From: Clostridia bacterium
GTDB lineage: Bacteria; Patescibacteriota; Microgenomatia; UM-FILTER-40-11
DNA: 58,689 bases
NCBI GenBank assembly: GCA_035529915.1
Contig: DATKVU010000025.1
Coordinates: 1 to 58,689, forward strand
Reading direction: 5' to 3'
Position numbers and translations under genes: made by a program
Part shown: piece after piece, positions 1 through 58,689 of the stretch
How the letters are laid out: every line of letters starts with the position of its first letter
Position numbering within the stretch: the stretch's first letter is position 1
Notes under the pieces: generated by a model
Told to the model about the DNA's origin: nothing
The model's database searches: none
The model's input: only the letters and a program-made list of their open reading frames with translations

Positions 1-128
1 AAACTGCCATAATTATTTCTAAACTTAGAGAGAGTCTTCAGGTTAATAATTATCAGTATAATCGCATATCCTGTTATATCTAAAAAGGAAGAAAATTTCC
101 TTAAAACTTTATTAAAAAATTTTTTCAT
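1..128 (-). CDS. N-terminal fragment of an unidentified ORF running off the left window edge
   Basis: ATG at 128-126 (minus), then 42 stop-free codons MKKFFNKVLRKFSSFLDITGYAIILIIINLKTLSKFRNNYGS reaching position 3. The hydrophobic stretch suggests a membrane protein. Too short in-window for the ORF track; no family assignable. Confidence 0.3.
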   Translation of the reverse strand, partial: MKKFFNKVLRKFSSFLDITGYAIILIIINLKTLSKFRNNYGS

Positions 129-147
129 AATATTATTTTTATTTGGC

Positions 148-176
148 ATTAAACTATCCAATGATAAATTCGGCAA
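148..176 (-). promoter_or_regulatory. candidate sigma70-type promoter for the edge ORF
   Basis: Minus strand TTGCCG (176-171) - 17 nt - TTTAAT (153-148), 19 nt upstream of the ATG at 128, inside the 101-nt gap 129-229. Motif reading only. Confidence 0.2.
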
Positions 177-229
177 CCAAAAAAATTTAGAAGGTTTAAT
201 TAAAATGTGATTAATTCCTTGCATTTCTA

Positions 230-910
230 TTATTTTTTTTCAAGATTAATAACGCTAAATAGTTCAAAAGCCATGGATGGAAAATAATAAGTGAATGTTT
301 GACTTAGGGTTGCCACGATAAACCAAAATATCTTTGGCTTAAATCTAATTGAAGTGAGCAAATCATCTCCCATCGTCTCGTTCTGGACTTCCCGCCTTAA
401 AAACCTTAGACCTGCTAGCCCACGAACTCTATAACCCTGCTTTTTCATCTTTTTATAATCCCATCCTGAAAGATGCTTTTGAAAAGGATTGTTATCAACC
501 GCTTTCTGGGGAATAAAACCGTTGGGCGAGGAAACGATAACCTTTCTTTTCGTCCATTTTTCCGCTTTTTTTAGCATCAAGAGACCCGTTTTTTCCGGTA
601 AATGCTCCAAGACCTCAATCATAATTACGGCATCAAAACTCTTTTCGGGAAAATCAAGTTCTTCAACTTTTTTATTCAGATATTTATTATGGATTTTCCT
701 CTTTTTTGATAGTTCCAAGTAAGGCTTAAAGGCTTCCACCCCAACCGAATATTTGATATTTTTACAATGCTGGAGGGGAGAGCTTGGCCCACAACCTAAA
801 TCTAAAACTGTTTGACAACCTTTTAGCTCCTCCTGCAGGCAATAATCAAGCGTATGAAATATCCTTCCGAAAAACCTTGAACGGTGTAATCGATTAATCA
901 TATCTTTCAT
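230..910 (-). CDS. class I SAM-dependent methyltransferase
   Basis: 226-aa ORF with motif I VLDLGCGPSS and DAVIMIEVLEHLPEK (Methyltransf_11/23-like). ATG at 910 sits in a 4-nt ATGA overlap with the upstream GT2 stop. Confidence 0.8.
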   Translation of the reverse strand: MKDMINRLHRSRFFGRIFHTLDYCLQEELKGCQTVLDLGCGPSSPLQHCKNIKYSVGVEAFKPYLELSKKRKIHNKYLNKKVEELDFPEKSFDAVIMIEVLEHLPEKTGLLMLKKAEKWTKRKVIVSSPNGFIPQKAVDNNPFQKHLSGWDYKKMKKQGYRVRGLAGLRFLRREVQNETMGDDLLTSIRFKPKIFWFIVATLSQTFTYYFPSMAFELFSVINLEKK

Positions 911-1932
911 AATTCATACTCAAACTTAAGGTTAATCAAAAGCCGGGAATAAACCTTATTTTTATACCAGTCAACCATCGGGATGAGCAAAAAGGGCGGT
1001 ATAACAAGACAACCCAAACTGAAAAACCAAAACTGAAGACTAAAAAGATTTTGCCAGCGATAGCTTATCAAATACCAAATTTCTCTTAAAAGGTAGCGGA
1101 AGCGGACGTAATTCTTAATTTGGACTAAACCGACATAGTTGACGGCGACAAAGTTTTTAATGCAGTAATCTTTTAACTTTCGAAATTTCTTTTCATAAAA
1201 AACAGAGTCAAACATTTCTTTCCAGCTTTTCATCGGCGATTTGTTGTAAATCGAGGAAACACTGCGCGTTTGACTACTACTGATTCTTACTGCCACATTA
1301 TAGTCTTTCAAAAAGACAATCGGATGTTTTTTAAAAATCGAAGCAAAGGGGTAGATGTGACAGGGAAAAATGTCAGGATGAAAGGGCAAATCCATAAACT
1401 CCCGCCTATAGGCTAACCCGCTGAACTGGTCCAAGGTTTTAAATACTTCAATCACCTTTTGGGGGCTGTCGGTAATCTTTACCACCGTATCTTTATTCGA
1501 ATTCATCTGCTCTTTTGCCCTGACCGGCTTTTTAATTTCTTTATCAAACCAGAAATACGGCCTGGTGACAGCCCCAATATCCAAAGATTGCCTAAACGCT
1601 TTGTAGGTGTTCAGCAGAGCCTCTTTCCCTAAGATATCATCCTGCCCCATCAGATAAATTATGTCTCTCGTGGCCTTTTTTCGGCATTCCTCCAAATTCT
1701 TGGAATAACCTAAATTGACTTTATTTTTGAAAAATTTAATTCTTTTATCTCTGAAACTTTTTATGACTTTCTCGGTGTCATCTTTGGACTGATCATCGAC
1801 AATAATAATTTCATAATCTTTGAAGCTCTGGCTCAAAATACTCCGAAGTGTCTCGCCAATGACCTTAGCGCCGTTATAAGTGGGAATACAAATACTAAAC
1901 TTAAGCTTAGGTAAAGCTGGCTTTCTTTTCAC
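907..1932 (-). CDS. family 2 (GT-A) glycosyltransferase
   Basis: 341 aa with FSICIPTYNGAKVIGETLRSILSQS, YEIIIVDDQSKDDT and an MGQDD acidic motif. Hydrophobic C-terminal tail FWFFSLGCLVIPPFLLIPMV. GTG start in a GTGA overlap. Confidence 0.8.
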   Translation of the reverse strand: MKRKPALPKLKFSICIPTYNGAKVIGETLRSILSQSFKDYEIIIVDDQSKDDTEKVIKSFRDKRIKFFKNKVNLGYSKNLEECRKKATRDIIYLMGQDDILGKEALLNTYKAFRQSLDIGAVTRPYFWFDKEIKKPVRAKEQMNSNKDTVVKITDSPQKVIEVFKTLDQFSGLAYRREFMDLPFHPDIFPCHIYPFASIFKKHPIVFLKDYNVAVRISSSQTRSVSSIYNKSPMKSWKEMFDSVFYEKKFRKLKDYCIKNFVAVNYVGLVQIKNYVRFRYLLREIWYLISYRWQNLFSLQFWFFSLGCLVIPPFLLIPMVDWYKNKVYSRLLINLKFEYEL

Positions 1933-2843
1933 AAAATTTTTTTGATTAAATAATTAAATCCTACCAAAAAACGCAAAAAGAACATTCCCAGTAATAAATC
2001 CGGAAATTTCAGAATGTTCGCCCTTTTATCGCTGGTCAAGAAAACGGCAAAGTAACGGTACCATAACCCAAACTGCTTTTTAACATCCGAGTCATTTTTA
2101 CCCCACTTGCCAATATACGCCTTGAAGCTCTGGCCATAGTACTGTTTCTTTTGCAGATACTTTTTGAGATTAAATTCCGCTTCATTATGGTAAATTAGTC
2201 CCAAAGAACTAAGTTTAATCAGCTTGTTTAGCCAATCACTTTTAGAAAAGTTAATTCTTTCCACTTTTCGGTTAATCTCTCCGAAATTGTACTTGTCTAA
2301 AACATCTACCTTTCCAATTCCTCTTATCTTTTTGTCTAAGTCCCAATCTTCCGGCCCAGTCATATCCAAATCAAACCCACCCACTTTCTCAAAAATATCT
2401 CTTTCTATAATCCGAATGCAATCGATAACTGTCCCATCATAAAAACTTCTTTCGAATCTCCTCACTTCACCCCAATAAGAATTTCCTAAAACAATTTCCG
2501 GAATATACAGGGCAGAGATATCCCTCTTCTCTAATCTCTCCACCGACCTGTCTATCGCGGCTGATGATAAAATCATATCCGCATCCAAATACATCACATA
2601 TTTTCCCCTGGCCTTATCAATCATACCGAAATTCCGTTGAGCTGATCTTTCCGGCCCTTTATTAAAGACTTTTGAAGTGTATTTTCTGGCTATCTTCTTC
2701 GTTTTGTCTGACGAATTATTATCGACAACAATAATTTCAATTTTATCTGAAGGATAAGTCTGCAACCCAATGCTTTTCAAACAATTTTCAATATTCCTCT
2801 CTTCGTTCTTAGTCGTGATAACAATGGAAATTAGCGGCAGCAC
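1929..2843 (-). CDS. family 2 (GT-A) glycosyltransferase
   Basis: 304 aa with ISIVITTKNEERNIENCLKSI, IEIIVVDNNSSDKT and MYLDADM (DxD). GTG start 4 nt downstream of the radical SAM stop. Confidence 0.8.
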   Translation of the reverse strand: MLPLISIVITTKNEERNIENCLKSIGLQTYPSDKIEIIVVDNNSSDKTKKIARKYTSKVFNKGPERSAQRNFGMIDKARGKYVMYLDADMILSSAAIDRSVERLEKRDISALYIPEIVLGNSYWGEVRRFERSFYDGTVIDCIRIIERDIFEKVGGFDLDMTGPEDWDLDKKIRGIGKVDVLDKYNFGEINRKVERINFSKSDWLNKLIKLSSLGLIYHNEAEFNLKKYLQKKQYYGQSFKAYIGKWGKNDSDVKKQFGLWYRYFAVFLTSDKRANILKFPDLLLGMFFLRFLVGFNYLIKKIL

Positions 2844-2847
2844 CTTA

Positions 2848-4317
2848 TTAACTAAACTCCAGCAATTTTGCTAAATATTTAAACCCTTGAAATCCAACAT
2901 ACTTTATGCCGGCAATCGATTTAAGTTGAGAAAGAGTGTTGAAAATAAACCTGGGCGTCCAAATCGATCGACTATAAAGACTGCGAACCGCTCCCAGAAG
3001 TTTTCCCTCCGGCACTTTAGTTTTCATAATCGCTTCCTGCATATCATAACGGTTCCAATCCTTAGTTTTCAAAAGCTTGTTTTTAAGACAATCGTCAAAA
3101 AGCGGCGTCCCGGGATAAGGAATCACTACTGTTGCCTGCAAAGAATCAGCCAGTCCGTCCCGGAAAAGCTTTTCTGCAAAGGCAATCGTGTTATTAACAT
3201 CTTTTTCGCTCTCCCAAGGGTAGCCAACCATAACCGTCAGGTGTGGCTTTAAACCCGCCTCTTTTGCCCATTTCAAAACCGGCTCAATTTGCTCAACTCG
3301 CAAATTTTTATTAATCCTCTCTAAAGTTTCTTGGGAAGCCGACTCGAGACCATAAAGGACAAAACGAAAACCGGCCTGACCCATTAAAAGATAATCTTCT
3401 TTAGTCATCCCGGCATTAAACCGCAGGTTACAATCGAAACGAACTTTCTTCTGATATCCTCGCCTCATAACCTCCCGGCAAAATTCCCTCAGCCAATCAC
3501 CAATCGGAAAAGTTCCCGAGTCATCCATAATTTCTTTAACCCCGTAATTCTCAACTAAATTCTCCACTTCTTCAATCGCCTGCTTAACGCTCATTACCCG
3601 ATATTTCTCCCCCGGAAAAAGAGTCGTCCAGGAACAAAAAGTACATTTCCCCCACCAGCAATCCCGCCCAAACATCGTGTAAGCGCCTGGAGCCTGATAA
3701 AAATTAGAATTCTTAAAAGCATAAAGCCGCCACTTGGTTAAGTCGCGGTCAATAATAGGCAGCTCACCCAAGTGATGGCTTAAAGTAAACTTCCCTGAAT
3801 TCCTAATCTCATTCCCCCTTTCTTCTCTGTACCAAATCCCAGGCTCTAGTTTTTCTCCTTTGGCAAGATAATTGGCAATACTCAAAAGCCCAAAATCATA
3901 ATCTCCGCCGGTAATCACAAAATCCGCTAACGAGTTTTCCATACTTTCCTGCGGGAGGGCAGTAACATGGTCGCCCATCAAAACTATTTTAAGTCGAGGA
4001 GAATCTTTTTTTAACTTATTTATAATTTGCCAGTGGTATTTGATTACCGGCGTTTTGGTCTCTATTGCCAAAATATCGGGATTAATTTCCAGAAGTTTTT
4101 TCTCCCATTGCTCGTAATTCATCTTTTCCGCCAATCCATCCAGCCAAAAAACCTGATAGTCTTTTTCTTTTAATAAACTGGCGGCACAAGCAGGCACAAC
4201 CGGATAAATAAAGTAGGCCACCGGTCCACCTTTTGTCCACTGAAATTGTCGGTTTTGGGAAATTTGAGGAATACCCTTCTGACAATCCAGCGGCGGGTAG
4301 CCGAGAACAATTTTCAT
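2848..4317 (-). CDS. B12-binding-domain radical SAM enzyme (class B-like)
   Basis: 489 aa. N-terminal Rossmann-like B12-binding segment (RLKIVLMGDHVT, ITGGDYD). Cys triad DCWWGKCTFC. Downstream radical SAM core boxes IMDDSGTF, YGLESASQE and VMVGYPWESEKD. ATG at 4317. Confidence 0.8.
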   Translation of the reverse strand: MKIVLGYPPLDCQKGIPQISQNRQFQWTKGGPVAYFIYPVVPACAASLLKEKDYQVFWLDGLAEKMNYEQWEKKLLEINPDILAIETKTPVIKYHWQIINKLKKDSPRLKIVLMGDHVTALPQESMENSLADFVITGGDYDFGLLSIANYLAKGEKLEPGIWYREERGNEIRNSGKFTLSHHLGELPIIDRDLTKWRLYAFKNSNFYQAPGAYTMFGRDCWWGKCTFCSWTTLFPGEKYRVMSVKQAIEEVENLVENYGVKEIMDDSGTFPIGDWLREFCREVMRRGYQKKVRFDCNLRFNAGMTKEDYLLMGQAGFRFVLYGLESASQETLERINKNLRVEQIEPVLKWAKEAGLKPHLTVMVGYPWESEKDVNNTIAFAEKLFRDGLADSLQATVVIPYPGTPLFDDCLKNKLLKTKDWNRYDMQEAIMKTKVPEGKLLGAVRSLYSRSIWTPRFIFNTLSQLKSIAGIKYVGFQGFKYLAKLLEFS

Positions 4318-4379
4318 ACAATTGTTGATTTACAATTGGCAATTTTCATTAATTTTTAGTATAACATAAATAGCCTGGT
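4318..4379. promoter_or_regulatory. 62-nt divergent intergenic region with candidate promoters for both flanking genes
   Basis: Plus strand TTGATT (4325-4330) - 17 nt - ATTAAT (4348-4353), 26 nt before ATG 4380. Minus strand extended -10 TGTTATACT (4366-4358), 40 nt before ATG 4317. Motif reading only. Confidence 0.3.
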
Positions 4380-6221
4380 ATGAACTTAACCAAATCGCAA
4401 AAAAAATTCCTTAAGAAAAATCTCAAAAAGCTCTCTTTTGAAGACTTAGCCGCTGGACTGGGCATTTCCCCCGACGAGCTAAGGACCTATCTCCGAGAGC
4501 ACCTGGCAAAGGAAAAGTATGAAAAATATTCCTCCCATTTTGAAAATCAAAATCCAGTCAGCGGGACTAGTCATTCGGGTAAATTTGGCCTTAATGAATT
4601 TATCAGAAAAAATTGGCCAACCCTAATCTTCCTGACCCTTTTAGCCCTAACAATTTATCTAAACTCGCTCGGTAATGATTTTCTCTCGGACGATATCTCC
4701 TCCATTAGGGACAATCCAAAAATCAGTAATCTGAATCCCGAGGGCGGTTTTAGTTTTATTTTTAATCTAAGAAGTTCTCTTTTGGCAATAACTTACCGCT
4801 TATTTGGCTTAAACCCCTTTTTCTTCCGCTTAACTAACCTTCTTTGCCACTTGGGTTCGACTTTAACTTTATTTACCCTAATGAATTTCTTCTTCTCTCC
4901 CCATATTCCTCTTCTGGTCGCCAGTCTCTTTGCCGTTCATCCTATTTTAGCCGAAAGCGTGACCTGGATTTCGGGCGGGCCATATTCTATCTCCACCTTT
5001 TTTCTTTTGTTGACATTTTTAGTCTATATTAAATCCGAAAAAGAAAAGAAGATCTCAGTCTACTTCATTTCCTTCATGCTTTTTTATCTTGCCTTAACCC
5101 AGGCATTCCAGGCCGTTGTTTTCACCGGGATAATTTTCTGGTATGAATTGACCTTGGGTAGCCTTAGAAAAAACTGGAAAAGATTAATGCCTTTTACTCT
5201 GACTGGTTTTGTTTGGGCATTGTATTTATTTGGGCTACTTGGCCAAAGAATCACTGCTCTCCAAACTTCCTTTTATCAGCAAGGAGGTCTCTATAATCCT
5301 CTCGCTCAAATCCCGATTGCGGTTTCCTCTTATTTAAGCTTAATCTTTTGGCCCTCTGGTCTGACACTCTATCATTCCGAAATGGCGTTCACAAATTCTG
5401 AATTCATCTTAAGAATGATCATGATCATTGGATTTATCGCAATAGCAACATATTTTATTAAGAAAGACAAAAGAACTTTCTTTTGGCTTTCGTTTTTCAT
5501 AATTGCCCTTCTCCCTTCTCTAACCCCTTTGAAAATTGCCTGGATTGTCGCTGAACGCTACGTCTACATGGGATCGATTGGAATCTTTGTCCTGGTAGCC
5601 TATCTAGTCCAAAAGATAAGCGAAAGACTTAATTGGAAAATACTGCCTTACCTCTTTTTGGCTGTCATCATCCCCTTGCTCTCCATAAGGACTATCAGGC
5701 GCAATCGAGACTGGAAAAATCAGGATACTCTTTGGCTGGCGGCAGCTAAAACTTCTCCTTCTAGCCCCCAAAACCATAATAACCTCGGCGACCTTTATTC
5801 CCGCCAAGGCGAATTCGAAAAGGCAGTGGCGGAATTTAAAATTGCAATTGAGCTTCTGCCAAACTATGGCGATGCTTATCATAATCTGGCTAATACCTAT
5901 CTTCAAATGGGAGAAATTGATTTAGCTATCCAAAACTATCAAAAGGCTCTTCAAACTAACTCTAATATTTGGCAATCTTACCAAAACCTGGCCGCTATTT
6001 ATCTTAACCAGAAAAACTTCTCCCCAGCAGCAGAAAACCTTAAAAAAGCAATTCAGTTAAACCCCGGCAGCGCCAAACTCCATACCTTCCTCGCCTTCGC
6101 CTACATAAATTTAGGAGAGAGTAAGGCGGCTCGGGAAGAATTAATGGTTTCCTTGCAATTGGACCCGAACGACCAGGAAGCAAGAAAGCTTCTGGAAGGC
6201 TTAACTCAACCTCCCAAATAA
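4380..6221 (+). CDS. TMTC/DUF1736-like GT-C membrane protein with C-terminal TPR repeats
   Basis: 613 aa. About 80-aa basic cytoplasmic head, then a multi-TM core with external-loop box GNDFLSDDISSIRDNPKI. C-terminal TPR repeats (NNLGDLYSRQGEFEKAVAEFKIAIELLPNYGDAYHNLANTYLQMGEIDLAIQNYQKAL...). One of only two plus-strand genes. Confidence 0.8.
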   Translation: MNLTKSQKKFLKKNLKKLSFEDLAAGLGISPDELRTYLREHLAKEKYEKYSSHFENQNPVSGTSHSGKFGLNEFIRKNWPTLIFLTLLALTIYLNSLGNDFLSDDISSIRDNPKISNLNPEGGFSFIFNLRSSLLAITYRLFGLNPFFFRLTNLLCHLGSTLTLFTLMNFFFSPHIPLLVASLFAVHPILAESVTWISGGPYSISTFFLLLTFLVYIKSEKEKKISVYFISFMLFYLALTQAFQAVVFTGIIFWYELTLGSLRKNWKRLMPFTLTGFVWALYLFGLLGQRITALQTSFYQQGGLYNPLAQIPIAVSSYLSLIFWPSGLTLYHSEMAFTNSEFILRMIMIIGFIAIATYFIKKDKRTFFWLSFFIIALLPSLTPLKIAWIVAERYVYMGSIGIFVLVAYLVQKISERLNWKILPYLFLAVIIPLLSIRTIRRNRDWKNQDTLWLAAAKTSPSSPQNHNNLGDLYSRQGEFEKAVAEFKIAIELLPNYGDAYHNLANTYLQMGEIDLAIQNYQKALQTNSNIWQSYQNLAAIYLNQKNFSPAAENLKKAIQLNPGSAKLHTFLAFAYINLGESKAAREELMVSLQLDPNDQEARKLLEGLTQPPK

Positions 6222-7225
6222 GTTTTTTTCTGACGGTCAACCTGGTGAGGAGTGGCTTTAAGGTTTTTTTGGAAAAAGCCAAAGGGAAAGAGGAAACCAT
6301 AGGTCAAGTGGGTCAAGAAAATAGCCACACTAACCAAAAAAGCAAGATAAAGGTTTTTTTCTTTAAACCAAACCTCAAGTAGGGTAAACACAAGAAGTAG
6401 CCAGTAGCCAGTAGCAAGTAGCAAGTAAAGAGAGCGAAAGGGCGGAAAAACCAAGGCAAAAATTAAACCCAAAGTTCCTCCATAGGCAAACAAAGAAGGA
6501 ATAAGATATCCCAAACGAAAGGATGTTTCGGGGAAGATGCGGGCAAAGTGGCCTCTTCTTAAGGCATACCGGCTAATTTGTTTCAAATGGGGTAAAAAAA
6601 CTGCTCGACGGTGATGAAAAACTAAAACATTCGGGTCGTAGATAATCTTTTTACTCATTTTCACTAAATCAAGGCAAAGTTTCGTATCTTCTCCCGGCCA
6701 ATGCTTGATATCAAATCCTCCCACCTTTTCAAAGTCTGACTTTTTTACCAATAAATTTACTGAGGGGAAATCATCAACCTCCCGTCGAGACATAATCCTA
6801 TTACGATAGACCCCTGCTCCACCACTCCCCAACCAACTGGCCCAAACCCAACCGGAGGCTTGCTGCTGAAGATTATCTTTAGGCGGCGTCAGAGTCGGGC
6901 CGCAAACAGCGGCAATTTTTTCTTCGTTCTCGACAAAAACAGAAAGAGCATTTTTAAGCCAATCCCGGCGAGGATATGAATCATCATCTAAAAAAGCCAA
7001 TACCCCACCCTTTGCCTCTTTAGTGCCTAAATTTCTCTTAAAGGCCGGTGTTGGCTCGCCGCTAGCAACTATCCTCGCTCCTCTAAGCGTTTCCTTCTGG
7101 TCGGTTACAATTATTATTTCGAAGCTTTGTTCTGTTTGCTGGCGTAAATAATCTACCGTTTCTCTAACGTAAGGAGTGATTGTCCTAACCGGAATAATAA
7201 CAGAGAAGATTGGATTTTTACTCAT
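6206..7225 (-). CDS. family 2 glycosyltransferase with C-terminal membrane domain
   Basis: FSVIIPVRTITPYVRETVDYL, FEIIIVTD, AFLDDDSYP (DxD) and GGFDIKHWPGEDTKLC, then hydrophobic C-terminal helices. The track ORF starts at ATG 7279. I prefer ATG 7225 (MSKNPIFSVIIP) as the typical GT2 N-terminus; either is possible. Confidence 0.75.
   Translation of the reverse strand: MSKNPIFSVIIPVRTITPYVRETVDYLRQQTEQSFEIIIVTDQKETLRGARIVASGEPTPAFKRNLGTKEAKGGVLAFLDDDSYPRRDWLKNALSVFVENEEKIAAVCGPTLTPPKDNLQQQASGWVWASWLGSGGAGVYRNRIMSRREVDDFPSVNLLVKKSDFEKVGGFDIKHWPGEDTKLCLDLVKMSKKIIYDPNVLVFHHRRAVFLPHLKQISRYALRRGHFARIFPETSFRLGYLIPSLFAYGGTLGLIFALVFPPFRSLYLLLATGYWLLLVFTLLEVWFKEKNLYLAFLVSVAIFLTHLTYGFLFPFGFFQKNLKATPHQVDRQKKTYLGG
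6396..6423. repeat. heptanucleotide tandem repeat inside a CDS (AGTAGCC x2, AGTAGCA x2, plus a degenerate fifth unit to 6430)
   Basis: Read directly: agtagcc agtagcc agtagca agtagca agtaaag. Encodes LYLLLATGYWLLL on the minus strand within the GT2 membrane tail. Confidence 0.9.
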
Positions 7226-7252
7226 TTGATATTTCTGATACCTTTGATACTT
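7226..7252. repeat. three 9-nt direct repeats YTGATAYYT just upstream of the ATG at 7225
   Basis: ttgatattt ctgatacct ttgatactt. If the longer ORF is real they encode QKYQRYQKYQ; otherwise they lie in the 43-nt leader/gap. Confidence 0.8.
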
Positions 7253-7268
7253 CTGCCGCTTTTCTTTT

Positions 7269-8069
7269 TCAACCCACATTAATCCTCATATCAAGCTCTT
7301 TATCGTAAACCCATTTTCTTTTATTTTTACTGTCATAATATTTAAGAATTTTCAAACGGTAAAAAACGGCCAAGGTGTCGAGCAGCATATCTAAAACAGT
7401 GGAAGTTTTGATGCTTGAATATTTGAATTTCCTGGCGTCCATTTCTACCGGACCATCATGAATTTTTCGAAAGCCAAGACGGTAAGCTACTGACAGGATT
7501 TCAATATCGAAGGCATACTCTTTCACTAAAAGCCTAGGCAAAACTTTTTCCAGCACCTCCCGCCGAAAAATTTTAATCCCCCTTTGACTATCGGTAATTC
7601 TCAATCCAAATAAAAACTCAACTAAAAGATGATAACCGAAGCTGAAAATTTTTCTTTTAAGGGGGTAACCAATAACCTTGGAGGCGGAATGTCTGATTGA
7701 GCCAACAATCACGTCTGAGCCATACCATTTCATATGTTCCAAAAGCATCGAAAGCGCATTGGGGTTAATATCCATCCCGGCATCGATAAAGGCGATTAAA
7801 TTGCCCTTAGCCCGAGCCATTCCATACCGAACGGCATAACCCTTACCGTGATTAGTCTGATAACCGACCACCTTTATTTTCGGAGAGCCGAGCCGGCGGG
7901 CTGCCTTAAAAGTCTTATCCGCCATTCCATCCACGACGCAAATAATTTCATAGTCGCAGTTTATTTGCTGCAAAACGCTCTCGATGTTTTGTAAATCTTT
8001 AGCAATTGTTCCTTCCTGCCGGTAAGCCGGGACAATAACGGAAAGCGTTTCTTTTATCTCTTTTGCCAT
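7269..8069 (-). CDS. family 2 glycosyltransferase, Dpm1/polyprenyl-phosphate glycosyltransferase-like
   Basis: 266 aa with LSVIVPAYRQEGTIAKDL, YEIICVVDGMADKT, NHGKGYAVRYG, AFIDAGMD, SQRGIKIFRREV and AFDIEILSVAYRLGF. No TM tail. Confidence 0.75.
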   Translation of the reverse strand: MAKEIKETLSVIVPAYRQEGTIAKDLQNIESVLQQINCDYEIICVVDGMADKTFKAARRLGSPKIKVVGYQTNHGKGYAVRYGMARAKGNLIAFIDAGMDINPNALSMLLEHMKWYGSDVIVGSIRHSASKVIGYPLKRKIFSFGYHLLVEFLFGLRITDSQRGIKIFRREVLEKVLPRLLVKEYAFDIEILSVAYRLGFRKIHDGPVEMDARKFKYSSIKTSTVLDMLLDTLAVFYRLKILKYYDSKNKRKWVYDKELDMRINVG

Positions 8070-8079
8070 TGCTGGATTT

Positions 8080-9360
8080 TTAAATTTCTTTCTTTAAGCT
8101 AAGTGATTTAAAATAAAATAGCAATAGTCCCAACAACAGCAAAGACATCGTGATGATATTAGCAATGACTATTTGGCTAATTTTTTGGTGATAAAAACAA
8201 ACTAGTATTACTTGCAAGATGGCAGCGACGACAGGTAAAAAAATCGCCTTAAGGTAAGAAATAGAAAGAAAAAAATTTATTAAGAGTGAACAGAGAGAAT
8301 AAAGGGAAATAAAAACGGCAAATAAGCCCAGGTTGGGAGCAAACTCCAAATATTTTTCTCCGAAAGGCACCTGAATAATCAGCCGAGGGGAAAGAAAATA
8401 AGCAAAACTAATTACCACAGAAGCAATGAAAACTAAAAAGAAACTCAGTTTAAGTATCTTCGCATAGTTTCTGCCTTCAGCTTGCCGAGAAGAAACCAGA
8501 GGGAACATTACGGAAACAATCGAACTGGAAGCGAGAAAAATCACCTTTCCCAGGATGGAAAGAGCGGCATAACCACCGGCGGCTAAAGGAGACAAAAAAT
8601 ACCGAGCCAAAATCACGTCCACCGTGAAGAATGAGGTGAGAGCAAGATTGGAGAGAAAAATCATCAGCGCATACTCATTTATTTTTTCAAAGTAATCTTG
8701 AATCTTAATTTGTTTTCGGTAATTAATGGTTAATTTCCTTCCCAAGAAAAAATAGCCTAAAATTGCCGTTAGCAGGACCGACCAAGCCAGAGCGGAAACA
8801 GCCCCGTTAACCCCAAAACCCAACCAAACCAAACCGAAAGCAATTAGCAGTTTCATCAACGAACCAAAAGCGGTAAGAAAGCTTAAAGAGAAAAACTCCA
8901 TTGCCCCTTGAAGAGCAGAGGTAGTAATGACCATAAAAATCCCCCAGTAAAAAGTTAGGCCGACGGCCAAAAATGGAAAAAAGGAGCTAATTTTAACTAA
9001 GTCTTTTAAGAGGGGATGGGCAAGGAAAAAAAGCAGCAAACCTAACAAGCCAAAGACCAAGGACTTTTTTATTATTTGAGAAACGAATAAACCCGCTTTC
9101 TCTCGCTGATTAACTGTCTGAGAAACAAACTTAACCAAAATTATCCCTAAGACTGCCACGGGAATACTTAAAAAAGAAGAAAGGGAAATTAAGCTGGCCA
9201 ATACCCCATAGTCCGCTGGCCCCAGCATCCTTCCCATCGCCAAGTGGAACAGATAGGCAGCCAGGTTAGCGATACTGGAACCGAGAAAAACAATTATACT
9301 CCCCCGAATGACGAGGTTACCTAAGATAACTTGTTTGATTCTGGCCAACACGCTAAGCAA
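8080..9360 (-). CDS. MOP-superfamily oligosaccharide/polysaccharide flippase (Wzx-like)
   Basis: 426 aa, hydrophobic throughout. N-terminus IRGSIIVFLGSSIANLAAYLFHLAMGRMLGPADYGVLASL is typical of Polysacc_synt proteins. TTG start at 9360 (8-nt overlap) or GTG at 9351. Confidence 0.7.
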   Translation of the reverse strand: MLSVLARIKQVILGNLVIRGSIIVFLGSSIANLAAYLFHLAMGRMLGPADYGVLASLISLSSFLSIPVAVLGIILVKFVSQTVNQREKAGLFVSQIIKKSLVFGLLGLLLFFLAHPLLKDLVKISSFFPFLAVGLTFYWGIFMVITTSALQGAMEFFSLSFLTAFGSLMKLLIAFGLVWLGFGVNGAVSALAWSVLLTAILGYFFLGRKLTINYRKQIKIQDYFEKINEYALMIFLSNLALTSFFTVDVILARYFLSPLAAGGYAALSILGKVIFLASSSIVSVMFPLVSSRQAEGRNYAKILKLSFFLVFIASVVISFAYFLSPRLIIQVPFGEKYLEFAPNLGLFAVFISLYSLCSLLINFFLSISYLKAIFLPVVAAILQVILVCFYHQKISQIVIANIITMSLLLLGLLLFYFKSLSLKKEI

Positions 9361-10525
9361 TCCAATATCCTTGATAAAAGAAAACCGAACAAAGAATCAG
9401 AAGAAAACTAAAAATCAACGCCAAGAAATAGTAAAGAAGTTTATTTTTGATTGTCCCTAAATAAATAAAGCAGGGGAATAAAGCCAAAACGTAGCGAGGC
9501 ATAGAAGAAAAAGTGCCCGTGCAGGTAGGAACCAGATAAGAAATAATCCCAAAAATAAGATAGGAAGTTCTCACTCCTTTTTTGTAAGCCAAAAAAAGCA
9601 AAAGCAAAAACCCAACGGCCACCCCGATTTCCAACCAAACCGTAAAATAAAGGGGGTCTAGTTTGGTGGTTAGCGCCATCTTCAAATAGCGCCAAAAAAC
9701 CTGATACAAAAGGATAATTTTGCCACCACTTCTTTCGGCCCCAAAGTAAGATTGGACATGGAAAAAAAGCAAAGGGTCTTGATATTTTTCCCAAAGAAAC
9801 TTCATATAAGCTAAAAGCCCGGCCGGAATGAGCAGCAAAGAGGGCAGGCTTGCCACCCCGGTCCTAAGATTTTTATGGTTTTGTTGATACCATTCCCAAG
9901 CAAGAGCCGGCAGGAGAAAAATGCCCCCCAGACGAACATACGAAGATAATCCTCCTAAGGCTCCCGCTAACCACCAGTTACCCTTCCTGGCGGCATAAAA
10001 ACTGCCAATAATGAGCAGCAAAAACAGACTTTCGGTATAAACCATTCCCAAGAAAAAAGCGGTGGGGAAAAGGAGGAAAAAAAGAATCGTCTGTCGGGCA
10101 ACCTTTTCCTGATAGTCAAGAGAAATTAACCGGTAAAAAAGTAACAAAAATCCCCAAAGGCAAAAATTAGCAATCAGGACTGCCGCCAAAAGGTCACTTC
10201 CTCCCCAGACCGGCTTAAGAGCGCTTATTAACCAAGGATAACCCGGGAAAAACGCTTGCTGATATAAGCCATAACCGAAACGGCTAATATACAAATAATG
10301 AACGCCGTCAAAATTCGCCCGGCTCCACAAAAACTGAGGATTACGAGGAATTTCTTCCTGATATAGAAAAGTCATTTTTGTCGGCAAGAAAGAGGGGGAA
10401 AACCTTGAAAGAGCGCTCAAGGCTACCTGCCAAAAAACAAAAACCGCTAAGATAAAAACTATTGCTCTCCAATTCCTCCGCCAAAAATCTCCTAAAAGAT
10501 TAATTTTGAGGTTACTTTTTTTCAT
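9353..10525 (-). CDS. PIG-V-like mannosyltransferase family membrane protein (GT-C)
   Basis: 390 aa multi-TM. Box WSRANFDGVHYLYISRFGYGLYQQAFFPGYPWLI matches the W-DG-x-Y-x-IA-x-GY...AFFP-YP signature of the PIG-V family. ATGA overlap at 10522-10525. Confidence 0.7.
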   Translation of the reverse strand: MKKSNLKINLLGDFWRRNWRAIVFILAVFVFWQVALSALSRFSPSFLPTKMTFLYQEEIPRNPQFLWSRANFDGVHYLYISRFGYGLYQQAFFPGYPWLISALKPVWGGSDLLAAVLIANFCLWGFLLLFYRLISLDYQEKVARQTILFFLLFPTAFFLGMVYTESLFLLLIIGSFYAARKGNWWLAGALGGLSSYVRLGGIFLLPALAWEWYQQNHKNLRTGVASLPSLLLIPAGLLAYMKFLWEKYQDPLLFFHVQSYFGAERSGGKIILLYQVFWRYLKMALTTKLDPLYFTVWLEIGVAVGFLLLLFLAYKKGVRTSYLIFGIISYLVPTCTGTFSSMPRYVLALFPCFIYLGTIKNKLLYYFLALIFSFLLILCSVFFYQGYWIA

Positions 10526-11571
10526 CGGGAATGACTAACTTCTTGGTAAACAGCAATTGTTTTTTGAGCAGTTTTCGCCCACGAAAATTCTTTCACTCTT
10601 TCTAATCCGGCGGTAATAAGTCTCTCCCGAAGCTTTTCGTTTTCTAAAACCATTTTTATCCCTTCCGCAATCCTTTGAGCCGAAGTCGGTTCCACTAAAA
10701 AAGCCGCTTCTCCAGCCACTTCGGGCAAGCTGCCGGCATTACTCGCCAAAACCGGACATCCACAACTCATCGCTTCCAATAAAGGCAAACCAAACCCTTC
10801 ATAAAGCGAAGGAAAACAAAAAAGCTGGGCTAAATTGTAAATTTTTACCAAATCACCGTCGGGAACAAAGCCTAAAATGCGCACTTTCTCTTTCAAGCCC
10901 AATTCTTTCACTAACTCCATTATTTCTCTCGCCTCTTTTAATCGCGGGTTTTTAAAGGCTTTCCCTACGAGCACCAAAGAGCAATCTTCCAAATTCAACT
11001 CCTTAAAAGCCTTAATCAAACAAGGAAGATTCTTATTGTAATTAATGTCTCCGACGTATAAAAGAAACCTCCCGGGTAATTGACAACGCTTCCTTATTAG
11101 GGCTATCCACTTATCTTCTCGAGGCAATTTTCGATAAATTTTATCGGCGGCCAAATAAGTGACGTAAATCTTTTTCTCAGACACTCCCAAAAAACGGACA
11201 ATATCTTTTTTGGAAGTTTCCGAGTCAGCTAAAACCGCCGCCACACTTTTCAGGGAAAGTTTCTGCAAACCCAATTTCAATTTACCCTTAATCCCGACCG
11301 GATAATATTTAGGGAAGACCAAGGGGGTACAATCATGAATCGTGACCACTGTTTTTTTCTTTTTTATTAAAGGCAGAGTTAAAAAGTAAAAATCAAAAAA
11401 GGGATAATGAATTAAGTCAACCGTCGGTAAAGGGAAGTTATCCTTGATTTCCACTACTTTCACCTTTTTGCTCGTCCGCAAGGCAGTTAGCAATTGAGCC
11501 GTATATTTACCCACTCCCCGAAAGCCACTTGGTCCTAATAAAGCGCTGATATCAAAACCCACTCTCAACAT
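10522..11571 (-). CDS. family 4 (GT-B) glycosyltransferase
   Basis: 349 aa with C-terminal E-x7-E region PSLYEGFGLPLLEAMSCGCPVLASNAGSLPEVAGEAA. ATG at 11571. Confidence 0.85.
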   Translation of the reverse strand: MLRVGFDISALLGPSGFRGVGKYTAQLLTALRTSKKVKVVEIKDNFPLPTVDLIHYPFFDFYFLTLPLIKKKKTVVTIHDCTPLVFPKYYPVGIKGKLKLGLQKLSLKSVAAVLADSETSKKDIVRFLGVSEKKIYVTYLAADKIYRKLPREDKWIALIRKRCQLPGRFLLYVGDINYNKNLPCLIKAFKELNLEDCSLVLVGKAFKNPRLKEAREIMELVKELGLKEKVRILGFVPDGDLVKIYNLAQLFCFPSLYEGFGLPLLEAMSCGCPVLASNAGSLPEVAGEAAFLVEPTSAQRIAEGIKMVLENEKLRERLITAGLERVKEFSWAKTAQKTIAVYQEVSHSR

Positions 11572-11573
11572 AA

Positions 11574-12407
11574 TTAGACCCAGTCTTTACTTAAATCAAC
11601 CTGGCCATCTTTCTCCATCTCCCAATATTTAGCATAAGCAGTAAAATGATGCAAACCTGAATAGAAGGCAAAGACAAAGCCGGGAAAACCGTCTTGAAAA
11701 CCACGGTGGCGAATAAAGAGGGAAAAAAAGGTTTTGACTGGTTGCCAAAGACCATAATTCAAGCAGCTCCAACCGCTCAAGCTCACCTTTTTCTCTTTTA
11801 GCTCTTGGGCCGTTAAAGAGGAATAACGATTATCTTTAGTCAAATAAACGGCAAAACTGGGAGTGGAAAGATGAATCAAAGGATTTTTGAGCCAGCCAAC
11901 TTTCCCCTCCGTTGCCATTTGCTCATGAACATTTTCACAAGGGAGACGAGCCTTCCCTTTTTTAAAGAAACGAATCACCGGGTCGGGATACTGACCCCCT
12001 TTTTCAATCCACTGCCCCAAAAACATCTTCTTTCGTTTAATCAAAAAAGCATTGGGCAACTGTGCCTGATCGGGATGGTCAACTATTCCCCTTATTTCCT
12101 CCGCCAATTCGGGGGTGATTATTTCGTCAGCGTCAAGCTGGAGAATCCACTCTCCCCGACACTCGTCAATTGCTTGCTGCTTATTAATATGGAAAATCGG
12201 CTTGTTAGTAGTGATAATTACCCTGGCACCCAGGCTTTGAGCAATTTTAACCGTTTCGTCGCTGGAAGAGCCGTCGACAACGGCTATTTCGTCAGCTATC
12301 CCCTTCACCCCTTTAAGGCATTGCTCAAGATTCTTTTCCTCGTTGAAGGTAGCCAACGCCACCGAGAGTTTAATTCTCGACAATTCTGAAGACTTCTTTC
12401 TGACCAT
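11574..12407 (-). CDS. family 2 glycosyltransferase, WaaE/LgtF-like subgroup
   Basis: 277 aa with LSVALATFNEEKNLEQCLKGV, EIAVVDGSSSDET, LQLDADE, GGQYPDPVIRFF and a C-terminal helical part FQDGFPGFVFAFYSGLHHFTAYAKYWE. ATG at 12407 overlaps the upstream GT-C 3' end by 38 nt. Confidence 0.8.
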   Translation of the reverse strand: MVRKKSSELSRIKLSVALATFNEEKNLEQCLKGVKGIADEIAVVDGSSSDETVKIAQSLGARVIITTNKPIFHINKQQAIDECRGEWILQLDADEIITPELAEEIRGIVDHPDQAQLPNAFLIKRKKMFLGQWIEKGGQYPDPVIRFFKKGKARLPCENVHEQMATEGKVGWLKNPLIHLSTPSFAVYLTKDNRYSSLTAQELKEKKVSLSGWSCLNYGLWQPVKTFFSLFIRHRGFQDGFPGFVFAFYSGLHHFTAYAKYWEMEKDGQVDLSKDWV

Positions 12408-14004
12408 CTTTGAAATATATCCTTTTCGCTATTTTAGCAGAATCAGGGACTTCCTCGGTAGTCCCTACTATCATTATCCCCGTGGCTTTTTGCAAATGGG
12501 ACCAATCAATCGGTCCGAAATAAAATTTATCGAAATGCTCAACCGTGGAAAAGCCATACTGGTCACGCAAAGAAAGCTTGGCTTCCCTCTGAAACTCTGC
12601 CGGCGGGTATTTTAAATAAAAGGCCAAAAGAATATAAGGTTGATCGTAGCGGTTAGTGATATAAATTTTCCCAAAATTCTCCTGATTCTCAACCAAGTAG
12701 TTCCCTAGCTGTTTAAAACCGTCCTCCCAAGCCGCCGGATAAAGTTGCGGATAACGGACATAATATTGATAAAGATAGAAAGCGAAGTTTCCCAGATAAG
12801 CCAAAATCACCAAGGCGACAGTAACGATAAGAGAAAGGCGGCTTTTTTCCATCCTTTTCTTCAAATTATCTATTCCGTAAGCAGTGACCATGGTTAAAGG
12901 AACCACTAAATTAAGAGCCCGAATTGCGTGAGGAGACTGAAAAGTTAAAGCGGAAGCAACCGGCGCCACCGCCAACCACCAAAAAAGAATCTGCCAATTT
13001 TTCGGCCGGCACTTTAATAAGAAATATAAACCTAAAATTAGCAAAGGAGCTTCAATTAAATACATTTGACCCATTCCCGGCACTCGGTTCCGCTGAATTT
13101 CGTCCCCTTCAGTAAACAGAAAAAAACTGCTGAAATGACGCAAATAATTGTCCAAAAATTGCCGTCCATACTCAAAATAGCGATTATGAACCAAGGTGGG
13201 AAAGAGGGCCGCCGGCTGGGAATGCTCGCCTCTTAATTCATTCACCCGCCAAAGAGGGCCTTGATCGGCCAAAAGACCGACTCCGGCAAAGCGAGAAGTC
13301 CCGGCTTGACCGGTCATGGAAAACAAAAGTAAACCGAAAATCAATCCTCCCGCGACAAAAGTGACGCCCAGCCAAACTCGATTCTCCCGAACGAAAATCT
13401 TCTTTCGATTCATTAATCCCAAACCCAAGACCAAAAGGGGGACCACTAACCGAGCACTATGGTAAGCAAACATCGCCGCCAGAAAAGAAACCACACTAAA
13501 AAGGAAAAAGTGGGGTCTTTTTATTGCCCGCAAAAACAAAAATACTCCTAAGGCCATAAAAAAAGTCGCCGCATTCGTTTCCCAACCGCCGCGGGAAAAG
13601 TGCAAATGCCAGGGAGAAATTGCCAAAAGCAAGGCCGTTAACCAAGCCCAACCGGCCGTCTTTTCCCCCAGCTCAGCTAATTCTTTAACCAAAAAATACC
13701 CGACCAAGACGGTTAAGACTCCCAAGACCGCTGACGGCAAGCGCACCGCCCATTCATTTAAGCCCAAAATTTTCACCCAAGGCAGCACCAGATAAAAATA
13801 AAGGCCTGGTTTCCAATCATTAAACGATTGAAAGTTTATCGGCCAAGAGTGACCGAACTCATCTTTCCCGGTCTGTAAAAGAGAATAAGCGTTATAACCA
13901 ATTGCCGCCTCATCCGCATTTAAACCAGTGGGAAACTCGGCCAATTTATAAACCCTCAAAAAGAGAGCCGAGAGGATAACGACGATCAGAGCGATTTTTT
14001 TCAT
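12370..14004 (-). CDS. PMT_2/ArnT-like GT-C glycosyltransferase, family 1 paralogue
   Basis: 544 aa multi-TM. Loop 1 GLNADEAAIGYNAYSLLQTGKDEFGHSWP, then LLAISPWHLHFSRGGWE and loop FLFTEGDEIQRNRVPGMGQMY. C-terminal soluble domain WEDGFKQLGNYL...YDQPYILLAFYLKYPP. TAATG junction at 14004. Confidence 0.8.
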   Translation of the reverse strand: MKKIALIVVILSALFLRVYKLAEFPTGLNADEAAIGYNAYSLLQTGKDEFGHSWPINFQSFNDWKPGLYFYLVLPWVKILGLNEWAVRLPSAVLGVLTVLVGYFLVKELAELGEKTAGWAWLTALLLAISPWHLHFSRGGWETNAATFFMALGVFLFLRAIKRPHFFLFSVVSFLAAMFAYHSARLVVPLLVLGLGLMNRKKIFVRENRVWLGVTFVAGGLIFGLLLFSMTGQAGTSRFAGVGLLADQGPLWRVNELRGEHSQPAALFPTLVHNRYFEYGRQFLDNYLRHFSSFFLFTEGDEIQRNRVPGMGQMYLIEAPLLILGLYFLLKCRPKNWQILFWWLAVAPVASALTFQSPHAIRALNLVVPLTMVTAYGIDNLKKRMEKSRLSLIVTVALVILAYLGNFAFYLYQYYVRYPQLYPAAWEDGFKQLGNYLVENQENFGKIYITNRYDQPYILLAFYLKYPPAEFQREAKLSLRDQYGFSTVEHFDKFYFGPIDWSHLQKATGIMIVGTTEEVPDSAKIAKRIYFKDGQKEVFRIVEN

Positions 14005-14804
14005 TAGCGGTGGTTAAAAATTAAATCAACAAACCGAATTAGGCAAAAACCATATCCCGACCATAAAAAGAGCTGAGTGGAAACTTTAGCCCAGAGTGGT
14101 TTTTTCCTTAAGGACCAAAATAATCTGTCAACCCCTTGGGCAACAAGAAAAACCAAAGGAATAACGAGGCCAAAAGAGGCCAAGGAAAGCGGCTTTTCAG
14201 GAAAAAAAATCGCCGGTAGCGGAGCAAGCAAAAGCCAATAAAGAATCAAGTTTTCAAATCGGTCTCTTTTTTTGCTGATTAAGTATCCCAACCCCCAAAG
14301 CAAAAAAACAATATCTAAATCGTACATTGCCCCCTGATAAGCCGCCGCTTTATTTAAACCAAACCAATCCCCGGCAAAAAAGAGGAATTGTCCGGAAAAA
14401 GGCGCTCCATAACGATCGGCAATCTCTGTCAGTGAATGAAAAGAGAGACTTTCTTTTAGAAATACCCCGCCAAAAATTATCCCGGTCAAAGCCACCGCCG
14501 TTTTTCTAACCTTTTTCTTTCCCTCAAAATGAAAGAAAAACCAAAGTCCTAAAGTAACGGCTAATAATAAACCGTCCCCTAAAATAAACTCTCGAGAAAC
14601 CAAAATATGCCAAGGGTTAATGGCCAAAAGCAAAGCGGACAATCGAGCGATTGACTCCGCGCGCTCAACTTGAGCTTCCCTGATTAAAAAATAGGTGGTC
14701 ACGACCGTCAAGGCTCCCAAAAACACTGCCGGAGTGGCCCCCGTTAAGGTAGGGAGGAAAATTCTTAAAATAAAAGCCAGGGTAAAAATTATTAAGCTTA
14801 TCAT
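14004..14804 (-). CDS. reduced family 1 paralogue (membrane core only, no DE loop, no C-terminal domain)
   Basis: 266 aa. Keeps LSALLLAINPWHILVSR, FLFFAGDWFG and LLLAPLPAIFF, which align by eye with the full-length neighbours. TM1 runs straight into TM2 without the about 60-aa loop 1. Confidence 0.65.
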   Translation of the reverse strand: MISLIIFTLAFILRIFLPTLTGATPAVFLGALTVVTTYFLIREAQVERAESIARLSALLLAINPWHILVSREFILGDGLLLAVTLGLWFFFHFEGKKKVRKTAVALTGIIFGGVFLKESLSFHSLTEIADRYGAPFSGQFLFFAGDWFGLNKAAAYQGAMYDLDIVFLLWGLGYLISKKRDRFENLILYWLLLAPLPAIFFPEKPLSLASFGLVIPLVFLVAQGVDRLFWSLRKKPLWAKVSTQLFLWSGYGFCLIRFVDLIFNHR

Positions 14805-16468
14805 TGCTCCAAGATTTCAAAGGCCGGCTTCCCGTCCAGAAAGTTAACCGCTTCTATTTTCTGCCAGCCCTTTGGATAATTCTCCGGACTCGTTAATAAA
14901 AGGCACTTGGCCCCCCGAGGGCAAGTCGCCAGATATTTAACTTCCCAATCATTCATAAAAACGAATTTATCAAACCCGTCAACCCAATACCAATTGGCAT
15001 GATAATCCCACTTCTTCCCTTGAGGATTTTGGTACTGTCGCGGGTCATATTTCAAATAAAAGAGTAAAAATTCATGCGGTTCTCCATAGCGCTTAGTGAG
15101 AATGATTTTGTCGTATCGGGCGGCATTTTTTTGGACAAAAGCGATTGCTTCCCGATAGCCATATTGCCAAGCCCAAGAATAAGTCGGCTGATAGATTCGC
15201 CAATAATCTTGCCACCAGCGGGAAAAACTTATCATTACTGCCAGCGAAAGTATGGCCATTAAAAGCTTCCCTTTAAAACGCGATTTCGGGCCAACTTCCG
15301 TCAAAATCTCTTTTAAGCCAAGAGCGGTGAGAATCATCGGCGCTGGTAAAACTAAAAGGCTTCTTAAAACATGAGGGGCGTCCCTGGTAATCGCTGACGG
15401 CAGAAAGCCGAAAAAAAACCAGATTCCAATTAATCTCTCCTGATCATCCTTCCGCCAAAACGCCCTTAAGATTCCTAAGAGCAAAAAGGGAGCGACAACC
15501 AAATATAAAAGTTCATGCTCGGGCTGAGAAAATTGATAATGACTGCCTCCTCTAAAAAAAAGGTACTTCGGCGACAGGTTGGCCAGATAATTTTTCACCG
15601 CGTAGGTAACAAAAAAAGTGGGGCGGTTATAAATAGCCCGAGCGACTCCTGGAGGTAATTTGGAAGCAGTCCTTTTTTCATTGATACGCATTATTGTTCC
15701 TTGGTCCAAGGGAGTAACTAAGTCAAATCGGGCTTTCCCGGTTTGATCAAAAAGCTGGCCGACAAAAGGAACTAAAAATATCAAAAATATCACTCCTGCT
15801 AAGGCCGATTGTTTCAGCCTTTTCTTTTTAAAAACCGCTGCCGCTGCCAAAAAGGCAAAAAGCGGGACTAAAATCCGAGCCGAATTATAAGCATACAGGG
15901 CCAATCCCCAAAAAAAGGCCACCCAGAGAAGGCCCCTTCCTTTCTCCCGCCATTGCAGGAAAAACCAAAATCCGGCCGCAAACAAAAGAACCGCTAAATT
16001 TGCCTCAAGAGCCACCCGAGAAACAAAGAGGCTCCAGGGAGAAACGGCGGTTAAGAGAGAGGCAAACAAAGCAAAACCTTCCTTCTGGCTGACTTTTTTA
16101 GTAATCAAATAAGTTAAGAAAACCAAAACGACTCCGGCGGAAGCGGAAATAAAACGGACAGAAAACGCTTTCAATCCAAACAAGGCAATCGGTAATATTG
16201 ATAAATAAATGTACGAAGGCAATTTATAGTCGCCGTAGGCCCGAAAAATTAGCGGGAGGCGACTGCCCCACTCATCGCGACCGGTTTTAAGAATTGAATA
16301 AGCGTTATAGCCGTGAGAAATTTCGTCCCAGTTCAAGGAAGGAGGATTATCCGCCAAACGGTAAAAACGCAAAAAAGCGGCTAAAAAAAGAATTACCAGC
16401 AAAATCAAACGGGGTTTCGAAAGCCAAGAAAAATTTCTTTCTAAGAATAAAATAATTTTTCCCATCAT
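14801..16468 (-). CDS. PMT_2/ArnT-like GT-C glycosyltransferase, family 1 paralogue
   Basis: 555 aa with SLNWDEISHGYNAYSILKTGRDEWGSRLP, LLTAVSPWSLFVSRVALE and YLFFRGGSHYQ. C-terminal WQYGYREAIAFV...YDKIILTKRYGEPHEFLLFYLKYDP. ATGA overlaps at both ends. Confidence 0.8.
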   Translation of the reverse strand: MMGKIILFLERNFSWLSKPRLILLVILFLAAFLRFYRLADNPPSLNWDEISHGYNAYSILKTGRDEWGSRLPLIFRAYGDYKLPSYIYLSILPIALFGLKAFSVRFISASAGVVLVFLTYLITKKVSQKEGFALFASLLTAVSPWSLFVSRVALEANLAVLLFAAGFWFFLQWREKGRGLLWVAFFWGLALYAYNSARILVPLFAFLAAAAVFKKKRLKQSALAGVIFLIFLVPFVGQLFDQTGKARFDLVTPLDQGTIMRINEKRTASKLPPGVARAIYNRPTFFVTYAVKNYLANLSPKYLFFRGGSHYQFSQPEHELLYLVVAPFLLLGILRAFWRKDDQERLIGIWFFFGFLPSAITRDAPHVLRSLLVLPAPMILTALGLKEILTEVGPKSRFKGKLLMAILSLAVMISFSRWWQDYWRIYQPTYSWAWQYGYREAIAFVQKNAARYDKIILTKRYGEPHEFLLFYLKYDPRQYQNPQGKKWDYHANWYWVDGFDKFVFMNDWEVKYLATCPRGAKCLLLTSPENYPKGWQKIEAVNFLDGKPAFEILEQ

Positions 16469-18123
16469 CGTTTCGCTCCCTTAGTCAGTAGATAAATATA
16501 GGGTTCATTTGAAAATGTTTCTTTTACCAATTTTAAAACTTTTATACCCGCCGGGGGAGATTCTTCCCAATTCCAATCTCCGGGAATTTCGTCTCTCTGA
16601 AAAGCAAGAAAAACCGTTTTTTCATCCAAATTTTGCTGCAGCCACTCTCCCTTATTTTCACTTGCTATCCCTCCCAAATAAACCGACCCCACTCTAAATC
16701 CGGCGAAACCGGGAAGAAGATTTTCTTTTCTGGCATCACCGGTATAATTCTGCCATAACCAACAAGGGTCTTTTTGAGTCCAAAAAAGATAGCGCAACAA
16801 TATCGGATCATGTTCATTATTGAGAACTACCCGCGGATATTCATCCTCATATCTAGCCAGCCAAGTTAAGGCTTCCTTATAACCGACACCCCAAAAACGG
16901 CTTTGTTCCTTTCCATAATGGACATCGTATTCATGGGACCATGAAGCGGTAAAAACTAAAGCCAGAACGAGAAAAAGAACCAGGGATTTAGCCGAACGGC
17001 AGAGAGAATCGACCCCATAAGCAATCAAAATCACCAGTGGAGGAATCATTAAAAAAAGCCGGGTGGCATGGTTGCCCCCATCAACTGTTAGAACCGACGA
17101 CAAGGGAGCCAAAAAAAGCCAAAGGAAAACCACTTTTTTTAGCCGCTCTTCCCTACTCCTAAAAAGCAAAAAGATCCCCGCCAGGAAAAAGGGCAAAAAT
17201 CCCCAGTAAATTTCCCCAAATCCCGGAACATTATGGCGCGGATTAGGATCACCATTAAGAAAAAGAAATTGAAAAGAAAAACTGGTTAGATAATTATTTA
17301 AAAAGCTTTTTCCCCAAGCCGTTAGCTTATTATGAAAAACCCGCTCAACTCCACCGACCCCGGTCGTCCGTTTAAAAACAATCGTGTCAATCACTTTGGG
17401 ATCGTTAAAAATATTGATTGACCGAAAACGAGTCGCCCCCTCCCCTCTAATCATTGTCCAAAACAAAGGCAGGCAAAAAACTACTAATAAAAATCCAGCA
17501 GTGGTCAGCTTTTTGTCTAGCCAACCGGCTTTCGGAAAAAGAAGCCAGCTAAGGCCTAAAATCAATAAAGGAACAAAAACGTTGGCGGTATTGTAAGTGT
17601 AGAAAGAAAGAGCAAAACTTATGGCTGCCAGGAACCACTTTTTTCCTAAAAAGGCGATTGTCCCCAAGAGAACTAAACTTAAAAGCAAGGTTGATTCAAA
17701 AGCGACCCGGGAATAATGAATATGCCAAGGAATTATCGCCCCGACAAAAGCGCTTAATAAAGCCAAGCGCTGATTTTGAGTCAGTTTTAGAACTAAAAGA
17801 TAAAAAAGAAAAACATTTAAGACTCCGAAAATTGCCGGCACCAGTCTAACTCCCCATTCATTCAAACCCAAAATCCCCACGGCCGGCGCCGTCAGATACA
17901 TAAGCAGGGGAGCGCGCCACTCATTCAGGGAATGGATATAAACTGGAAAACTTTGGCCTTGATAGTCACGGCCAGTTCGCCATAAGCTAAAGGCCTGGTA
18001 GCCGACATCCAATTCATCACCAAAAAGCTCCGGCGGCACCTGACTGAGGTTAAAGAGTCTTAAGAAAGTAGCCAAAACCAAAATGGCAATTAACAAAAGT
18101 TTGTCTTTCTCACCTTTAAGCAT
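16465..18123 (-). CDS. PMT_2/ArnT-like GT-C glycosyltransferase, family 1 paralogue
   Basis: 552 aa with ELFGDELDVGYQAFSLWRTGRDYQGQSFP, IIPWHIHYSRVAFE and FLFLNGDPNPRHNVPGFGEIY. C-terminal WGVGYKEALTWL... Confidence 0.8.
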   Translation of the reverse strand: MLKGEKDKLLLIAILVLATFLRLFNLSQVPPELFGDELDVGYQAFSLWRTGRDYQGQSFPVYIHSLNEWRAPLLMYLTAPAVGILGLNEWGVRLVPAIFGVLNVFLFYLLVLKLTQNQRLALLSAFVGAIIPWHIHYSRVAFESTLLLSLVLLGTIAFLGKKWFLAAISFALSFYTYNTANVFVPLLILGLSWLLFPKAGWLDKKLTTAGFLLVVFCLPLFWTMIRGEGATRFRSINIFNDPKVIDTIVFKRTTGVGGVERVFHNKLTAWGKSFLNNYLTSFSFQFLFLNGDPNPRHNVPGFGEIYWGFLPFFLAGIFLLFRSREERLKKVVFLWLFLAPLSSVLTVDGGNHATRLFLMIPPLVILIAYGVDSLCRSAKSLVLFLVLALVFTASWSHEYDVHYGKEQSRFWGVGYKEALTWLARYEDEYPRVVLNNEHDPILLRYLFWTQKDPCWLWQNYTGDARKENLLPGFAGFRVGSVYLGGIASENKGEWLQQNLDEKTVFLAFQRDEIPGDWNWEESPPAGIKVLKLVKETFSNEPYIYLLTKGAKR

Positions 18124-18136
18124 TCTTTTTGATTAT

Positions 18137-20152
18137 TTAAATTACTCGGTAGATTAAAGCTTCTTCGTTTTCAAAGACTTTTCTAATCCCGTTTTGTTTT
18201 TCCAAAAGAGGACTTTTCAGCTCATCTTTGCGAACGTAAATATAACTTATCTTCTTATCCTTTAAAAAGGCTCTTCCCAAAAGCAGGTTGGTTTGGTCAA
18301 AAAAACTTCTCATTTGTTTCAAGTCCTCTTCGGTTTTATAACCGGTAATCATCAGCTGTTCTTCGCCGGTTAGATAGGCATACCGATTGGAAAAAACGAA
18401 AATATAGGCCGTACTATACCAGGCAGAAATCGGCCAAGGTTGCTTAGGATATCGCCATTCGCCGTCCCCGACAAAAGGTTTACTTAAAACAACCTCTTCA
18501 GGGGTAGAATTATTCTTAAGCCAGCCTAAAGCCTCTTCTTCCGCCGGAGTAACTTTCGATAAGGGGCCTTTGCCCGGTCCATAAAAATCAAAAAAATTAC
18601 CGATCACCGTCGGAACAGCTAAAATTATTACCAAAGTTGAAATTGCCAGTCTAACTGACCGGCTCTTCAACTTTCCTAAAAGAGCCACCGTCGTTGCGGC
18701 TGCCAATATGCCTAAAAAATGAAGATAAATTTGAATAAACTGAATCAGGTTATAGATAATTCCCCTCTGCACAAAAAGAAGCACAAACCCCACCGAAAAC
18801 AAGAGAGAAGAGGCAATAAAGATATCAACACCATCTATTTTCTTAAGCCACCCCCTACCGACATTTTTGATCAATTCCCAAAAGCCAATAATCCTCATTC
18901 CCGAATTGCCAATAATAAAGATGGCGATCGCCTCTAGTTCTAACTGAACCACCCGCAGGAGGCTATGCCAGGAATTTTTCCAAAGATAATGCTGCCGCCT
19001 TAACTCCCAATCAACGTTGCCAAGTTTACTAACCATCATTGTTCTGGTAAACCAAAGTGGCTCAAAAATTAAAAACGAGCCGGCGGTTGGACTGATCAAC
19101 TTTAAAAGGCCAAAATTGCTCGCTGCTAGGAAAACCCCAGAGGCTAGGAGACCTATTTTTCTCTCGCGCCACCAAAGATACAAACCACTCATTCCCAAAG
19201 CAAAGACGGCCACTACTCCCGAAGAAACTTTTACTACCGCCAGTCCATAACCCAAAAACGCGATTAGATAAAGCCAGAAATTCTCTTTAGTTTTTATCCA
19301 AAGTTCGAGTACAAACAAGATGGTAGTTAATAAAATTATTCCTAAAGCATACGGTGGATTGCCTAAAATAGTATTACCCTGAGAAGCCCAAAAAGTGGTT
19401 TCTCCGCTTAAGGGAAACCGATGATTAAGAATCGAGACGATATAGCCAAAACTGCCGCAAGCATAAGTAAAGAAAACTGACCAATAACCAACTCTTTGAT
19501 TCCATCTTTTTTTGGCAAAACAAAAAACACTCAAACTAATCAAAAACGACAGTAAGATCGGGAAAAAGCGAAAATAAAGGTCTAAGGAACCTAAAAAGGG
19601 AAAAAGGCGATAGAATTCTCCCATAAAAATATTGCTCGCGTAGTGATAGTTCAAGAGCGGCTGATTGGCATATAAGGGATTATTGGGGGGGAAGTGCCTG
19701 GCGATCTCCTGCATTACCGCCACATGCCACAATCCATCATGGCCATGAGCACTCCAGAAATAATAACCTCCGGGGTACCGAAAACCACTGGGGAAATTTA
19801 TCATCCCCTGAACAAATATCCCTAAAATAATGAGCCCGATTAAAATTTTGTTTTTAAGCAAAGACAACAAAGGAGAGAGGATGCTTTTAAACGAACTTTT
19901 TCTTAAGAGAAGGAAGTCGATTCCCGCTATTAGCGGCAAAGACAAAAATCTTAGCTTTAAAACGCCCAGCAGAACTGCCGCAGAGGAAAATAGAACTATA
20001 CCTAAAACAAAAGAGAGAAGGCTTTCTGCTTCTGGCTCCAGCTCCCCCCCCCTCTTTCCCAAAAGAAACATTCCGGGAAGAAAGAGAACTAAAATGGCAA
20101 GGGGGGAAAAAAATAGCAATTTTATGATAGTGAAAGCTAACGCTTGGATCAT
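18137..20152 (-). CDS. large polytopic membrane protein, unassigned GHDGxWH family (putative GT-C)
   Basis: 671 aa. External-loop box SAHGHDGLWHVAVMQEIARHFPPNNP parallels GPNGHDGIWHLALINQLAK of 45289-47010. C-terminal soluble region ending ISYIYVRKDE...ALIYRVI parallels IAYLYLVKGQ...VKIFKIN. Confidence 0.55.
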   Translation of the reverse strand: MIQALAFTIIKLLFFSPLAILVLFLPGMFLLGKRGGELEPEAESLLSFVLGIVLFSSAAVLLGVLKLRFLSLPLIAGIDFLLLRKSSFKSILSPLLSLLKNKILIGLIILGIFVQGMINFPSGFRYPGGYYFWSAHGHDGLWHVAVMQEIARHFPPNNPLYANQPLLNYHYASNIFMGEFYRLFPFLGSLDLYFRFFPILLSFLISLSVFCFAKKRWNQRVGYWSVFFTYACGSFGYIVSILNHRFPLSGETTFWASQGNTILGNPPYALGIILLTTILFVLELWIKTKENFWLYLIAFLGYGLAVVKVSSGVVAVFALGMSGLYLWWRERKIGLLASGVFLAASNFGLLKLISPTAGSFLIFEPLWFTRTMMVSKLGNVDWELRRQHYLWKNSWHSLLRVVQLELEAIAIFIIGNSGMRIIGFWELIKNVGRGWLKKIDGVDIFIASSLLFSVGFVLLFVQRGIIYNLIQFIQIYLHFLGILAAATTVALLGKLKSRSVRLAISTLVIILAVPTVIGNFFDFYGPGKGPLSKVTPAEEEALGWLKNNSTPEEVVLSKPFVGDGEWRYPKQPWPISAWYSTAYIFVFSNRYAYLTGEEQLMITGYKTEEDLKQMRSFFDQTNLLLGRAFLKDKKISYIYVRKDELKSPLLEKQNGIRKVFENEEALIYRVI
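20044..20052. repeat. C9 homopolymer (G9 on the coding strand) at codons 34-36 of the 671-aa membrane protein
   Basis: Read directly: gctccccccc cct. Encodes K-R-G-G-E (AAG AGG GGG GGG GAG). Longest G/C run I found in the window. Confidence 0.9.
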
Positions 20153-20162
20153 CTCTCGGTTT

Positions 20163-21827
20163 TTACCAAATACTAGTTTTTACCAAATAAAACATTGGCA
20201 TCTTATTATATAACGATACCACTTTAACAATCTGGGAAGAAGGGATTTCTTGGGGCGAAAGCTGCCAAAAGCTGGCCACGAGAAGAGTATTCTTAAGATG
20301 TCTATCCTCCGGCCAATAAACATTGCGAAAGACAAAGTTTTCAAAGCCAAATTCTCCCCGGCCCAGGCGAGCTTTTTGAATAACCGCCGGCTCCACTTTA
20401 CCGTAGACTAAAAGGTAAGCAAAAGGAATTCCAGTAATATTTTTGGCCTCCACTCCAAAATCCGGATCAATAATAATTTGATCATAGTTATCCTTGTTCT
20501 GCCAAAGATATAAAGACACCTCTTTCATCCCATACATCCAATAATGAGAATAGTGAACCGGGCAATGGACATAATAAAGGTCGAGATAACCATAGATATT
20601 GCTCAGACCAAACATTATGATTGCCAGAGAAATGGCCATTTGGTAAACAGACCGAATCTTCGTTCCACGAAGCCATTGAATGAAATACCAAGCTCCCACT
20701 GCCACCAGAATCTGCGGTATCGGGACAAGAGTTAGACTTCTTGAAGTGTGCTGAGAATTATTGGCCAAAGAGGCTGAAAGTGGACCTAGAAGAGCCCAAA
20801 TGAAAACTAACCTTTTACTTCCTTTTTCAATTTTCATTTTGTTTACCAAGACAACTGCCCCCAAAACAAAGAAGGGCAATTCGATTAAATACATCAAGCC
20901 AACATCGGGAAACTTAGGGTGAGTAAAACTCATCCCCTTAAAAAAGAGGAAAGAAAAATCGCTATATTCCAAATAGCGCTTTATCCAAAAGGAAAATGCA
21001 TTAGTTGCCTTTCCGTTCAAAATCATCTCGACAAAACTGGGCTTCTCCCATTGAGAAATCTTCTCCCACCGTAAAGTCCTTAGCTCATAATCGTTAGTAA
21101 TAAAAACTGATTTTGGTCTTATTAGCCCCTTAGAGGAAAAAATCATGTGGACCATGGGCAACGAGAGAATAACTGCCACCATCAAGGCCATCAAGGCGTT
21201 CTTTTTACTAGTCCAAATCTCCTTCCTATATACTAAAAGGAGAGAAACCAGAAATACCGGGACAAATATTCTTTCAGAATGATAAGAATAAATTGAGAGA
21301 CAAAAAAATATCCCGGATAGCCACCAAAACTTACCTTTATTTTTCAGACTGCCGATAAACACCAAACAACCTAAGAGGAAAAAAAGTAGGGCAATTATTG
21401 CCTCGTGGGTCAGTCGAGAATATTGAATATGCCAAGGAGAAATTGCCAAGAGAAAAGCACCAATCAAGGCAATTCGCTTATTATTAAGAAGTAAATTAAC
21501 CAGGGAATAGACGACCAAAGGAGTCAAACTACCCAAAAGCGCAACCGTAAAACGAATACTAAACTCACTTAAACCAAGAAATTTGATTGCCGGGATCATT
21601 AAATAAACTAAGATCGGCGCTTTGTAATCACCGACTGACTTAAACGCGAGTGGCAAAAACTCTCCCCAATGATCCTTGGCGGTTTTCAAAATTGAATAGC
21701 TATCATAACCAATAATCACTTCGTCAATGCTGAGGGAAACCGGGTAAGAAGAAAGTTTCCAGAAACGCAAGAAAAAGGAAACCAGGAGGATAATTAAGAC
21801 CATCAAAACTGTCGTTCTTCTCTTCAT
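20163..21827 (-). CDS. PMT_2/ArnT-like GT-C glycosyltransferase, family 1 paralogue
   Basis: 554 aa with SLSIDEVIIGYDSYSILKTAKDHWGEFLP, LLAISPWHIQYSRLTHE and FLFFKGMSFTHPKFPDVGLMY. C-terminal WMYGMKEVSLYL... Confidence 0.8.
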   Translation of the reverse strand: MKRRTTVLMVLIILLVSFFLRFWKLSSYPVSLSIDEVIIGYDSYSILKTAKDHWGEFLPLAFKSVGDYKAPILVYLMIPAIKFLGLSEFSIRFTVALLGSLTPLVVYSLVNLLLNNKRIALIGAFLLAISPWHIQYSRLTHEAIIALLFFLLGCLVFIGSLKNKGKFWWLSGIFFCLSIYSYHSERIFVPVFLVSLLLVYRKEIWTSKKNALMALMVAVILSLPMVHMIFSSKGLIRPKSVFITNDYELRTLRWEKISQWEKPSFVEMILNGKATNAFSFWIKRYLEYSDFSFLFFKGMSFTHPKFPDVGLMYLIELPFFVLGAVVLVNKMKIEKGSKRLVFIWALLGPLSASLANNSQHTSRSLTLVPIPQILVAVGAWYFIQWLRGTKIRSVYQMAISLAIIMFGLSNIYGYLDLYYVHCPVHYSHYWMYGMKEVSLYLWQNKDNYDQIIIDPDFGVEAKNITGIPFAYLLVYGKVEPAVIQKARLGRGEFGFENFVFRNVYWPEDRHLKNTLLVASFWQLSPQEIPSSQIVKVVSLYNKMPMFYLVKTSIW

Positions 21828-23107
21828 TTTGACATCATTAAGGAAAAATAAAGTTTTTGATTAGGCAATAATTCTGAACGGCGAAAATCGTCAAAGATTT
21901 TAAAGTAGCTAATAAGAAGGTTTATTCCTAAGAAAAACAAGAAAACTTTCCACCAAAAGGGTTTTTTGCCCAACTGGACAATTCCCAAGGCAACATAAAA
22001 AGCAATCGGGAAAAGAGCCAAGACAAAGGCGTCCTGATTAAAAGCTGAAGCCAAAAGCGAAGAAGAAATTCCTCCCAAAAACAAAAGCCCGAGCCAGACA
22101 AAAGCTTTCTTTGGAGGCAAAAAATTAAATGACTTTAAAAGCCCCCAGACAAAGAAGGGCGCGAAGACCAATAACATTGGCCCGTTAGCAATTAAGGTAG
22201 AAAATCCCCCACTCTCCACTAAAGAAAATATCCTAGCTAAACTGTATTGCCCCCAAAAGTTAGCCAGCCAAAAAATAAAAAAATAAAGCTTATTAAAAAG
22301 AATTCTCCCCAGTAAAGGATAGCCAAAATTTTGTTCAATTCCCCGGGAAGCATTAATGGCATTGATAAAGCCGATATCGTTAAAAAAACCCGATGTTCTT
22401 TTCAAAACCAAAAAGTTGTTTGAACGCAGTAAGAAAAAAGTGGCTAGAAGAGTTAAGAAAACCAGCAAAAAGGAAAAAGACCTTAGGGGAAGCTTCTTTT
22501 TTTCTTGGAAAATCAAAAAAATGGCCAGTAACAAAAGAAAAAGAGATGGCAAAAATAAATAAAGACTAGAAAAAAGAGCTCCGGCAATCAGAGAAAAAAT
22601 TAGTAAAATTGACAACCACCCACCATTTCGGCGACGCCACACCAAGTAAAAAGCGGCTAGAAAAAGGGGTAAGCCTAAACCCGAGGGAGAAAAAAACCGA
22701 CCCAAGAAAACCAGCTGGGGGGTGAAGGCAAGAATCAAAAGAAAAATTTCCCCCAATCCCTTCCTTTCTTCCTTCTCTGCCCTAACCAGCCGATAAGTTA
22801 TCAATAAAGTAAGACAACTAAAGATCAGAGTTGATAGTCGACCCCAGTAAATAATTGACTGAGGGCCGGCAGTTCCCAAAAAATGAGGTAATCGAAAAAA
22901 CCAAGCTGAGAGCGGCAAAAAACAATCCCCCTCATTCTCACAAATAGTCACTGCCTTATCTGAAAGATGATTAAGAAATAAGGCTTCATCCTGGCTCAAA
23001 CCAAAGTAAGGATTAAACAAACCAACCGCCCGTAAACCAAAAGAAACCCCTAATAGTGCTCCCAGCCATATTTTTAATTTAGACGGTCTCTTCCCCCGGT
23101 TTTTCAT
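21824..23107 (-). CDS. divergent family 1-like membrane protein lacking the C-terminal soluble domain
   Basis: 427 aa multi-TM. Loop 1 FGLSQDEALFLNHLSD; later FSLVESGGFSTLIANGPMLLVFAPFFVWGLL aligns with the family 1 second-loop/helix box. ATGA overlap at 21824-21827 and a 1-nt TAATG junction at 23107. Confidence 0.6.
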   Translation of the reverse strand: MKNRGKRPSKLKIWLGALLGVSFGLRAVGLFNPYFGLSQDEALFLNHLSDKAVTICENEGDCFLPLSAWFFRLPHFLGTAGPQSIIYWGRLSTLIFSCLTLLITYRLVRAEKEERKGLGEIFLLILAFTPQLVFLGRFFSPSGLGLPLFLAAFYLVWRRRNGGWLSILLIFSLIAGALFSSLYLFLPSLFLLLLAIFLIFQEKKKLPLRSFSFLLVFLTLLATFFLLRSNNFLVLKRTSGFFNDIGFINAINASRGIEQNFGYPLLGRILFNKLYFFIFWLANFWGQYSLARIFSLVESGGFSTLIANGPMLLVFAPFFVWGLLKSFNFLPPKKAFVWLGLLFLGGISSSLLASAFNQDAFVLALFPIAFYVALGIVQLGKKPFWWKVFLFFLGINLLISYFKIFDDFRRSELLPNQKLYFSLMMSK

Positions 23108-24567
23108 TATTTATTGACCCTAATAAAGGGCTGAAGCAAATTAACTTTAGCGGGCAAGGCGCACTGATCAGTATGGTCGCAAAGAAGGTTAAATCTTCCC
23201 TTTATAACCCAAGTGTTGAAAAAAACTCCAAAAGCAAAAGCAATAATAATCGCCCAGCGCGAAAATTTAACCAAAATTTTCTTTTTATAAAGTATGGCTA
23301 GAATGGACGGCAGTAGTAAAACAAAAAAGGCTAAGCGATAAAACTTAACATTAATAAAAAAGTTAACTCTCCAAAAGGGATTTTCCAGCAAATCAGCATT
23401 AGCCATAAACAAAGGAATAAAAATCGCACTTTTAACAAAACTGGGGTTAAAAACTAAATCTTTAACTAGTAAAGCAATGGCAATACTCATAAAAGGATAA
23501 ACAGGATAACGATACCAAGTAAGCTGGTCGTGCCGCCCACCGGAAATTATTACTGTCAGAATGGTGAAAACAAAGGAAAAAAGGATCAGCTCTTCGCCTT
23601 CGTCCCGTTTTTTGAAAATCAAATAGACCAAACTGAAGAAACCAATAACCAAAAAACCATCTAGAAAAACTTCAACGCTAAAACCTGGATTGGCAATAAA
23701 GTAAGTCAAACTGCTCCATCCCGCCGGCCGGAGAGATTGATACTCCAAAACCCTTAAAAAAAGTTCCTTTCCAAAATAAAAACCATACCAAAAATAGGGG
23801 ACAAAGAATAAAATCGCTCCGATGACCCCCGCCAAAATTCCTTCTTTCCAACTTTTCTTTTTCCAAAGCCAGAAAGCCAAGAAGGGAACCAGGAGAAAAC
23901 CGGTGGGCTTAAAAAGCCCGGTAATCCCTGCCAAAAGAATGGCCAGGTCTCTCTGCCAACCCTTTTGGGTCTCAAAGTAACTGAGCAGTAAAAATAAGAC
24001 CCCTAAATAGCCAAGGGCGATTAGATTTTCCGGAACGACCAACCTCGAGCCAAAAACCATAATCGGAACCGTTCCGTAAACAAGAAGGGACAAAATGCCC
24101 AGCCAATAACCAAAAAGTTTCTTTGCCAGCAAATAAACAAAAAGGAGACTAAAAAAAGAAATAGCCAGCATTGGCGCTCTAGTAATGTAAGTTGAAATTA
24201 TCGTAAAGTTCTCGGGACGGTAAAGTTTATAAAAGCTTCCCACTAACAAAGAAAACAAAGGGGGCTGGTCTAGCCAAGGACTAATTAATCTCACTCCTAG
24301 TTCTCCTTTTTGAGTCGGATTTTTGGCTACTCCCTCCCAGAAAATATTTTCTTTGGGATAAACCGGTAAATCGCTCCAAGTTATCGGCACACCCTTTTCG
24401 AGCAGTGAAAGCCCCTGCCAAACAAAGATATACTCTTCGGCGTTAGCGGTTAGGGGATAAAAAGGGTATTTCCAGAGCCTTAAGCCAAAGCCCAAGAAGA
24501 AGGTCAAAAGAAATAAAATGAATTGAAGCTTTCGGCTGCCCAGGAGAGCTTTAAATTTTCCTTCCAT
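23107..24567 (-). CDS. PMT/ArnT-like GT-C glycosyltransferase (singleton)
   Basis: 486 aa multi-TM. Loop 1 LTANAEEYIFVWQGLSLLEKGVP and ISPWLDQPPLFSLL (HPPL-like box of PMT/ArnT enzymes). Confidence 0.65.
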   Translation of the reverse strand: MEGKFKALLGSRKLQFILFLLTFFLGFGLRLWKYPFYPLTANAEEYIFVWQGLSLLEKGVPITWSDLPVYPKENIFWEGVAKNPTQKGELGVRLISPWLDQPPLFSLLVGSFYKLYRPENFTIISTYITRAPMLAISFFSLLFVYLLAKKLFGYWLGILSLLVYGTVPIMVFGSRLVVPENLIALGYLGVLFLLLSYFETQKGWQRDLAILLAGITGLFKPTGFLLVPFLAFWLWKKKSWKEGILAGVIGAILFFVPYFWYGFYFGKELFLRVLEYQSLRPAGWSSLTYFIANPGFSVEVFLDGFLVIGFFSLVYLIFKKRDEGEELILFSFVFTILTVIISGGRHDQLTWYRYPVYPFMSIAIALLVKDLVFNPSFVKSAIFIPLFMANADLLENPFWRVNFFINVKFYRLAFFVLLLPSILAILYKKKILVKFSRWAIIIAFAFGVFFNTWVIKGRFNLLCDHTDQCALPAKVNLLQPFIRVNK

Positions 24568-24575
24568 CTACAACA

Positions 24576-24584
24576 ATAATATCA
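24576..24584 (-). promoter_or_regulatory. extended -10-like element TGATATTAT 8 nt upstream of ATG 24567
   Basis: Minus strand reads GGCACT TGA TATTAT TGTTGTAG ATG. The TG comes from the upstream stop codon. The spacing would give a leaderless or near-leaderless transcript. Confidence 0.2.
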
Positions 24585-25409
24585 AGTGCCTGCTTTAAAG
24601 AAAAGCCTTCTTAGCTTCTGGCCACTCCAGATAATCCCGGTGATTAAATAGTGAGTCAATAAACCATAGTAAATCTTGCTGCTGGGAACCAGCCGCCGCC
24701 ACTGCTCTTCGACGGCTGCCAGCTTTCTGCCGCTGGCTCCGTGTTCATGAATTATTTCTGCCGTTGGCAGGTAGTAAACCTTAAAGCCAGCTTTCCTGGC
24801 CCGGCGGCAATAATCCAAATCTTCAAAATACATAAAATAGCGCTCATCCAAAAGCCCAATTTTTTCAATAATTTTCCAGGAAATCAACATCGCTCCACCG
24901 GACACTGCCCCCACTTCTTGAGGCTCACTTCCGGCAGGAGCATATTTTGAAAAATATCCTTTCTTACCCAACCAATATTCCAAAACGGCTCTTTTAATAC
25001 TAGGCAGGTGAAAAACTGACGGCTGAACACTGCTGTCAGGATTAATTAATCTGGCGCCAATTATCGCCGGGCCAACCTCCTTTTCAAACTCTAAAAGTTT
25101 TCCCAAACTTCCCTTAGTCAGTCGAGTATCAGAGTTAAGCAGCAACCGTGCTTCACCCTGAGTCTGACGAAGACCCTGATTAACAGCGGTAGCAAAACCT
25201 AAATTTTTCTCGTTTTGGATTAGCTTGACCCGAGGGAAATCCTTTTTGACCATCTCGGACGAACCGTCCGTCGAAGCGTTATCCACCACCACGACTTCCA
25301 CCACTATTTCCTTCAACCTTCCCACCTCTTCTTTAATGCTCTTCAGACAAGCTCGCAGTAAGTCTACAGTATTCCAAGAAACAATAATAATGGAAAGCTT
25401 CTCTTTCAT
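24582..25409 (-). CDS. family 2 glycosyltransferase (WbbL/rhamnosyltransferase-like subgroup)
   Basis: 275 aa with LSIIIVSWNTVDLLRACLKSI, VVVVDNASTDGS, NLGFATAVNQG, LLNSDTRL and YFMYFEDLDYCRRARKAGFKV. Confidence 0.8.
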   Translation of the reverse strand: MKEKLSIIIVSWNTVDLLRACLKSIKEEVGRLKEIVVEVVVVDNASTDGSSEMVKKDFPRVKLIQNEKNLGFATAVNQGLRQTQGEARLLLNSDTRLTKGSLGKLLEFEKEVGPAIIGARLINPDSSVQPSVFHLPSIKRAVLEYWLGKKGYFSKYAPAGSEPQEVGAVSGGAMLISWKIIEKIGLLDERYFMYFEDLDYCRRARKAGFKVYYLPTAEIIHEHGASGRKLAAVEEQWRRLVPSSKIYYGLLTHYLITGIIWSGQKLRRLFFKAGT

Positions 25410-26293
25410 TCTTGCTTAAAAAAATTAAATATCTCCGAATCGGTTACCTCTTGCTCCTCCTTCTCTATCTTTCTTCTGGGAAGAACCTGGTTTATTTTCA
25501 TCAATGACCCTAAAAACGGCCGCCAAAATCCAGGTTTGGCTAATCTCGCCGATAAATTCCGCCGATGCTCGGCAAGCATTTCTTTGTCGGTAATATTCTT
25601 CCAAATGAAAAAAAGCTGGTTTCTTTGAGAAATATAATTAACATAGGTCCGCGAAAAGTGTCGGCCGATAATCGATTCATGCTGGTGGTACGCGACCGCC
25701 TTTGGTTCCCAAAGGATTTTCCATCCTCGTTTCCAAGCCCGATATGAAAGATCAATATCTTCCCAATAAAAAGGCCGAAAAAGCTCGTCAAACCCCCCCA
25801 GCTTAAGCCACATTGATTTTCGAAAAAGCGCGCTCCCTCCATTGGCCCAACCGCTAATGTGAGTTTTATCGGTTCTTTCACCCAACTCGTGTTCAAAAAA
25901 ACCATTTCTCCAGCTGATTCTGGCCCAACTGTTTTGCGGCTCATTAAAAGAAACGGCAAAAACCTCCGGCGAGTGAAAATGGTCCTTAACTTTTTCCAAG
26001 AAGCCCTTCTCGGGCACGACATCCAAATTGAGAAGAGCCACTAAATGGCCCTTGGCCGCCGCTACCCCCGTATTGCAGGCCGCTCCAAAACCCAAATTTT
26101 TCCGATGGCTAATAACTTTTACTCGGGGAAAATTCGCTTTCAAGAAAAGATTACTTTGGTCTGGAGAATTATCGTCAACCACAATAATTTCCGCCGCTCC
26201 GCTAGCCTCGATGACTATCGGCAAGTTTTTTTCCAATAATTTCTGGCCATTCCAATTGGGAATGATTACCGAGAATTTTACTTCTTGTTCCAT
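25406..26293 (-). CDS. family 2 glycosyltransferase
   Basis: 295 aa with FSVIIPNWNGQKLLEKNLP, IIVVDDNSPD, NLGFGAACNTG, LLNLDVVP and FYWEDIDLSYRAWKRGWKI. ATG at 26293 overlaps the upstream gene by 16 nt. Confidence 0.8.
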   Translation of the reverse strand: MEQEVKFSVIIPNWNGQKLLEKNLPIVIEASGAAEIIVVDDNSPDQSNLFLKANFPRVKVISHRKNLGFGAACNTGVAAAKGHLVALLNLDVVPEKGFLEKVKDHFHSPEVFAVSFNEPQNSWARISWRNGFFEHELGERTDKTHISGWANGGSALFRKSMWLKLGGFDELFRPFYWEDIDLSYRAWKRGWKILWEPKAVAYHQHESIIGRHFSRTYVNYISQRNQLFFIWKNITDKEMLAEHRRNLSARLAKPGFWRPFLGSLMKINQVLPRRKIEKEEQEVTDSEIFNFFKQE

Positions 26294-27999
26294 AATGGCA
26301 GAACTAGCTTTCTCCCCGGCTTTCTGTCGTTGGGGCTTAAGAGAAATCCAATCATAACGATATAAATCAACAGCCCGATTAAACTAACTGCTTCCGAAAT
26401 CGCCCGAAGAGGGGTTCTTAAAAATTTAAAAGTTACTTGATTTTCACCGGGCGAGAGAGTCAGGCGCATCAAACCATGGTCATTATTGTAGTCGATGACC
26501 GCTTTTTTGCCGTTAACAAAAGCCTGCCAGCCGGGATAATAAATATGGGCAATCTCAATTACCGAATTGGTTGAGGAATTAACCTCAAAACTTTTTTGTA
26601 AATAGCCCCATTCAATTTTCTCCACCTTCCCCTTCCCCTGGGTGAACTTTACTTTTTCGCTGGCATAAGTCTTGGGCTTAAGCTTAACCCAGCGAGGGAG
26701 GTATTCATCGTGCCAAGTAGTGCTTTCAGAAACCGCTGGCGCATCAAAAAACATACTGGGTTTAAAAAAACGGTAATTTTCAAAAATATGCCAAGAGAGA
26801 ACAATTAAGAGGAAGATGGGGAAAAGATATTTAAACCATTCTTTAGCCTGAAAGTGCTTTTGTGAAAGATAGAAAAAGGCGGCAAACAAAATTGCGCCGC
26901 AAAAAGTACTGATGACATGAAACCGCCAGGGAAACTGCAAAAACGGTAAAACCTTTAAAGTCCGCCATAAAAAATCTGAAGCTGGCAATTCGATATAAGT
27001 CGCCAAGAGTAACATCCCAAAGACAAAAAAAATCGTTTTCCTAAATTTTGTTTTAATAAAAAAATTAAGAATTGCGGCTAAAATAGAAAAAACAATAATT
27101 GCCTTGCCAAGCTGAAGCGACATGGGATTTTCTTCAATAAAGCCGCCGAAACTCCACGGGGTATGCCAGATCTTCGACAAAGAAAGAAAACATCGCCAGT
27201 AAGGGTTCTGGGCGAATTCGCCTATCATCACAAAACGGGTCTCATAAATCAAGGGCAGCCAATAAAAGCAGGAAACAGTCGCTGCCAAAATTCCCGATCC
27301 TGCCAAGTTAAATACATCTTCCTTTAGGTGGCGGGGGTGGAGGAAGAGAAAATAAAAAAGATTAAAAAACAAAAGGAAAAGGCCAAAAATAAAGGCAGAG
27401 GTGTTATGGGCAATAAACAAAAGGAAAAGAGAAAATGAGAAGGCCAAACGCCAAAGTCCTTTGTTTTTAGCGGTTAAAAGCTGGTAATTGGCCAAAACCA
27501 CAAAAGGGAAAAGCGAGAGAGAGAAAAACTCGGCCAGATTCCCCCGTACATAAACATCCAGTGCCCGGTAGGGGGCATAAGAAAAGACAATAGCGGCAAT
27601 AAAAGCAGGCCACGTCCCCCACCAGCGTTTTATTAAAAAATACATCCCAAATCCCCCCAGTAAAAAGCCAAGAATAAAAACTAACTTGGTTGAAATTAAA
27701 AAATTAAAGCCCAAAAAGACAAAAAAAGCCCCAATTAAATATGCGAGGGGGGGATAAAAAATATAGAGAGGATAACCATGTCCGTATAAGAGGTTGCTAG
27801 ACCAACGCGGAGGAATATCGCCAAAACGCAAAGACTGAAAATATTCAAAGACTCTTACCACTTGGACGTTGTCGTGGCTGGGAAAGAAACCTCGGTGGAA
27901 AAAGGGGGCAAAAGTTGGGAGGAGAAGAACAAAGATTAAGCCGACTAAAATTATTTCCTCAAACCGCGAGAATTTTGCTTTAATCTTGTCTTGCATCAT
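26278..27999 (-). CDS. HD-loop polytopic membrane protein with YfhO-type C-terminal module (PTPS-related-like, putative GT-C)
   Basis: Loop 1 FFPSHDNVQVVRVFEYFQSLRFGDIPPRWSSNLLYGHGYPLYIFYPPLAYL. C-terminal YYPGWQAFVNGKKAVIDYNNDHGLMRLTLSPGENQV plus a terminal TM. Paralogue of 50988-52682. The track start is TTG 28035; I prefer the ATG ATG at 27999/27996. Confidence 0.65.
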   Translation of the reverse strand: MMQDKIKAKFSRFEEIILVGLIFVLLLPTFAPFFHRGFFPSHDNVQVVRVFEYFQSLRFGDIPPRWSSNLLYGHGYPLYIFYPPLAYLIGAFFVFLGFNFLISTKLVFILGFLLGGFGMYFLIKRWWGTWPAFIAAIVFSYAPYRALDVYVRGNLAEFFSLSLFPFVVLANYQLLTAKNKGLWRLAFSFSLFLLFIAHNTSAFIFGLFLLFFNLFYFLFLHPRHLKEDVFNLAGSGILAATVSCFYWLPLIYETRFVMIGEFAQNPYWRCFLSLSKIWHTPWSFGGFIEENPMSLQLGKAIIVFSILAAILNFFIKTKFRKTIFFVFGMLLLATYIELPASDFLWRTLKVLPFLQFPWRFHVISTFCGAILFAAFFYLSQKHFQAKEWFKYLFPIFLLIVLSWHIFENYRFFKPSMFFDAPAVSESTTWHDEYLPRWVKLKPKTYASEKVKFTQGKGKVEKIEWGYLQKSFEVNSSTNSVIEIAHIYYPGWQAFVNGKKAVIDYNNDHGLMRLTLSPGENQVTFKFLRTPLRAISEAVSLIGLLIYIVMIGFLLSPNDRKPGRKLVLPLWNKK

Positions 28000-28044
28000 T
28001 AAAAGAATTCGGTTGTTTATCCAAGAAAGGGGCAACTGAAGAAA

Positions 28045-28053
28045 AGTATATCA
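28045..28053 (-). promoter_or_regulatory. extended -10-like element TGATATACT in the gap upstream of the HD-loop gene
   Basis: Minus strand TGATATACT (28053-28045), 45 nt before ATG 27999. Same TGnTATACT form as at 4366-4358. Motif reading only. Confidence 0.25.
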
Positions 28054-28064
28054 CAGGGGAAGGA

Positions 28065-28751
28065 CTATTTTAAGAAACGGCTAATCTTTGCCTTAGTGAA
28101 AAGTTCTCCCATCCATTCTTGGAACTTTTCATTAATTTTTTGATCAACTAAAATCCCTTTTGCCTCCGCTTTTCTCCCCGCTTCATCGCTGGCCGTTAAA
28201 CTGCCTGCATCGTTCTTCATAAACTCATCGATCTCTTGGTCAGAAACATTCAATTCGCCTTGGAGAATTTTTTCCGTCACCAACCGGATTTTCAATTGCT
28301 GACGGAGATCGGCCATCGTCATTCCTTGATATTTAAGTATTTCCTCAATATTCGCCCCCTCCCCTAGACTCTGGCTCAATTTTTTTACCTCCGCATCAAT
28401 TTCACCTTCGCCGACAATTACTTTCTTACTCTTCGCTTCCTGAGCAATTAACTTTTCCATAATCAGGGTTTCTAAAACCTCTTTCCCGAAAGAACTCGTC
28501 ATCCGTTGATTAAGCTCGTATCGAAAAACCGGCCGGCTATTTACCGTCGCTACCACTATTTGCTCTCTAAGGAGGAAACCCAGTCCAGCCAAAATGGCCA
28601 CGACTAAAACCGCTAAGACCACTGGCATGGGGAAACGAAAGCCTTTTGCCTTCAACTTCTCTACCTTTTTGACCGCAGCCCACAAATTTCTGGCTTGACA
28701 GGCAGCAACGATTCTTAATCCCTGGGGGGTTTTCGCTGTTTTTCTTTTCAT
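28065..28751 (-). CDS. membrane-anchored SurA-N/PrsA-like chaperone domain protein (no PPIase domain seen)
   Basis: Single TM PVVLAVLVVAILAGLGFLL, then VATVNSRPVFRYELNQRM...LIMEKLIAQEAKSKKV...ADLRQQLKIRLVTEKIL, typical of the SurA N-terminal chaperone fold. The track start is TTG 28781; ATG 28751 (MKRKTAKT) is preferred. Confidence 0.6.
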   Translation of the reverse strand: MKRKTAKTPQGLRIVAACQARNLWAAVKKVEKLKAKGFRFPMPVVLAVLVVAILAGLGFLLREQIVVATVNSRPVFRYELNQRMTSSFGKEVLETLIMEKLIAQEAKSKKVIVGEGEIDAEVKKLSQSLGEGANIEEILKYQGMTMADLRQQLKIRLVTEKILQGELNVSDQEIDEFMKNDAGSLTASDEAGRKAEAKGILVDQKINEKFQEWMGELFTKAKISRFLK

Positions 28752-28768
28752 AAAAAATAGTATACCCT

Positions 28769-31147
28769 TTACCGGCACCAAAGTAAACGTCTAAGTCCAA
28801 TCAGAATCAAAAATAAACAGGAAGCGCCACTCACTAAAGCGCCGAGCCGAAAGGAGATTGGCCGATAGCTAAAACCGACTTTGTGTTCTCCTTCGGGGAT
28901 TAAAACTGAACGGAAAGCGAAATCGGTCCGAAATATCTCCGTTTTCCTACCGTCAATTTCCGCCTCCCAACCGGGATAATCATTTTCACTAACAAAGAGT
29001 AAGGCTGGTTTTTTAACGGTAACCAAAAATTCTTGCTTATTGGACTCAACCGCAGTTTGTTTTACCGTCTCTCCCGCTTCTATTTCTCCCACCAAAGTCA
29101 CTCCCAATTCTTTTTCCAAAACAACCGTCTTTTGGGGATTAAAGCTTTCTTCCTGCAACCGTTCGGCAATTTGTTCTTCCGTCTTTTCTACAACATAATG
29201 GCGCACTAAAAAAGCCCGGGGCAAACAATGATTATTCTTTAAAACTTTAACCGACCCGTCTTCAAAGACCGCCTCAAGCTTTGGCAGTTTAAATTGCCAA
29301 TTCATCGAATTTCCTTGAGGGGTAGCTCTTTCAAGATTATCCCTCTTCACCGCCAGAACATAGCAAATATTGCTTAAATCGAACAAAGGCGAATCATACC
29401 GGCTAATCTGGCCATAGCGAGGCTTAGGATGATTGGGAGTTCCCCCCTCAATTATGGCTAAGAATTGAGCTTGTCGCCGGGGGTACATCGGATCGTAAGC
29501 AGAAAAAGACGAAAGACCGTAGGCAACGAGCATATTCATCGGGACAACATCTCCTCCTTCTACTCGGAAAATCCCCGGCTGGCGCTTTAAAAATTCGATG
29601 GCCGGAGTTTCCGGAAAAACCAAGTTAGAAGGGGTAAAAGGAGTGTATTTCCAACCGAAACGGAAAAGCTCGACTACCGCCAAAATAAAAAGCAACCCCA
29701 AAGCCGCTTTTCGAACTAACGGCCGACCCAAAATGGCGAAAGCTAACAGTCCGCTGGTAAAAAAAGCCACTGCTCCCGGCAAGATAAGGTTCCTCATCCC
29801 AACCCGCCAGTTGATTAAAGTCACCCCTGCCCCTAAAGGTAACCCCCGCTGATAAACCGAAAAGAAAGTTTTGCCAAAAATGATTATCAAAGCAAAAACT
29901 GGGAGCCATCCCCAACGCCAATCTTTAAGACTCATCTTTCCTTTCCGGAGAAAATCAAAGGAATAAGCGGCTAAACCGGCCAGGGAAAAGTTAATCAAAA
30001 AAAGGGCTCGGGTCGCCGCCATCGCTCCTTGGCCAAAAAAGTTAAGTCGCTGCCACCAAGCGGCCAAAGGTATTGGCAAAACTAATAATAAGGCAAGAGT
30101 TAAAAGGGCCACTAAAAAGAAAGTTTCTTTGGTCTTTTTGACTCTTCTTAGAATCAAGCAGGCCAAAATTAAAGTCACTAACCCCGAATACAGGGCGCTA
30201 TGAGTATAGTCGCCAGCGCCCCAAAAATTACCGGTTACCGGATGGCCGAAAAAGTCGGGGGCCAAAAAGGCAATCAAATGAACCCAAGGCAAAAACGACT
30301 GGTTCACCGTTAAAACTTCCCCCCGTCGTTGAGAATTTAAGAATAACTCCACGGTCGGTATAAGCTGACAACTGGCCAAAGCGGCCCCTAATCCCAGCCA
30401 AAAAAACCAAAGAAGAGTCCTTTTTTGCCATAGCTTAAATTGAGTCAGAACAAAAAGACCTAAGGCCAAAAGACTATAGACGACTATTTGAGGATATCCG
30501 GCAAAAATTTGTCCGGCTAGCGCTAAACTAAGCCAAATCCCAAAGCGAGTTTTACCGGAGCGAAAATATTCCTGAGTAAGATAAAGAAGGGCCGGCAAAA
30601 GCGCTATCACATAACCGTGAACATTCCACTCCAACCAAATAATCAAAAACCCGGAAAAGGCAAATATCAAGCCTCCCAAAACCGCGGCAATTTTGCTTAA
30701 ATTAAGCGAACGAAAAAAAAGGTAAGCAAAAAAAGCGGCTAAAAAAGGCTGAAAAACCGTTTGCCACCCCCAAGCCGTCAAAGGCGGCAAAATTAAGTAA
30801 AGCAAATTAGTCGGATTAAAAAGCCCGACTTGAATATTGGCTAAATGGGGAAAGCCGCCGAACATTAAGGGATTCCAAAGGGGAATCACCCCGGCTTTAA
30901 GAGCTTGGAGAGCATAAATTTTATAGGGATAAATTTGCGATACCACATCCGACAAAAGAGGATTTTTAACCGGGACACCGACGGGATAGCCCCATTTGTA
31001 GTCCAACCAAGGAAAATACATCCCCGTAATAATATCCGCTGGAAGAGGGACCAAACCTTTTATGAAAAATGGCCAAAAGAAAATCAAAACCGCTCCCCCA
31101 ATTACCAAAACTGGCCAGAACCGGTTAAACCATCTTTTAATCTTCAT
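28769..31147 (-). CDS. YfhO-family GT-C membrane protein
   Basis: 792 aa. N-terminal box LPADIITGMYFPWLDYKWGYPVGVPVKNPLLSD and many TM segments. External C-terminal region with ENDYPGWEAEIDGRKTEIFRTDFAFRSVLIPEGEHKV and a terminal TM LGALVSGASCLFLILIG. Confidence 0.8.
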   Translation of the reverse strand: MKIKRWFNRFWPVLVIGGAVLIFFWPFFIKGLVPLPADIITGMYFPWLDYKWGYPVGVPVKNPLLSDVVSQIYPYKIYALQALKAGVIPLWNPLMFGGFPHLANIQVGLFNPTNLLYLILPPLTAWGWQTVFQPFLAAFFAYLFFRSLNLSKIAAVLGGLIFAFSGFLIIWLEWNVHGYVIALLPALLYLTQEYFRSGKTRFGIWLSLALAGQIFAGYPQIVVYSLLALGLFVLTQFKLWQKRTLLWFFWLGLGAALASCQLIPTVELFLNSQRRGEVLTVNQSFLPWVHLIAFLAPDFFGHPVTGNFWGAGDYTHSALYSGLVTLILACLILRRVKKTKETFFLVALLTLALLLVLPIPLAAWWQRLNFFGQGAMAATRALFLINFSLAGLAAYSFDFLRKGKMSLKDWRWGWLPVFALIIIFGKTFFSVYQRGLPLGAGVTLINWRVGMRNLILPGAVAFFTSGLLAFAILGRPLVRKAALGLLFILAVVELFRFGWKYTPFTPSNLVFPETPAIEFLKRQPGIFRVEGGDVVPMNMLVAYGLSSFSAYDPMYPRRQAQFLAIIEGGTPNHPKPRYGQISRYDSPLFDLSNICYVLAVKRDNLERATPQGNSMNWQFKLPKLEAVFEDGSVKVLKNNHCLPRAFLVRHYVVEKTEEQIAERLQEESFNPQKTVVLEKELGVTLVGEIEAGETVKQTAVESNKQEFLVTVKKPALLFVSENDYPGWEAEIDGRKTEIFRTDFAFRSVLIPEGEHKVGFSYRPISFRLGALVSGASCLFLILIGLRRLLWCR

Positions 31148-31152
31148 TACCG

Positions 31153-33453
31153 TTAGTTTTTCAAACAGAAAAAAGGTGAAAATTCCATTACTAACTGATG
31201 CTGGCCTTTATCAACCATCACCGCCTGGAAAGTATAATTTGCTCGGTAAATTTTGGTTCTTTGGCCGTCAACTTTCGCTTCCCAACCCGGATAGTAATTA
31301 TTGGCGATGAAAATTAAACCTGGTTGGTCGGATTCTACCGCCAAAACAAGCCGACCCGGACGATATTCCTGCCAAGCGACTTTCGCCGTTGGGGACTTTT
31401 CGGGAGGCGGTAACTCAATCTCCTCCTCTAAAACTACCTCTTTGGCTAAGTCTCGTCCCGCAAAGGTCGACTCGTCCAGAGATTTTAAATCCTTAATGAC
31501 TTTCCTCTGGTAAACCCAAAATGCCCGCGGGAGAAAATTGAGATTTTCATAAACTTGAACGGTTTTGTCTTCAAAAACCAAATGGAAATCATCCGTTTGA
31601 AAAATAGCGGGCGGTTTACCATCGGGAGAAAAAATTCCCTTCTCATTAACTTTCTTGGCCAAAACAAACTTAACATTCAAAAGAGGGAAAAGAGAGGCAT
31701 GGTAATTTCTAATCAGCTGGACTCGGGAAATTTTCTCTTCCATCCTACCAGATTCCAAAAAAGATAAAAATTCCCCCATTCTTCTTGGTAAAAGAGCGTC
31801 GTAGCCGGAAACGGTTTCTATCCCATAAGGCATCAAGAAATTTTGGGGAATAACCTCCCCTAGCTCCACCCGGAATGGCTCAACACTTTTAGCTTTCTCT
31901 CTTAGGAGAAAATCAATTACCGGCGTGGAAGGGAAAAGAAGATGCGGAGGAGAAAACGGCAAGTATTTCCGAGCCGAATAAAGGAGCTGACCGGTCGTTA
32001 AGAAGATTAAAAAAACAGCCAAGCAATATCTTCGCTTAGAATTTTGCCTAAAGAAAGGTAAAAGGCGCGCCAGCATCAGCAAAGCCGAAGGGACAACGAC
32101 CAATAAAGGCAGAATTAAATTCCGTTGAGCAATTAATCGCTGAACCGAACCGGGAAGCTGAAAAGAAAAATAAATCGCCCCTCCCATTAGCAAGGCCAAC
32201 CAAGTCACGGTTAAAAAGACGGGTAGCTTCCGGCTGTTTTTTAAAAACATCTCCATTCCCCAAGCCGCCAAGATGGCTAAAGCAAAATCAGTCATAAAAA
32301 GAGCCCGAGCGGCCACACCACCGGAAAGGAAAAGGGCTTTTTCCAGGAAAAGACCCAGAGGGTTTTTAAAAATAAGCAAAACCGAAAAAAGCAAAATTAA
32401 CCACCAAAAAGCAATTTCCCGCCGGCGGAGAAAGAAAAGGGAAAAAAAGACTAGAAGCAGCGTCCCCGTCCCGACAAAGAAATAAAAGTTATCATAAAAG
32501 GCTTGACCAAAAAAATTGCCGGTTGCCGGATGGCCAAAAAAGTCAGGGGCTAAAGCCGTTACCAAATTTTTCAGCGGCAAATAAGAAGCATTGCTGGCAC
32601 TGACTAGTGGATCAATCGCCCGAATGGAATTCTGAGCCAGTTGTAACCCGGGAAAAATTTGGCCAAAAGCCAAAAGCCAACCCAAAACCACCGCTCCCAA
32701 TAAACTAAAATAGTCTCTCCAATTAAGTCTTCCGCCTCTTAATTGAGGCCAAAAATAGAAGTAAAAGACATAGAAGAAACAAATCAAATAACTATATATC
32801 ACCAGCGGAAGGTAACCGGTAAAAATCTGGCTCGCGATAAAGACCGCCAAAAAAGCTAACCAAATCCGCTTTTTTTCGCCTAGGACTTTTTCAATGGCTG
32901 AAAGTAAAAGCGGGAGGAATAAAGCCGTGTGACCGTGAACATTGTATTGCAACCAGGCAATCTCAAAACCGCAAAGAGCGAAAACAATACTTCCCAGCAG
33001 AGCCGCCACCGAACTTAATTTTCGTCGCAGGAAAAGAAACATAAAAGCCATCGTCAAAATCGGCGAGAGGGCAACTCCTAAAGACCAAGCGAGTGGTTTG
33101 GGAAAGAAAAGAAAAAAGAGATTGACATAGGAAAAAACCGCTGATTGAAAATTAGCCAAAAGAGGCATCCCGGCAAAATAATAAGGGTTCCAAAATGGCA
33201 GTCTGCCTCTAGACAGCTGGTCAATGACAAACTGGCGCCAAGGATACAAAAGAGAGGGAATGTCGCTAATAAGGGGATTTTTAACCGGGACACCCACGAG
33301 ATAGCCCCATTTATAATCAAGCCAAGGAAAATAAAGACCGGTAATAATATCTGCTGGCAGAGGCAGTCGACCCTGAATTAAAAAGGGCCAAAATAAAATC
33401 CCCCAAATCAAAACCATCAGGGCAAAAGGCCACCATTTCTTAAGCCTTTTCAT
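31153..33453 (-). CDS. YfhO-family GT-C membrane protein (tandem paralogue)
   Basis: LPADIITGLYFPWLDYKWGYLVGVPVKNPLISD is nearly identical to its neighbour's box. C-terminal NNYYPGWEAKVDGQRTKIYRANYTFQAVMVDKGQHQLV, but the protein ends at EFSPFFCLKN without the terminal TM. The track start is TTG 33471; ATG 33453 (MKRLKKWW) is preferred. Confidence 0.8.
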   Translation of the reverse strand: MKRLKKWWPFALMVLIWGILFWPFLIQGRLPLPADIITGLYFPWLDYKWGYLVGVPVKNPLISDIPSLLYPWRQFVIDQLSRGRLPFWNPYYFAGMPLLANFQSAVFSYVNLFFLFFPKPLAWSLGVALSPILTMAFMFLFLRRKLSSVAALLGSIVFALCGFEIAWLQYNVHGHTALFLPLLLSAIEKVLGEKKRIWLAFLAVFIASQIFTGYLPLVIYSYLICFFYVFYFYFWPQLRGGRLNWRDYFSLLGAVVLGWLLAFGQIFPGLQLAQNSIRAIDPLVSASNASYLPLKNLVTALAPDFFGHPATGNFFGQAFYDNFYFFVGTGTLLLVFFSLFFLRRREIAFWWLILLFSVLLIFKNPLGLFLEKALFLSGGVAARALFMTDFALAILAAWGMEMFLKNSRKLPVFLTVTWLALLMGGAIYFSFQLPGSVQRLIAQRNLILPLLVVVPSALLMLARLLPFFRQNSKRRYCLAVFLIFLTTGQLLYSARKYLPFSPPHLLFPSTPVIDFLLREKAKSVEPFRVELGEVIPQNFLMPYGIETVSGYDALLPRRMGEFLSFLESGRMEEKISRVQLIRNYHASLFPLLNVKFVLAKKVNEKGIFSPDGKPPAIFQTDDFHLVFEDKTVQVYENLNFLPRAFWVYQRKVIKDLKSLDESTFAGRDLAKEVVLEEEIELPPPEKSPTAKVAWQEYRPGRLVLAVESDQPGLIFIANNYYPGWEAKVDGQRTKIYRANYTFQAVMVDKGQHQLVMEFSPFFCLKN

Positions 33454-34735
33454 TTTTCCGAGAATCGTCAATTCGAATTAACTGGAACATCACTAAAAGG
33501 ACAATGGCGGCAAAAACACTTCTTATAAGGCTTTTTAACTGAAAAACATCATAAAAACGGCCAATCAAAACCGAAAGTGGCTGAACCAGAGTTAATGAAG
33601 GAATTACCGGAGCAAACAAAGCGACTGAAAGCGATGGCTCAAAAAACAGAGTTAAAAGCAGCCATCCTAAAAATAGACTAATCGGGAAAATCGCTAAGCG
33701 ACGATGTTCGGCCCAAAAAATAATTAGGAAAGGAGAAATCCATAAAAACCATTGAGGATGATAGTGAGTCAAAGCGAAAAAAATAAGCAAAACCGCCAAA
33801 AACCACCGCCAAATTTCTCCTTTCTTCATTACCGCCAGTCCCAGCAGGAAAAGATAAAGAACTACAAAAAGCGAAAGATATTCGGCTCCGGAAACAGGAA
33901 TCCTGGCAAAAAGCATTTTTTGCGATTGATTAGACAGCAAAACCGTCTGACGGAAATTAACGGAATTCAAAAAGGGGAGAATCGAGAAGAAGTAAGGCAA
34001 AAAACCCGTTAAGAGCAAAAACAGGGTTCTTTTCAAATTCTTTCCCTGAACAACCGCCAAAAAAGGCAGAAAAAGGAGCGGAAACATTTTGTAAGCTCCC
34101 CCTATCCCCAGCAAAAAAGCGGCCCAAAACGGCCTTTTTTTCCGAACCAGAAAAACGGCCAGAAGAGTCAAAAAAACTGGAATAATATCAAACTGGCCTA
34201 TCATATAGGCCGTATAAAAAAGTAGCGGGTTAAAGAGCCATAAGATAGTCGCCAGAAACTTTTTCCGGGGCTCATCAAAGAGCTTTCTTAAGAGCACCAA
34301 AATCCCCATATCAAAAAAAAGATAGGGGAGCTTTGTCAGAAAAAGATGGCCGGCCAAATAACGATTTTCTAAGATTGTCGGCAGGTTAACCGCCAAATTA
34401 GTAAAAAAATCGGCATTAAAAAGGGGTTTTAAGAGCCAGCCAAAAATTCCCAAAGTGAAGTAAGCCAAAGGCGGATAAGTAAAAAAATTTTGGCCATAAT
34501 TTTTAACTAAAATAGCGGTTTGGGGCAATTCCCCTAAGTAATCATAAATATTGATTACTCCTTTATAAGCGAAAAGGTGTTCCGCAAAAGAAATGGCCCA
34601 AAGGTCCGGATGAAGAGTCGTTAGCATTAGCGCTAACCGTAAAAGCAAAGCGAGCAAAAAAAGAAAAAATAATTTGGGAGATATTTTTTTAAAAAAATCA
34701 ATCGCCACGGCTAAGTAAATCATAAACTTTTTCAT
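33440..34735 (-). CDS. polytopic membrane protein, DUF2029/GT87-like (putative GT-C)
   Basis: Multi-TM. First loop LHPDLWAISFAEHLFAYKGVINIYDYLG...FFTYPPLAYF. The track start is TTG 34753; ATGs at 34735 and 34723. Overlaps the upstream GT4 3' end. Confidence 0.5.
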   Translation of the reverse strand: MKKFMIYLAVAIDFFKKISPKLFFLFLLALLLRLALMLTTLHPDLWAISFAEHLFAYKGVINIYDYLGELPQTAILVKNYGQNFFTYPPLAYFTLGIFGWLLKPLFNADFFTNLAVNLPTILENRYLAGHLFLTKLPYLFFDMGILVLLRKLFDEPRKKFLATILWLFNPLLFYTAYMIGQFDIIPVFLTLLAVFLVRKKRPFWAAFLLGIGGAYKMFPLLFLPFLAVVQGKNLKRTLFLLLTGFLPYFFSILPFLNSVNFRQTVLLSNQSQKMLFARIPVSGAEYLSLFVVLYLFLLGLAVMKKGEIWRWFLAVLLIFFALTHYHPQWFLWISPFLIIFWAEHRRLAIFPISLFLGWLLLTLFFEPSLSVALFAPVIPSLTLVQPLSVLIGRFYDVFQLKSLIRSVFAAIVLLVMFQLIRIDDSRKNEKA

Positions 34736-35765
34736 AAAATTTTTCTTTAGCAAAGTCCTGACTTCTCATTTGAGCCTCTTTGGCCAATCGCGATAATTCC
34801 CGAAAGTTCTTAATTAACTCTAAAGTTTTGGTTATTAATTCCGACTTCTCTTGCCACCAAAAGCCATTTTTATTCTCTTCGACAATCTCTTTTTGACCTC
34901 CTTTGCCCTGAACAATCGGTATTGCTCCACTGGCCATTGCCTCGACCGTCGTCATTCCAAAATGCTCCACTCTCGCCGGCTCTCTCTCCTCATCAATTTC
35001 GTACCCGGAAGCGGTCCAAAAGATTTTGGCTTTTCCGTAAAGCTTAACTAATTCTTCAAACGACGGATTTTCTCTGATTTCTATCGGATAGCCCTCCGCC
35101 TTTCTTCTCAACTCCGCCGCAAACGCCCCTCCTCCCACTTCACTCCCGCCAGCCAGAATTAATCGCCACCCTTTTAAGTGACACCCGTCAATTAAATTTT
35201 TAAACACCTCCACTAAGACATCATGTCTTTTTTTTTGCAAAAGTTGGGAGAAACGGCCCACCGAAAGGATCAAATTTTCCTTTTGTAGCGGTTTTAGTGG
35301 AACGATATCAACGGGTGGATAAATCACTTTCGAGCTTATTCCCAAACCTCGATCGACAACTTTCTTAGTAAAAATGGAATTAACAATCACTTGATTAATT
35401 CGACCCAGTTTAACTTGATTTAAAAAACTGCGGTGTAAACTTTTAAAGGGCACCTGAAAGTGCAGCCAATTTTTCCTACCGAACATAAAGGGAACGCTAC
35501 CGTCAGAAAGATAAAAAAGTAGGTCATAGTTTTTCTCAAATTGCCACCGCTGGCAAAGAGTCTTTCGCCAAGGAGCATAGTCAACAAAATTTATTTTCTC
35601 TATTTTCAGTTGAAATTTATCCTGAAGTTTCGGCAAAATCTCTTTCGTCGGCCAAAAAACATCCACTTGCCAACCTTTGGCCAGCAAAGCCTCGGCCAAA
35701 GTCAAACAATATCTTTCCCCGCCGCCCATGGTATCAAGATAAGGGTCAAAGATTCCGGCTTTCAT
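34698..35765 (-). CDS. family 4 (GT-B) glycosyltransferase with ALG11-like N-terminus
   Basis: MKAGIFDPYLDTMGGGERYCLTLAEAL (the GGGER box of ALG11-type mannosyltransferases). C-terminal EHFGMTTVEAMASGAIPIV (E-x7-E). The track ORF starts at 35792; ATG 35765 lies 1 nt after the upstream stop and is preferred. Confidence 0.8.
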   Translation of the reverse strand: MKAGIFDPYLDTMGGGERYCLTLAEALLAKGWQVDVFWPTKEILPKLQDKFQLKIEKINFVDYAPWRKTLCQRWQFEKNYDLLFYLSDGSVPFMFGRKNWLHFQVPFKSLHRSFLNQVKLGRINQVIVNSIFTKKVVDRGLGISSKVIYPPVDIVPLKPLQKENLILSVGRFSQLLQKKRHDVLVEVFKNLIDGCHLKGWRLILAGGSEVGGGAFAAELRRKAEGYPIEIRENPSFEELVKLYGKAKIFWTASGYEIDEEREPARVEHFGMTTVEAMASGAIPIVQGKGGQKEIVEENKNGFWWQEKSELITKTLELIKNFRELSRLAKEAQMRSQDFAKEKFYEKVYDLLSRGD

Positions 35766-35766
35766 T

Positions 35767-37428
35767 TTATGGCGTCTCAAAGCTGCTTCCATAACCCAAT
35801 TGTTTTATCCCTCGATTGGTTATAAAAGCATTAAAAATAATCTTCCGGTCTGGCCCGATTATAGCAAATAATTCGGTGAGAGAGTGAATTTTTATTTGAG
35901 CCGGGGAGATACCGACCACACGAGCAACTAAGATATCTTTTTCAAGGTTATCTTTTCCCCAAACCAGTGGCCTGGCCTCAAAATCCCCCACTTTCGACTG
36001 GTTTTTCCAATCGCCCATCTGATAATATCTACTCAGATCAAAATTGAATTCTTCCTGGACCTTTGCGGGCGGATATTGATTAAAAAAAAGCATTTGGATA
36101 TAAGAAACTCCCACCGGATCATCAATAAGAACTTTTGCTCCAGGAAATTCTTTCAATTCTTCGGCTAATTCTTCATAACCGTAATTCCACTCGAAGTATC
36201 GCTCCTCGGGTAAGAGAAAGAAAATACTTCGCACCAAATAAGCAATTGAAAGTAGAAAAAATACTGATATTAAGGGAACGGCCGCTCTTTTGTTGCTAAT
36301 AACCAGGTATATTTTTTCTATTCCCAAAGAAATCAGAATGACCAAGGGAAAAATTAGCGGCAAGGCCCGCAAAGTAGAAAAAGGGTCACCGGTCAGAGCG
36401 GCCGGAACTGGGACCAAAAATAAAAAAGGAAGAATAATTTTCTTAGAATAATCACCCTCCTTTGCCAACAGCAAATAAAAGCCGAGAAAAAACGGAATCA
36501 CCATCCAGGAGTAAAAAACGCTCAATTCCGGTAAAGACCTTTGCGGGTCAGAATCAGGTTCAAAGAATAGATTGCGCGAAGAAAAATAGGCAGCATACAG
36601 GGACAATGGTTTTCTTAAAACGGAAAAAATCTGGGCAGGATTAGATTCAACTTTCGCGAAATCTTCCGCCTTTATGATTGACAAACTCTCTATGCGATTA
36701 TTACCGGCAGCGAACCGCAAAATAAAAAATTGCGGCAAGGAAACGATAAGGAAAAGAAAGAAAGACAAAAGAACAATTTTCGGCCGGATTTTGGCGTTTT
36801 GACTTTTCTTTTTAGCCAAAATTATTGAAAAAAGTAAGAAAAAAACGGGAGAAAGCAATTTCTCCACAATGTAGGTGTAAGTTGAGAGGCTGTAAATAAA
36901 GGCGGAGGCAAAAAGAAAAATCTTGCTTCCTTTTTCAAAAGCTTTTATCTGCATCAAAAAGGCAGTCAAGAAAAAGAATAAGGCCACATTGGCTTCGAAG
37001 GCGGCTCGGGAAAAAAAGATTGACCAGGGGGAAACGGCAAAAATAAAGGCGCTTAGTAAAGCAAGCCAAAATCTTTTTTCCGAAAAAATCGCCGTAACCA
37101 AAAAGAAAACTACCATCACGGTCAATGAACCGAAAAAGGCAGAAAAGAACCTGGTCGAAAAAACATTCAGCCCCCAAGTCCTGACTGATAAAACCGTCAG
37201 ATAAGTATAAACCGGCATTTTATAATCACCAAAAGAACGAAACATCAAGGGAAAGCTCTTTCCATACTCATCTTTTCCGGTGGTTAAAATTGAGTAAGCA
37301 TTGTAACCAAAAGCGGCCTCATCGCGAAAAACGCCTGTGGGAACGGAGGGAAGCCTGTAAAAACGTAAAAGTATCCCCAAAAGAAAAACAAAAGATAAAA
37401 AGAAGATTTCCTTACTCGATTTTTTCAT
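35767..37428 (-). CDS. PMT_2/ArnT-like GT-C glycosyltransferase, family 1 paralogue (subgroup b)
   Basis: 553 aa with GVFRDEAAFGYNAYSILTTGKDEYGKSFPLMFRSFGDYKMP, VSPWSIFFSRAAFEAN and NLFFEPDSDPQRSLPELSVFYSWMVIPFFLG. C-terminal WNYGYEELAEEL...SYIQMLFFNQYPP. Confidence 0.8.
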   Translation of the reverse strand: MKKSSKEIFFLSFVFLLGILLRFYRLPSVPTGVFRDEAAFGYNAYSILTTGKDEYGKSFPLMFRSFGDYKMPVYTYLTVLSVRTWGLNVFSTRFFSAFFGSLTVMVVFFLVTAIFSEKRFWLALLSAFIFAVSPWSIFFSRAAFEANVALFFFLTAFLMQIKAFEKGSKIFLFASAFIYSLSTYTYIVEKLLSPVFFLLFSIILAKKKSQNAKIRPKIVLLSFFLFLIVSLPQFFILRFAAGNNRIESLSIIKAEDFAKVESNPAQIFSVLRKPLSLYAAYFSSRNLFFEPDSDPQRSLPELSVFYSWMVIPFFLGFYLLLAKEGDYSKKIILPFLFLVPVPAALTGDPFSTLRALPLIFPLVILISLGIEKIYLVISNKRAAVPLISVFFLLSIAYLVRSIFFLLPEERYFEWNYGYEELAEELKEFPGAKVLIDDPVGVSYIQMLFFNQYPPAKVQEEFNFDLSRYYQMGDWKNQSKVGDFEARPLVWGKDNLEKDILVARVVGISPAQIKIHSLTELFAIIGPDRKIIFNAFITNRGIKQLGYGSSFETP

Positions 37429-38117
37429 TTATCCAGTTCGTCAGTTAGCGGAGACGGTTTTCTGCGAGTCGAAATGAAAAAAATCAAACATTCTTTTATA
37501 CCAAAATATATATTAATGACCAAAAACGGGAAGAAAAAAAACGAAAAAGTATCAATTGGTGAAAAGAAAGCTGCGATTAGTAATGAAGACAAAAAATAAA
37601 AAATGCTTAAGAGCTGTTTCCTTTTTAGTGAAAAATACAATCCTATCAAGAAAAGAGGCAACACCAACTCGGGAAACTTCTTAATTTCATCGACTCCCAA
37701 TCTCTCCCTGGGATGAGTGGCAAAAAAATAATAATTGATGTCTATGCCTTCAAATAAATTTTTTTCATAGTTGAAAACATATCGGTTCAATTTATTTTCA
37801 AAAAATCTGCCTAGGAGCGGATTTTGATAGTAAGATCTTCTCTGATTAACACTATAAATATCTAAATCGTTAAGATAAAAAATTGTTTTTGAACCGGGCT
37901 TTAGGAGAATGACCAGAAGTGGCAAAAAAAGTAGTAAGAATTTTGCTGGTCCTTTACGAGCATTAAAAAGTACTAGCAAGCAAGAAATGCCAATCATGAG
38001 CAAAAATTCCCAATATTTGTTTTTAGACCAGAAGCTCCAAATCCAATAGTTACCTAAAAGAGAAAATATAAAAATCAGTAAGGGAAGGCCAAAAGACTTG
38101 AATTGTTTAACTTTCAT
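37425..38117 (-). CDS. small family 1-derived membrane protein (second-loop region only)
   Basis: 230 aa. NYYFFATHPRERLGVDEIKKFPELVLPLFLIGLYFSLK aligns with the FLF-x-GD loop and following helix of the full-length paralogues. No DE loop and no soluble domain. ATGA overlaps on both sides. Confidence 0.55.
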   Translation of the reverse strand: MKVKQFKSFGLPLLIFIFSLLGNYWIWSFWSKNKYWEFLLMIGISCLLVLFNARKGPAKFLLLFLPLLVILLKPGSKTIFYLNDLDIYSVNQRRSYYQNPLLGRFFENKLNRYVFNYEKNLFEGIDINYYFFATHPRERLGVDEIKKFPELVLPLFLIGLYFSLKRKQLLSIFYFLSSLLIAAFFSPIDTFSFFFFPFLVINIYFGIKECLIFFISTRRKPSPLTDELDK

Positions 38118-39730
38118 TTTACTAATTGTAATTTCTTTCGGTCGTCCTCTCGTTTAAGACCAGGGTTAGTCTGATAGCCGTTAAAAATAGCTCTCCCATC
38201 TGAACCAAGTATAGCAAAAGCCTTGGTAAAAAAATGCTCTTTTACTTGGTCAGCCGATACGGCCAAAGGAGTCGCCACTATTAGCTTATTCTCATAGACA
38301 TCCTTTTCCCAGAAAATTCCCCTGACTTCAAAGTTTCTCCAAGAAACTTGCCTTTCCCATTCCCCCAAATCGTAATAACGACTAAGGTCGACTTTCGGTC
38401 TCTCTTGGTGTAAAAAGGCTGGGGGGTATTGTTCAAAAAAAAGCAGTTCAATATACGAACTTCCCAACGGGTCATCGATTAACACCGGCTCTCCTTTTTT
38501 TAACAATTGATCGGCCAACAATTTATAGCCATAACTCCAGGCCGAGAATCGCTCTTTGGGCAAAAGAATGAAGCTATTTCGATAAAGAGAGAAGAAAGAA
38601 ATGCCAATCGTTAAAAAAACTACCAAAATTTTCAACCAGGCCGATTTTAGTTTCTGCCAGCATTGTTCAATACCCAAAGTAATTATTAGGATTAGCGGAA
38701 AAATTAAAGGATAGGCCCTTAGGGCGGAAAAAGGATCGCCGGCAAAAGCGGCCGGCAGGGGGGAAAACAATAAAAATAAAACTATCACCCACTTTCGCCA
38801 ATCTCTCGGCTTCCTCAAAAAAGAGAAAAGCCCCAAAAAAAAGGGGATTACCATCCAAGAGTAGAAAACACTTAGTTGCGGATAAGAACGCTGTAAATCC
38901 GGGTCGGGGTCAAAGAAAAGATTGCGGGGTGAAAAGTAAGATGTGTATCGCGCCAAGAGAAATTTGATTTCCCCGGGTGAGCCCAGAAGGGCTTTTATTC
39001 TCGCCTGTCCGGCAGGAGAAGAAAAAAGCCAAAGCTGAGGTAAAAACAAAAGCAGAAAAACCAGCATCCCCGGCAGAAGTTTGACTAACCTATCCTTTCG
39101 GAAATCAATCCTCAACCACAGAAAAGAAAGAGAGAGAAAAATTATCGGAGACAGGAACCTTTCGGCGTGATAACTGTAAGCGGAAAGAAGGTAAGAAAAA
39201 GCGGCCAAAAAAAAGTAACGGCAGTCGTCCTTCTCGAAAGATAAGAGTTGAAGAAAGACGCCCAAAAGTAGCCAAAAAAGCGCCAGGTTGGCTTCAAAAG
39301 CGGCCCGGGACATAAAGACCGACCAGGGAAGAAAGGAAAAAACAAAGGCAGCCGTCAACCAAAATCCTTTATTTTTTTCGCGAAAAAGGAGTTTGACCAA
39401 TCCGAAAATCAAAAAGATACTTAAAGTCCCGCTCAAAGCGGAGAGGCATCTCACTGAAAAAGTATTCAATCCCAATAGTTTAATCGGCAAAACTGAAAGG
39501 TAAATATAAAGAGGCATCTTATAGTCGGCAAAGGAACGAAAGAAAAGAGGCAGTATTTTGCCATACTCGTCTCTCCCTGTTTCCAAAATGGAATAAGCAT
39601 TATAACCTAAAGCCGCTTCATCAACGTATAACCCCGGAGGATTAGAACCAAGATGGTAAAATCTCAAAAAGAAACCAAGAACAAAAATGAAAAAGAAAAT
39701 TATGAGGTTGAATTTGTTATTTTTTTTCAT
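38114..39730 (-). CDS. PMT_2/ArnT-like GT-C glycosyltransferase, family 1 paralogue (subgroup b)
   Basis: GLYVDEAALGYNAYSILETGRDEYGKILPLFFRSFADYKMP, LPWSVFMSRAAFEAN and NLFFDPDPDLQRSYPQLSVFYSWMVIPFFLG. C-terminal WSYGYKLLADQL...SYIELLFFEQYPP. The track start is 39778; ATG 39730 (MKKNNKFNLIIFFF) is preferred. Confidence 0.8.
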   Translation of the reverse strand: MKKNNKFNLIIFFFIFVLGFFLRFYHLGSNPPGLYVDEAALGYNAYSILETGRDEYGKILPLFFRSFADYKMPLYIYLSVLPIKLLGLNTFSVRCLSALSGTLSIFLIFGLVKLLFREKNKGFWLTAAFVFSFLPWSVFMSRAAFEANLALFWLLLGVFLQLLSFEKDDCRYFFLAAFSYLLSAYSYHAERFLSPIIFLSLSFLWLRIDFRKDRLVKLLPGMLVFLLLFLPQLWLFSSPAGQARIKALLGSPGEIKFLLARYTSYFSPRNLFFDPDPDLQRSYPQLSVFYSWMVIPFFLGLFSFLRKPRDWRKWVIVLFLLFSPLPAAFAGDPFSALRAYPLIFPLILIITLGIEQCWQKLKSAWLKILVVFLTIGISFFSLYRNSFILLPKERFSAWSYGYKLLADQLLKKGEPVLIDDPLGSSYIELLFFEQYPPAFLHQERPKVDLSRYYDLGEWERQVSWRNFEVRGIFWEKDVYENKLIVATPLAVSADQVKEHFFTKAFAILGSDGRAIFNGYQTNPGLKREDDRKKLQLVK

Positions 39731-40499
39731 GAAGATCAGGTTTTGTCTGCATCTCCCAAAGTCGGGCATAGGTGACAAAAACGCTAAAAACCTGATAAAT
39801 TGCTTCGATGATTCCCTCCGTGCCGTCGCGAAAAGCCTGAGATTTAATCATCCGCTTAAAAAATTCCCTGGCCATCGCTGAGGAAAAACGGGTAACGGTC
39901 ATCGGAGGATGATTAGCTTCATAAAGCTTTTGGGCTTCGATTTTCGACCAGTTAATCGTATTTTGCAATTTGTGTTCAAAGCTACCCCGATGACTAAAGT
40001 GAACCAAAGCCTCTTTGAGATAACCAATTTCTCCTTCCACTACCGGCTGCTCGTGTAAATCTCCCTCCCAAGCCACCAGTTTCTCTTTTTTAATTAAGCG
40101 GATAACATAATCCGGCCACCAGCCACCCCAATGAAGTTCCTTGGTCAGGCGGATATTACGACGAGGAATAGCATAAGCCGCCGGGTTATCCTTTTTACTT
40201 ATTACCTCCTCGATTTCTTTTTTGAGTATCGGCGTTACCCGCTCATCGGCATCGACATACAAAAGCCAGTCGCCCTTGGCTGCTTCTGCCCCCAAATTTC
40301 TTCTTTCGGAAAAAGTATTTTCTGCCCCTGACTGAATTATATTTTTGATACCGAATTTCTTAACTATTCCCAGGGTATTATCCGTGGAACCATTATCAAC
40401 CACCACTATCTCATCTGCCCACTTAACTGACTCCAGACAATCCAAAATGACTTCTTCTTCATTCTTCGTCAAGATGATGACAGAAATTTTCGGTTTCAT
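39717..40499 (-). CDS. family 2 glycosyltransferase, WaaE/LgtF-like subgroup
   Basis: 260 aa with ISVIILTKNEEEVILDCLESV, EIVVVDNGSTDNT, LYVDADE, GGWWPDYVIRLI and a C-terminal FRDGTEGIIEAIYQVFSVFVTYARLWE. Confidence 0.8.
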   Translation of the reverse strand: MKPKISVIILTKNEEEVILDCLESVKWADEIVVVDNGSTDNTLGIVKKFGIKNIIQSGAENTFSERRNLGAEAAKGDWLLYVDADERVTPILKKEIEEVISKKDNPAAYAIPRRNIRLTKELHWGGWWPDYVIRLIKKEKLVAWEGDLHEQPVVEGEIGYLKEALVHFSHRGSFEHKLQNTINWSKIEAQKLYEANHPPMTVTRFSSAMAREFFKRMIKSQAFRDGTEGIIEAIYQVFSVFVTYARLWEMQTKPDLHEKK

Positions 40500-40517
40500 A
40501 ACTTTGACCTTTTACTG

Positions 40518-41450
40518 TTAATTCCAGCTACCCTTACCAAATCTACCCAGATAAAAATCTCTAACACCAATCTTCTGCCATTCTCTACCCTTTAAAAGTA
40601 ACCGACCACTTTCCTTAACAAGAGCCAGTTTTGCCCGCCAGGGTGCCCAACGAAAACCGAAAAGTAAGCGATTGCGCGTCAAAAAATAATCGTGAAGACT
40701 GGAACCGGCACCGGAGGAACCAGCATTAAGGTGCCAAATTTTTGCCTGAGGCGCATAAAAAAGCTTAAAACCAGCTTTTTTGGCCCGTTGACAAAAATCG
40801 TTTTCTTCAAAATACAAATAATATTTTGGGTCAAAAAAACCGATTTCCTCAAAAACCTCTCTCTTTACCAACATCAGACAGCCATTGACATACTCTGTCT
40901 CTATCACTGTCTCATACTGACCCTTATCAACCTCATCCACGCCGCGATGAGAAGCATAAACATTCTGCCAATCCATTTTGCCCCCCGCATACCAAATAAC
41001 TTTGCCTAAATCTTTTTTTTGATATCTCTCTTTGTAAAACTCGTATCCTTTCTCAAAATAGATTTTTCCGCCGACAATACCAATTTTTTCTCCGGCATCG
41101 GCCGCTTTTATTAATTGAACTAAAAAATCCGGCGACACCCGCGTGTCATTGTTAAGAAGACAAATATAATCTGCCTCATTTGCTAAACTATACCTGAGTC
41201 CCACATTATTTCCCTCTGCAAATCCCAAATTCTCTTTACTTTCAATCAGATAAAATTTTAATCCGTTAATTTTTGAATTCGTTAATTCTTTAATTTTTTC
41301 AACTGAGCCATCAACAGAACCGTTATCTACTATTACTACGTTTAAATTAATTCCCTTTATCTTTGCCTTGGCAATTGACGCCAAGCAATTAGCTGTCATT
41401 TGCCAAGCATTCCAGTTTAAAACAATTAAAAAAACTCGCTTATTTCCCAT
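40518..41450 (-). CDS. family 2 glycosyltransferase (WbbL/rhamnosyltransferase-like subgroup)
   Basis: VFLIVLNWNAWQMTANCLASI, VVIVDNGSVDGS, NLGFAEGNNVG, LLNNDTRV and YYLYFEENDFCQRAKKAGFKL. The track start is TTG 41465; ATG 41450 overlaps the upstream stop by 11 nt. Confidence 0.8.
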   Translation of the reverse strand: MGNKRVFLIVLNWNAWQMTANCLASIAKAKIKGINLNVVIVDNGSVDGSVEKIKELTNSKINGLKFYLIESKENLGFAEGNNVGLRYSLANEADYICLLNNDTRVSPDFLVQLIKAADAGEKIGIVGGKIYFEKGYEFYKERYQKKDLGKVIWYAGGKMDWQNVYASHRGVDEVDKGQYETVIETEYVNGCLMLVKREVFEEIGFFDPKYYLYFEENDFCQRAKKAGFKLFYAPQAKIWHLNAGSSGAGSSLHDYFLTRNRLLFGFRWAPWRAKLALVKESGRLLLKGREWQKIGVRDFYLGRFGKGSWN

Positions 41451-42024
41451 CTTCACAAAAAGCAATTAACCAAGGAAATACTCTTTTTACCCTCACCTTA
41501 TTGTAGTGCTTTCTTAAAAGTTGTTCAAAACTAACGAGATTCCAAAAATTAACATGGTCTGGGTGCCTTCCTTTGGTTTTTAAGTAGCTGCCGGAAGCCA
41601 AGGAAACCAAAGAAAACCAAGGCTCGGAAGGGACAGAGAAAATTGCTTTTTTCGCCACTTTTTTGACCTCTTTTATGGCTTTCTCCGGCTCTTTCAAATG
41701 TTCTAAAACTTCCAGGATTAAAGCCAAATCAAACTCAGCCGGTTTAAAATTCAGCTTAAAAACATCGCCCAGACAATATTCAATTTTGGGGTTTTGCTCT
41801 TTGGCTTTTTTCAAAACCTGCGAACCAATATCAACTCCAACTAATTTTATCTTTGGCAACTGAGAGCAAATAACTTTATCTGGATAGCCTTCGCCACAGC
41901 CAATATCTATTACTTTTTTTACCTTTGACCTTCTGATAACTCTGATAGTTTCTTTTAAAAGCTGGCCAATAAAAATCTTTTTAACCGGATGGCGATATTT
42001 TTTCTCATCTTGACTTTTCTTCAT
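41440..42024 (-). CDS. class I SAM-dependent methyltransferase
   Basis: 194 aa with motif I VIDIGCGEGY and DLALILEVLEHLKEPEKAIKEV. ATG sits 1 nt after the upstream stop. Confidence 0.8.
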   Translation of the reverse strand: MKKSQDEKKYRHPVKKIFIGQLLKETIRVIRRSKVKKVIDIGCGEGYPDKVICSQLPKIKLVGVDIGSQVLKKAKEQNPKIEYCLGDVFKLNFKPAEFDLALILEVLEHLKEPEKAIKEVKKVAKKAIFSVPSEPWFSLVSLASGSYLKTKGRHPDHVNFWNLVSFEQLLRKHYNKVRVKRVFPWLIAFCEDGK

Positions 42025-42025
42025 C

Positions 42026-42913
42026 CTAATTGACTTTTTCCCGAGTATGAAATATTAATTCGGCCAGAAGACCTGAAGTAAAAAGCTGAATTCCGGTAAT
42101 AATCAGCAATATTCCCAAAAACAAAAGCGGCCGACTGCCAATCACCTGACCAGAAAACCAAAGAATAGTCAGATAAAAACAGATAACAATTCCCAAGCCA
42201 ATCATTAATCCTCCCAAGAAACCAAAAAGATGGAGAGGGCGAGTTTTGAAATTAGTCAAAAACAAAATCGTAAAAAGGTCAAAAAAACCCCGGATGAACT
42301 TGGAAATTCCGTATTTAGAAGTGCCATATCTCCGGGAAGCATGAGAAACTTCAACTTCAGTTACCCGAAAACCCTCTTTAGCCGCTAAAACCGGAATAAA
42401 ACGATAAAGGTCTCCGTAAAGATTGAGATTTTCAATCACCTCACGACGATAAACTTTTAAACCACAGTTAATATCGTGAAGGTTGGTTTGGGTAGTTAGA
42501 TTCACCAGCCAGTTAAAAAAATGAGAAAAAATTACCTTAAGGAAAGGATCGTTTCTTTTTTTCTTCCAGCCACAGACTAAGTCAAATCCTTCTTTTAGTT
42601 TTAAAAGAAGTTTCTTAATTTCCTCGGGTTGATCCTGTAAATCAGCGTCTAAAGTAACAATGATCTCTCCTTTAGCGGCAGCAAATCCCATCATCAGTGC
42701 TTTTGATTTCCCCTGATTTCTTCTTAAATGCACTGTTCTCACTCTTGAGTCGCTTTCCCTAAATTTTTCTATTAAATCTCCTGAGCTGTCGGTTGAGCCA
42801 TCGTCGATAAAAATCAACTCGAACTTATGATTCTTGAGAACCTGTTTAATCCTCTGGCACAGCTCCTCAAGGCTTTCTTTCTCGTTAAAAACAGGAACAA
42901 CAATAGAAATCAT
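42026..42913 (-). CDS. GtrB/CsbB/ArnC-like polyprenyl-phosphate glycosyltransferase (GT2 with two C-terminal TM helices)
   Basis: 295 aa with ISIVVPVFNEKESLEEL, LIFIDDGSTDSS, RNQGKSKAL, TLDADLQDQPEE and RRYGTSKYG, then two hydrophobic helices (LHLFGFLGGLMIGLGIVICFYL; LLFLGILLIITGIQLFTSGLLAELI). Confidence 0.85.
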   Translation of the reverse strand: MISIVVPVFNEKESLEELCQRIKQVLKNHKFELIFIDDGSTDSSGDLIEKFRESDSRVRTVHLRRNQGKSKALMMGFAAAKGEIIVTLDADLQDQPEEIKKLLLKLKEGFDLVCGWKKKRNDPFLKVIFSHFFNWLVNLTTQTNLHDINCGLKVYRREVIENLNLYGDLYRFIPVLAAKEGFRVTEVEVSHASRRYGTSKYGISKFIRGFFDLFTILFLTNFKTRPLHLFGFLGGLMIGLGIVICFYLTILWFSGQVIGSRPLLFLGILLIITGIQLFTSGLLAELIFHTREKVN

Positions 42914-44367
42914 AGCCTTTCAAGTTTAAAGACGCTAATATTATTTTTAACTGGCCAAATTTGGGTAACCCTCGCTGGCAAAATAGTGTTTATTTCCCAG
43001 ACAGGATAAGACAAGACCTCTTCCGCTTCACCGCGAGCGATAACGTAAAGAGTGTCTGCCCGAGGATATTCCTCAACCCCCAGCGGCTTTTTACCAGCCA
43101 CTTCAATTATATAACGATAAGGGTAGGCTCGCGTATCACCATCTAAAAGAGCGGCCACATTAAAGTTCCCCCTCGCATCCTGACTAATAATTCTTCCTGC
43201 TTGCCTTACGCCATTCAAATCCCACCCTCTAGGCAAGGCGCTGGAAAAAGAAAGATTTAACTTGCTTAGATTAGCTATCGTCAAGAGAATTACCAAAAGA
43301 CAAGACAAAAACCCGAGTCTAGCATTAATCACCTTTTCCGCCAAATAACCTGCCAACAAAAAAACCGCCGGGTAAATTGCCCCCAAATAATGAACCAGCA
43401 TTGGCCCGGGATAGAAAGAAACCACCCCCAAACCAGCCAAAAGAAAAAAAAGATTATGCTTTAGAAATTTATCTTTCGGATTGGCAAAGAAAAAATAACC
43501 TGTTCCTGTTAGTAAGAGAAAAATAACTAGATATTTGGTCCAAACTGGCTGGTTATAAACAAGAGAAAACCAGACTGCTCGCTCAAAACCAGAGAAAAAT
43601 CTAATCAAAACCGAAAAATCCGAGAAAGAAACTGCTCCACCGCTTTTTGCCAAAGCTAAAAATGTTTTCAAGTTAAAAAAACTGTGCCTAAGCTCAAAAA
43701 GCAAATATGGCAAAAGCGCCAAAAATAAACCGACAAACCAAAAAACACCAGTTTTGTGCTTCCTTAAACCTAAAATTATCAATCCTAAAGCCAAAACTGC
43801 TCCTAAAGCCAAAAAATTAGCTTGAAGAGCAATCCCAGCAAAAAGACCGGACAAGAAAAGGAAAAAAGGCTTTTTTTGGTAAAAAAATTTACCCGCCGCC
43901 CAAAAAGCAAAAATAGTAAAACTGGTAATAAAATAGGAATTAAAAATACTACGGCCATGCTCCACCATTAATGGAGAAACCGCAAACAGGAGCGCGGAAA
44001 CCAAACCGGCTTTTGGGTAACCGTAAATTCGGCCAATTTGGTAAAGAAAAAAACAAGAAGCAATCGACAAAAAAGCAAATCCCAAAGCCGGGCCCAGAGG
44101 ATCAAGACCAAAAAGAAGCAAAAAAAAGGCATTAAAATAATGATAAAAAGGTCCGAAATGGACCGCGGAAATACTGGTCGGCGGACCGAGCAAAGTCAGT
44201 TTCCCCTTTAAAATCTCTCTAGCAATTAGCAAATCCCTACCCTGCTCACCCAAAAAATTAGTCAGAGACTCAAGGCGGTAAAGACGCAAAAATGCGGCTA
44301 GGAGAACAATAAAAACTAACGCCAGGCCCTCTTTGTTTTTTGAGCAAACTTTTTTAATCAATCTCAT
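42910..44367 (-). CDS. COG1807/ArnT-like GT-C glycosyltransferase, family 2 paralogue
   Basis: Multi-TM. Loop 1 FLGEQGRDLLIAREILKGKLTLLGPPTSISAVHFGPFYHYF is shared with 54974-56503 and 56500-58041. The track start is TTG 44406; ATG 44367 (MRLIKKV) lies 1 nt after the upstream stop. Confidence 0.7.
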   Translation of the reverse strand: MRLIKKVCSKNKEGLALVFIVLLAAFLRLYRLESLTNFLGEQGRDLLIAREILKGKLTLLGPPTSISAVHFGPFYHYFNAFFLLLFGLDPLGPALGFAFLSIASCFFLYQIGRIYGYPKAGLVSALLFAVSPLMVEHGRSIFNSYFITSFTIFAFWAAGKFFYQKKPFFLFLSGLFAGIALQANFLALGAVLALGLIILGLRKHKTGVFWFVGLFLALLPYLLFELRHSFFNLKTFLALAKSGGAVSFSDFSVLIRFFSGFERAVWFSLVYNQPVWTKYLVIFLLLTGTGYFFFANPKDKFLKHNLFFLLAGLGVVSFYPGPMLVHYLGAIYPAVFLLAGYLAEKVINARLGFLSCLLVILLTIANLSKLNLSFSSALPRGWDLNGVRQAGRIISQDARGNFNVAALLDGDTRAYPYRYIIEVAGKKPLGVEEYPRADTLYVIARGEAEEVLSYPVWEINTILPARVTQIWPVKNNISVFKLERL

Positions 44368-44368
44368 C

Positions 44369-45250
44369 TTAAATTTTGGATTTAAGCTTGAAGCGCAATT
44401 TTTCAAAAATGCCGGAAGCCGTCTTTTGACGCCAATAAAGGTAGTCGTGGATGACTTTTTCCATCTCTTGGTCTATTGCTTCAATCTTTTCTTCTTTGAA
44501 ACCTTCCTTTTCCCAAACTTTTAAATATAAAACCAGCTCTGAAAAAGACTGCAAAAGGGCCAAAGCCAAACCGTGCAAGCCGTCTTTGTAGCCTTCTGCA
44601 GCAAAAAAGCGAGAGAAAAACTCGTCTGCCGGCTTAACAATTAAATCCTGCCAGTTAAACTTTTGGTTGCTATTCAACAGCTCCTCTGCTTGAATATCCG
44701 TATAACGATTAAGTCGTTCAATAAATTGGGAAATCGACTGAAAATTGTGGTGGATTAGGGCATTTTCTTCCGTTGCCTCCAATTTAATTCCTTCTCCTTC
44801 GGTCTTAGGCGAAGAATGAATTCTTTCGGAAAAATTAACTTTGCCTTTCTTAAAAAAACGAACCAAATAATCGGGCCACCAGCGAGAGTGATTTATCCAT
44901 TTTCCAAAAATAATGTTTTTGCGGGGAATCTCCACAAAACCAGCCTCATTCTTCGCTGCTATTTCTTTTAGAATCTCGGCCAAGCCAGAAGATAACTCCT
45001 CATCAGCATCAATGACCAAAATCCAATCACCCTGAGCTTGCCGAAGGGCAAAATTCCTCGCCGGTTCAACAAAGCGGGTATATTGGTGTTGAAAAACCTT
45101 GGCCCCGAATTTTTTGGCCATGGCCACGGTTTTGTCGGTGGAATGCATATCCACTACCACCACTTCGTCCACTAAATCCCTCACTGACTCCAAGCAGCGT
45201 TTAAGATTTGCCTCTTCATTAAAAGTATTAATCACCGCCGAAATTTTCAT
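44369..45250 (-). CDS. family 2 glycosyltransferase, WaaE/LgtF-like subgroup
   Basis: 293 aa with ISAVINTFNEEANLKRCLESV, EVVVVDMHSTDKT, LVIDADE, SRWWPDYLVRFF and YKDGLHGLALALLQSFSELVLYLKVWE. Confidence 0.8.
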   Translation of the reverse strand: MKISAVINTFNEEANLKRCLESVRDLVDEVVVVDMHSTDKTVAMAKKFGAKVFQHQYTRFVEPARNFALRQAQGDWILVIDADEELSSGLAEILKEIAAKNEAGFVEIPRKNIIFGKWINHSRWWPDYLVRFFKKGKVNFSERIHSSPKTEGEGIKLEATEENALIHHNFQSISQFIERLNRYTDIQAEELLNSNQKFNWQDLIVKPADEFFSRFFAAEGYKDGLHGLALALLQSFSELVLYLKVWEKEGFKEEKIEAIDQEMEKVIHDYLYWRQKTASGIFEKLRFKLKSKI

Positions 45251-45262
45251 TTTGACTCTCTC

Positions 45263-45292
45263 ATTCTACCTTAATTGACAGACTGGACTCAA
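45263..45292 (-). promoter_or_regulatory. candidate internal sigma70-type promoter
   Basis: Minus strand TTGAGT (45292-45287, overlapping the upstream stop) - 18 nt - TAGAAT (45268-45263), 12 nt before ATG 45250. Lies in the 38-nt gap 45251-45288. Confidence 0.25.
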
Positions 45293-47010
45293 TTAATCTT
45301 AAAAATTTTTACTTCCCCGTTTTCGAAAATCCGCCGGCTATGAATATCGCCTTCACCTAAATTGATTTCCTGCCCTTTAACTAAATAGAGATAGGCAATC
45401 CGGTTTTGCTTAATTAAATTATTGGCAAAATCGTGGCTGTTAGTCAAAAAAAACTGGATGGACTCCTCTCGACGCTTTTGCCATGAATAACCGGAAATTT
45501 CCAAATTCATTTCATCAGCCAAAAAGGTTGGCTTATCCGCTAGAGCCGATACATAGACAGTTGTTTCATAAGCATAAAGGGGCCGCGGTTCAGAAAATTT
45601 ATCACGCCAGGTAAAGTCAAAGGGAGGAGTAAGGACTACCCCCTCCGGCTGGCGGCGAAGAAACTGCAAAGCTTCCAGCTCCTCAAGACTGATTCTCGCC
45701 GGCGGTCGGGACGGCCAATAGCTATTCTTTAACGTTATTACTGTCGTTGGCAGAGTTAAAGCCACCACCATTAGAGGAAGAACTACCCCTAGCCAAACTT
45801 TCCTGCTGCCTTTAAGATTCTCTTGTCTAAGCTGGCCTAAAGATTTCCCGGCCCAAATGGCCAAAAGGAATTGAAAATAATAAAAAAACTGAATGGTATT
45901 CCAAGGGTTGCCTTTTTGAATAAAAATCAAGGGTAACATCAGGGCAATAAATGTCGCCGCCAGAAAAAATAGTTCTTCTGGCTTAATTTTCCGCCAATTT
46001 TTTAATTCTTGACCGGCCGACCAAAATCCCAAAACCCTCGTTCCTAAATTACCTAAAATAAAAATCCCCAGAGCTAACCCTTCGGCCAAAAACCATTTCC
46101 ACCATTGCCCGGAATTTAAAAAAGTGAGGCGGGCATTTTCGAGCTTAAACCAACCCAAACGGTCGCCAAAGGCCAACATCGTTCGGGGAAACCAAAGAGG
46201 CGAAAAAACCAAAAGCATCCCTGACCGCCAATTAAAAGGTAAGAAAACCGCTAAACTGATAGCCAGAGTAATCAAGAAAAGTTTAATCATTGACCGCCGC
46301 CAAGAGTGAAAATAGAAAGACCAAAGAGTCAAAATGGCCAATCCGCCTAAGGTAATCATCCCCGCGTAAACCTTTATCTCCAGCAAAACCCCAAACAAAA
46401 TCGCAGTTAACCATAAATTTTTTCCGCTGGGCTTTTTGAGAAAATCTTTAAGTTTAACTAACCCGCTTAGAAGAAAAATTAAAGATAGCGCATAGGGTGG
46501 ATTAATTAAAGTCGAAACCGCTTGATTAGCCCAAAAAACTGATTCTCCTCCCCACTGCCCATCCCTAATGAGGCCGGCCAGCCATCCCCAGCTACCGCCA
46601 AAAAAGACAAAAAAGGTCGCCCACCAAGCACTTTTCCTGGAAGCAGTCCAATTGAGCACTAATTTAAAGGTTAAAGTTCCAATTAAAATGGCCATAACCG
46701 GCGGCAGGACCTGAAAGTAGAGAGTAATAACTGAAAGCCCGGTCAAGCGGTGAATTAAAGCCGCCAACAAGTCAAAACCAAAATGGTAATTAGTCAAGTT
46801 AACGCCCGCTAAACCGGGATGGACTAAAGAGAACTTCGCTAGTTGGTTGATGAGGGCCAAATGCCAAATTCCATCATGTCCATTAGGCCCCCAAAAACCC
46901 ATTCCAAAATCATAAGTCAAACCGCTTCTGACCATAGTTAAACTCTGAGCTGCTGTTCCCCCAGCTATCAACAAAGCCAGAAAGAGCTTCTGGTTTTTGG
47001 CCAGTTTCAT
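45289..47010 (-). CDS. large polytopic membrane protein, unassigned GHDGxWH family (putative GT-C)
   Basis: 573 aa. FWGPNGHDGIWHLALINQLAKFSLVHPGLAG. The C-terminal soluble region parallels that of 18137-20152. ATGA overlap with the flippase gene. Confidence 0.55.
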   Translation of the reverse strand: MKLAKNQKLFLALLIAGGTAAQSLTMVRSGLTYDFGMGFWGPNGHDGIWHLALINQLAKFSLVHPGLAGVNLTNYHFGFDLLAALIHRLTGLSVITLYFQVLPPVMAILIGTLTFKLVLNWTASRKSAWWATFFVFFGGSWGWLAGLIRDGQWGGESVFWANQAVSTLINPPYALSLIFLLSGLVKLKDFLKKPSGKNLWLTAILFGVLLEIKVYAGMITLGGLAILTLWSFYFHSWRRSMIKLFLITLAISLAVFLPFNWRSGMLLVFSPLWFPRTMLAFGDRLGWFKLENARLTFLNSGQWWKWFLAEGLALGIFILGNLGTRVLGFWSAGQELKNWRKIKPEELFFLAATFIALMLPLIFIQKGNPWNTIQFFYYFQFLLAIWAGKSLGQLRQENLKGSRKVWLGVVLPLMVVALTLPTTVITLKNSYWPSRPPARISLEELEALQFLRRQPEGVVLTPPFDFTWRDKFSEPRPLYAYETTVYVSALADKPTFLADEMNLEISGYSWQKRREESIQFFLTNSHDFANNLIKQNRIAYLYLVKGQEINLGEGDIHSRRIFENGEVKIFKIN

Positions 47011-48494
47011 TGTTCTTTCCCCAACAGAGAATAAAGTCTGAAAAAATCTTCAAACAAAGATTTACCGATTAAAAAATAAGAAACAAGAAGGTAAACAAAC
47101 CCCCCAGCCAAAATCCTTAATCCCAAAGATAAAATTAAGTTTTCTGTCATTGGTTTAAACAGGAAAACAAAAATTCCCATGACGACAGTGGCTAAAAGTG
47201 GCTTGCCAATTGAGGAGATTAAATCAAACCTCACTGCTTTGCGAGCAATGTAAATTGCAACCCCTGAAGAAAGAGAAATAGTGGCAGCCGCGATTGCCAC
47301 ACCATTAAAGCCTAATTTTATTGCTAAAACCGGCATCAAAGCCCAAGTTAAACCCAACCACATAATCATCAGCTTAAAGGTTTTTTTAATTTGGCCAACG
47401 GCGTTTAAGAGATTGGTCATTGAAGTGGAAATTGTGGCCCAAGCACTGTTAAAGCTATAAAGATAAAGGGCGAGCAAGGCCGGCTCCCACTTTAAGTATC
47501 TAGGAATAACTTTTACCAAATCCGAAGCTAAAAGGGAAAATCCCATTAAAATGGGAAAAGTTAAGAAAGACAAGAAGAAAAGGGTTTTCTCTACCGCCCT
47601 TTTTAGATTCTCCTTTCTATCCTGCATCCGACTATAAGCCGGAAAAGCAACTTTCGAGACATTATCCATCAAAAATCTCAAAGGTTGTTCTGCCCACCTT
47701 TTCGCCCAACCCAAATAGCCTAAACCTGAAGCGCCGATAATGCGGCCAAGAAAGATGGTCATTAAATCATCCTTTACTACTGCCATCAAGGTGTTTGCCT
47801 GATAGGGAACACCAAACTTAAGAAGGCTTGAGAGCGAACGCCGAGAAAAAGCAAAACCAACCCTCCAAGGGGCAATCAAATACATGGAAACCAGACCGAC
47901 GATTCCTCGGGCTAAAACTGCCCAAGTAAAACTGGCCAGACCAAAACCTCGCCAAGCCAACAAAACCGCCAAGAGATTGAAAACTAAAGTTTCCAAAATC
48001 TGGGGAATAATCAGCAAATTAAATTTTAGGTTCCTTTCCAAAAGGATTGAAGGAATGGTTTTTAGCGAAGAAAGAAAAAAGGAGAAGCCGAGGGCATAAA
48101 AAAGAATTACTGCCGACTGACTTAAGTCATATAAATTTTTGACCCAAGGCGAGAGCACGAAGATAACCAAAAGTAGGCCAAAAACCAAAGCCTGCTGAAT
48201 AGTAAAGGTGGTTCTTAAGTCTTTTAGGTCCAGTTTTTCTTTTTTCTGAATCAACGCCGCTGCCAAACCGATGTCAGAAAAATAGGTAAAAAAACTAATG
48301 AAGGCAGAAACCAAGAAAAAAATTCCAAAAGTTTGCGGATCCAAGAAAATCGTTAGAAGAAAGGTTGAGCCAAAAGCAATTCCTTGAATTAAAAAGCTTC
48401 GGGAAACTAAGGAGACAACACTCACCAAAGACCTTCTTTTTACTAAAGAGAAGTCAATTTCATCTGAAAACGTCTCCTCCAGCGCTTCTTTCAT
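47007..48494 (-). CDS. MOP-superfamily polysaccharide flippase (Wzx-like, Polysacc_synt)
   Basis: About 495 aa, hydrophobic throughout. SRSFLIQGIAFGSTFLLTIFLDPQTFGIFFLVSAFISFFTYFSDIGLAAALIQKKE is typical of the family. ATG at 48494 (the track adds a TTG codon at 48497). Confidence 0.8.
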   Translation of the reverse strand: MKEALEETFSDEIDFSLVKRRSLVSVVSLVSRSFLIQGIAFGSTFLLTIFLDPQTFGIFFLVSAFISFFTYFSDIGLAAALIQKKEKLDLKDLRTTFTIQQALVFGLLLVIFVLSPWVKNLYDLSQSAVILFYALGFSFFLSSLKTIPSILLERNLKFNLLIIPQILETLVFNLLAVLLAWRGFGLASFTWAVLARGIVGLVSMYLIAPWRVGFAFSRRSLSSLLKFGVPYQANTLMAVVKDDLMTIFLGRIIGASGLGYLGWAKRWAEQPLRFLMDNVSKVAFPAYSRMQDRKENLKRAVEKTLFFLSFLTFPILMGFSLLASDLVKVIPRYLKWEPALLALYLYSFNSAWATISTSMTNLLNAVGQIKKTFKLMIMWLGLTWALMPVLAIKLGFNGVAIAAATISLSSGVAIYIARKAVRFDLISSIGKPLLATVVMGIFVFLFKPMTENLILSLGLRILAGGFVYLLVSYFLIGKSLFEDFFRLYSLLGKEQ

Positions 48495-48552
48495 CAAATA
48501 ATTCTAGCATAAATAGGGCTGACAATATAATATATAACCAGGATACCATCAA
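48495..48552. promoter_or_regulatory. divergent intergenic region with back-to-back candidate promoters
   Basis: Plus strand TATAAT (48526-48531) with AGGA (48540-48543) 9 nt before ATG 48553, but a weak -35. Minus strand TTGATG (48552-48547) - 17 nt - TATATT (48529-48524), upstream of ATG 48494. Motif reading only. Confidence 0.3.
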
Positions 48553-50106
48553 ATGAGAAAACTGGTTAAAAAGCATCTTCCTCTTTTAATATTTCTTATT
48601 TCTCTTTCTTCTTTTACTTTCCTTTTTTTTATCCAGCGTAACTTTATGACCAATATTGATGAACGCGACCAAATTGTTAACGCTTTCTTGATGGCCAACG
48701 GCTTGAAAGTTTATAAAGACTTTTTTACTACTCATTTCCCTTTGCCTTACTACTGGGTTTATATTTTCACCCCTTTTTGGACAAATTCCCCTCCCCACCG
48801 AGTAATTTCCATCCTCCGTCTAAGCATAGTTATTTTGTATTACTTATCGTTTTTAGCAGTTTTCTTTGTTTCTCGCAGCCGGAAAACCAAAACTGCCCTC
48901 TGTTTATGGATTATTTCCCTTTCCACTTTTGCCAGTCTTTACCATGGAAATCTGCTTCTAAGCGAAACATTTGTGGCAATTTTTATCTCCTCTCTTTTTT
49001 GGTTAATTCTTCCTTTGGTTTTCGCTTGGGAAAAAATTAATTTTGTAAAAAGTGTTTTGATTTTCCTTTTTGTTTCACTGGCTTTCTGGACCCAACCGCT
49101 TCTGGCTCCTTTATTCCTGATTCCTCTTCTTTTAATTCCAGGTAAAATACTAAAAAAGATATTCCCCAGCTTTTTTATACTTAATCTCTTACCATTAGCT
49201 CTCTTTCATTTGTCCGGACAGCTGCAAGGTTTTTGGGAAAATGCCGTTTGGTTTAATTTCAGGGTTTACTCCTCTTTTTTCCCGGAGAGAATTGGCCACT
49301 ATTCAATGCTTCAGCAAAATTTCATCTCTTTCTTTCAAAATGAAATTTCTTTCCTTGAGCCTTTTTCCGGGTTCATTGGCTCTTGGCAGTTTGTCATCCA
49401 CGCGGCTGTCTTGGGTCTTTTGATTTGGACAATTGGCAAAAGAAACTGGCGATTATCAATTTCTTTTTTGCTTCTTTTTTATGGGGTAAGAGCCAGAGAA
49501 ATTAAAATTATCCCGGGAAAAATTTTTAATTTCGGAATTTACCCTCTGGCTCTTTTAGGTTCTGCTAGTTTTATTGCCTTAATAACTTTCATCTTTCCAA
49601 AGAAAAAAATCATCTCTTTACTTGCTTTGGGTTTGCTTTTCGGCCTCAGTATTAAAGAAAGCTTGCCTATCATTAATCAGTCTTTGAAACCTGGTTACAA
49701 TTACCATGTTTTTTGGAGCTGGCGACAAGAAATTGGCGAGACAATAAACAATCTAACCCAGCCAGAAGAGAAAATTTTGATCTACCCTCATGATGTCGAT
49801 CTTTATTTTTTCGCTAATAGAAAACCAATAGACCGCTTTACTTATTGGTTTCCCTGGTTAGATTCAGTGAAAAGATATCACGATGAAAGAGAGACGTCTC
49901 TAAAAACTGCTCCTCCACCAGTAATTTATATTGGCAACTTTACTTATAAAAACAATCCCCATCTTTATGCTCAGTTTTTTCCGGATCTACTTAATGGCTA
50001 CAGTCAAATAGCAAAAAACGGTCAGCCAACAAACATTTGGTTGAGAGATGACCTTAACCAAAGGCTTAAGGCTCCCTATTCTTTGTTCACCACAAACAAA
50101 CAATAA
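48553..50106 (+). CDS. polytopic membrane protein, GT-C-like (singleton)
   Basis: 517 aa multi-TM. Loop 1 TNIDERDQIVNAFLMANGLKVYKDFFTTHFPLPYYW (acidic pair plus a Y-x-D...P-L-x-Y box as in PMT_2/DUF2029 proteins). Second plus-strand gene. Confidence 0.55.
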   Translation: MRKLVKKHLPLLIFLISLSSFTFLFFIQRNFMTNIDERDQIVNAFLMANGLKVYKDFFTTHFPLPYYWVYIFTPFWTNSPPHRVISILRLSIVILYYLSFLAVFFVSRSRKTKTALCLWIISLSTFASLYHGNLLLSETFVAIFISSLFWLILPLVFAWEKINFVKSVLIFLFVSLAFWTQPLLAPLFLIPLLLIPGKILKKIFPSFFILNLLPLALFHLSGQLQGFWENAVWFNFRVYSSFFPERIGHYSMLQQNFISFFQNEISFLEPFSGFIGSWQFVIHAAVLGLLIWTIGKRNWRLSISFLLLFYGVRAREIKIIPGKIFNFGIYPLALLGSASFIALITFIFPKKKIISLLALGLLFGLSIKESLPIINQSLKPGYNYHVFWSWRQEIGETINNLTQPEEKILIYPHDVDLYFFANRKPIDRFTYWFPWLDSVKRYHDERETSLKTAPPPVIYIGNFTYKNNPHLYAQFFPDLLNGYSQIAKNGQPTNIWLRDDLNQRLKAPYSLFTTNKQ

Positions 50107-50283
50107 TCCTCGCGAAAATCTTCCCCATCGTCCTCATAAAGACATTTCAGACTATCATCATGGTAAATTAACCGAGGTCCATTACAATTAGAAAGAGCTA
50201 CTTCCGCTTGTTAGCTGGCTCCACCCCAAGCAGAAGGAACGCCAAGAAGATCAGAACCATTTTTAAAAAAAATCGTAGCTCCT
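50107..50283. other. 177-nt convergent non-coding gap, the largest in the window
   Basis: No ORF with a start codon. Nested imperfect inverted repeats: AAAGAGCTAC (50192-50201) pairs with GTAGCTCCTTT (50275-50285), and TTCCGCTTG (50202-50210) with CAAGCAGAA (50227-50235). T5A8 at 50261-50273. No canonical GC-stem plus U-tract terminator. Confidence 0.5.
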
Positions 50284-50991
50284 TTAGGCAATTTTGGTCA
50301 ATTGAAGATACTTAAAAAGAGTGAAAACTGCCAGCAGCGCATCCTTGGCTTTAATTTTTTTACCTTCTTTATATCCCCGGGGTTGAGTTTTAATAGGCAC
50401 CTCTACAATCGGATATCCTTTCTTTAAAATTTTAGCCGTTATTTCCGGCTCAACCTCAAAACACCGGGAGACAATATTTAAATCACCATACACTTCTTTG
50501 GTCATCATTTTATAGCCGGTTTCCACATCGGTAAGATGAGAACCATAAAGAAAATTGGTTAATCCCGACAAAAATCGATTCGCCCAGTAATGAAGCGGCA
50601 AGGGAGTTTTATTTTTACCCCAAAGCTTAAACTTAAGTTTCTTGAGGCGCGTTCCAAAAACGACTTCCACTTTTCCCAAAATAATTGGCTCCAGGAGTTT
50701 ACAATAGTACTTCGGATCATATTCCAAATCGGCGTCTTGAATAATTAGGACATCGCCGGTAGCATTTTTAATCCCCTTACTTACCGCGGCTCCTTTGCCT
50801 TGGTTGACTTTATGAAAGAATACCCTAATTTCTTTATTTCTGAATTTCTTTATTTCTTCTCTCGTCCCGTCAGTTGAGCCGTCATCAACGATAATTATTT
50901 CCTTGGGAGTTTTTTCAGCCAATACCCGCCTAATAACTCGACCAATGGTCTTTTCTTCATTAAAGACGGGGATAACGACGGAAAGCTTCAT
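50284..50991 (-). CDS. family 2 glycosyltransferase, Dpm1-like polyprenyl-phosphate sugar synthase candidate
   Basis: 235 aa with LSVVIPVFNEEKTIGRVI, IIIVDDGSTDGT, NQGKGAAVSKG, IIQDADLEYDP and TDVETGYKMM. Confidence 0.8.
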   Translation of the reverse strand: MKLSVVIPVFNEEKTIGRVIRRVLAEKTPKEIIIVDDGSTDGTREEIKKFRNKEIRVFFHKVNQGKGAAVSKGIKNATGDVLIIQDADLEYDPKYYCKLLEPIILGKVEVVFGTRLKKLKFKLWGKNKTPLPLHYWANRFLSGLTNFLYGSHLTDVETGYKMMTKEVYGDLNIVSRCFEVEPEITAKILKKGYPIVEVPIKTQPRGYKEGKKIKAKDALLAVFTLFKYLQLTKIA

Positions 50992-52682
50992 TTGAACCGC
51001 GGATAACGAATTTTTCGGATAACCAAGGCCGGGAAAACCAACCAGCTGACCAGAGAAATTAAATTGGCTGCCGTCCGCACGGGAGTGTTAGTAAACTTAA
51101 GCCTTAGTTCGTGATTACCAACGGGGACTTTCACCGTAATTAGTCCCAAAGGGTTATCATAACTGATAGCGACTGGCTGATTATCTAACCAAGCTTTCCA
51201 GCCGGGAAAATAATAAACGGGGATTTCCCACGCCGCTTCTTCCTTCGCCTGAGCTTGAAAAGAATACCAATCGCTCCCCTTCTGAATATTCTTCGCCTCA
51301 GCCGCCCCCGCCTTCAAGATTGGACCAGCTGGGGCCTCCTGAGCTGGTGGCGCTTGAGCATATTTTGGTAAATAATCAAAAATGGCATCCGTTTGCAGTT
51401 TGCGCCAACCCAAGGCCGAAAAGAGTTTTTGCTCATCACTAATCTTAAGAATTTTTTCTACCCTAAAAAAAGAAAAGTTTAAGCTTACCGCCAAAGTTAT
51501 CCCCATTAAAGCCGTCCATTTTGCCCACTTAGTTGACTTAAGGAAAATCATTAATCCTCCCCCCAACACAGAAACAGCAAAAATCACTAATGTCAAAAAT
51601 CGCCAAGGGAATTGTAGGTAAGCCAAAAGGGGGATTTTTTGCCAAATCAAGTTAGAGCGAGGATGAACCAAAAAAAGGCTTAAAAGGAAAAGAGCAAAGA
51701 AAAAGCCCACCAAGAAAACTACCTCTTTTTTAACCCGCCGTCGCCAATAGCCGAAAATGGCGAACGACAACACCAGTACTGCCAGCGGCCAGTGAGGAAA
51801 GCCGACCTGAAACGGCATCCCTGTTTCTTGTAACCAGCCACTAGAACCATAGCCCCAAAACCGAGTAAACAACATTTTCCCAATAGAAACATAATGGGCT
51901 AAGAAGTTGAAATAACCCATTAACATCGTCTCTACGTGAACATATTTTTTTTCGACTAAAACCGGCAGAGTAAAAAAGGCAGCCAGCCCCAAACCCCACC
52001 AACCACCCAAAGCTAACCTAATTATTTTCTCTTTCCCATCTTTCTTCTTTAACCAGATTAAAAGCAAAGCAAAAGCAATGAAGGTCGGCATAAAAATAAA
52101 AGCCATCAGATTGTGGGAAAGCAGCAAAAAACCAAAAAACAACGCCAAAAGAGGCAATTTATTTTTTCCTTTTTCCTCTACCACGATTTCATAAATCGCC
52201 CAATAAACTCCCGGCAGAAACGCTAAGGCCCAAAACTCATTCATTGCTCCCCGAACATAAACATCAACTGCATGATATGGCGCCCATAAATACAAAATAG
52301 CGCTCAAAAGCCCTCCCCAATCTCCCCAAAGTTTTCTCGTAAAAAGAAACATGAGGACTCCCGAAACCAAAAAACCAGCAATGAATAAAAGCTTTACCGA
52401 ATCAATAAAACTTAAACCCAAAAGATGAAAGATTTCGCCTAAGCAGTAGGGAAAAGGTGGGTAGTAATTAAAAAGGGGATAGCCATAAGAATAGCCCATA
52501 TCCGGCACCCAACGGCAAGGAATCTGACCATCCTTCACACACAAATCCATCTGATAAAGCCGCCCGACTTGCAAATCATCATGCATGGGAAAATAACCAG
52601 GTCGGAAAAGATCCCTTGAAGTCAAGAAAGAAGTGGCTAAAATTACTAAAACAAAAAACCAGTAACGTTTAAGAATTTTCAT
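50988..52682 (-). CDS. HD-loop polytopic membrane protein with YfhO-type C-terminal module (paralogue of 26278-27999)
   Basis: 564 aa. YFPMHDDLQVGRLYQMDLCVKDGQIPCRWVPDMGYSYGYPLFNYYPPFPYCLG. C-terminal YYFPGWKAWLDNQPVAISYDNPLGLITVKVPVGNHEL plus a terminal TM. Confidence 0.65.
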   Translation of the reverse strand: MKILKRYWFFVLVILATSFLTSRDLFRPGYFPMHDDLQVGRLYQMDLCVKDGQIPCRWVPDMGYSYGYPLFNYYPPFPYCLGEIFHLLGLSFIDSVKLLFIAGFLVSGVLMFLFTRKLWGDWGGLLSAILYLWAPYHAVDVYVRGAMNEFWALAFLPGVYWAIYEIVVEEKGKNKLPLLALFFGFLLLSHNLMAFIFMPTFIAFALLLIWLKKKDGKEKIIRLALGGWWGLGLAAFFTLPVLVEKKYVHVETMLMGYFNFLAHYVSIGKMLFTRFWGYGSSGWLQETGMPFQVGFPHWPLAVLVLSFAIFGYWRRRVKKEVVFLVGFFFALFLLSLFLVHPRSNLIWQKIPLLAYLQFPWRFLTLVIFAVSVLGGGLMIFLKSTKWAKWTALMGITLAVSLNFSFFRVEKILKISDEQKLFSALGWRKLQTDAIFDYLPKYAQAPPAQEAPAGPILKAGAAEAKNIQKGSDWYSFQAQAKEEAAWEIPVYYFPGWKAWLDNQPVAISYDNPLGLITVKVPVGNHELRLKFTNTPVRTAANLISLVSWLVFPALVIRKIRYPRFK

Positions 52683-52690
52683 CTAAAAAG

Positions 52691-52696
52691 ATTATA
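52691..52696 (-). promoter_or_regulatory. -10-like TATAAT 8 nt upstream of ATG 52682
   Basis: Minus strand AGGTATAAT CTTTTTAG ATG in the 34-nt gap 52683-52716. No convincing -35. The spacing implies a leaderless or near-leaderless start if it is active. Confidence 0.2.
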
Positions 52697-52716
52697 CCTT
52701 TTCACTCCCTCTCCTG

Positions 52717-54216
52717 CTATTTGGCCAACACTTCAAAGAAAAGGAGGTTTTCTTTTCCCTCACGACTTTCAGCTTTTGGATACTTTGCAATGAGGCGCAA
52801 ATTGCTTCGGTTGCTCACCATAAATCGTGAATCATTAACCAGTAAAAAGACGCGGTTACTAACCAAACCGCTGGTTAGCTTACTGGAAATCTCTCTTACT
52901 GGCTCACCCAAACCAATCACCGTTACTCTTGGCGTTTTTTCCAAATATATTTGTAAACCCTCTGGTAAAGTGCCGAAATACCCTTCTGTTCCCACCAAAA
53001 CATTTTCCTTTTTAGCCACTTCCCTAAGGTAATCGGCCGCTTCCTTAATTCCGTATCCTGCTGTCCAAATTTCTAGATAGCCATATCTTTCATTTTTGGG
53101 CAACCAGGCTTTTTGAGGATTCACTAAAAGAAGCGCAATTTGATAGACAGGAACAACAAAAAAAACAATTAAGACCAAAGTGGTTATCCATCGGCTTTTT
53201 AGCGAAGAAAAAATTTTCCAAAGAAGGTAGGCGGCGAAGATTAAAAATATCGGGACTGTAAACAAGATATAACGAGCAGTATAAACTTTGGCAATCGCAC
53301 TTTGGCCTAAAAGCGGGATTAGCAGCCAAAGCCAGAGGAGCCCTCCTTCTTTAAGGTGTCGTTTAAGCACCAAGACTCCCCCGGTGATAGCACTAACAAA
53401 AGAAAGGGGGGTCAAAAAAATCCAAAACCACTCGATTACACTTTTCAGGTTGCCCCAAAAAGGATTTAGGGGGTGACTCAAGACTTCTCGGAAAGAAAAA
53501 ACATAATCCTTATTGCGGATAGCAATCATCTGAAATTCTGGTCCTAGACGAAGAATGTTATAAATAGCAAAACCAAAAAGATAAACAACCCCCCACAAGA
53601 AAACCAATTTAACAATGTTGTAGGGACGCATCATCATGCGTCCGTTCAAGATTATTGTCGTCGGCAAAAGCAGAGCAAAAAAGAGCGCCGGCGATTTAGT
53701 AATCAAACCCAAACCCAAAAGTACTCCTGTGATCATCGCCAGATCCAGCCTTTTTTCTTTTGCCAGTCCTACTGCTCCCACTATCACCCAAATACCAAAG
53801 AAAGAAAGCAAACCGTCAGCCAACGCCAGCCGATCAAAAAAGAAAGTGAATGGTGAAATCAAATATAAAATAGCTCCCAAAAAAGCCACTTCTTTCTTTT
53901 TAAAAAGAAGCAGGCTTAAAGTAAAAATTCCTACCATCGTCCCCAAACCGGCTCCCACCGAGACTAACCGACCGGCGACCAGGGGATCGGAGAATATCTT
54001 TAAAAAGGGCATTATTAACCACATAAATAAAGGCTGTTTACCGTCAGATAAGGGCAAAAAACGCAAAGTACTTACCGCCCGCATTACTTGAGCCCAACGG
54101 ATATAAATTGCTTCATCAACAAATACCGGAATTATGGTCAGATTGATCAACCGCGTGACGAAGTAAGCAAGAATTAAAAAAGCGCCTAGTATGCAATCTT
54201 GAACTTTCAATTTCAT
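52717..54216 (-). CDS. ArnT/PMT_2-like GT-C glycosyltransferase (singleton)
   Basis: 499 aa multi-TM. Loop 1 IPVFVDEAIYIRWAQVMRAVSTLRFLPLSDGKQPLFMWL (DE-x-Y and K-x-PL boxes of ArnT-type enzymes). Confidence 0.75.
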   Translation of the reverse strand: MKLKVQDCILGAFLILAYFVTRLINLTIIPVFVDEAIYIRWAQVMRAVSTLRFLPLSDGKQPLFMWLIMPFLKIFSDPLVAGRLVSVGAGLGTMVGIFTLSLLLFKKKEVAFLGAILYLISPFTFFFDRLALADGLLSFFGIWVIVGAVGLAKEKRLDLAMITGVLLGLGLITKSPALFFALLLPTTIILNGRMMMRPYNIVKLVFLWGVVYLFGFAIYNILRLGPEFQMIAIRNKDYVFSFREVLSHPLNPFWGNLKSVIEWFWIFLTPLSFVSAITGGVLVLKRHLKEGGLLWLWLLIPLLGQSAIAKVYTARYILFTVPIFLIFAAYLLWKIFSSLKSRWITTLVLIVFFVVPVYQIALLLVNPQKAWLPKNERYGYLEIWTAGYGIKEAADYLREVAKKENVLVGTEGYFGTLPEGLQIYLEKTPRVTVIGLGEPVREISSKLTSGLVSNRVFLLVNDSRFMVSNRSNLRLIAKYPKAESREGKENLLFFEVLAK

Positions 54217-54219
54217 CTT

Positions 54220-54981
54220 CTAATTTATCGAATATAAACCTTTCAAATCATTAAGCTTCACTCGAAAAATCTGCTTTAGCATTTCCAAAGATTCTTTAAG
54301 ATAACTCTTTTTTTTGCTGGTGCTCACATCCCTGTCTTTCCATTCCACGGCGACTTCTTTGATTTTGTAACCAAACTTTTCCGCTAGGAAAAGAAGTTCG
54401 ACATCAAAAGAAGTCACTTTCCACCCCCTAACTTGTTTTTTCTGTCGGAAAAATTCTAAACGCGGAAAAATTTCCTTAGCCACTTCTGCCCTCAAGGCCT
54501 TAAATCCACACTGCGTGTCTTTAATCCCTCTTAAAAAAAAGGCTTGACGAATTAACCGAAAAGCTACCGAACCGACCTTTCTAAGAACCCCAAAGTTTTC
54601 CCTTATTGATCCTCGGGAACCAATCACCACTTCATATTCATCAAAAAAAGGCATCAATTTTGAAACCTCCTTCAAAGGAGCTGATTGATCCATATCGCTA
54701 AAAAGGACATATTCTCCTTTGGCCTCTTTTATCCCTCCCCAAACCGCTGACGGCTTTCCGCCGTGCAAGTTTTCTACCAGCCGAAAACCAGCCTTTCCTA
54801 TAACGGCCTTTTTGACCAACTCTCGACTGTTATCGGTTGAACCATCATCTGAAACAATTACCTCCCAACTAAACCTTTGCTTTCCCAAAAAATTTTCTAC
54901 TTCTTCCAAAACCCCCCGCTCAAGATTTTCTCTCTCGTTATAACAAGGAATAACAACTGATAAATAGGGCCGTTTAGTCAT
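54220..54981 (-). CDS. family 2 glycosyltransferase, ALG5/Dpm1-like polyprenyl-phosphate sugar synthase candidate
   Basis: 253 aa with LSVVIPCYNERENLERG, EVIVSDDGSTDNS, LFSDMDQS, DTQCGFKALR and SFDVELLFLAEKFGYKIKEVAVEWKD. Confidence 0.8.
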   Translation of the reverse strand: MTKRPYLSVVIPCYNERENLERGVLEEVENFLGKQRFSWEVIVSDDGSTDNSRELVKKAVIGKAGFRLVENLHGGKPSAVWGGIKEAKGEYVLFSDMDQSAPLKEVSKLMPFFDEYEVVIGSRGSIRENFGVLRKVGSVAFRLIRQAFFLRGIKDTQCGFKALRAEVAKEIFPRLEFFRQKKQVRGWKVTSFDVELLFLAEKFGYKIKEVAVEWKDRDVSTSKKKSYLKESLEMLKQIFRVKLNDLKGLYSIN

Positions 54982-56503
54982 TAAACTTTATCCTTTCTCT
55001 TTTCTGGACAGTAATATCCCCCCAGAAGTCATTCTTAATCGCTTTGCCGATGGTATCTTGCCGTTTTTGCCAAGCTTGTAAAAACTGGGGGTGCTCACCG
55101 TCAGGTTCATAAAGAGTATAAAGATTTTTGACCAGCTTTGTTTCCGGTTCTCGACCATATTTGGTTTGGCCATACCAGCGGAAAAGATAGGAATATGAGT
55201 AAAATATCTGCGGCGGAACATAAGCGTCAATATTAAACTCCTCATCCTTAGCATCCTCATAAATCCAGTCAATCGCCCAAGTTTGAGCTTTTAGAGTAAT
55301 CCCAATTCCGGTCTTAAGATAGTTTTTGATAAACCGTATATTACCAAACGCAAAAAGTATCAAAAATATTCCCAAGACCACCCGAGGAATTAAATTTCTA
55401 TCCGCCAAAGATTTTAAGCCGGCCGCCAACAGGATAATAAAAGCCGGAATAACGCCGGTAAAATAATAATCCCAAACATAGCCGTGATTCCCTCGGTAAA
55501 GCAGAAATCCCAAAATGGGAGAGACCAGCCAGATTAAAAGCAGTTTCCCGCCCGGACTAAAGACCTTTTTCCGGGAAAAAAGGAGCGTTGCGGAAAACAA
55601 GGCTAAAAGCCCCATCTTGACCCATTTTTGGCCAAAAGAGAACTTGCCGAAAAAGACATCATAATAGGTCAGAAGCCTCAAGCGCATAGTTTGAACCAGA
55701 GAAAGGCCAAAACTTCGCTCTCCCACCAAGAAACGATGGAAAGCATCCCGCAAAATTCCTTGATGTCGCCAATCGAAAACGATCTGGGGCAACAAAGTCG
55801 CCAAGAAAGCCAGGAAAGCCAAAACTAAAACGGTAGGCTTTTTAAAAATCCGCCTTTGCCAAAAAAGAATCCCCAAAGTCGCCGGTAAAAACCAAACTGC
55901 CGATGCCGCTTCCAGTTGTAAACAAAGTCCGATAAAAAAAGCCGCCCCAATCAAGGCCTTATCTCTACCCTTAACAAAAATGTAAAGAAAAAAAAGAACA
56001 ATCATCGTAAAGAAGGGCAGAGGGCTGGGGTTAGCCAGCCAGCGGCTGAAAACCACTAAGTCATAAGAAAAACCGTAAAGGAAAGCGGCCAATAAACCGA
56101 CTTCCCGACTGTAAATTTCTTTTCCCAAAAGGTAAATCAAAAAAATGGCGCCCACGGTTAGCCAGGACTGGCCAGCCGCCGCCATCACCGGACTCCCTTT
56201 ACCGAGCCAATAAAAGGGCATCAAAAGATAATAAAAAAACGGCCCCAAATAAATACCCTCGATACCGGTTACCGGACCAATTAAAAAGAATTTCCCATAA
56301 TGGAGGAAGTCCCAAATCACTAAGGCGTCTCTTCCCTGGTCATACCAGAAACCGAGAAGGTCATTTAATCGATACAGCCTAAAGAAAGCCGAGAAAGAGA
56401 GAATGAGAAAAAGAATAAAATAAATAGTCTTGTGAGCTTTTATTTCCTTTCCCAGCCCCACTAAGCAACTTTGAATTTTGGACTGCAACTTTGAACTACT
56501 CAT
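54974..56503 (-). CDS. COG1807/ArnT-like GT-C glycosyltransferase, family 2 paralogue
   Basis: 509 aa multi-TM. Loop 1 GFWYDQGRDALVIWDFLHYGKFFLIGPVTGIEGIYLGPFFYYL. Confidence 0.7.
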   Translation of the reverse strand: MSSSKLQSKIQSCLVGLGKEIKAHKTIYFILFLILSFSAFFRLYRLNDLLGFWYDQGRDALVIWDFLHYGKFFLIGPVTGIEGIYLGPFFYYLLMPFYWLGKGSPVMAAAGQSWLTVGAIFLIYLLGKEIYSREVGLLAAFLYGFSYDLVVFSRWLANPSPLPFFTMIVLFFLYIFVKGRDKALIGAAFFIGLCLQLEAASAVWFLPATLGILFWQRRIFKKPTVLVLAFLAFLATLLPQIVFDWRHQGILRDAFHRFLVGERSFGLSLVQTMRLRLLTYYDVFFGKFSFGQKWVKMGLLALFSATLLFSRKKVFSPGGKLLLIWLVSPILGFLLYRGNHGYVWDYYFTGVIPAFIILLAAGLKSLADRNLIPRVVLGIFLILFAFGNIRFIKNYLKTGIGITLKAQTWAIDWIYEDAKDEEFNIDAYVPPQIFYSYSYLFRWYGQTKYGREPETKLVKNLYTLYEPDGEHPQFLQAWQKRQDTIGKAIKNDFWGDITVQKRERIKFND

Positions 56504-58041
56504 TTATTGTGCATTAATTTAAATAGTTTCACTCCCCAAGGAAAGGTCCATTCTTCTTCTATCTTACTCCAACCAAAGCTGGCAATTTCAGCTTGGGGAT
56601 GGGTAGTCGGTTCACAAACACTCTCTTCACAGACAACAAAGAGCTGGTTGGTAATCGTTTCTTCTGACCGCTGAGCATCAATCATCGCCGGTTTATATCC
56701 GGCTTTTTCCAAAAAATAACGGTAGCCGGCATCATAATTCTGCTTAGCGATTAATCCAAGATTGAAAGGTTTTCCTTCCGCCTCCTCAACTATTTTTTGA
56801 CTAACCATAGCCGTGTGTTGCATCTGGAAATTAGGACTTCCCCTCAAGGGACAAGCCTCAAAAGCAAAGTAAAATATCGCCACCAGCCCCGCAACCGCTA
56901 AGATCTTTCCCGCTTTCCCTACCTCCCAAGCTTTACCTAAGGAAACCGCCATCAACAGAAAAATCGCCGGGAAAAGAAAACCGAAGTAATGACCATAAAT
57001 ATGCTGTTTATAGAGTCCCATTCCCCAAAGGCCAATCAAAATCCAGCTTAGTAAGAGAAATAACCCCCGACCTTCTTTCCTCTTCCGCTTGTCTCCGACA
57101 ACTAAGAAAAAGGTAATTGTGGAGAAAATTAATAGAAGCGGAGATAGCCAGGAACCAAAAACTGCATCCCGGCTGGTCAAAAGGCACGTCACCATCATCT
57201 GCCAAAGCGGCCAAAGTTGAGGAATTGCCTTATACGGCTTTAGACTAACCGTCGCCTGCCGATCAGTAAAAAAACGGTAAAAAGCCTTATAGTTAATAAA
57301 ATTATGACGTAAATCAAACCAAATTAAAGGCAAGATAGACAAAACGAAAAAAGTCATTATTCCTAAGCCGGTCCAAATTAAAAAGCTTCTGGTTTGGCGA
57401 TTTTTAGTTCTTAGCAAATCTCTTAATTTCACCAACCAAAACAGGCCGGCCACCGGCAAAAGAAGCAAGCCCAGATAGTGAGACTGAATCGCTACCGAAC
57501 AACCCAAACCAACGACCACCATTCCCCAAAATTGGTTCCTTTGCCAAAATTGCCAGACTCCCCAAATTGAAAGCAGAGCAAAGAAGGGCATAATATTCGG
57601 ATTCCAAGCAGAACGCGAAAGAACAATCGCTACTGGCGAGAGGGCATATAAAAGGGCAGCCAGCAAACCGACTTTTTGAGAAAACCATTCCTTGGACACA
57701 AACCATAAAAGAAAGGCAGTTGCACCCCCAAGCAAAGCCGTGCCGATTGAAGGCCCAGCAGTTCCTAAAAGAAGATAAAAGGGCAGCATTAAGTAATAAA
57801 AAAGGGGGGCCAAGTACATATTACCTATTGAAGTCTGTGGTCCAATCAAGGTGAATTTTCCTCTGCTCATTCGCAACCAAACCAAAGCGTCTCTCCCCTC
57901 ATCCCCTAAAAAAGTCATATATGAGCCGATTCGCCAAAGACGCAAAAAAAGCGCTAGACCGACAATAAAAAAAATCGCTCCCGCCAACCGCCAATTTTTC
58001 CTAAGCCAACTGGTTAATTCTCTTATTTTATTTGCCACCAC
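56500..58041 (-). CDS. COG1807/ArnT-like GT-C glycosyltransferase, family 2 paralogue
   Basis: 513 aa multi-TM. Loop 1 TFLGDEGRDALVWLRMSRGKFTLIGPQTSIGNMYLAPLFYYL. GTG start (58041 or 58038) overlapping the upstream GT2 3' end. Confidence 0.7.
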   Translation of the reverse strand: MVANKIRELTSWLRKNWRLAGAIFFIVGLALFLRLWRIGSYMTFLGDEGRDALVWLRMSRGKFTLIGPQTSIGNMYLAPLFYYLMLPFYLLLGTAGPSIGTALLGGATAFLLWFVSKEWFSQKVGLLAALLYALSPVAIVLSRSAWNPNIMPFFALLSIWGVWQFWQRNQFWGMVVVGLGCSVAIQSHYLGLLLLPVAGLFWLVKLRDLLRTKNRQTRSFLIWTGLGIMTFFVLSILPLIWFDLRHNFINYKAFYRFFTDRQATVSLKPYKAIPQLWPLWQMMVTCLLTSRDAVFGSWLSPLLLIFSTITFFLVVGDKRKRKEGRGLFLLLSWILIGLWGMGLYKQHIYGHYFGFLFPAIFLLMAVSLGKAWEVGKAGKILAVAGLVAIFYFAFEACPLRGSPNFQMQHTAMVSQKIVEEAEGKPFNLGLIAKQNYDAGYRYFLEKAGYKPAMIDAQRSEETITNQLFVVCEESVCEPTTHPQAEIASFGWSKIEEEWTFPWGVKLFKLMHNK

Positions 58042-58689
58042 AACTTACCTAATTCAAAAAATGATTTAAAAATGACTCTCGGCCCCGCCCCCGTCTGTTT
58101 CCCGCCTCCCCGCGGAAAGTGGCCAACTCCTACTTCCGTTATCTTAAAACCCGCTTTCCCCGCCCGGGCTAACAGTTCGGGCGAGATCATTCCTCCCCGA
58201 GTTGACTGGAGAGGGGGAATGGTCTTGATAACCTTTCTTTTAATTAATTTGAAGGCACAATCGACATCGCGGACACTAATTCCCAACAAAATTTTCGACA
58301 ACGTCGTCCAGCCCCAACCGAAAAGTTTCCTTTTGAAAGAATCCTGTCGATTAAGGCGATAACCCACTATCACATCGAATTCCTTCGCTTTCTCAATTAA
58401 TTTCGTCACTTCGGTAAAATCAAACTGACCGTCGGCATCGATAAAGGCAATCCATTCATGCTGACTGTTGTAAAAACCGGACTTAAGCGCCGCTCCGTAG
58501 CCTTGATTAGAAGGATGAGTGATCACCCGAATAAAAGGGTTATCTCGAGCTAAATTTTGGGCAATTTCTCCGGAACGATCCTTCGAGCCGTCATTAACAA
58601 TAATTAATTCGTATTTCTTAGCGATTTGCCGAAGAACCGGAATGACATCTTTAACTGTTTTTTCTAAATTCGCTTCCTCGTTATAAACC
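58023..58689 (-). CDS. family 2 glycosyltransferase, Dpm1-like (5' end outside the window)
   Basis: The track ORF starts at an internal GTG (58526), but the frame stays open to the window edge. My translation of 58527-58559 reads QNLARDNPFIR, continuous with VITHPSNQGYGAALKSG. Downstream boxes are FIDADGQFD and RDVDCAFKLI. Stop at 58023. Confidence 0.8.
   Translation of the reverse strand, partial: VYNEEANLEKTVKDVIPVLRQIAKKYELIIVNDGSKDRSGEIAQNLARDNPFIRVITHPSNQGYGAALKSGFYNSQHEWIAFIDADGQFDFTEVTKLIEKAKEFDVIVGYRLNRQDSFKRKLFGWGWTTLSKILLGISVRDVDCAFKLIKRKVIKTIPPLQSTRGGMISPELLARAGKAGFKITEVGVGHFPRGGGKQTGAGPRVIFKSFFELGKLWWQIK

Follow-up and report, generated by a model that had tools for sequence, protein, structure and literature searches.

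The window (the whole stretch of 58,689 nt analysed here) covers the middle of an operon-like gene cluster and encodes 24 polytopic proteins, all of which sequence profiles or predicted structures connect to the GT-C glycosyltransferase superfamily. From the protein families present, we consider it on balance probable that the cluster encodes an assembly line that builds and decorates an extracytoplasmic glycan, working mainly on the outside of the cytoplasmic membrane. Its content suggests that the Microgenomates lineage has a complex surface glycan that is still uncharacterised. A literature search found no paper analysing or dissecting such a cluster, in keeping with the first-pass annotation, and only a passing mention of 29 GT genes counted in a complete Microgenomates genome.

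Extent and composition of the cluster

The 46 ORFs, each of at least 167 aa, tile 99% of the window (coding fraction ~0.99; Table 1). The one-strand arrangement noted at first holds, with 44 ORFs on the minus strand and only g05 and g39 on the plus strand (two-sided binomial p ~3e-11, assuming independent genes), and at 37 of 41 same-strand junctions the neighbouring genes overlap or leave a gap of at most 15 nt. The locus had been taken as a single 58-kb unit; the cluster in fact runs past both window ends, spanning at least 75.7 kb with at least 28 GT-C genes. Chimeric collapse of separate loci, named as a possible objection, was ruled out because five independent contigs or assemblies match the window at 99.9-100%. 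The source organism is a Microgenomates (Patescibacteria/CPR) bacterium with a tiny genome, in line with the small-genome bacterium first envisaged, although the source MAG carries the label "Clostridia".

Table 1. Genes of the window, with positions, strand and assignment (GS, gathering score)
Gene	Position	Strand	Assignment and matches
	1..224	-	5' part of 248-aa methyltransferase-like gene, cut by window start; Methyltransf_23 27.1 bits; L002 10687-11433 maps onto window 224..1
g01	230..910	-	SAM-dependent methyltransferase; Methyltransf_11 44 bits
g02	907..1932	-	GT2, C-terminal TM helix near residue 302; Glycos_transf_2 96 bits
g03	1929..2843	-	GT2, C-terminal TM helix near residue 282; Glycos_transf_2 76 bits
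g04	2848..4317	-	B12-binding radical-SAM enzyme, class B; Radical_SAM 69 bits + B12-binding
g05	4380..6221	+	GT-C-like polytopic domain (hhalign 96.8% to F1 profile, 96.0% to F2; DD at 104-105 conserved), C-terminal TPR domain (Pfam, residues 455-611)
g06	6206..7279	-	GT2, C-terminal TM helices 259-312; Glycos_transf_2 + Glyco_trans_2_3
g07	7269..8069	-	GT2 (soluble); Glycos_transf_2 87.6 bits
g08	8080..9360	-	MOP/Wzx-like lipid-linked-sugar flippase; Polysacc_synt_3 60 bits, Polysacc_synt 49 bits
g09	9353..10525	-	GT-C, PIG-V/GT87-like; Mannosyl_trans2 31.9 bits (GS 22.4); FDG conserved, with D73
g10	10522..11571	-	GT4 (GT-B) glycosyltransferase; Glycos_transf_1 143.7 bits
g11	11574..12407	-	GT2; Glycos_transf_2 66.8 bits
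g12	12370..14004	-	GT-C family F1 (PMT_2, GT39/83-like); PMT_2 35.3 bits, PMT 25.2 bits; D31-E32
g13	14004..14804	-	Truncated F1-like protein; hhalign 99.8% to F1 residues 66-418
g14	14801..16468	-	GT-C family F1; PMT_2 38.3 bits, PMT 29.9 bits; DE motif
g15	16465..18123	-	GT-C family F1; PMT_2 30.9 bits, PMT 27.9 bits; DE motif
g16	18137..20152	-	GT-C family F5, without Pfam model; hhalign 97.1% to YfhO class; HD139G invariant
g17	20163..21827	-	GT-C family F1; PMT_2 52.2 bits, PMT 34.8 bits; D35-E36
g18	21824..23107	-	GT-C-like, distant PMT_2 relative without C-terminal domain; no Pfam match; hhalign 98.8% to F1 over residues 10-427; D40-E41 aligned with F1 DE motif
g19	23107..24567	-	GT-C; PMT_2 41.7 bits; EE at 44-45 aligned with F1 DE motif
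g20	24582..25409	-	GT2; Glycos_transf_2 84.5 bits
g21	25406..26293	-	GT2; Glycos_transf_2 80.5 bits
g22	26278..28035	-	GT-C family F3 (PTPS_related/YfhO-like); PTPS_related 43.7 bits; hhalign 100% to YfhO class; HD55 conserved
g23	28065..28781	-	Membrane-anchored SurA_N/PrsA-like chaperone domain protein; SurA_N_3 37.4 bits; one TM helix
g24	28769..31147	-	GT-C family F4 (YfhO); YfhO 78 bits
g25	31153..33471	-	GT-C family F4 (YfhO); YfhO 116.4 bits; 37% identity to g24
g26	33440..34753	-	GT-C, GT87-like; GT87 39.5 bits (GS 25)
g27	34698..35792	-	GT4 glycosyltransferase; Glycos_transf_1 67.6 bits, Glyco_transf_4 42 bits
g28	35767..37428	-	GT-C family F1; PMT 27 bits; 47% identity to g30; DE motif
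g29	37425..38117	-	Small 6-TM protein; hhalign 98.6% to F1 residues 156-400 (enzyme middle)
g30	38114..39778	-	GT-C family F1; PMT_2 28.7 bits; DE motif
g31	39717..40499	-	GT2; Glycos_transf_2 79.1 bits
g32	40518..41465	-	GT2; Glycos_transf_2 73.6 bits; rhamnosyltransferase-like (TIGR01556 74.6 bits, below its cut-off)
g33	41440..42024	-	SAM methyltransferase; Methyltransf_11 63.8 bits
g34	42026..42913	-	ArnC/PgfS-like polyprenyl-phosphate glycosyltransferase (GT2), two C-terminal TM helices near 233 and 257; nearly full length, ArnC 199 bits (residues 2-288, 316-position NCBIfam model), PgfS 145 bits, both below curated cut-offs
g35	42910..44406	-	GT-C family F2 (PMT_2); PMT_2 36.9 bits
g36	44369..45250	-	GT2; Glycos_transf_2 88.8 bits
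g37	45289..47010	-	GT-C family F5, g16 paralog (30% identity over 596 aa); HDG at 45-47
g38	47007..48497	-	MOP/Wzx-like flippase; Polysacc_synt_3 196 bits
g39	48553..50106	+	GT-C-fold protein, family without Pfam model; AF2 pLDDT 94
g40	50284..50991	-	DPM1/AglJ/PpgS-like GT2, candidate polyprenyl-phosphate hexose synthase; Glycos_transf_2 130 bits; AglJ 115, PpgS 68.6, Dol-P-hexose transferase 52.6 bits, nearly full length, below cut-offs
g41	50988..52682	-	GT-C family F3 (PTPS_related); PTPS_related 29.5 bits; 28-30% identity to g22
g42	52717..54216	-	GT-C; PMT_2 39.4 bits; D34-E35
g43	54220..54981	-	DPM1-like GT2; Glycos_transf_2 89 bits; Dol-P-hexose transferase 44 bits (model positions 3-210 of 213)
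g44	54974..56503	-	GT-C family F2 (PMT_2); PMT_2 40.5 bits
g45	56500..58041	-	GT-C family F2 (PMT_2/PMT); PMT_2 36.2 bits, PMT 35.2 bits
g46	58023..58689	-	ArnC/DPM1-like GT2, first ~35 nt beyond window end; Glycos_transf_2 51.7 bits; full gene 233 aa (L006 7780-8481), ArnC 84.5 bits, PgfS 76.5 bits, below cut-offs

Other components of an extracytoplasmic glycosylation system are co-encoded, namely donor-synthase-like GT2s, MOP flippases and, in the flank just outside the window, a GT2-GtrA fusion (GtrA_DPMS_TM). Every donor-synthase match scores under the NCBIfam curated cut-offs; those of g40, g43 and g46 to DPM1/AglJ/PpgS-type models extend over nearly the full length. A MATE/MOP flippase has been described for undecaprenyl-phosphate ribose (PMC11127046). 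The initial statement that every assignable ORF is glycosylation-related applies to nearly all of them, the exceptions being the chaperone-like g23, the radical-SAM protein g04 and the methyltransferases g01 and g33, for which accessory roles are plausible. The HpnJ-like match of g04 (157 bits) lies far under the cut-off, and the protein is a candidate sugar C-methylase or ring modifier.

Assignment of the polytopic proteins

A hydropathy scan of the 46 ORFs identified 26 polytopic proteins, and removal of the two Wzx/MOP flippases (g08 and g38) leaves exactly 24, a density of one per 2.45 kb (0.41/kb). Seventeen of these fall in GT-C families above the Pfam gathering score: PMT_2/PMT (g12, g14, g15, g17, g19, g28, g30, g35, g42, g44 and g45), YfhO (g24 and g25), PTPS_related (g22 and g41), GT87 (g26) and PIG-V (g09). 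The remaining seven were joined to GT-C by profile-profile comparison (hhalign) or by AF2 modelling with Foldseek. The hhalign comparison gave five links to GT-C families (g05, g13, g18, g29 and F5) at 96.8-99.8%, and the Wzx profile, likewise polytopic and used as a negative control, reached ≤0.4% against everything. Family F5 was backed by both routes.

By the AlphaFold route, three proteins were connected through high-confidence models that matched only GT-C enzymes in the PDB. The matches of g39 and g16 were exclusively GT-C enzymes until the scores collapsed, with moderate TM-scores of 0.41-0.52, the range of the best-supported g39 matches. For g39, which had no Pfam match either itself or in 10 distant relatives, the best 20 matches were all GT-C (PglB, STT3, AglB, Pmt4, DPY19, ArnT, AftD and AftB). 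The g16 model (pLDDT 91.6), built on an F5 alignment that included g37, was nearest to oligosaccharyltransferase catalytic subunits (STT3, AglB and PglB at E 2e-9 to 4e-6), followed by DPY19, AftA and ArnT. This OST-like fold of F5, together with the TPR domain of g05, hints that the acceptors may be proteins rather than a polysaccharide. The 24 large GT-C-like proteins announced by the first reading were thus recovered, and the outcome in which most would match no GT-C family or fold did not occur, all 24 being connected.

According to the AftB paper (PMC12041299), every GT-CA enzyme carries an Asp that is essential for catalysis and sits at the tip of juxtamembrane helix 1. An acidic box following TM1 was seen in 22 of the 24 N-termini and is absent from g13 and g29, exactly as first described for two reduced family 1 copies. 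Acidic residues are conserved by class (F1, D31/E32; F2, D/E54; F3, D55; F5, D139; PIG-V-like, D73; GT87, D50), and in the g39 family D36, E37 and D39, located where the first juxtamembrane helix begins, do not vary. The g13 protein has no TM1, no DE loop and no C-terminal domain; its counterpart in the close relative L090 has 253 aa, and in other genomes its slot is filled by a second full-length g12-like gene. The g29 gene lies upstream of g28/g30-type genes, a pair found in more than 30 loci. Being without the catalytic loop, g13 and g29 are probably not enzymes. Paralogs within the cluster are only 27-47% identical, suggesting that the duplications are old.

Conservation across Microgenomates

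Ortholog-labelled synteny indicated that the core gene order g32-31-27-24-21-20-15-14-12-12-11-10-09-08-07-06-05' recurs in Woese-, Shapiro-, Davies-, Ames-, Levy-, Gottesman- and Collierbacteria, and variation between relatives is confined to the periphery. Similar GT-C arrays are common in related genomes; in 48 loci of >20 kb the median was 8 GT-C-like ORFs in ~21.5 kb, or 0.33/kb, compared with 0.41/kb here. Since the core order is shared over many lineages, the cluster is a trait of the lineage as a whole, variable at its periphery, and not a one-off island. This conservation speaks for an envelope polymer of the housekeeping type rather than a hypervariable island for surface variation, and the surface-variation role suggested earlier was not supported. 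Phase variation was sought at the locus, and no signal was found.

Proposed pathway and known systems

Every step of the following scenario is deduced from the families to which the proteins belong. In the cytoplasm, the soluble GT2 and GT4 proteins (g07, g10, g11, g20, g21, g27, g31, g32 and g36) may start a lipid-linked primer from nucleotide sugars. The ArnC/DPM1/AglJ-like GT2s (g34, g40, g43, g46 and the flanking GT2-GtrA fusion) would load polyprenyl phosphate with single sugars, some of them perhaps methylated or otherwise altered by g01, g33 and g04. The MOP/Wzx-like g08 and g38 and the GtrA domain may then move both the primer and the sugars carried on polyprenyl phosphate to the outside. 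There, ~22 catalytically competent GT-Cs of more than 10 sequence classes would use the acidic residue conserved in their first external loop, each enzyme being responsible for one particular sugar or linkage. The conserved core (g05-g15, g20-21, g24, g27 and g31-32) probably builds the backbone of an envelope polymer shared by the whole lineage. Peripheral cassettes of a small GT2 with one or two GT-Cs (g34-35, g40-42, g43-45 and g46), which differ between relatives, may be decoration modules, with g13 a putative remnant and g29 a putative conserved partner, both non-catalytic. In the ~76 kb examined, no initiating phosphoglycosyltransferase, Wzy, ligase or polyprenyl-phosphate synthesis gene was seen. 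The evidence would also fit an alternative in which the locus holds many independent decoration or protein-glycosylation modules rather than one assembly line for one polymer.

Under the assembly-line scenario, the extracellular GT-C cascade would resemble the GT-C-dependent assembly of mycobacterial arabinogalactan and lipoarabinomannan, and likewise the ALG enzymes of the endoplasmic reticulum lumen, and the peripheral cassettes would behave like Gtr-type three-component decoration modules.

Gene content, assembly integrity and source organism

Listing and translation of the open reading frames (ORFs) gave 46 ORFs of at least 167 aa, named g01 to g46 from left to right, which cover approximately 99% of the 58,689 bases. 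The minus strand carries 44 of the 46, and 37 of the 41 same-strand junctions overlap or are separated by no more than 15 nt, a 4-nt ATGA-type overlap being frequent, suggesting that the array is operon-like and translationally coupled. The GC content is even, at 35–45%, and no tRNA, Rfam family or notable tandem repeat was found in the window. The plus-strand AT skew is strongly positive at 8001–40000 (maximum +0.38 at 32–34 kb), with a T-rich coding strand; the skew follows the regions coding for polytopic proteins, as hydrophobic codons with U at the second position would lead one to expect.

The count of 24 polytopic proteins made in the first-pass annotation was reproduced as 26 minus the two flippases, or one per 2.45 kb. 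A hydropathy scan gave 7–15 hydrophobic segments in 22 of them and 5–6 in g13 and g29. The Pfam scan of all 46 proteins and the paralog classes (F1–F5) obtained by all-versus-all BLASTP are listed in the table. Every NCBIfam match of the GT2 and GT4 enzymes fell below the cut-off, and their sugar specificities are thus not assignable. The class-B radical-SAM enzyme g04, together with at least six SAM methyltransferases (g01, g33 and four more in the left flank), suggests methylated or otherwise unusual sugars; a radical-SAM and methyltransferase pairing also adjoins the cluster in the related locus L062.

Features of the glycosylation cluster (positions are those of the window unless another contig is named)
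Feature	Genes	Position (strand)	Basis or remark
GT2 enzymes, n = 14	g02, g03, g06, g07, g11, g20, g21, g31, g32, g34, g36, g40, g43, g46		Pfam
GT4 enzymes, n = 2	g10, g27		Pfam
Wzx/MOP flippases, n = 2	g08, g38	g38, 47007–48497 (minus)	Pfam Polysacc_synt_3, 60 bits (g08) and 196 bits (g38)
SAM methyltransferases, n = 2	g01, g33		Pfam
Four further methyltransferases		L002 10687–17473	left flank
B12-binding radical-SAM enzyme	g04	2848–4317 (minus)	Pfam
SurA_N-like protein	g23		Pfam
PMT_2/PMT, n = 11	g12, g14, g15, g17, g19, g28, g30, g35, g42, g44, g45		Pfam, above gathering score
YfhO	g24, g25		Pfam, 78 bits (g24) and 116 bits (g25); gathering score 28.5 bits
PTPS_related	g22, g41		Pfam, above gathering score
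GT87	g26		Pfam, 39.5 bits
PIG-V-type Mannosyl_trans2	g09		Pfam, above gathering score
Class F1	g12, g14, g15, g17, g28, g30; g13 attached		BLASTP, 27–32% identity; g28/g30 47%
Class F2	g35, g44, g45		BLASTP
Class F3	g22, g41		BLASTP
Class F4	g24, g25		BLASTP, 37% identity
Class F5	g16, g37		BLASTP, 30% identity
Singletons	g05, g09, g18, g19, g26, g29, g39, g42		BLASTP
Plus-strand polytopic gene	g05	4380–6221 (plus)	
Plus-strand polytopic gene	g39	48553–50106 (plus)	
Truncated F1 copy	g13	14004–14804 (minus)	
G9 homopolymer	in g16	20044–20052	coding strand, codons 34–37
GT-C gene of the g29–g28 pair	g28	35767–37428 (minus)	
Six-TM partner gene	g29	37425–38117 (minus)	230 aa
Counterpart of g38		L088 8305–10111, compared with window ~46856–48663	locus of the co-binned organism
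TrmD bounding the locus		L006 3402–4073	right flank
IPT/TIG-domain polytopic protein		L091 12334–13434	366 aa; ~12–13 kb left of the window

The first-pass annotation had named chimeric collapse of separate loci as one of the findings that would overturn its reading. That the contig is a chimeric, collapsed or mis-binned sequence, and the density of GT-C genes unreal, is essentially excluded. The ERZ27256810 assembly does break at ~47.6 kb inside the flippase gene g38, which shares 88.5% nucleotide identity with the second locus in the sample (L088), where its neighbours are 76–83% identical or unalignable, and the source MAG carries a 'Clostridia' label and two TrmD genes. However, a 137-kb ENA contig covers the window from 1 to ~47.6 kb at 100% identity, and a 34-kb contig of ERZ27256808 covers 44,974–58,689 at 99.96% and bridges the break, as JGI and Logan contigs also do (99.9–99.96%). 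Furthermore, paralogs only ~30% identical cannot be collapsed copies, their low identities pointing to ancient duplication, and the gene order is shared by dozens of other genomes. The similarity of g38 itself may reflect unusually strong conservation or a recent exchange of the flippase gene.

The source MAG (locus tags VMW25_) is labelled 'Clostridia bacterium'. Named homologs of F1, F5 and g39 belong to Woese-, Shapiro-, Roizman-, Davies-, Ames-, Levy-, Gottesman- and Collierbacteria or to the 'Patescibacteria group', and the TrmD that bounds the locus shares 65–73% identity with its Microgenomates counterparts. Beside the second syntenic glycosylation locus, L088, the MAG has another TrmD, which is 80% identical to the first. 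Two TrmD genes, each beside its own cluster copy, indicate that the bin mixes two related Microgenomates populations; L088 was rejected on this ground as a paralogous copy in the same genome and assigned to a second organism. The 'Clostridia' label is wrong or uninformative, and unreliable, and the misbinning touches the label and not the contig. Many ENA 'binchicken'/TPA MAG records (L010–L087) titled 'uncultured Gammaproteobacteria/Pseudomonadales bacterium' carry a Microgenomates-type cluster, including the 615-kb 'chromosome 1' OZ246397.1 and a 'Deltaproteobacteria bacterium' record, and these titles seem to be placeholders or taxonomically wrong. A few matches fall in MAGs labelled Limnocylindrales and Acidiferrales.

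GT-C folds and acidic residues of the polytopic proteins

Pfam placed 17 of the 24 polytopic proteins in GT-C families above the gathering score. The seven others (the TM part of g05, g13, g16, g18, g29, g37 and g39) gave no significant GT-C match even at E ≤10, and NCBIfam was likewise empty for them. Class alignments were therefore built from the window proteins and their homologs in 78 related loci and compared profile to profile (hhalign). By this measure, g13 aligned with F1 at 99.8% over F1 residues 66–418, g18 with F1 at 98.8%, g29 with F1 residues 156–400 at 98.6%, g05 with F1 at 96.8% and with F2 at 96.0%, and F5 with the YfhO class at 97.1% and with F2 at 96.4%, while the Wzx profile, an equally hydrophobic negative control, reached no more than 0.4% against every class. 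The g39 profile scored 20%. In searches of PDB sequences, the F1 profile found ArnT (5ezm, E 0.0028) and Pmt1 (E 0.028); searches with g16, g39, g17 and the F5 profile gave nothing meaningful, and only fold comparison gave matches.

The AlphaFold2 models of g39 (pLDDT 94, pTM 0.92, 48-sequence alignment) and g16 (pLDDT 91.6, 49 sequences) are helical bundles with a C-terminal mixed alpha/beta domain, and their Foldseek matches are exclusively GT-C with a probability of 1.00. The top 20 PDB matches of g39 are all GT-C enzymes (PglB, STT3, AglB, Pmt4, DPY19, ArnT, AftD and AftB), the best supported having E-values of 1e-4 to 1e-2, probability 1.00 and TM-scores of 0.41–0.52; probabilities drop below 0.1 past rank 20. 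Model g16 matched STT3, AglB and PglB at E 2e-9 to 4e-6, then DPY19, AftA and ArnT. The g39 family counts 574 representatives at E ≤1e-10 among 1.84 billion, and none of the 10 members tested had a Pfam match. All 24 polytopic proteins thus connect to the GT-C superfamily, as first proposed from sequence alone, 17 through Pfam and the rest through profile comparison or modelled folds; g13 and g29 lack the catalytic region. The proteins g16/g37, g39 and g18, whose genes lie near Wzx genes, had been plausible Wzy polymerases or O-antigen ligases; this was rejected, as the models match only GT-C(A) folds and g18 aligns to F1.

The acidic box that the first-pass annotation had described in the putative first external loop stood for most classes. 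Reading of the N-termini gave, after TM1, DE in F1, g18, g42 and g45, EE in g19, D/E-x-G-R-D in F2, HD in F3 and F5, FDG in g09, DD in g05 and D-E-R-D in g39; a PMT_2/PMT assignment and a DE-type motif coincide in F1, F2, g19 and g42. Residues D35/E36 are invariant in the six F1 paralogs and 98% conserved among 46 F1 sequences. Position D/E54 of F2 is 100% acidic, D55 of F3, D139 of F5 and D73 of the PIG-V-like class are 100% conserved, D50 of the GT87-like class is 91% conserved, and the g42 and g05 classes also have a conserved acidic residue. In the g39 family, D36, E37 and D39 are invariant across 48 sequences and, in the model, mark the beginning of the first helix that follows TM1. The box is weaker in F4, where D67 (89%) is the sole residue that passed, is known for g18 and g19 from single window sequences, and is absent from g13 and g29, as had been noted; these two were thus not counted as enzymes. 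The position of these putatively catalytic residues is the one described for the catalytic Asp of GT-CA enzymes (PMC12041299).

The fold of F5 bears on whether the cluster is a protein-glycosylation machine, in which PMT_2, TPR and YfhO-type GT-C enzymes would O-glycosylate secreted or surface proteins (S-layer protein, pilins or Ser/Thr-rich regions) in the manner of PMT/TMTC enzymes or the Pgf/GtrB systems of streptococci, and F5, next to the flippases, would transfer a flipped oligosaccharide en bloc. TMTC O-mannosyltransferases carry a TPR domain, and so does g05. The PMT/PMT_2 assignments of F1 and F2 and the retrieval of ArnT and Pmt1 by the F1 profile are consistent with this reading, although ArnT-type transferases of lipids and glycans fall within PMT_2 as well. 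Structurally, F5 is closest to STT3, AglB and PglB, and the C-terminal domain of the g16 model matches the AglB C-terminal globular domain; however, the WWD motif occurs in 0 of 49 F5 sequences, F5 has no STT3 match in Pfam, where no family at all reached E ≤10 for g16 and g37, and DUF6541 matches its homologs only below threshold. F5 was therefore rejected as a bona fide member of the OST family, only its fold being OST-like. A conserved AWYST stretch of F5 (residues 577–581) is a candidate for the place of WWDYG. The gene g37 is translationally coupled to the Wzx-like g38, an F5–wzx pairing found also in two related loci (L013 and L043), the GT2 enzyme g40 has AglJ of archaeal S-layer N-glycosylation as its best match, and a PrsA/SurA-like chaperone, g23, lies within the cluster. 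Against these points, the cluster holds no candidate acceptor protein, and more than 20 distinct GT-C proteins far exceed the need of any known system. We consider protein glycosylation the leading alternative reading, though a rather unlikely one.

Conserved core, peripheral cassettes and a proposed scenario

Candidate donor synthases accompany the GT-C genes. The GT2 enzyme g34 aligned with the NCBIfam ArnC model over residues 2–288 of 316 (199 bits), also matched PgfS and has two C-terminal TM helices; g40, g43 and g46 matched the AglJ, PpgS, Dol-P-hexose transferase and ArnC models. The matches of all four are nearly full length and below the curated equivalog cut-offs. Small GT2 genes lie directly upstream of one or two GT-C genes at g46-g45-g44, g43-g42-g41 and g34-g35, and a GtrA_DPMS_TM domain fused to a GT2 is encoded 3 kb past the window end. 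MOP-family flippases, such as are encoded here, are able to act on monosaccharides linked to polyprenyl phosphate (PMC11127046). The window proteins and the flank proteins scanned or precomputed gave no match to a Wzy, a ligase or an initiating phosphoglycosyltransferase (Wzy_C, Bac_transf or Glycos_transf_4), and no Emb/Aft orthologs, UbiA-type or DprE-type genes were seen; an 881-aa flank protein has a sub-threshold AftD match (24 bits; gathering score 26). Given the ArnC/DPM1-like GT2 enzymes and flippases encoded alongside, the GT-C enzymes may use lipid-phosphate-linked donors on the non-cytoplasmic face.

The right flank comprises what remains of g46, an oppositely oriented 393-aa GT-C of the PMT family, the GT2–GtrA fusion and a UDP-glucose dehydrogenase, and ends at TrmD and glycogen genes. 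The left flank holds the four methyltransferases, a hexapeptide acyltransferase, an epimerase/dehydratase, a GT2 and a GT4, followed by two YfhO/PTPS-like polytopic paralogs (881 and 824 aa), the IPT/TIG-domain polytopic protein and a PMT_2 gene truncated where the contig stops. Window and flanks add up to a locus of at least 13,355 + 58,689 + 3,691 = 75.7 kb, with at least 28 GT-C-like genes. The IPT/TIG protein, whose domain is C-terminal, lies between GT-C genes and may bind a glycan or acceptor.

A scan for g28 and g30 over one genome per GTDB species returned 534 relatives, of which the best 78 loci, almost all from Patescibacteria, were analysed by labelling every ORF with its best window homolog. 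The recurrent order in these was (38 36 32 31 27) 24 21 20 15 ... 14 12 12 11 10 09 08 07 06 05', which is the order of the window with fewer insertions. At least five GT-C-like ORFs were present in 57 of the best 78 loci and at least 10 in 11; among the 48 that exceed 20 kb, the median is eight GT-C-like ORFs, 0.33 per kb compared to 0.41 here, in a sample that is F1-centred and therefore biased upward. By this recurrent order, the cluster is a trait of the whole lineage, conserved vertically, and the window is an expanded example of it.

The first-pass annotation had regarded the locus as a plausible determinant of surface variation. In its pure form, this would make it a combinatorial island of independent Gtr-like modules that add optional side-chains and whose gain, loss or switching from strain to strain would diversify the surface, be it for host recognition or against phages. 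The cassettes of a small DPM1/ArnC-like GT2 with one or two GT-C genes are of this kind, and Gtr systems convert serotype (PMC11127046). Gene content also varies: the syntenic locus of the co-binned organism lacks g28–g30 and has three extra GT-C genes, and in a closer relative, whose g16 ortholog is 83% identical, g16 through g09 are kept and nucleotide-salvage genes replace g08–g01. However, the order and orthology of the core (g05–g15, g20–g21, g24, g27, g31–g32) are held across whole candidate phyla, the paralogs are anciently diverged (27–47% identity), GC is uniform, and repeat tracts, invertible elements, tRNAs and mobile-element genes are lacking. The single G9 tract in g16 could in principle permit switching by strand slippage. 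A close relative has an interrupted tract (GGGGGAGGG) in its ortholog, and all assemblies of the window agree on the tract, which is thus probably incidental. Surface variation hence fits the periphery and not the conserved core, and as an account of the whole locus it is improbable.

Two F1-like proteins stand apart. The g29 protein resembles the middle third of F1 (residues ~156–400) without the catalytic loop, and its gene lies always directly upstream of a g28/g30-type GT-C gene, a pair found in more than 30 genomes (L010–L069). Often the pair is found on its own, outside any cluster, among genes that are not conserved and so give no clue to the acceptor. The g29 protein may be a non-catalytic subunit. 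The g13 protein is a truncated F1 copy lacking TM1, the DE loop and the C-terminal domain, and its slot is occupied in other genomes by a second full-length g12-like gene ('14 12 12 11'). A 253-aa version is kept in the relative with the 83%-identical g16 ortholog, indicating a slowly decaying remnant or a re-purposed protein.

From the enzyme families and their conserved catalytic residues, the organisation and synteny of the genes and the soundness of the assembly, we propose the following scenario, which we favour on balance. The conserved core would work as an assembly line, with variable decoration cassettes at the periphery; polyprenyl-phosphate sugars would be used outside the membrane, and the enzymes would jointly build and decorate a surface glycan. 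More tentatively, the product may be an unrecognised class of envelope glycoconjugate of Microgenomates, and perhaps of other CPR bacteria, made nearly wholly outside the membrane by a conserved, co-linear cascade of ~20–30 GT-C enzymes that includes at least two families without a Pfam model; F5 would be a new OST-like enzyme without WWDYG that attaches the finished glycan to protein or wall, and g29 the obligate non-catalytic partner of an F1 enzyme. Such a bacterial pathway would parallel the assembly of mycobacterial AG/LAM or the pathways of the ER lumen.

CPR/Patescibacteria, which account for a large part of bacterial diversity, have ~1 Mb genomes and live attached to other cells. At 76 kb or more, the cluster would take up several percent of such a genome for no fewer than 28 putatively outside-acting glycosyltransferases, and the conservation of the core across many candidate phyla implies that an elaborate surface glycan is central, for example, to envelope integrity, attachment or phage defence. 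As targets, the locus offers defined enzyme classes and their putative catalytic residues, two GT-C families that Pfam does not cover, candidate donor synthases and the g29–g28 module. For glycobiology, the cluster would be the densest known GT-C array and a natural library of linkage specificities.

Comparison with known glycan assembly systems

Literature searches on GT-C enzymes, mannosyltransferases and glycosylation in CPR, Patescibacteria or Microgenomates turned up no analysis of this cluster; one paper mentions in passing how many glycosyltransferase genes a Microgenomates genome has (PMC7143001). Like Wzx/Wzy loci for O-antigen and capsule, the cluster combines Wzx-like MOP proteins and cytoplasmic GT2 and GT4 enzymes in one operon-like array. 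It differs from them in having no Wzy, WaaL-type ligase, chain-length regulator or initiating phosphoglycosyltransferase, and the polytopic proteins that were candidates for Wzy proved to have GT-C(A) folds.

Three-component (Gtr-type) systems, such as GtrA/GtrB/GtrC, CsbB-GtcA-YfhO, ArnC-ArnE/F-ArnT, streptococcal PgfS/PgfM and GT136 (PMC11127046, PMC5836110, PMC8035078), have modules laid out like the cassettes of small GT2 and GT-C genes in the window. Their three parts have counterparts here in the candidate GT2 synthases of polyprenyl-phosphate sugars, the flippases and the putatively outside-acting GT-C enzymes, and the families are shared (YfhO, PMT_2/ArnT-like and ArnC/PgfS-like, with a GtrA domain in the flank). 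A teichoic-acid acceptor is typical of YfhO. Whereas the known systems have one GT-C, rarely a few, at least 28 from more than 10 classes are found here, co-directional and syntenic across a bacterial class, and no recognisable target polymer locus (O-antigen or teichoic acid) adjoins the cluster.

Archaeal and eukaryotic lipid-linked oligosaccharide pathways (AglJ/AglD, AglR, AglS and AglB; ALG3/9/12/6/8/10 and STT3; PIG-M/V/B) also use several GT-C enzymes in series on the non-cytoplasmic face with Dol-P-sugars, and have counterparts here in the AglJ/DPM1-like g40, a Wzx/AglR-like flippase, the PIG-V-like g09 and the STT3/AglB-like fold of F5. The differences are that F5 lacks WWDYG and an STT3 match in Pfam, that the host is a bacterium and that the number and kinds of GT-C enzymes are not the same. 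In the assembly of mycobacterial and corynebacterial AG, LM and LAM (EmbA/B/C, AftA-D, PimE and MptA-C), many linkage-specific GT-C enzymes extend and branch a polymer outside the membrane from polyprenyl-phosphate monosaccharides, namely decaprenyl-phosphate arabinose or mannose (PMC12041299), after cytoplasmic GT4-type priming, a logic to which the GT87 match of g26 and the sub-threshold AftD match add a family likeness. In contrast, neither Emb/Aft orthologs nor the DPA pathway (DPPR synthase and DprE1/E2) were seen here, and the mycobacterial genes are mostly dispersed, whereas those of the window form one array in an ultra-small CPR bacterium with another envelope. The families and the three-component logic are well known, and GT-C cascades are known in mycobacteria and the ER. 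The unusual features are the scale and co-linearity of a single cluster that gathers at least 28 GT-C genes within a ~1 Mb genome, its conservation across Microgenomates, two GT-C-fold families without a Pfam model (the g39 family and F5) and the conserved non-catalytic g29 partner.

Follow-up and report, generated by a model that had tools for sequence, protein, structure and literature searches.

Ancient GT-C paralogues in a probably inherited array within a patescibacterial glycan locus

Membrane glycosyltransferases of the GT-C class A fold include ArnT, the PMTs and the OST subunits AglB, STT3 and PglB. ArnT is the undecaprenyl-phosphate-L-Ara4N:lipid A transferase; lipid A production is not known from the lineage hosting the locus described here. 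The PMT clan includes groups of paralogues, such as Pmt1/2/4 and TMTC1-4, which mannosylate Ser/Thr residues of differing protein sets. In Emb, AftD and GT136 enzymes, extra C-terminal domains aid acceptor binding. Within the PMT clan, the acidic pair and the Lys of the first external loop (EL1), along with an Arg preceding TM10, carry out catalysis and phosphate binding (PMC7801869). Three-component glycosylation systems work outside the membrane with several GT-C enzymes, each responsible for adding one sugar taken from a polyprenyl-phosphate donor (PMC11127046).

The window, meaning the whole 58,689-nucleotide contig analysed, was originally predicted to contain six paralogues of one PMT/ArnT-like family that had radiated in place. 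The explanation favoured here, at a probability of roughly three in four, is that these are ancient GT-C paralogues in an inherited array, each performing one sugar step on an envelope glycan.

The array and its family

Six minus-strand ORFs of 544, 555, 552, 554, 553 and 554/538 aa are present where predicted. The longest form of the sixth starts from TTG 39778; ATG 39730 better fits the N-termini of the other five. The array and its neighbours are as follows.

11574..12407, minus strand: GT2 directly downstream of the orthogroup A gene, with a 58% identical orthologue in the equivalent position of L081, a locus syntenic with the window
12370..14004, minus strand: full-length GT-C paralogue, orthogroup A, 544 aa, matching Pfam PMT_2 and PMT
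14004..14804, minus strand: mini-paralogue, 266 aa, matching the family profile over positions 97-397 only
14801..16468, minus strand: full-length GT-C paralogue, orthogroup B, 555 aa, with Pfam matches
16465..18123, minus strand: full-length GT-C paralogue, orthogroup C, 552 aa, with Pfam matches
18137..20152, minus strand: conserved multi-TM protein inside the array, 671 aa, with a GHDGLWH loop motif
20163..21827, minus strand: full-length GT-C paralogue, orthogroup D, 554 aa, with the top Pfam scores of the six; the copy modelled
21824..23107, minus strand: shorter family relative, 427 aa, ~10 TM, matching the profile over positions 93-385
35767..37428, minus strand: full-length GT-C paralogue, orthogroup E copy 2, 553 aa, sister of the 38114 copy (bootstrap 98)
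37425..38117, minus strand: small protein of 230 aa with 5 TM helices, encoded just upstream of E-type copies as their conserved partner
38114..39730, minus strand: full-length GT-C paralogue, orthogroup E copy 1, likely start ATG 39730, identified by BLASTP, Pfam, boxes and tree
42026..42913, minus strand: GT2 ending in two TM helices, a putative synthase of polyprenyl-phosphate sugars (ArnC/GtrB/PgfS/AglJ-like)

The nine family members originally counted are these six plus three shorter profile matches (14004-14804, 21824-23107 and 37425-38117). All-versus-all BLASTP aligned the full-length copies over almost their whole length at 27-31% identity (E = 1e-37 to 1e-71), the 35767 and 38114 copies being 47% identical (E = 3e-148). 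As this significance is far above what membrane-protein composition yields, the six are true paralogues, and with their shared boxes they make up a single family of ~550-aa proteins, as first described. Box 1 (DE-x3-GY-x-[AS][YF]S[IL]-x2-T[GA][KR]D-x2-G) matches exactly in 6/6 copies. The patterns given for boxes 2 and 3 hold in part: PW-x4-SR is invariant with its leading S in 4/6, and LF is invariant with GD/PD in 4/6. Box 4 keeps its W and G in every copy. Among 313 family members from 79 loci other than the window, D35 (98%), E36 (99%), D52 (98%) and R138 (98%) are near-invariant, as are four residues previously overlooked: R92 (99%), E142 (93%), R237 (96%) and R363 (100%).

Each of the six exceeds the gathering score of Pfam PMT_2 or PMT; none matches Pfam STT3 or NCBIfam ArnT, and neither Pfam nor the AF2 model reveals a MIR domain in them. 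The AF2 model of the 20163..21827 copy (pLDDT 94.5, pTM 0.93) retrieved through Foldseek AglB 7e9s (E = 1.6e-8), STT3, ArnT 5ezm (1.5e-7), PglB and Pmt4, all of GT-C class A. HMMER aligned the family's KPP segment with that of ArnT and its SR...E142 stretch with 'SRSVAGSYDNE' in EL2 of STT3. On these profile matches and this predicted fold, the six proteins are assigned to the GT-C class A glycosyltransferases of the Pfam PMT_2/PMT clan, in agreement with the proposed PMT/ArnT-like identity and with the acidic pair placed in EL1. A threshold of E≤1e-30 yields 6,557 representatives of the family, labelled 'glycosyltransferase family 39' or 'ArnT-like' in databases, and its named homologues are nearly all from Microgenomates/Patescibacteria (CPR).

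Locus context and probable function

The array is embedded in a 58-kb locus with Wzx-like flippases, GT4 and GT2 enzymes and many other GT-C types; the transporters in the window are two Wzx-like proteins only, no GtrA/SMR-type small flippase being recognised there. Because its genes overlap by 1-4 nt, and neither promoter-like nor terminator-like sites are enriched in it, the array is predicted to be co-transcribed. For the multi-TM product of 18137..20152, Pfam and NCBIfam searches gave no match; it has a paralogue at 45289-47010 and a 57% identical orthologue in the equivalent L081 position. Three paralogous GT2s each adjoin a GT-C gene (11574-12407, 39717-40499 and 44369-45250). The 42026..42913 product, in which two TM-like segments were detected, aligned over its full length to ArnC (199 bits), PgfS and AglJ, all under the equivalog cut-offs, and is a candidate to furnish the lipid-linked donor; smaller GT2s similar to it are encoded at 50284-50991, 54220-54981 and 7269-8069. 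The encoding of such ArnC/GtrB-like GT2s alongside GT-C enzymes has a precedent in three-component glycosylation systems (PMC11127046).

Each array enzyme most likely works outside the membrane, transferring one sugar from a polyprenyl-phosphate donor, as part of an envelope-glycan locus. It would sit in the cytoplasmic membrane with an outward-facing active site formed by the first external loop (D35/E36, D52, K69) together with E142, R138 and R363, taking one sugar per transfer from a polyprenyl-phosphate-sugar made by the locus GT2 synthases and passing it to an extracellular acceptor. The array and the other GT-C enzymes of the locus may then represent non-redundant steps, one per orthogroup, in building or decorating one envelope glycan or glycoconjugate.

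Acceptor or linkage may be set by the external loop at positions 231-290 and the C-terminal domain, predicted by AF2 to be a small α/β fold of ~125 aa. The soluble domain is, as originally observed, the most diverged part: with the E-E pair left out, identity between window copies is 20% in the C-terminal domain, 23% in the loop and 32% in the membrane core. Across the family, identity within versus between orthogroups is 0.39 versus 0.25 for the C-terminal domain, 0.37 versus 0.21 for the loop and 0.42 versus 0.32 for the core. This pattern, in which the external parts diverge most between orthogroups and are conserved within them, is compatible with fixed, distinct specificities, in keeping with the suggestion that the diverged external domains set different specificities. 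A search for carbohydrate-binding folds recognised none: the isolated domain matched nothing in Foldseek against PDB (best E = 0.42), HMMER against PDB or Pfam, the OST subunits included. As it has no detectable resemblance to a domain of known function, its putative role in specificity is suggested by its conservation.

An unlikely but substantive alternative is that these are strict PMT-type protein O-glycosyltransferases, each mannosylating Ser/Thr residues of its own set of surface or secreted proteins without extending a glycan. Pfam PMT (PF02366) scores above threshold in 5/6 copies, the DE motif is as in PMTs, Pmt4 is among the structural matches, and the locus encodes a membrane-anchored SurA_N-like chaperone as well as an 8-TM + TPR protein whose architecture is TMTC-like. 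However, the MIR domain is missing, OST and ArnT structures match equally well or better than PMTs, and an operon shared with Wzx-like flippases, GT4/GT2 enzymes and many GT-C types is what glycan assembly typically shows; orthogroups with one copy each and an unchanging order also more closely resemble successive steps.

It is very unlikely that the copies are minimal OST-like enzymes with peptide acceptors, their box 4 (W-x-Y-G-[YFM]) being homologous to the WWDYG of STT3/AglB/PglB. Box 4 reads FWDYG or WWQYG in relatives and opens the soluble domain, with the last TM helix directly before it; AglB and STT3 are the top full-length Foldseek matches, and the EL2 segment aligns with that of STT3. 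By contrast, no OST match was obtained for the isolated C-terminal domain, a comparison with C. lari PglB by hhalign gave a probability of 2.5% and left the C-terminal part unaligned, the Asp of WWDYG is replaced by M, E, Q, G, N or S in window copies, and the PglB motif is preceded by a helix and a strand rather than directly by a TM helix.

Age and inheritance of the array

The 313 family members were placed in a neighbour-joining, rather than maximum likelihood, tree. As the 79 loci are the best-scoring matches to a D-type profile, their per-locus copy numbers depend on this selection; the median is 4 full-length copies in a locus of ≤21 kb. The family typically occurs as tandem arrays of 3-7 copies, with 221/233 neighbouring copies on the same strand and 151/233 ≤20 nt apart. 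Three array archetypes occur (C-H-B-x-A, J/D-B-L-I and K-F-G), and the order C-H-B-x-A is kept across many loci. The window contains orthogroups D, C, B, A and, twice, E, plus the three shortened relatives; its lack of H and the shortened gene in its x slot indicate some turnover.

That slot is occupied by the 14004..14804 mini-paralogue, which retains box 2 (NPW..SRE) and box 3 (FLFFAGD) and, on inspection of its sequence, has neither the EL1/DE loop nor the invariant Arg nor a soluble domain. It matches best, in two pieces, the full-length gene that fills the x slot of L067, and a 212-aa ORF of like layout fills the corresponding slot of L081. Inspection of 21824..23107 likewise found DE after TM1 and no soluble domain; its homologues immediately precede D-type copies in L002, L003, L007, L057 and L081. 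Homologues equal in size to 37425..38117 directly precede an E-type copy in L005, L015, L019, L036, L058 and L080.

Copies A-D fall into separate orthogroups with one copy per locus, at bootstraps of 86-100 for A, B and C and 63 for D. Clades A and B each hold 21 sequences from 21 loci (bootstrap 100), C forms clades of 11 sequences from 11 loci (93) and 23 sequences from 22 loci (86), and D has 63 for its 25-member clade and 87 for an inner 3-member clade. The window belongs to a Shapirobacteria-like CPR bacterium; all four of these orthogroups are shared with Woese-, Davies- and Collierbacteria, and A, B and C span Shapiro-, Woese-, Davies- and Collierbacteria, though the taxon labels of many source MAGs are placeholders. 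Outside orthologues of the A-D copies are 41-57% identical to them, against ~30% among window paralogues. The closest outside orthologue is 49% identical for the 12370 copy; orthologues of the 14801 copy are 55% (L067) and 52% (L081) identical, that of 16465..18123 in L002 41%, and those of 20163..21827 57-67%. Synonymous sites between window copies are saturated, without meaningful DNA similarity; four-fold site identity is 0.27-0.41, against 0.27 expected at random, the E pair included. Closer outside orthologues, single-copy clades, kept order and saturation together argue that the copies are ancient, distinct paralogues and that the array was largely inherited ready-made rather than arising in a recent local burst.

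These results make it highly improbable that one transferase was repeatedly duplicated in this genome and then diverged fast, mainly in its soluble domain, even though the copies stand in tandem on one strand, some turnover is evident, and the 35767/38114 copies are reciprocal best matches and sisters. The single family of the original prediction is supported, and its in-situ radiation is contradicted for A-D. The tandem layout is consistent with an origin through tandem duplication, and the E pair is the sole lineage-specific split, itself old at 47% identity. Separate acquisition, through independent horizontal transfers from different donors with adjacency due merely to glycan-gene clustering, is equally improbable. 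Glycan loci are gene-exchange hot spots, and array make-up varies by lineage; yet like orthogroups recur in like order in several Microgenomates lineages, neighbouring genes are syntenic at comparable divergence (flanking orthologues 52-61% identical in L081), named homologues are almost wholly from Microgenomates/Patescibacteria, and base composition is uniform throughout the window. The notion that the boxes are artefacts of biased composition in multi-pass membrane proteins, without homology, can be dismissed on full-length BLASTP E values of 1e-37 to 1e-148, near-invariant polar and charged residues in 313 sequences, and a confidently predicted shared fold. On the favoured reading, the family would have expanded through tandem duplication deep in a Microgenomates-type CPR lineage, its copies since being passed on as a co-transcribed array of conserved order.

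Comparison with described systems

ArnT (GT83; 5EZM/5F15) is the stronger of just two solved proteins detectable by sequence (E = 5e-4, TM2-TM6). Like the window copies, it is ~550 aa long and has a GT-C class A membrane domain followed by an outer-face C-terminal soluble domain, and its EL1 acidic residue and the Lys of its KPP segment align with theirs. However, the family is only 13% identical to it, with a TM-score of ~0.5 and no NCBIfam ArnT match, and has a C-terminal domain resembling nothing detectable; ArnT is also usually a single gene of the arn operon rather than a multi-paralogue array. PMT/POMT enzymes (GT39; Pmt1-Pmt2 6P25, Pmt4 9I5K) and bacterial and TMTC members of the clan share Pfam PMT and PMT_2, the DE pair after TM1, multi-paralogue families with divided specificities and, if the family's putative donor is correct, a polyprenyl- or dolichyl-phosphate monosaccharide donor logic. 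Unlike them, the six copies have neither a MIR β-trefoil nor a TPR fusion, carry a C-terminal α/β domain not found in PMTs, and are arrayed in one operon. The OST subunits are the best full-length structural matches (E ~1e-8, TMq 0.52-0.56), with an EL2 acidic residue and an Arg before a late TM helix at corresponding places and a W-x-Y-G motif after the last TM helix; the window C-terminal domain is far smaller and unrelated in every test run, and the sequon-reading WWD residues are not conserved.

The closest functional analogy is with mycobacterial Emb/Aft/PimE-type sets and GtrA/GtrB/GtrC-type three-component systems, in which GT2 donor synthases are likewise encoded near GT-C genes. Those systems use other GT-C subfamilies, and the window differs in lacking a recognised GtrA/SMR-type flippase and in a C-terminal domain that is no CBM-like β-sandwich; here, 4-7 ancient paralogues of one family are arrayed in conserved order.

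A family of probably outward-facing membrane enzymes

The window is a hardly interrupted minus-strand gene cluster of G+C content around 0.41, encoding at least 17 GT-C-type membrane proteins, six of which belong to a single family. Open reading frames (ORFs) for all six copies, 544-555 aa in length, were found at the coordinates originally predicted. These and three shorter relatives are listed below, letters denoting orthogroups of the family.

12370-14004, minus strand: full-length copy, A
14801-16468, minus strand: full-length copy, B
16465-18123, minus strand: full-length copy, C
20163-21827, minus strand: full-length copy, D
35767-37428, minus strand: full-length copy, E
38114-39730, minus strand: full-length copy, E
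14004-14804, minus strand: mini-paralogue of 266 aa, with boxes 2 and 3 retained but neither the DE loop nor the invariant Arg nor the soluble domain
21824-23107, minus strand: 427 aa relative with around 10 transmembrane (TM) segments and a DE after TM1, lacking the soluble domain; distant kin of the family
37425-38117, minus strand: 230 aa protein with 5 TM segments and no Pfam match

All-against-all BLASTP of the six full-length copies gave identities of 27-31% over nearly their full length (E = 1e-37 to 1e-71), and 47% (E = 3e-148) between the E copies 35767-37428 and 38114-39778, the latter taken from its longest-ORF TTG start at 39778; the ATG at 39730 aligns better with the other N-termini. 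In a six-way alignment, box 1 matches all six copies and its DE motif, in the first external loop (EL1), is invariant, as are the PW-x4-SR of box 2, the LF of the box 3 loop and the W..G of box 4, located in the C-terminal soluble domain. BLASTP and this alignment agree that these are, as originally predicted, true paralogues with four boxes in common; a compositional artefact of TM proteins is excluded as the source of the boxes. The nine members ascribed to the family are likewise accounted for, because a profile of the six also matches the three shorter ORFs.

The copies belong to the PMT_2/PMT Pfam clan, within GT-C class A. Five exceed the 26.1-bit gathering threshold of PMT_2 (PF13231), that at 35767 scoring 19.1 bits, and five exceed the 22.7-bit threshold of PMT (PF02366), to which that at 38114 has no match, such that every copy passes one or the other; NCBIfam gave sub-threshold matches only, to Agl23 and the LA_3751/LA_3752 family. 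An AlphaFold2 model of copy D, based on 56 homologues (pLDDT 94.5, pTM 0.93), consists of a multi-pass membrane domain, an EL1 containing two juxtamembrane helices and, at the C-terminus, an α/β domain spanning approximately residues 432-554. TM1 is formed by residues 3-22 and the EL1 helices by residues 34-49 and 71-84, with D35/E36 at the start of the first. The high-ranking Foldseek matches of this model in the PDB are exclusively GT-C class-A enzymes, with a probability of 1.00 to AglB (7e9s, E = 1.6e-8), STT3 (yeast, 8agc, E = 1.6e-8), ArnT (5ezm, E = 1.5e-7), PglB (6gxc, E = 1.5e-6), Pmt4 (9i5k, E = 2.6e-5), ALG9, EmbC and DPY19 (overall E = 1.6e-8 to 1e-3), at TMq values of 0.46-0.56 (around 0.5 for full-length matches) and identities of 10-18%. 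Sequence searches of the PDB detect only ArnT 5EZM (E = 5e-4 over around 160 residues) and an STT3 (E = 0.016).

Within the PMT clan, catalysis and binding of the donor phosphate have been attributed to an acidic pair in EL1, a Lys in the second EL1 helix (ArnT K85) and an Arg just before TM10 (PglB R375, STT3 R404) (PMC7801869). HMM alignments place K69-P-P of the family on the KPP segment of ArnT, and S137-R138...E142 on the STT3 EL2 segment 'SRSVAGSYDNE'. Among 313 family members, conservation reaches 98% for D35, 99% for E36, 98% for D52, 99% for R92, 98% for R138, 93% for E142, 96% for R237 and 100% for R363. Since the residues corresponding to catalytic and phosphate-binding positions, as equated through weak HMM alignments and topology, are near-invariant, the copies' predicted role as outside-facing glycosyltransferases dependent on a polyprenyl-phosphate-sugar donor is well supported. 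Their original description as PMT/ArnT-like GT-C proteins with an acidic pair in EL1 is upheld by Pfam, the model, Foldseek and the 98-99% conservation of that pair.

The age of the array

The closest named relatives of the D protein come from Candidatus Shapirobacteria and other Patescibacteria, under the names 'glycosyltransferase family 39 protein' (NCBI) or 'ArnT-like' (JGI). When species-representative genomes were scanned with the box 1 pattern, at least 590 stretches encoding it came up; the named records are nearly all Microgenomates (Shapiro-, Woese-, Gottesman-, Davies-, Levy-, Curtiss-, Collier- and Chisholmbacteria), and many other metagenome-assembled genomes (MAGs) carry placeholder titles. 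Many MAGs titled 'uncultured Gammaproteobacteria' or 'Pseudomonadales' (binchicken assemblies; loci L003, L005, L008, L009, L013 and others) have arrays matching those of named Microgenomates in orthogroups and order; their taxon titles are apparently placeholders or mistaken. Searching 1.84 billion proteins with the six-copy profile retrieved 6,557 representatives of 50%-identity clusters at E <= 1e-30.

The surroundings of the best matches to the D-orthogroup profile (10 kb to either side, up to 21 kb in all) were compared across 79 loci, a choice on which the copy numbers per locus are conditional: the median is 4 full-length copies, with three or more in 61 loci and five or more in 29. Neighbouring copies lie on the same strand in 221 of 233 cases and no more than 20 nt apart in 151 of 233. 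Hence tandem arrays are the rule for this family.

It had been proposed that the six copies radiated in place from one ancestral transferase. Orthologues of four of them are, however, far closer than any paralogue in the window (41-57% versus 27-31% identity), and metagenomic relatives of the copy at 20163 reach 67%. When 313 full-length members were placed in a neighbour-joining tree (trimmed MAFFT alignment, 100 bootstraps), these four fell into separate clades, each lacking any second copy from the window; those at 35767 and 38114 are sisters (bootstrap 98).

Best outside orthologues and tree clades of four window copies
12370 (A): 49% identity; clade of 21 sequences from 21 loci, bootstrap 100
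14801 (B): 55% identity; clade of 21 sequences from 21 loci, bootstrap 100
16465 (C): 41% identity; clades of 11 sequences from 11 loci, bootstrap 93, and 23 from 22 loci, bootstrap 86
20163 (D): 57% identity; clades of 3 sequences from 3 loci, bootstrap 87, and 25 from 22 loci, bootstrap 63

Members of the orthogroups occur across Shapiro-, Woese-, Davies- and Collierbacteria, and the order C-H-B-x-A, where x denotes one array slot, recurs in around 15 loci. Followed in the direction of transcription, the order in the window is E, E ... D-[671 aa]-C-B-[266 aa]-A. Locus L081, a closer relative, is syntenic with it, at identities of 61% for D, 57% for the 671 aa protein, 52% for both B and A and 58% for the downstream GT2 gene. 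At four-fold degenerate sites, all 15 pairs of window copies have identities of 0.27-0.41, against 0.27 expected, equivalent to random, and blastn, used to look for repeats or gene conversion at the DNA level, gave only short, weak matches between copies. Orthologue identities, one-copy clades, conserved order and random four-fold sites thus speak against radiation in place; it follows from them that the duplications predate the split of the major Microgenomates lineages, the array of the window having been inherited. The turnover seen in its own lineage is limited to the duplication of E, the absence of orthogroup H and the shortened gene in slot x.

That shortened gene, 14004-14804, has a full-length counterpart in locus L067 and a 212 aa ORF of the same layout in L081. 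It was rejected as a recent pseudogene, at least as a simple reading, because the equally stripped-down L081 ORF is open though only 26% identical to it and flanked by genes merely around 52% identical; it may be a remnant in decay whose reading frame has stayed open, or else a subunit without catalytic activity. Homologues of 21824-23107 are found directly upstream of D-type copies (L002 9336-10004; L003 13-1065; L007 8865-10004; L057 9061-9984; L081 4032-5084, the last being 39% identical over its full length). Similarly, all six other orthogroup E loci have a homologue of 37425-38117, equal in size, immediately upstream of the E-type copy (L005 7226-7900; L015 5257-5934; L019 11690-12307; L036 11675-12511; L058 3576-4208; L080 1707-2543), making this pair a conserved two-gene module.

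External domains and neighbouring genes

The soluble domain is, as originally stated, the most diverged part of the window copies, at 20% identity versus 32% for the membrane core. Since four-fold sites are random for all 15 pairs, dN/dS per domain was set aside in favour of amino-acid identity within versus between orthogroups.

Amino-acid identity within and between orthogroups
C-terminal domain: 0.39 within, 0.25 between
External loop, residues 231-290: 0.37 within, 0.21 between
Membrane core: 0.42 within, 0.32 between

The external parts are constrained inside each orthogroup and differ between orthogroups, as would be expected if acceptor or linkage specificity were set by them, which may be the case. 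Modelled in isolation, the C-terminal domain adopts a small α/β fold (pLDDT 87.4), for which Foldseek found nothing significant in the PDB (best E = 0.42) and, at E <= 10, there was no HMMER match in the PDB and no meaningful match in Pfam. The carbohydrate-binding fold envisaged for it was therefore not found by these searches, the domain being neither a β-sandwich CBM nor a MIR trefoil. A further reading is that box 4 (W-x-Y-G; FWDYG or WWQYG in relatives) is homologous to the WWDYG motif of oligosaccharyltransferases (OST), which it resembles, sitting just after the last TM helix. Foldseek, HMMER and Pfam lend this no support, nor does an hhalign comparison between the family profile and C. 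lari PglB, its sequence rebuilt from HMMER output for 5ogl_A (against which the PglB query scored 886 bits); this comparison gave a probability of 2.5% and left the C-terminal part unaligned. Homology is improbable.

The GT-C-type genes of the window comprise the six copies, those at 21824, 23107 and 52717, a PMT_2 trio with '[DE][EQ]GRD' (42910, 54974, 56500), two YfhO, two PTPS_related, one GT87 and one PIG-V-like gene, a density which is exceptional. Around 14 GT2 genes, two GT4 genes and two Wzx-like transporters are also present. Other old paralogue sets are YfhO 28769/31153 (37%), PTPS_related 26278/50988 (28%) and GT2 trios. Within the array, neighbouring genes overlap by 1-4 nt; counts of promoter-like or terminator-like sites that would split it internally equal the shuffled expectation. 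Further genes of note are as follows.

230-910 and 41440-42024, minus strand: SAM methyltransferases
2848-4317, minus strand: B12-radical SAM enzyme (B12-binding)
4380-6221, plus strand: around 8 TM segments then TPR repeats, one of two large plus-strand genes; no PMT_2 match
18137-20152 and 45289-47010, minus strand: multi-TM paralogues (30% identity) with a GHDG[LI]WH loop and a C-terminal soluble part
28065-28781, minus strand: single-TM protein with a SurA N-terminal-like chaperone domain, between YfhO and PTPS_related GT-C genes
48553-50106, plus strand: 517 aa protein with around 9 TM segments and 'DERD' after TM1; no Pfam or NCBIfam match

The B12-radical SAM enzyme and the methyltransferases, in a glycan locus, suggest methylated or otherwise modified sugars, and the SurA-like protein hints at a protein substrate or folding assistance. 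Of the pair 18137-20152 and 45289-47010, neither of which has a Pfam or NCBIfam match, the former lies inside the array, has a 57% identical counterpart at the equal position in L081, and may be another unclassified membrane glycosyltransferase or a polymerase. Likewise, 48553-50106 may be another unclassified GT-C protein, and 4380-6221 shares its architecture with TMTC-type O-mannosyltransferases. The GT2 protein of 42026-42913 is a candidate polyprenyl-phosphate sugar synthase, because it aligns over the full length of ArnC (199 bits), PgfS (145 bits) and AglJ (100 bits), all below equivalog cut-offs, and has two C-terminal TM segments; three smaller GT2 proteins in the window resemble it. 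Adjacency of GT2 and GT-C genes recurs (39717>38114, 44369>42910, 54220>52717, 58023>56500, 12370>11574).

Proposed role and known systems

Homology and gene context are the grounds for the functions suggested here for family and locus. Each orthogroup would carry out one non-redundant sugar transfer at the outer face of the membrane, helping to assemble or decorate an envelope glycan or glycoconjugate, with a glycan chain, lipid or protein as the possible acceptor. In its fullest form, given a probability of roughly one in four as a whole, this proposal sees the conserved array (C-H-B-x-A plus D and E) as a Microgenomates-specific extracytoplasmic assembly line, building a defined envelope glycopolymer sugar by sugar from polyprenyl-phosphate donors with one linkage per orthogroup, comparable to mycobacterial arabinan. 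The shortened relatives lacking catalytic loop or soluble domain (14004-14804, 21824-23107, 37425-38117) would be non-catalytic or accessory subunits pairing with specific full-length enzymes, and the C-terminal α/β domain a new acceptor-binding module.

Complete Microgenomates genomes among the box 1 matches are 0.8-0.9 Mb in size, and genomes of CPR bacteria are roughly 1 Mb, yet this one devotes a 58-kb operon-like locus to envelope glycosylation. With ancient single-copy orthogroups in a fixed order, the vague label 'many glycosyltransferases' gives way to a model that can be tested, in which each step has its own enzyme, and the genes can be named and compared rationally from one Microgenomates genome to another. 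Since the surface of CPR bacteria probably plays a central part in their life as episymbionts, it is plausible that the glycan of this locus is a determinant of host attachment.

No description of this GT-C family or its CPR arrays was found in the literature searched. What is new is a large family without a characterised member, an unrecognised C-terminal domain and the conserved array organisation; the fold, motifs and likely chemistry are those already known from the PMT/ArnT/OST superfamily, and constitute neither a new kind of enzyme nor a new type of system. With GT-C class A enzymes, the copies share the EL1 juxtamembrane helices, the EL1 acidic residue and structural similarity to solved members, and with strict GT39 PMT the DE motif. 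They nevertheless fail the tests for ArnT proper, eukaryote-type PMT, OST and Agl23. Relative to ArnT (GT83), they fall short of equivalog level, similarity being limited to E = 5e-4 over around 160 residues with no ArnT among the NCBIfam matches, and the window contains no lipid A pathway. Eukaryotic PMT have a luminal MIR β-trefoil, whereas the copies have no MIR Pfam match and the D model no β-trefoil. Unlike OST (STT3/AglB/PglB), they lack a homologous WWDYG core domain, the Asp of the motif is not conserved, Pfam gives no STT3 match, and the sole NCBIfam match to an OST model, archaeo_STT3 in one copy, is below threshold at 15.7 bits (cut-off 450). Against Agl23 (TIGR03663), they score 31-50 bits over the N-terminal third only, versus a cut-off of 126.

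Extracytoplasmic glycosylation from lipid-linked monosaccharides is exemplified by Gtr-type three-component systems and mycobacterial arabinan synthesis (PMC11127046). Of the components of the former, a GtrB-type synthase, a flippase and a GT-C enzyme, the window has a GT2 synthase candidate beside its GT-C genes; with respect to the flippase, it has no GtrA, SMR or MATE Pfam match, but two Wzx-like Polysacc_synt proteins, along with several membrane proteins that carry no annotation. The logic predicted for the locus matches the Gtr-type and mycobacterial arabinan pattern. Individually, the copies probably work most like monosaccharide transferases of the ArnT/PMT type and, as a set, would resemble the Emb/Aft or ALG series.

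Follow-up and report, generated by a model that had tools for sequence, protein, structure and literature searches.

The window analysed here is the entire contig C25 (58,689 bp), which belongs to an assembly that is probably a mixture of two related organisms. An earlier note on this DNA had described seven tightly spaced genes, and the ORF listing of the window agreed with it in coordinates, strand and spacing. Seven minus-strand ORFs (Table 1) follow one another in the transcription order GT2, GT-C, GT-C, GT2, GT-C, PTPS-related GT-C and GT2, with synC as the final gene of the unit and synA interrupted by the contig end. The junctions, taken in this order from the longest ORFs, are overlaps of 19, 4 and 8 nt, gaps of 3 and 34 nt, and an overlap of 4 nt; the 19-nt overlap of synA with the first GT-C gene was also present in the gene calls of a metagenome contig of about 80% identity. 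Across the class, 25 related loci showed this gene order again, so that the pattern is not due to chance. The locus forms the head of a giant cluster of surface-glycan genes in a Microgenomates (CPR) bacterium with a tiny genome.

Table 1. Predicted glycosylation genes of the window.
Gene	Product	Position	Strand	Evidence and remarks
synA	GT2 without TM segments	58023..58689	-	PF00535; N-terminus (~12 aa) lost at contig end
first GT-C	GT-C transferase (PMT_2/PMT type), 513 aa	56500..58041	-	PMT_2/PMT; overlaps synA by 19 nt
second GT-C	GT-C transferase (PMT_2 type), 509 aa	54974..56503	-	PMT_2
synB	ALG5-like GT2 without TM segments, 253 aa	54220..54981	-	PF00535, PDB matches, fold
third GT-C (GTC_52717)	GT-C transferase (PMT_2/PMT type), 499 aa	52717..54216	-	PMT_2; 3 nt downstream of synB
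PTPS-like	PTPS_related GT-C-fold membrane protein, 564 aa	50988..52682	-	PF10131, fold matches
synC	AglJ/DPMS-like GT2 without TM, 235 aa	50284..50991	-	PF00535, AglJ; overlaps PTPS-like gene by 4 nt
	MOP-family (Wzx-like) flippase	47007..48497	-	Polysacc_synt_3, E 1.1e-57; first gene of next minus-strand unit
synD	ArnC/GtrB-type synthase, two C-terminal TM helices	42026..42913	-	ArnC NF007986; outside seven-gene block
synE	synthase-clade GT2 without TM segments	7269..8069	-	tree; degenerate DXD (D-A-G)

The GT2 proteins and the lipid-phosphate sugar synthase clade

Pfam placed synA, synB and synC in PF00535 (E-values of 1.7e-31, 4.3e-25 and 1.1e-37, respectively), covering profile positions 6-166 in synA and up to 1-164 of 168 across the set. 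We built a tree from the 34 GT2 domains that the assembly contains together with the dolichyl-phosphate mannose synthase of Pyrococcus furiosus (PfDPMS), ArnC and GtrB, its glycan-acting comparators being the assembly's own GT2s rather than external references. One branch (99/98) held exactly the five candidates synA to synE, five counterparts, the GtrA-fused GT2 described below, PfDPMS, ArnC and GtrB, and the other 23 GT2s of the assembly fell outside it. Phmmer searches of the PDB returned DPMS, ArnC and GtrB as top families for synA, synB, synC and synD. The best matches of synA were ArnC (1.5e-15), GtrB and PfDPMS, and those of synB were PfDPMS (1.7e-14), then ArnC and GtrB; synC matched PfDPMS at 1.8e-15 across residues 1-216, and synD matched ArnC at 1.3e-51 (residues 2-287) and GtrB at 5e-30. 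A control GT2 of the same window (44369-45250) matched GmaR and SunS instead.

Among NCBIfam matches over most or all of the protein length, lipid-phosphate sugar synthases prevailed (AglJ, PpgS, ArnC, PgfS and a haloarchaeal Dol-P hexose transferase). For synC the top match was AglJ, with 115 bits across the whole protein against a cut-off of 325 bits, and PpgS reached 68.6 bits; synD matched ArnC NF007986 at 199 bits over its full length, synE matched PgfS, PpgS and ArnC best, and synB additionally gave a weak full-length match to EpsE (31.5 bits). Because every NCBIfam score lay far below its equivalog cut-off, these matches do not name the sugar. The AF2 model of synB (pLDDT 87.6) had a GT-A fold, and its Foldseek ranks 1-25 were all DPMS, ArnC or GtrB (E 1.8e-15 to 1e-11), with other classes beginning at about 1e-9. 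The earlier note had listed these five GT2s as synthase candidates and had set a grouping with processive or glycan-acting GT2s as the refutation of that claim; no such grouping was seen in the tree. By sequence, all five fall into the clade of lipid-phosphate sugar synthases and not among glycan-acting GT2s, and synB is the best-supported predicted polyprenyl-phosphate sugar synthase of the set.

PfDPMS (PDB 5MLZ), the best match of synB and synC by sequence and of synB by fold, binds metal through D89 and D91 and the phosphate of Dol-P through R117, R131 and S135 (PMC5526996). In synB these residues are kept, as D96/D98, R123, R134 and S138, each at least 90% conserved. The DADGQ, DMDQS and DADLE motifs of the GT2s align with D89-A-D91-L-Q93 of PfDPMS. 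SynA (DADGQ) has Arg at the R117 and R131 positions and Gly at the S135 position, synC (DADLE) has Arg at the R117 position only, with the R131 and S135 positions not conserved and a 9-aa insertion, and in synE DAGMD replaces DADLQ. Unlike PfDPMS, to which identity is 27-28%, synA, synB and synC stop after amphipathic helices, and no TM segment was predicted in any of the three; they also lack the C-terminal TM hairpin of GtrB and CsbB. The amphipathic segments lie at residues 131-148 (muH 0.65) and 224-241 of synB and at 203-220 of synA, and the TM helices of synD at 233-251 and 257-275. JGI gives three close synB homologues the name dolichyl-phosphate beta-glucosyltransferase, the libraries that we compared containing no ALG5 model or structure, and the DTQCGFK motif of synB is one that we take to resemble ALG5. 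Human DPM1 and the catalytic domain of mycobacterial Ppm1 are soluble members of the synthase clade.

If these short GT2s were instead ordinary transferases that pass sugars from nucleotide sugars to glycans or proteins, the donors of the GT-C enzymes would be made elsewhere. The generic PF00535 match, scores short of every curated equivalog and the lack of TM anchors would fit this reading. We consider it highly improbable, however, as the tree, the PDB and fold matches and the acceptor-phosphate residues all favour the lipid-phosphate synthase clade, and the control GT2 of the same window behaves differently.

GT-C transferases and their coupling to the synthases

The four large proteins, which the earlier note had read as GT-C enzymes, have 8-14 hydrophobic segments each. 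Three exceeded the Pfam gathering cut-off for PMT_2 (26.1 bits), with 36.2, 40.5 and 39.4 bits in transcription order, the first also matching PMT (35.2 bits), and the PTPS-like protein exceeded that for PTPS_related (PF10131; 29.5 bits, cut-off 26.4 bits). Acidic motifs follow TM1 in all of them: G46-D47-E48-G49-R50-D51 in the first GT-C (20 orthologues compared), D55-Q-G-R-D59 in the second (9 orthologues), D34-E35 in the third (22 orthologues), and H34-D35-D36 in the PTPS-like protein (48 sequences). The whole of the first motif and the acidic residues of the second and third were at least 90% conserved in their sets; in the PTPS-like set H34 and D35 never varied, and D36 was at least 90% conserved. 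These motifs would sit in the first extracytoplasmic loop, the membrane side of which we infer. The C-terminal part of the PTPS-like protein also forms a beta-sandwich (residues 455-530), and its last element is a TM helix. Its AF2 model (pLDDT 88.7) gave Foldseek ranks 1-34 that were all GT-C (E 3.5e-5 to 7e-3, TMq 0.23-0.44, with low TM-scores of 0.32-0.44), among them AglB/STT3/PglB, ArnT, AftA, Emb, AftD, Pmt4 and ALG3/12, and a sequence-profile search found no relative of it in the PDB. We conclude from the Pfam matches and motifs, and for the PTPS-like protein alone also from fold, that all four are GT-C enzymes.

Our main reading, to which we give a probability of about three in four, is that these seven genes form the 5' part of an envelope-glycosylation operon conserved in Microgenomates (Patescibacteria) and built as a multiplied three-component-like system. 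SynA, synB and synC would be peripheral enzymes that load sugar from nucleotide sugars onto polyprenyl phosphate at the cytoplasmic face; the polyprenyl-phosphate sugars would then be flipped across the membrane, and the interleaved GT-C enzymes (three PMT_2, one PTPS-related) would accept them as donors on the external side. The acceptor would be either surface proteins or a glycan that the MOP flippases encoded in this locus export. We infer the enzyme activities themselves, the pairing of neighbouring donor and transferase, and a different sugar for each synthase.

The operon and the adjacency of synthase and transferase are conserved across the class. We found synB in 32 of 41 genomes; among 40 relatives, 30 had both synB and GTC_52717, seven had neither and three were discordant, and the two genes were neighbours in nearly all mapped loci. 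In all mapped loci an orthologue of the first GT-C came after either synA or the GT2-GtrA gene, and orthologues of the second were confined to the family and some other lineages. A short synthase-like GT2 recurred directly after PTPS-like genes in several lineages, the order PTPS-like gene, synC, MOP flippase was conserved, and a MOP flippase followed the synthase/GT-C block in most relatives. The alternation of synthases and transferases proposed in the earlier note is thus borne out as a real pattern by gene order in the 25 loci and by the co-occurrence of synB with GTC_52717.

This adjacency could nevertheless be free of specificity, with any of the 20-30 GT-C enzymes drawing on a shared donor pool and the alternation reflecting operon history. 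One Ppm1 serves PimE, MptA-D and PMT in mycobacteria. Here, five or six synthase-clade GT2s stand against 11 PMT_2 matches on the contig and 13-29 in each related genome, a run of GT-C genes (12370-24567) has no adjacent synthase, and synA is missing from about 10 of 25 mapped loci whose downstream GT-C is retained. With five or six synthases for more than 20 GT-C enzymes and with synthase-free runs, strict neighbour pairing fails locus-wide. Against a shared pool speak the joint retention and loss of the synB/GTC_52717 pair across the class, the recurrence of synthase-like GT2s after PTPS-like genes, and the tight junctions (3 nt between synB and its GT-C, overlaps of 4-19 nt at others). We regard a shared pool as possible, with the odds running against it.

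A rather unlikely alternative is an archaeal-style pathway, in which synC would start an oligosaccharide on polyprenyl monophosphate, soluble GT2 and GT4 enzymes would extend it, a MOP flippase would export it and the PTPS-like GT-C would transfer it en bloc to protein. The AglJ match of synC, the AglB and STT3 matches that head the Foldseek results of the PTPS-like protein, and the conserved order of these two genes and the MOP flippase are consistent with such a route. However, ArnT, AftA, Emb and Pmt4 scored near the oligosaccharyltransferases (OSTs), at TM-scores of about 0.4, the AglJ score is far under its cut-off, and the PTPS-like protein has no PDB relative by sequence. WWDxG is the OST-type motif, and no motif of this type was seen among the invariant residues of the PTPS-like protein.

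The GtrA domain and translocation of lipid-linked sugars

The proposal that the genes work without a GtrA-type flippase held for the window and was not supported for the system. PF04138 (GtrA) had no match on contig C25, and no free-standing GtrA protein of about 120 aa was found in the window or the whole assembly. Coding sequence makes up 98.8% of the window, the largest uncovered stretches being 229 and 177 nt, so that room for a small four-TM gene is absent, and the earlier statement that the window encodes no such protein was correct. Beyond the window, the sole PF04138 match of the assembly lay on contig C26, where it is the C-terminal domain of a GT2 of 379 aa; this contig carries a second colinear copy of the locus and may belong to another organism than C25.

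All orthologous loci that we inspected closely (C26, G006, G008, G028 and JGI contig L047) have, one to three genes upstream, a GT2 with a fused GtrA_DPMS_TM domain. PF04138 matched in 36 of 40 relatives, nearly always within a frame of 370-450 aa, and in 25 of the 31 that have both genes it lies on the same strand as the ALG5-like gene and at most 10 kb upstream of it. In the closest available relative (synB 82% identity, same gene order) the GT2-GtrA gene is located two genes upstream of synA. In the tree, the GtrA-fused GT2 was sister to PfDPMS (94/93). As the contig is cut within synA, the lack of any gene upstream of it represents missing data rather than absence. To judge from the orthologous loci, the GtrA domain most likely lies one to two genes past the contig end, as a C-terminal four-helix membrane domain of a sixth synthase; it is the sole domain of the GtrA family encoded in these genomes.

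That the organism of this contig truly lacks a GtrA domain, with MOP flippases or the GT-C enzymes translocating the lipid-sugars, appears improbable to us. The single match in the assembly may be another organism's, no SMR/ArnEF-type protein was found in the assembly, and four of the 40 relatives lack a PF04138 match. A MATE/MOP flippase serves a pentofuranose three-component system, and the flippase role of GtrA is unproven (PMC11127046); by analogy, the MOP flippase of Table 1 is a candidate alternative lipid-sugar flippase. On the other side, the domain is present in most relatives, and the contig ends exactly where the closest relative carries it. Equally hard to credit at present is that one GtrA/DPMS-type domain (fused to the operon's first synthase), or no dedicated flippase, might serve five or six different polyprenyl-phosphate sugars, with TM-less synthases docking on tightly linked GT-C enzymes in assemblies that pass the lipid-sugar through the membrane, the GT-C enzymes acting as their own scramblases. 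If this were true, these minimal cells would reveal the route by which lipid-linked sugars pass through membranes.

Known systems and the setting of the locus

Under our main reading of a multiplied three-component-like system, the closest comparisons are GtrB-GtrA-GtrC of Shigella and Salmonella, CsbB-GtcA-YfhO, and the GacI-GacL type of Gram-positives (PMC8035078, PMC11127046). The locus resembles them in its clustering of predicted polyprenyl-phosphate-charging GT2s with GT-Cs that would act outside and in a GtrA-family domain that is tied to the locus in orthologous copies. It differs in stacking five or six synthases and at least 20 GT-Cs in one super-locus, and in that GtrA, in orthologous loci, is carried as a C-terminal domain by one synthase instead of being a separate protein of about 120 aa. 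This GT2-GtrA fusion shares with PfDPMS the architecture of a GT-A domain plus four TM helices.

SynD recalls ArnC-ArnT, the pair of an undecaprenyl-phosphate L-Ara4FN synthase and a GT83 GT-C. Its alignment with ArnC spans the whole protein and takes in both TM helices (E 1e-51), and its gene has a 4-nt overlap with a PMT_2 GT-C gene. Ugd and dehydratase/epimerase-like genes before the GT2-GtrA gene, on C26 and in most relatives, recall the Arn pathway. However, no equivalents of ArnA, ArnB, ArnD or ArnE/F were found, the assembly lacking an SMR protein, and CPR bacteria are, to our knowledge, without lipid A. For many transferases served by few donors, the best analogue is the assembly of LM/LAM, arabinogalactan and O-mannosylated proteins in Corynebacterineae (Ppm1, PimE, MptA-D, Emb, Aft, PMT), with its many GT-Cs, few synthases and soluble synthase catalytic domain. 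Unlike the scattered genes of mycobacteria, those found here are packed on one strand, with no orthology beyond the superfamily, and the genomes are five times smaller with similar or larger numbers of GT-Cs.

A search of the literature available to us found no paper describing such loci in Patescibacteria; Dol-P-Man synthase copies of a Saccharibacterium receive a passing mention (PMC6031116). Genomes of the family, at 0.7-0.9 Mb, carry several lipid-sugar synthases along with their 13-29 PMT_2-type GT-C genes. The super-locus extends over at least 59 kb in the window and about 55 kb in the relative G006. This load in such small genomes, together with the size of the super-locus, implies that an elaborate glycan or glycoprotein coat assembled on the outside must be central to the biology of these uncultured bacteria, which probably live attached to hosts. 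Small, soluble targets for heterologous assays, which could name the sugars and then the acceptors, are available in the conserved synthase/GT-C pairs. Together with two MOP flippases and several TM-less synthases, the single fused GtrA domain makes a compact natural test case for polyprenyl-phosphate sugar flipping. Elsewhere in the assembly we found UppS, one Bac_transf and two Glycos_transf_4 genes, indicating that carrier supply and glycan initiation are encoded outside the contig.

Gene organization and synthase candidates

All seven genes that the earlier note had read at one end of the window were recovered where it had placed them, on the minus strand (see table). Followed in transcription order, the first three junctions overlap by 19, 4 and 8 nt, the next two leave gaps of 3 and 34 nt, and the last overlaps by 4 nt; no hydrophobic segments were predicted in the three GT2 proteins (synA, synB and synC), and 8–14 in the large proteins. 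The 58.7-kb window in full is one glycosylation super-locus, with 11 PMT_2 (E ≤ 1e-5), two YfhO, two PTPS_related, one GT87 and one PIG-V-like match, along with 14 GT2s, two GT4s and two MOP flippases. Database matches were labelled Candidatus Microgenomates or Shapirobacteria. As the window spans contig C25 from end to end, synA is truncated by the contig end rather than by a biological boundary. Scanning 48300-58689 for terminators and promoters gave counts not above those of shuffled sequences, and neither element was found in the 177-nt gap 3' of synC. The 517-aa membrane protein in this region is encoded by the sole plus-strand gene of its half of the window, divergent from a MOP flippase gene; it is kept on contig C26 (57%) and was not found in the relatives G006, G008 and G028.

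Coordinates of the features discussed, in the window unless another contig or genome is named
Location	Strand	Feature
58023-edge	-	synA, GT2 (PF00535, Pfam)
56500-58041	-	GTC_56500, PMT_2 above gathering score (Pfam)
54974-56503	-	GTC_54974, PMT_2 above gathering score (Pfam)
54220-54981	-	synB, ALG5-like GT2 (PF00535, Pfam)
52717-54216	-	GTC_52717, PMT_2 above gathering score (Pfam)
50988-52682	-	PTPS_related (PF10131, Pfam)
50284-50991	-	synC, GT2 (PF00535, Pfam)
48553-50106	+	517-aa membrane protein, ~10 TM segments, no Pfam match
44369-45250	-	Control GT2
26278-28035	-	Second PTPS_related gene
4380-6221	+	613-aa protein, ~9 TM segments, weak PMT_2 match, C-terminal TPR repeat block
C26:11057-16092		Three tandem PTPS_related paralogues
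C26:22169-23350	+	393-aa PMT-like GT-C; orthologues in G006, G008, G028 and L047:5015-6196
G006 47267-48466		GT2-GtrA fusion, upstream of synA orthologue
G008 (closed genome) 384466-385620		GT2-GtrA fusion, upstream of synA orthologue
G028 278511-279698		GT2-GtrA fusion, upstream of synA orthologue

A maximum-likelihood tree of GT-A domains was built from 34 of the 36 PF00535 matches of the assembly together with PfDPMS, ArnC and GtrB, solved polyprenyl-phosphate sugar synthases taken from the PDB alignments (phmmer) of synC and of the GT2 at 42026 (synD). One branch (99/98) held exactly synA, synB, synC, synD and the GT2 at 7269 (synE), five counterparts on other contigs, a GtrA-fused GT2 and the three references, and all 23 other GT2s of the assembly fell outside it. 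The earlier note had set its synthase reading against a grouping of these proteins with glycan-acting transferases; in the tree, the five joined the lipid-phosphate synthase clade instead. The GT2s on contigs C108 and C125, which cover the full PF00535 profile, were considered as extra synthases and rejected, lying on long branches outside this clade.

The top PDB matches of synA, synB, synC and synD were DPMS, ArnC and GtrB (phmmer), and synD aligned with ArnC from end to end, both TM helices included (E 1.3e-51). The control GT2 from the same window instead matched GmaR (E 9e-21) and the peptide S-glycosyltransferases SunS/ThuS, protein- or peptide-glycosylating enzymes rather than polysaccharide GT2s. 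NCBIfam matches spanning most or all of the candidates' length were chiefly to AglJ, PpgS, ArnC, PgfS and a haloarchaeal Dol-P hexose transferase, with a weak full-length match of synB to EpsE as well, every score being far under the equivalog cut-off. When the AlphaFold model of synB (pLDDT 87.6) was searched with Foldseek, ranks 1–25 were occupied by three solved polyprenyl-phosphate glycosyltransferases (E 1.8e-15 to 1e-11, TM-scores 0.61–0.72), and glycan-acting GT2s started only at about 1e-9. In PfDPMS, Asp91 and Gln93 serve the metal, and Arg117, Arg131 and Ser135 the dolichyl-phosphate group (PMC5526996). Residues D98, R123, R134 and S138 of synB align with these metal and Dol-P positions, each conserved to at least 90% within the synB family; synA retains the DxD motif and both arginines, synC the DxD and, of the arginines, just the first, and the DxD of synE is degenerate. 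The tree, the PDB and NCBIfam matches, the synB model and the active-site residues together make membership of the five GT2s in the polyprenyl-phosphate synthase clade well supported, with synB the best case. Their sugar is not readable from sequence, and the JGI label of some synB homologues, 'dolichyl-phosphate beta-glucosyltransferase', is annotation only.

Large membrane proteins and their pairing with the synthases

The three PMT_2 proteins carry acidic motifs right after the first TM helix (GDEGRD, DQGRD and DE), which are at least 90% conserved among 9–22 orthologues. In the family of the PTPS-like protein (48 homologues), H34-D35 is invariant and is followed by a near-invariant D36; a QFPWRF motif is likewise invariant. 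As the profile of this family matched no PDB sequence at E ≤ 1, we searched by fold. In the model of the PTPS-like protein (pLDDT 88.7), a membrane core of helices is followed by a beta-sandwich in the C-terminal part and a final TM helix, and the model's best 34 Foldseek matches were GT-C enzymes only (AglB/STT3/PglB, ArnT, AftA, Emb, AftD, Pmt4, ALG3/12), at modest TM-scores of about 0.4. The tandem copy number of PTPS_related genes varies from 1 to 3 by lineage.

Across the class, 32 of the 41 genomes have a synB gene, nearly always in single copy, and we mapped its surroundings in 23 relatives against the window proteins. The conserved core reads, 5' to 3', Ugd, dehydratase/epimerase-like genes, a GT2-GtrA fusion, GTC_56500, synB, GTC_52717, one to three PTPS-like genes and a MOP flippase. 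Only some lineages add the divergent 393-aa PMT-like gene and then synA before GTC_56500, GTC_54974 before synB, a ~385-aa membrane protein after synB, and synC or another short GT2 before the flippase. The 393-aa gene, between the GT2-GtrA gene and synA, keeps its opposite orientation across the class.

Both synB and GTC_52717, which usually adjoin, were found in 30 of 40 relatives, neither in 7, and only one of them in 3, counts that describe a pattern rather than a statistic because the relatives are not independent. This co-occurrence fits a putative donor-transferase pair that is passed on, or lost, as a whole. Identity among the five synthase paralogues is only 25–33%, and each is retained as an orthologue in relatives (38–75% identity for synB), which fits distinct functions; we infer that they may supply different sugars. 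Strict pairing of neighbours is impossible for the whole locus, since the GT-Cs far outnumber the synthases. Directly 5' of the GtrA-fused synthase, Ugd and 1–4 NAD-dependent dehydratase/epimerase paralogues were observed in G035, G038, G020, G032, G030, G010, G007 and G028, suggesting a donor derived from UDP-glucuronate or a deoxy or pentose sugar.

Two copies of the super-locus in one assembly

Contigs C88 and C26 overlap exactly by 141 nt at their ends; joined, they carry the whole C25 super-locus a second time, in colinear order, with protein identities of 44–89% and a DNA identity of ~68%. As every other genome searched has a single copy, the assembly probably combines two related organisms in one bin, and duplication within one genome is a lesser, though real, possibility. 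A recent local duplication was rejected, as the copies are only ~68% identical in DNA and synB of C25 is nearer to that of G006 (75%) than to the C26 copy (71%). In an all-against-all ORF comparison, the only trmD-like gene of the assembly was on C26, which is syntenic with G006 beyond the super-locus. The closest relative of the window found, a 199-kb JGI metagenome contig (L047; synB 82%, PTPS-like protein 80% identical) with exactly the window's gene order, also has trmD adjoining its locus, so that each of the two copies, C25 and C26, resembles the primary locus of the lineage it comes from.

The assembly (198 contigs) measures 1.15 Mb vs 0.7–0.9 Mb in its family and has 40 PMT_2 matches vs 13–29. 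Neither GC content nor tetranucleotide PCA discriminated C25 from C26/C88 as foreign, since the glycosylation contigs all show a similar shift. On the short contigs C134, C146, C190, C147 and C6, one set of two or three genes recurs at 50–96% identity, a redundancy that suggests a strain or species mixture. Given a likely mixed bin, statements about the rest of the genome are to be read accordingly.

The fused GtrA domain, flipping and acceptors

The earlier note described these modules as lacking a GtrA-type flippase. This holds for the window, which has no PF04138 match and, being 98.8% coding, no space for a small extra gene such as the 4-TM protein reported missing; it is not supported as a property of the system. 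Across the whole assembly, a profile search found no free-standing GtrA and a single PF04138 match, which covers the last 120 residues of a 379-aa GT2. The gene for this protein is on C26, three genes 5' of the synA counterpart there. On the JGI contig, a 380-aa GT2+GtrA_DPMS_TM gene lies two genes 5' of synA and adjoins trmD. PF04138 was matched in 36 of 40 relatives, almost always in a frame of 370–450 aa, and lay within 10 kb upstream of synB on the same strand in 25 of the 31 genomes with both genes. Because the fusion lies upstream in relatives, and only 3.7 kb remain upstream of synB before the contig end, the lack of a GtrA match in the window is very probably an artefact of this edge. 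In the tree, the GtrA-fused GT2 is sister to PfDPMS (94/93). What is unusual, as far as these searches read, is the form: per genome, a single GtrA/DPMS membrane domain that is part of a DPMS-like synthase, and none free-standing.

No SMR/ArnEF-type flippase was found in the assembly. A MATE/MOP protein is the flippase of another three-component system (PMC11127046), which keeps the two MOP flippases of the locus, beside the fused GtrA domain, as candidate donor flippases. Elsewhere in the assembly, genes for UppS, one small phosphoglycosyl transferase (Bac_transf) and two Glycos_transf_4 proteins are present, so a polyprenyl-PP-linked glycan could be started; it would then be lengthened by the cytoplasmic GT2 and GT4 enzymes of the locus, exported by a MOP flippase, and elaborated outside by the GT-Cs with polyprenyl-P-sugars.

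The locus follows the logic of multi-component transmembrane glycosylation systems already described (Gtr, CsbB/GtcA/YfhO, ArnC/ArnT), and its few donors and many GT-Cs resemble mycobacterial PPM/DPA-dependent assembly. It differs from these systems in its scale, its synthases without TM segments, its fused GtrA domain, and a PTPS-related GT-C family without a solved relative. Literature searches combining Patescibacteria or Microgenomates with GT-C, ArnT, GtrA or mannosyltransferase returned no dedicated description; only a passing mention of copies of Dol-P-Man synthase, and of a GT87 enzyme, was met in a paper on Saccharibacteria (PMC6031116). Proteins may be further acceptors, as PMT-type enzymes are encoded in the locus, along with a GT-C that carries TPR repeats. 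The architecture of the latter, a 613-aa protein, recalls TMTC-type protein O-mannosyltransferases, and hints at protein acceptors.
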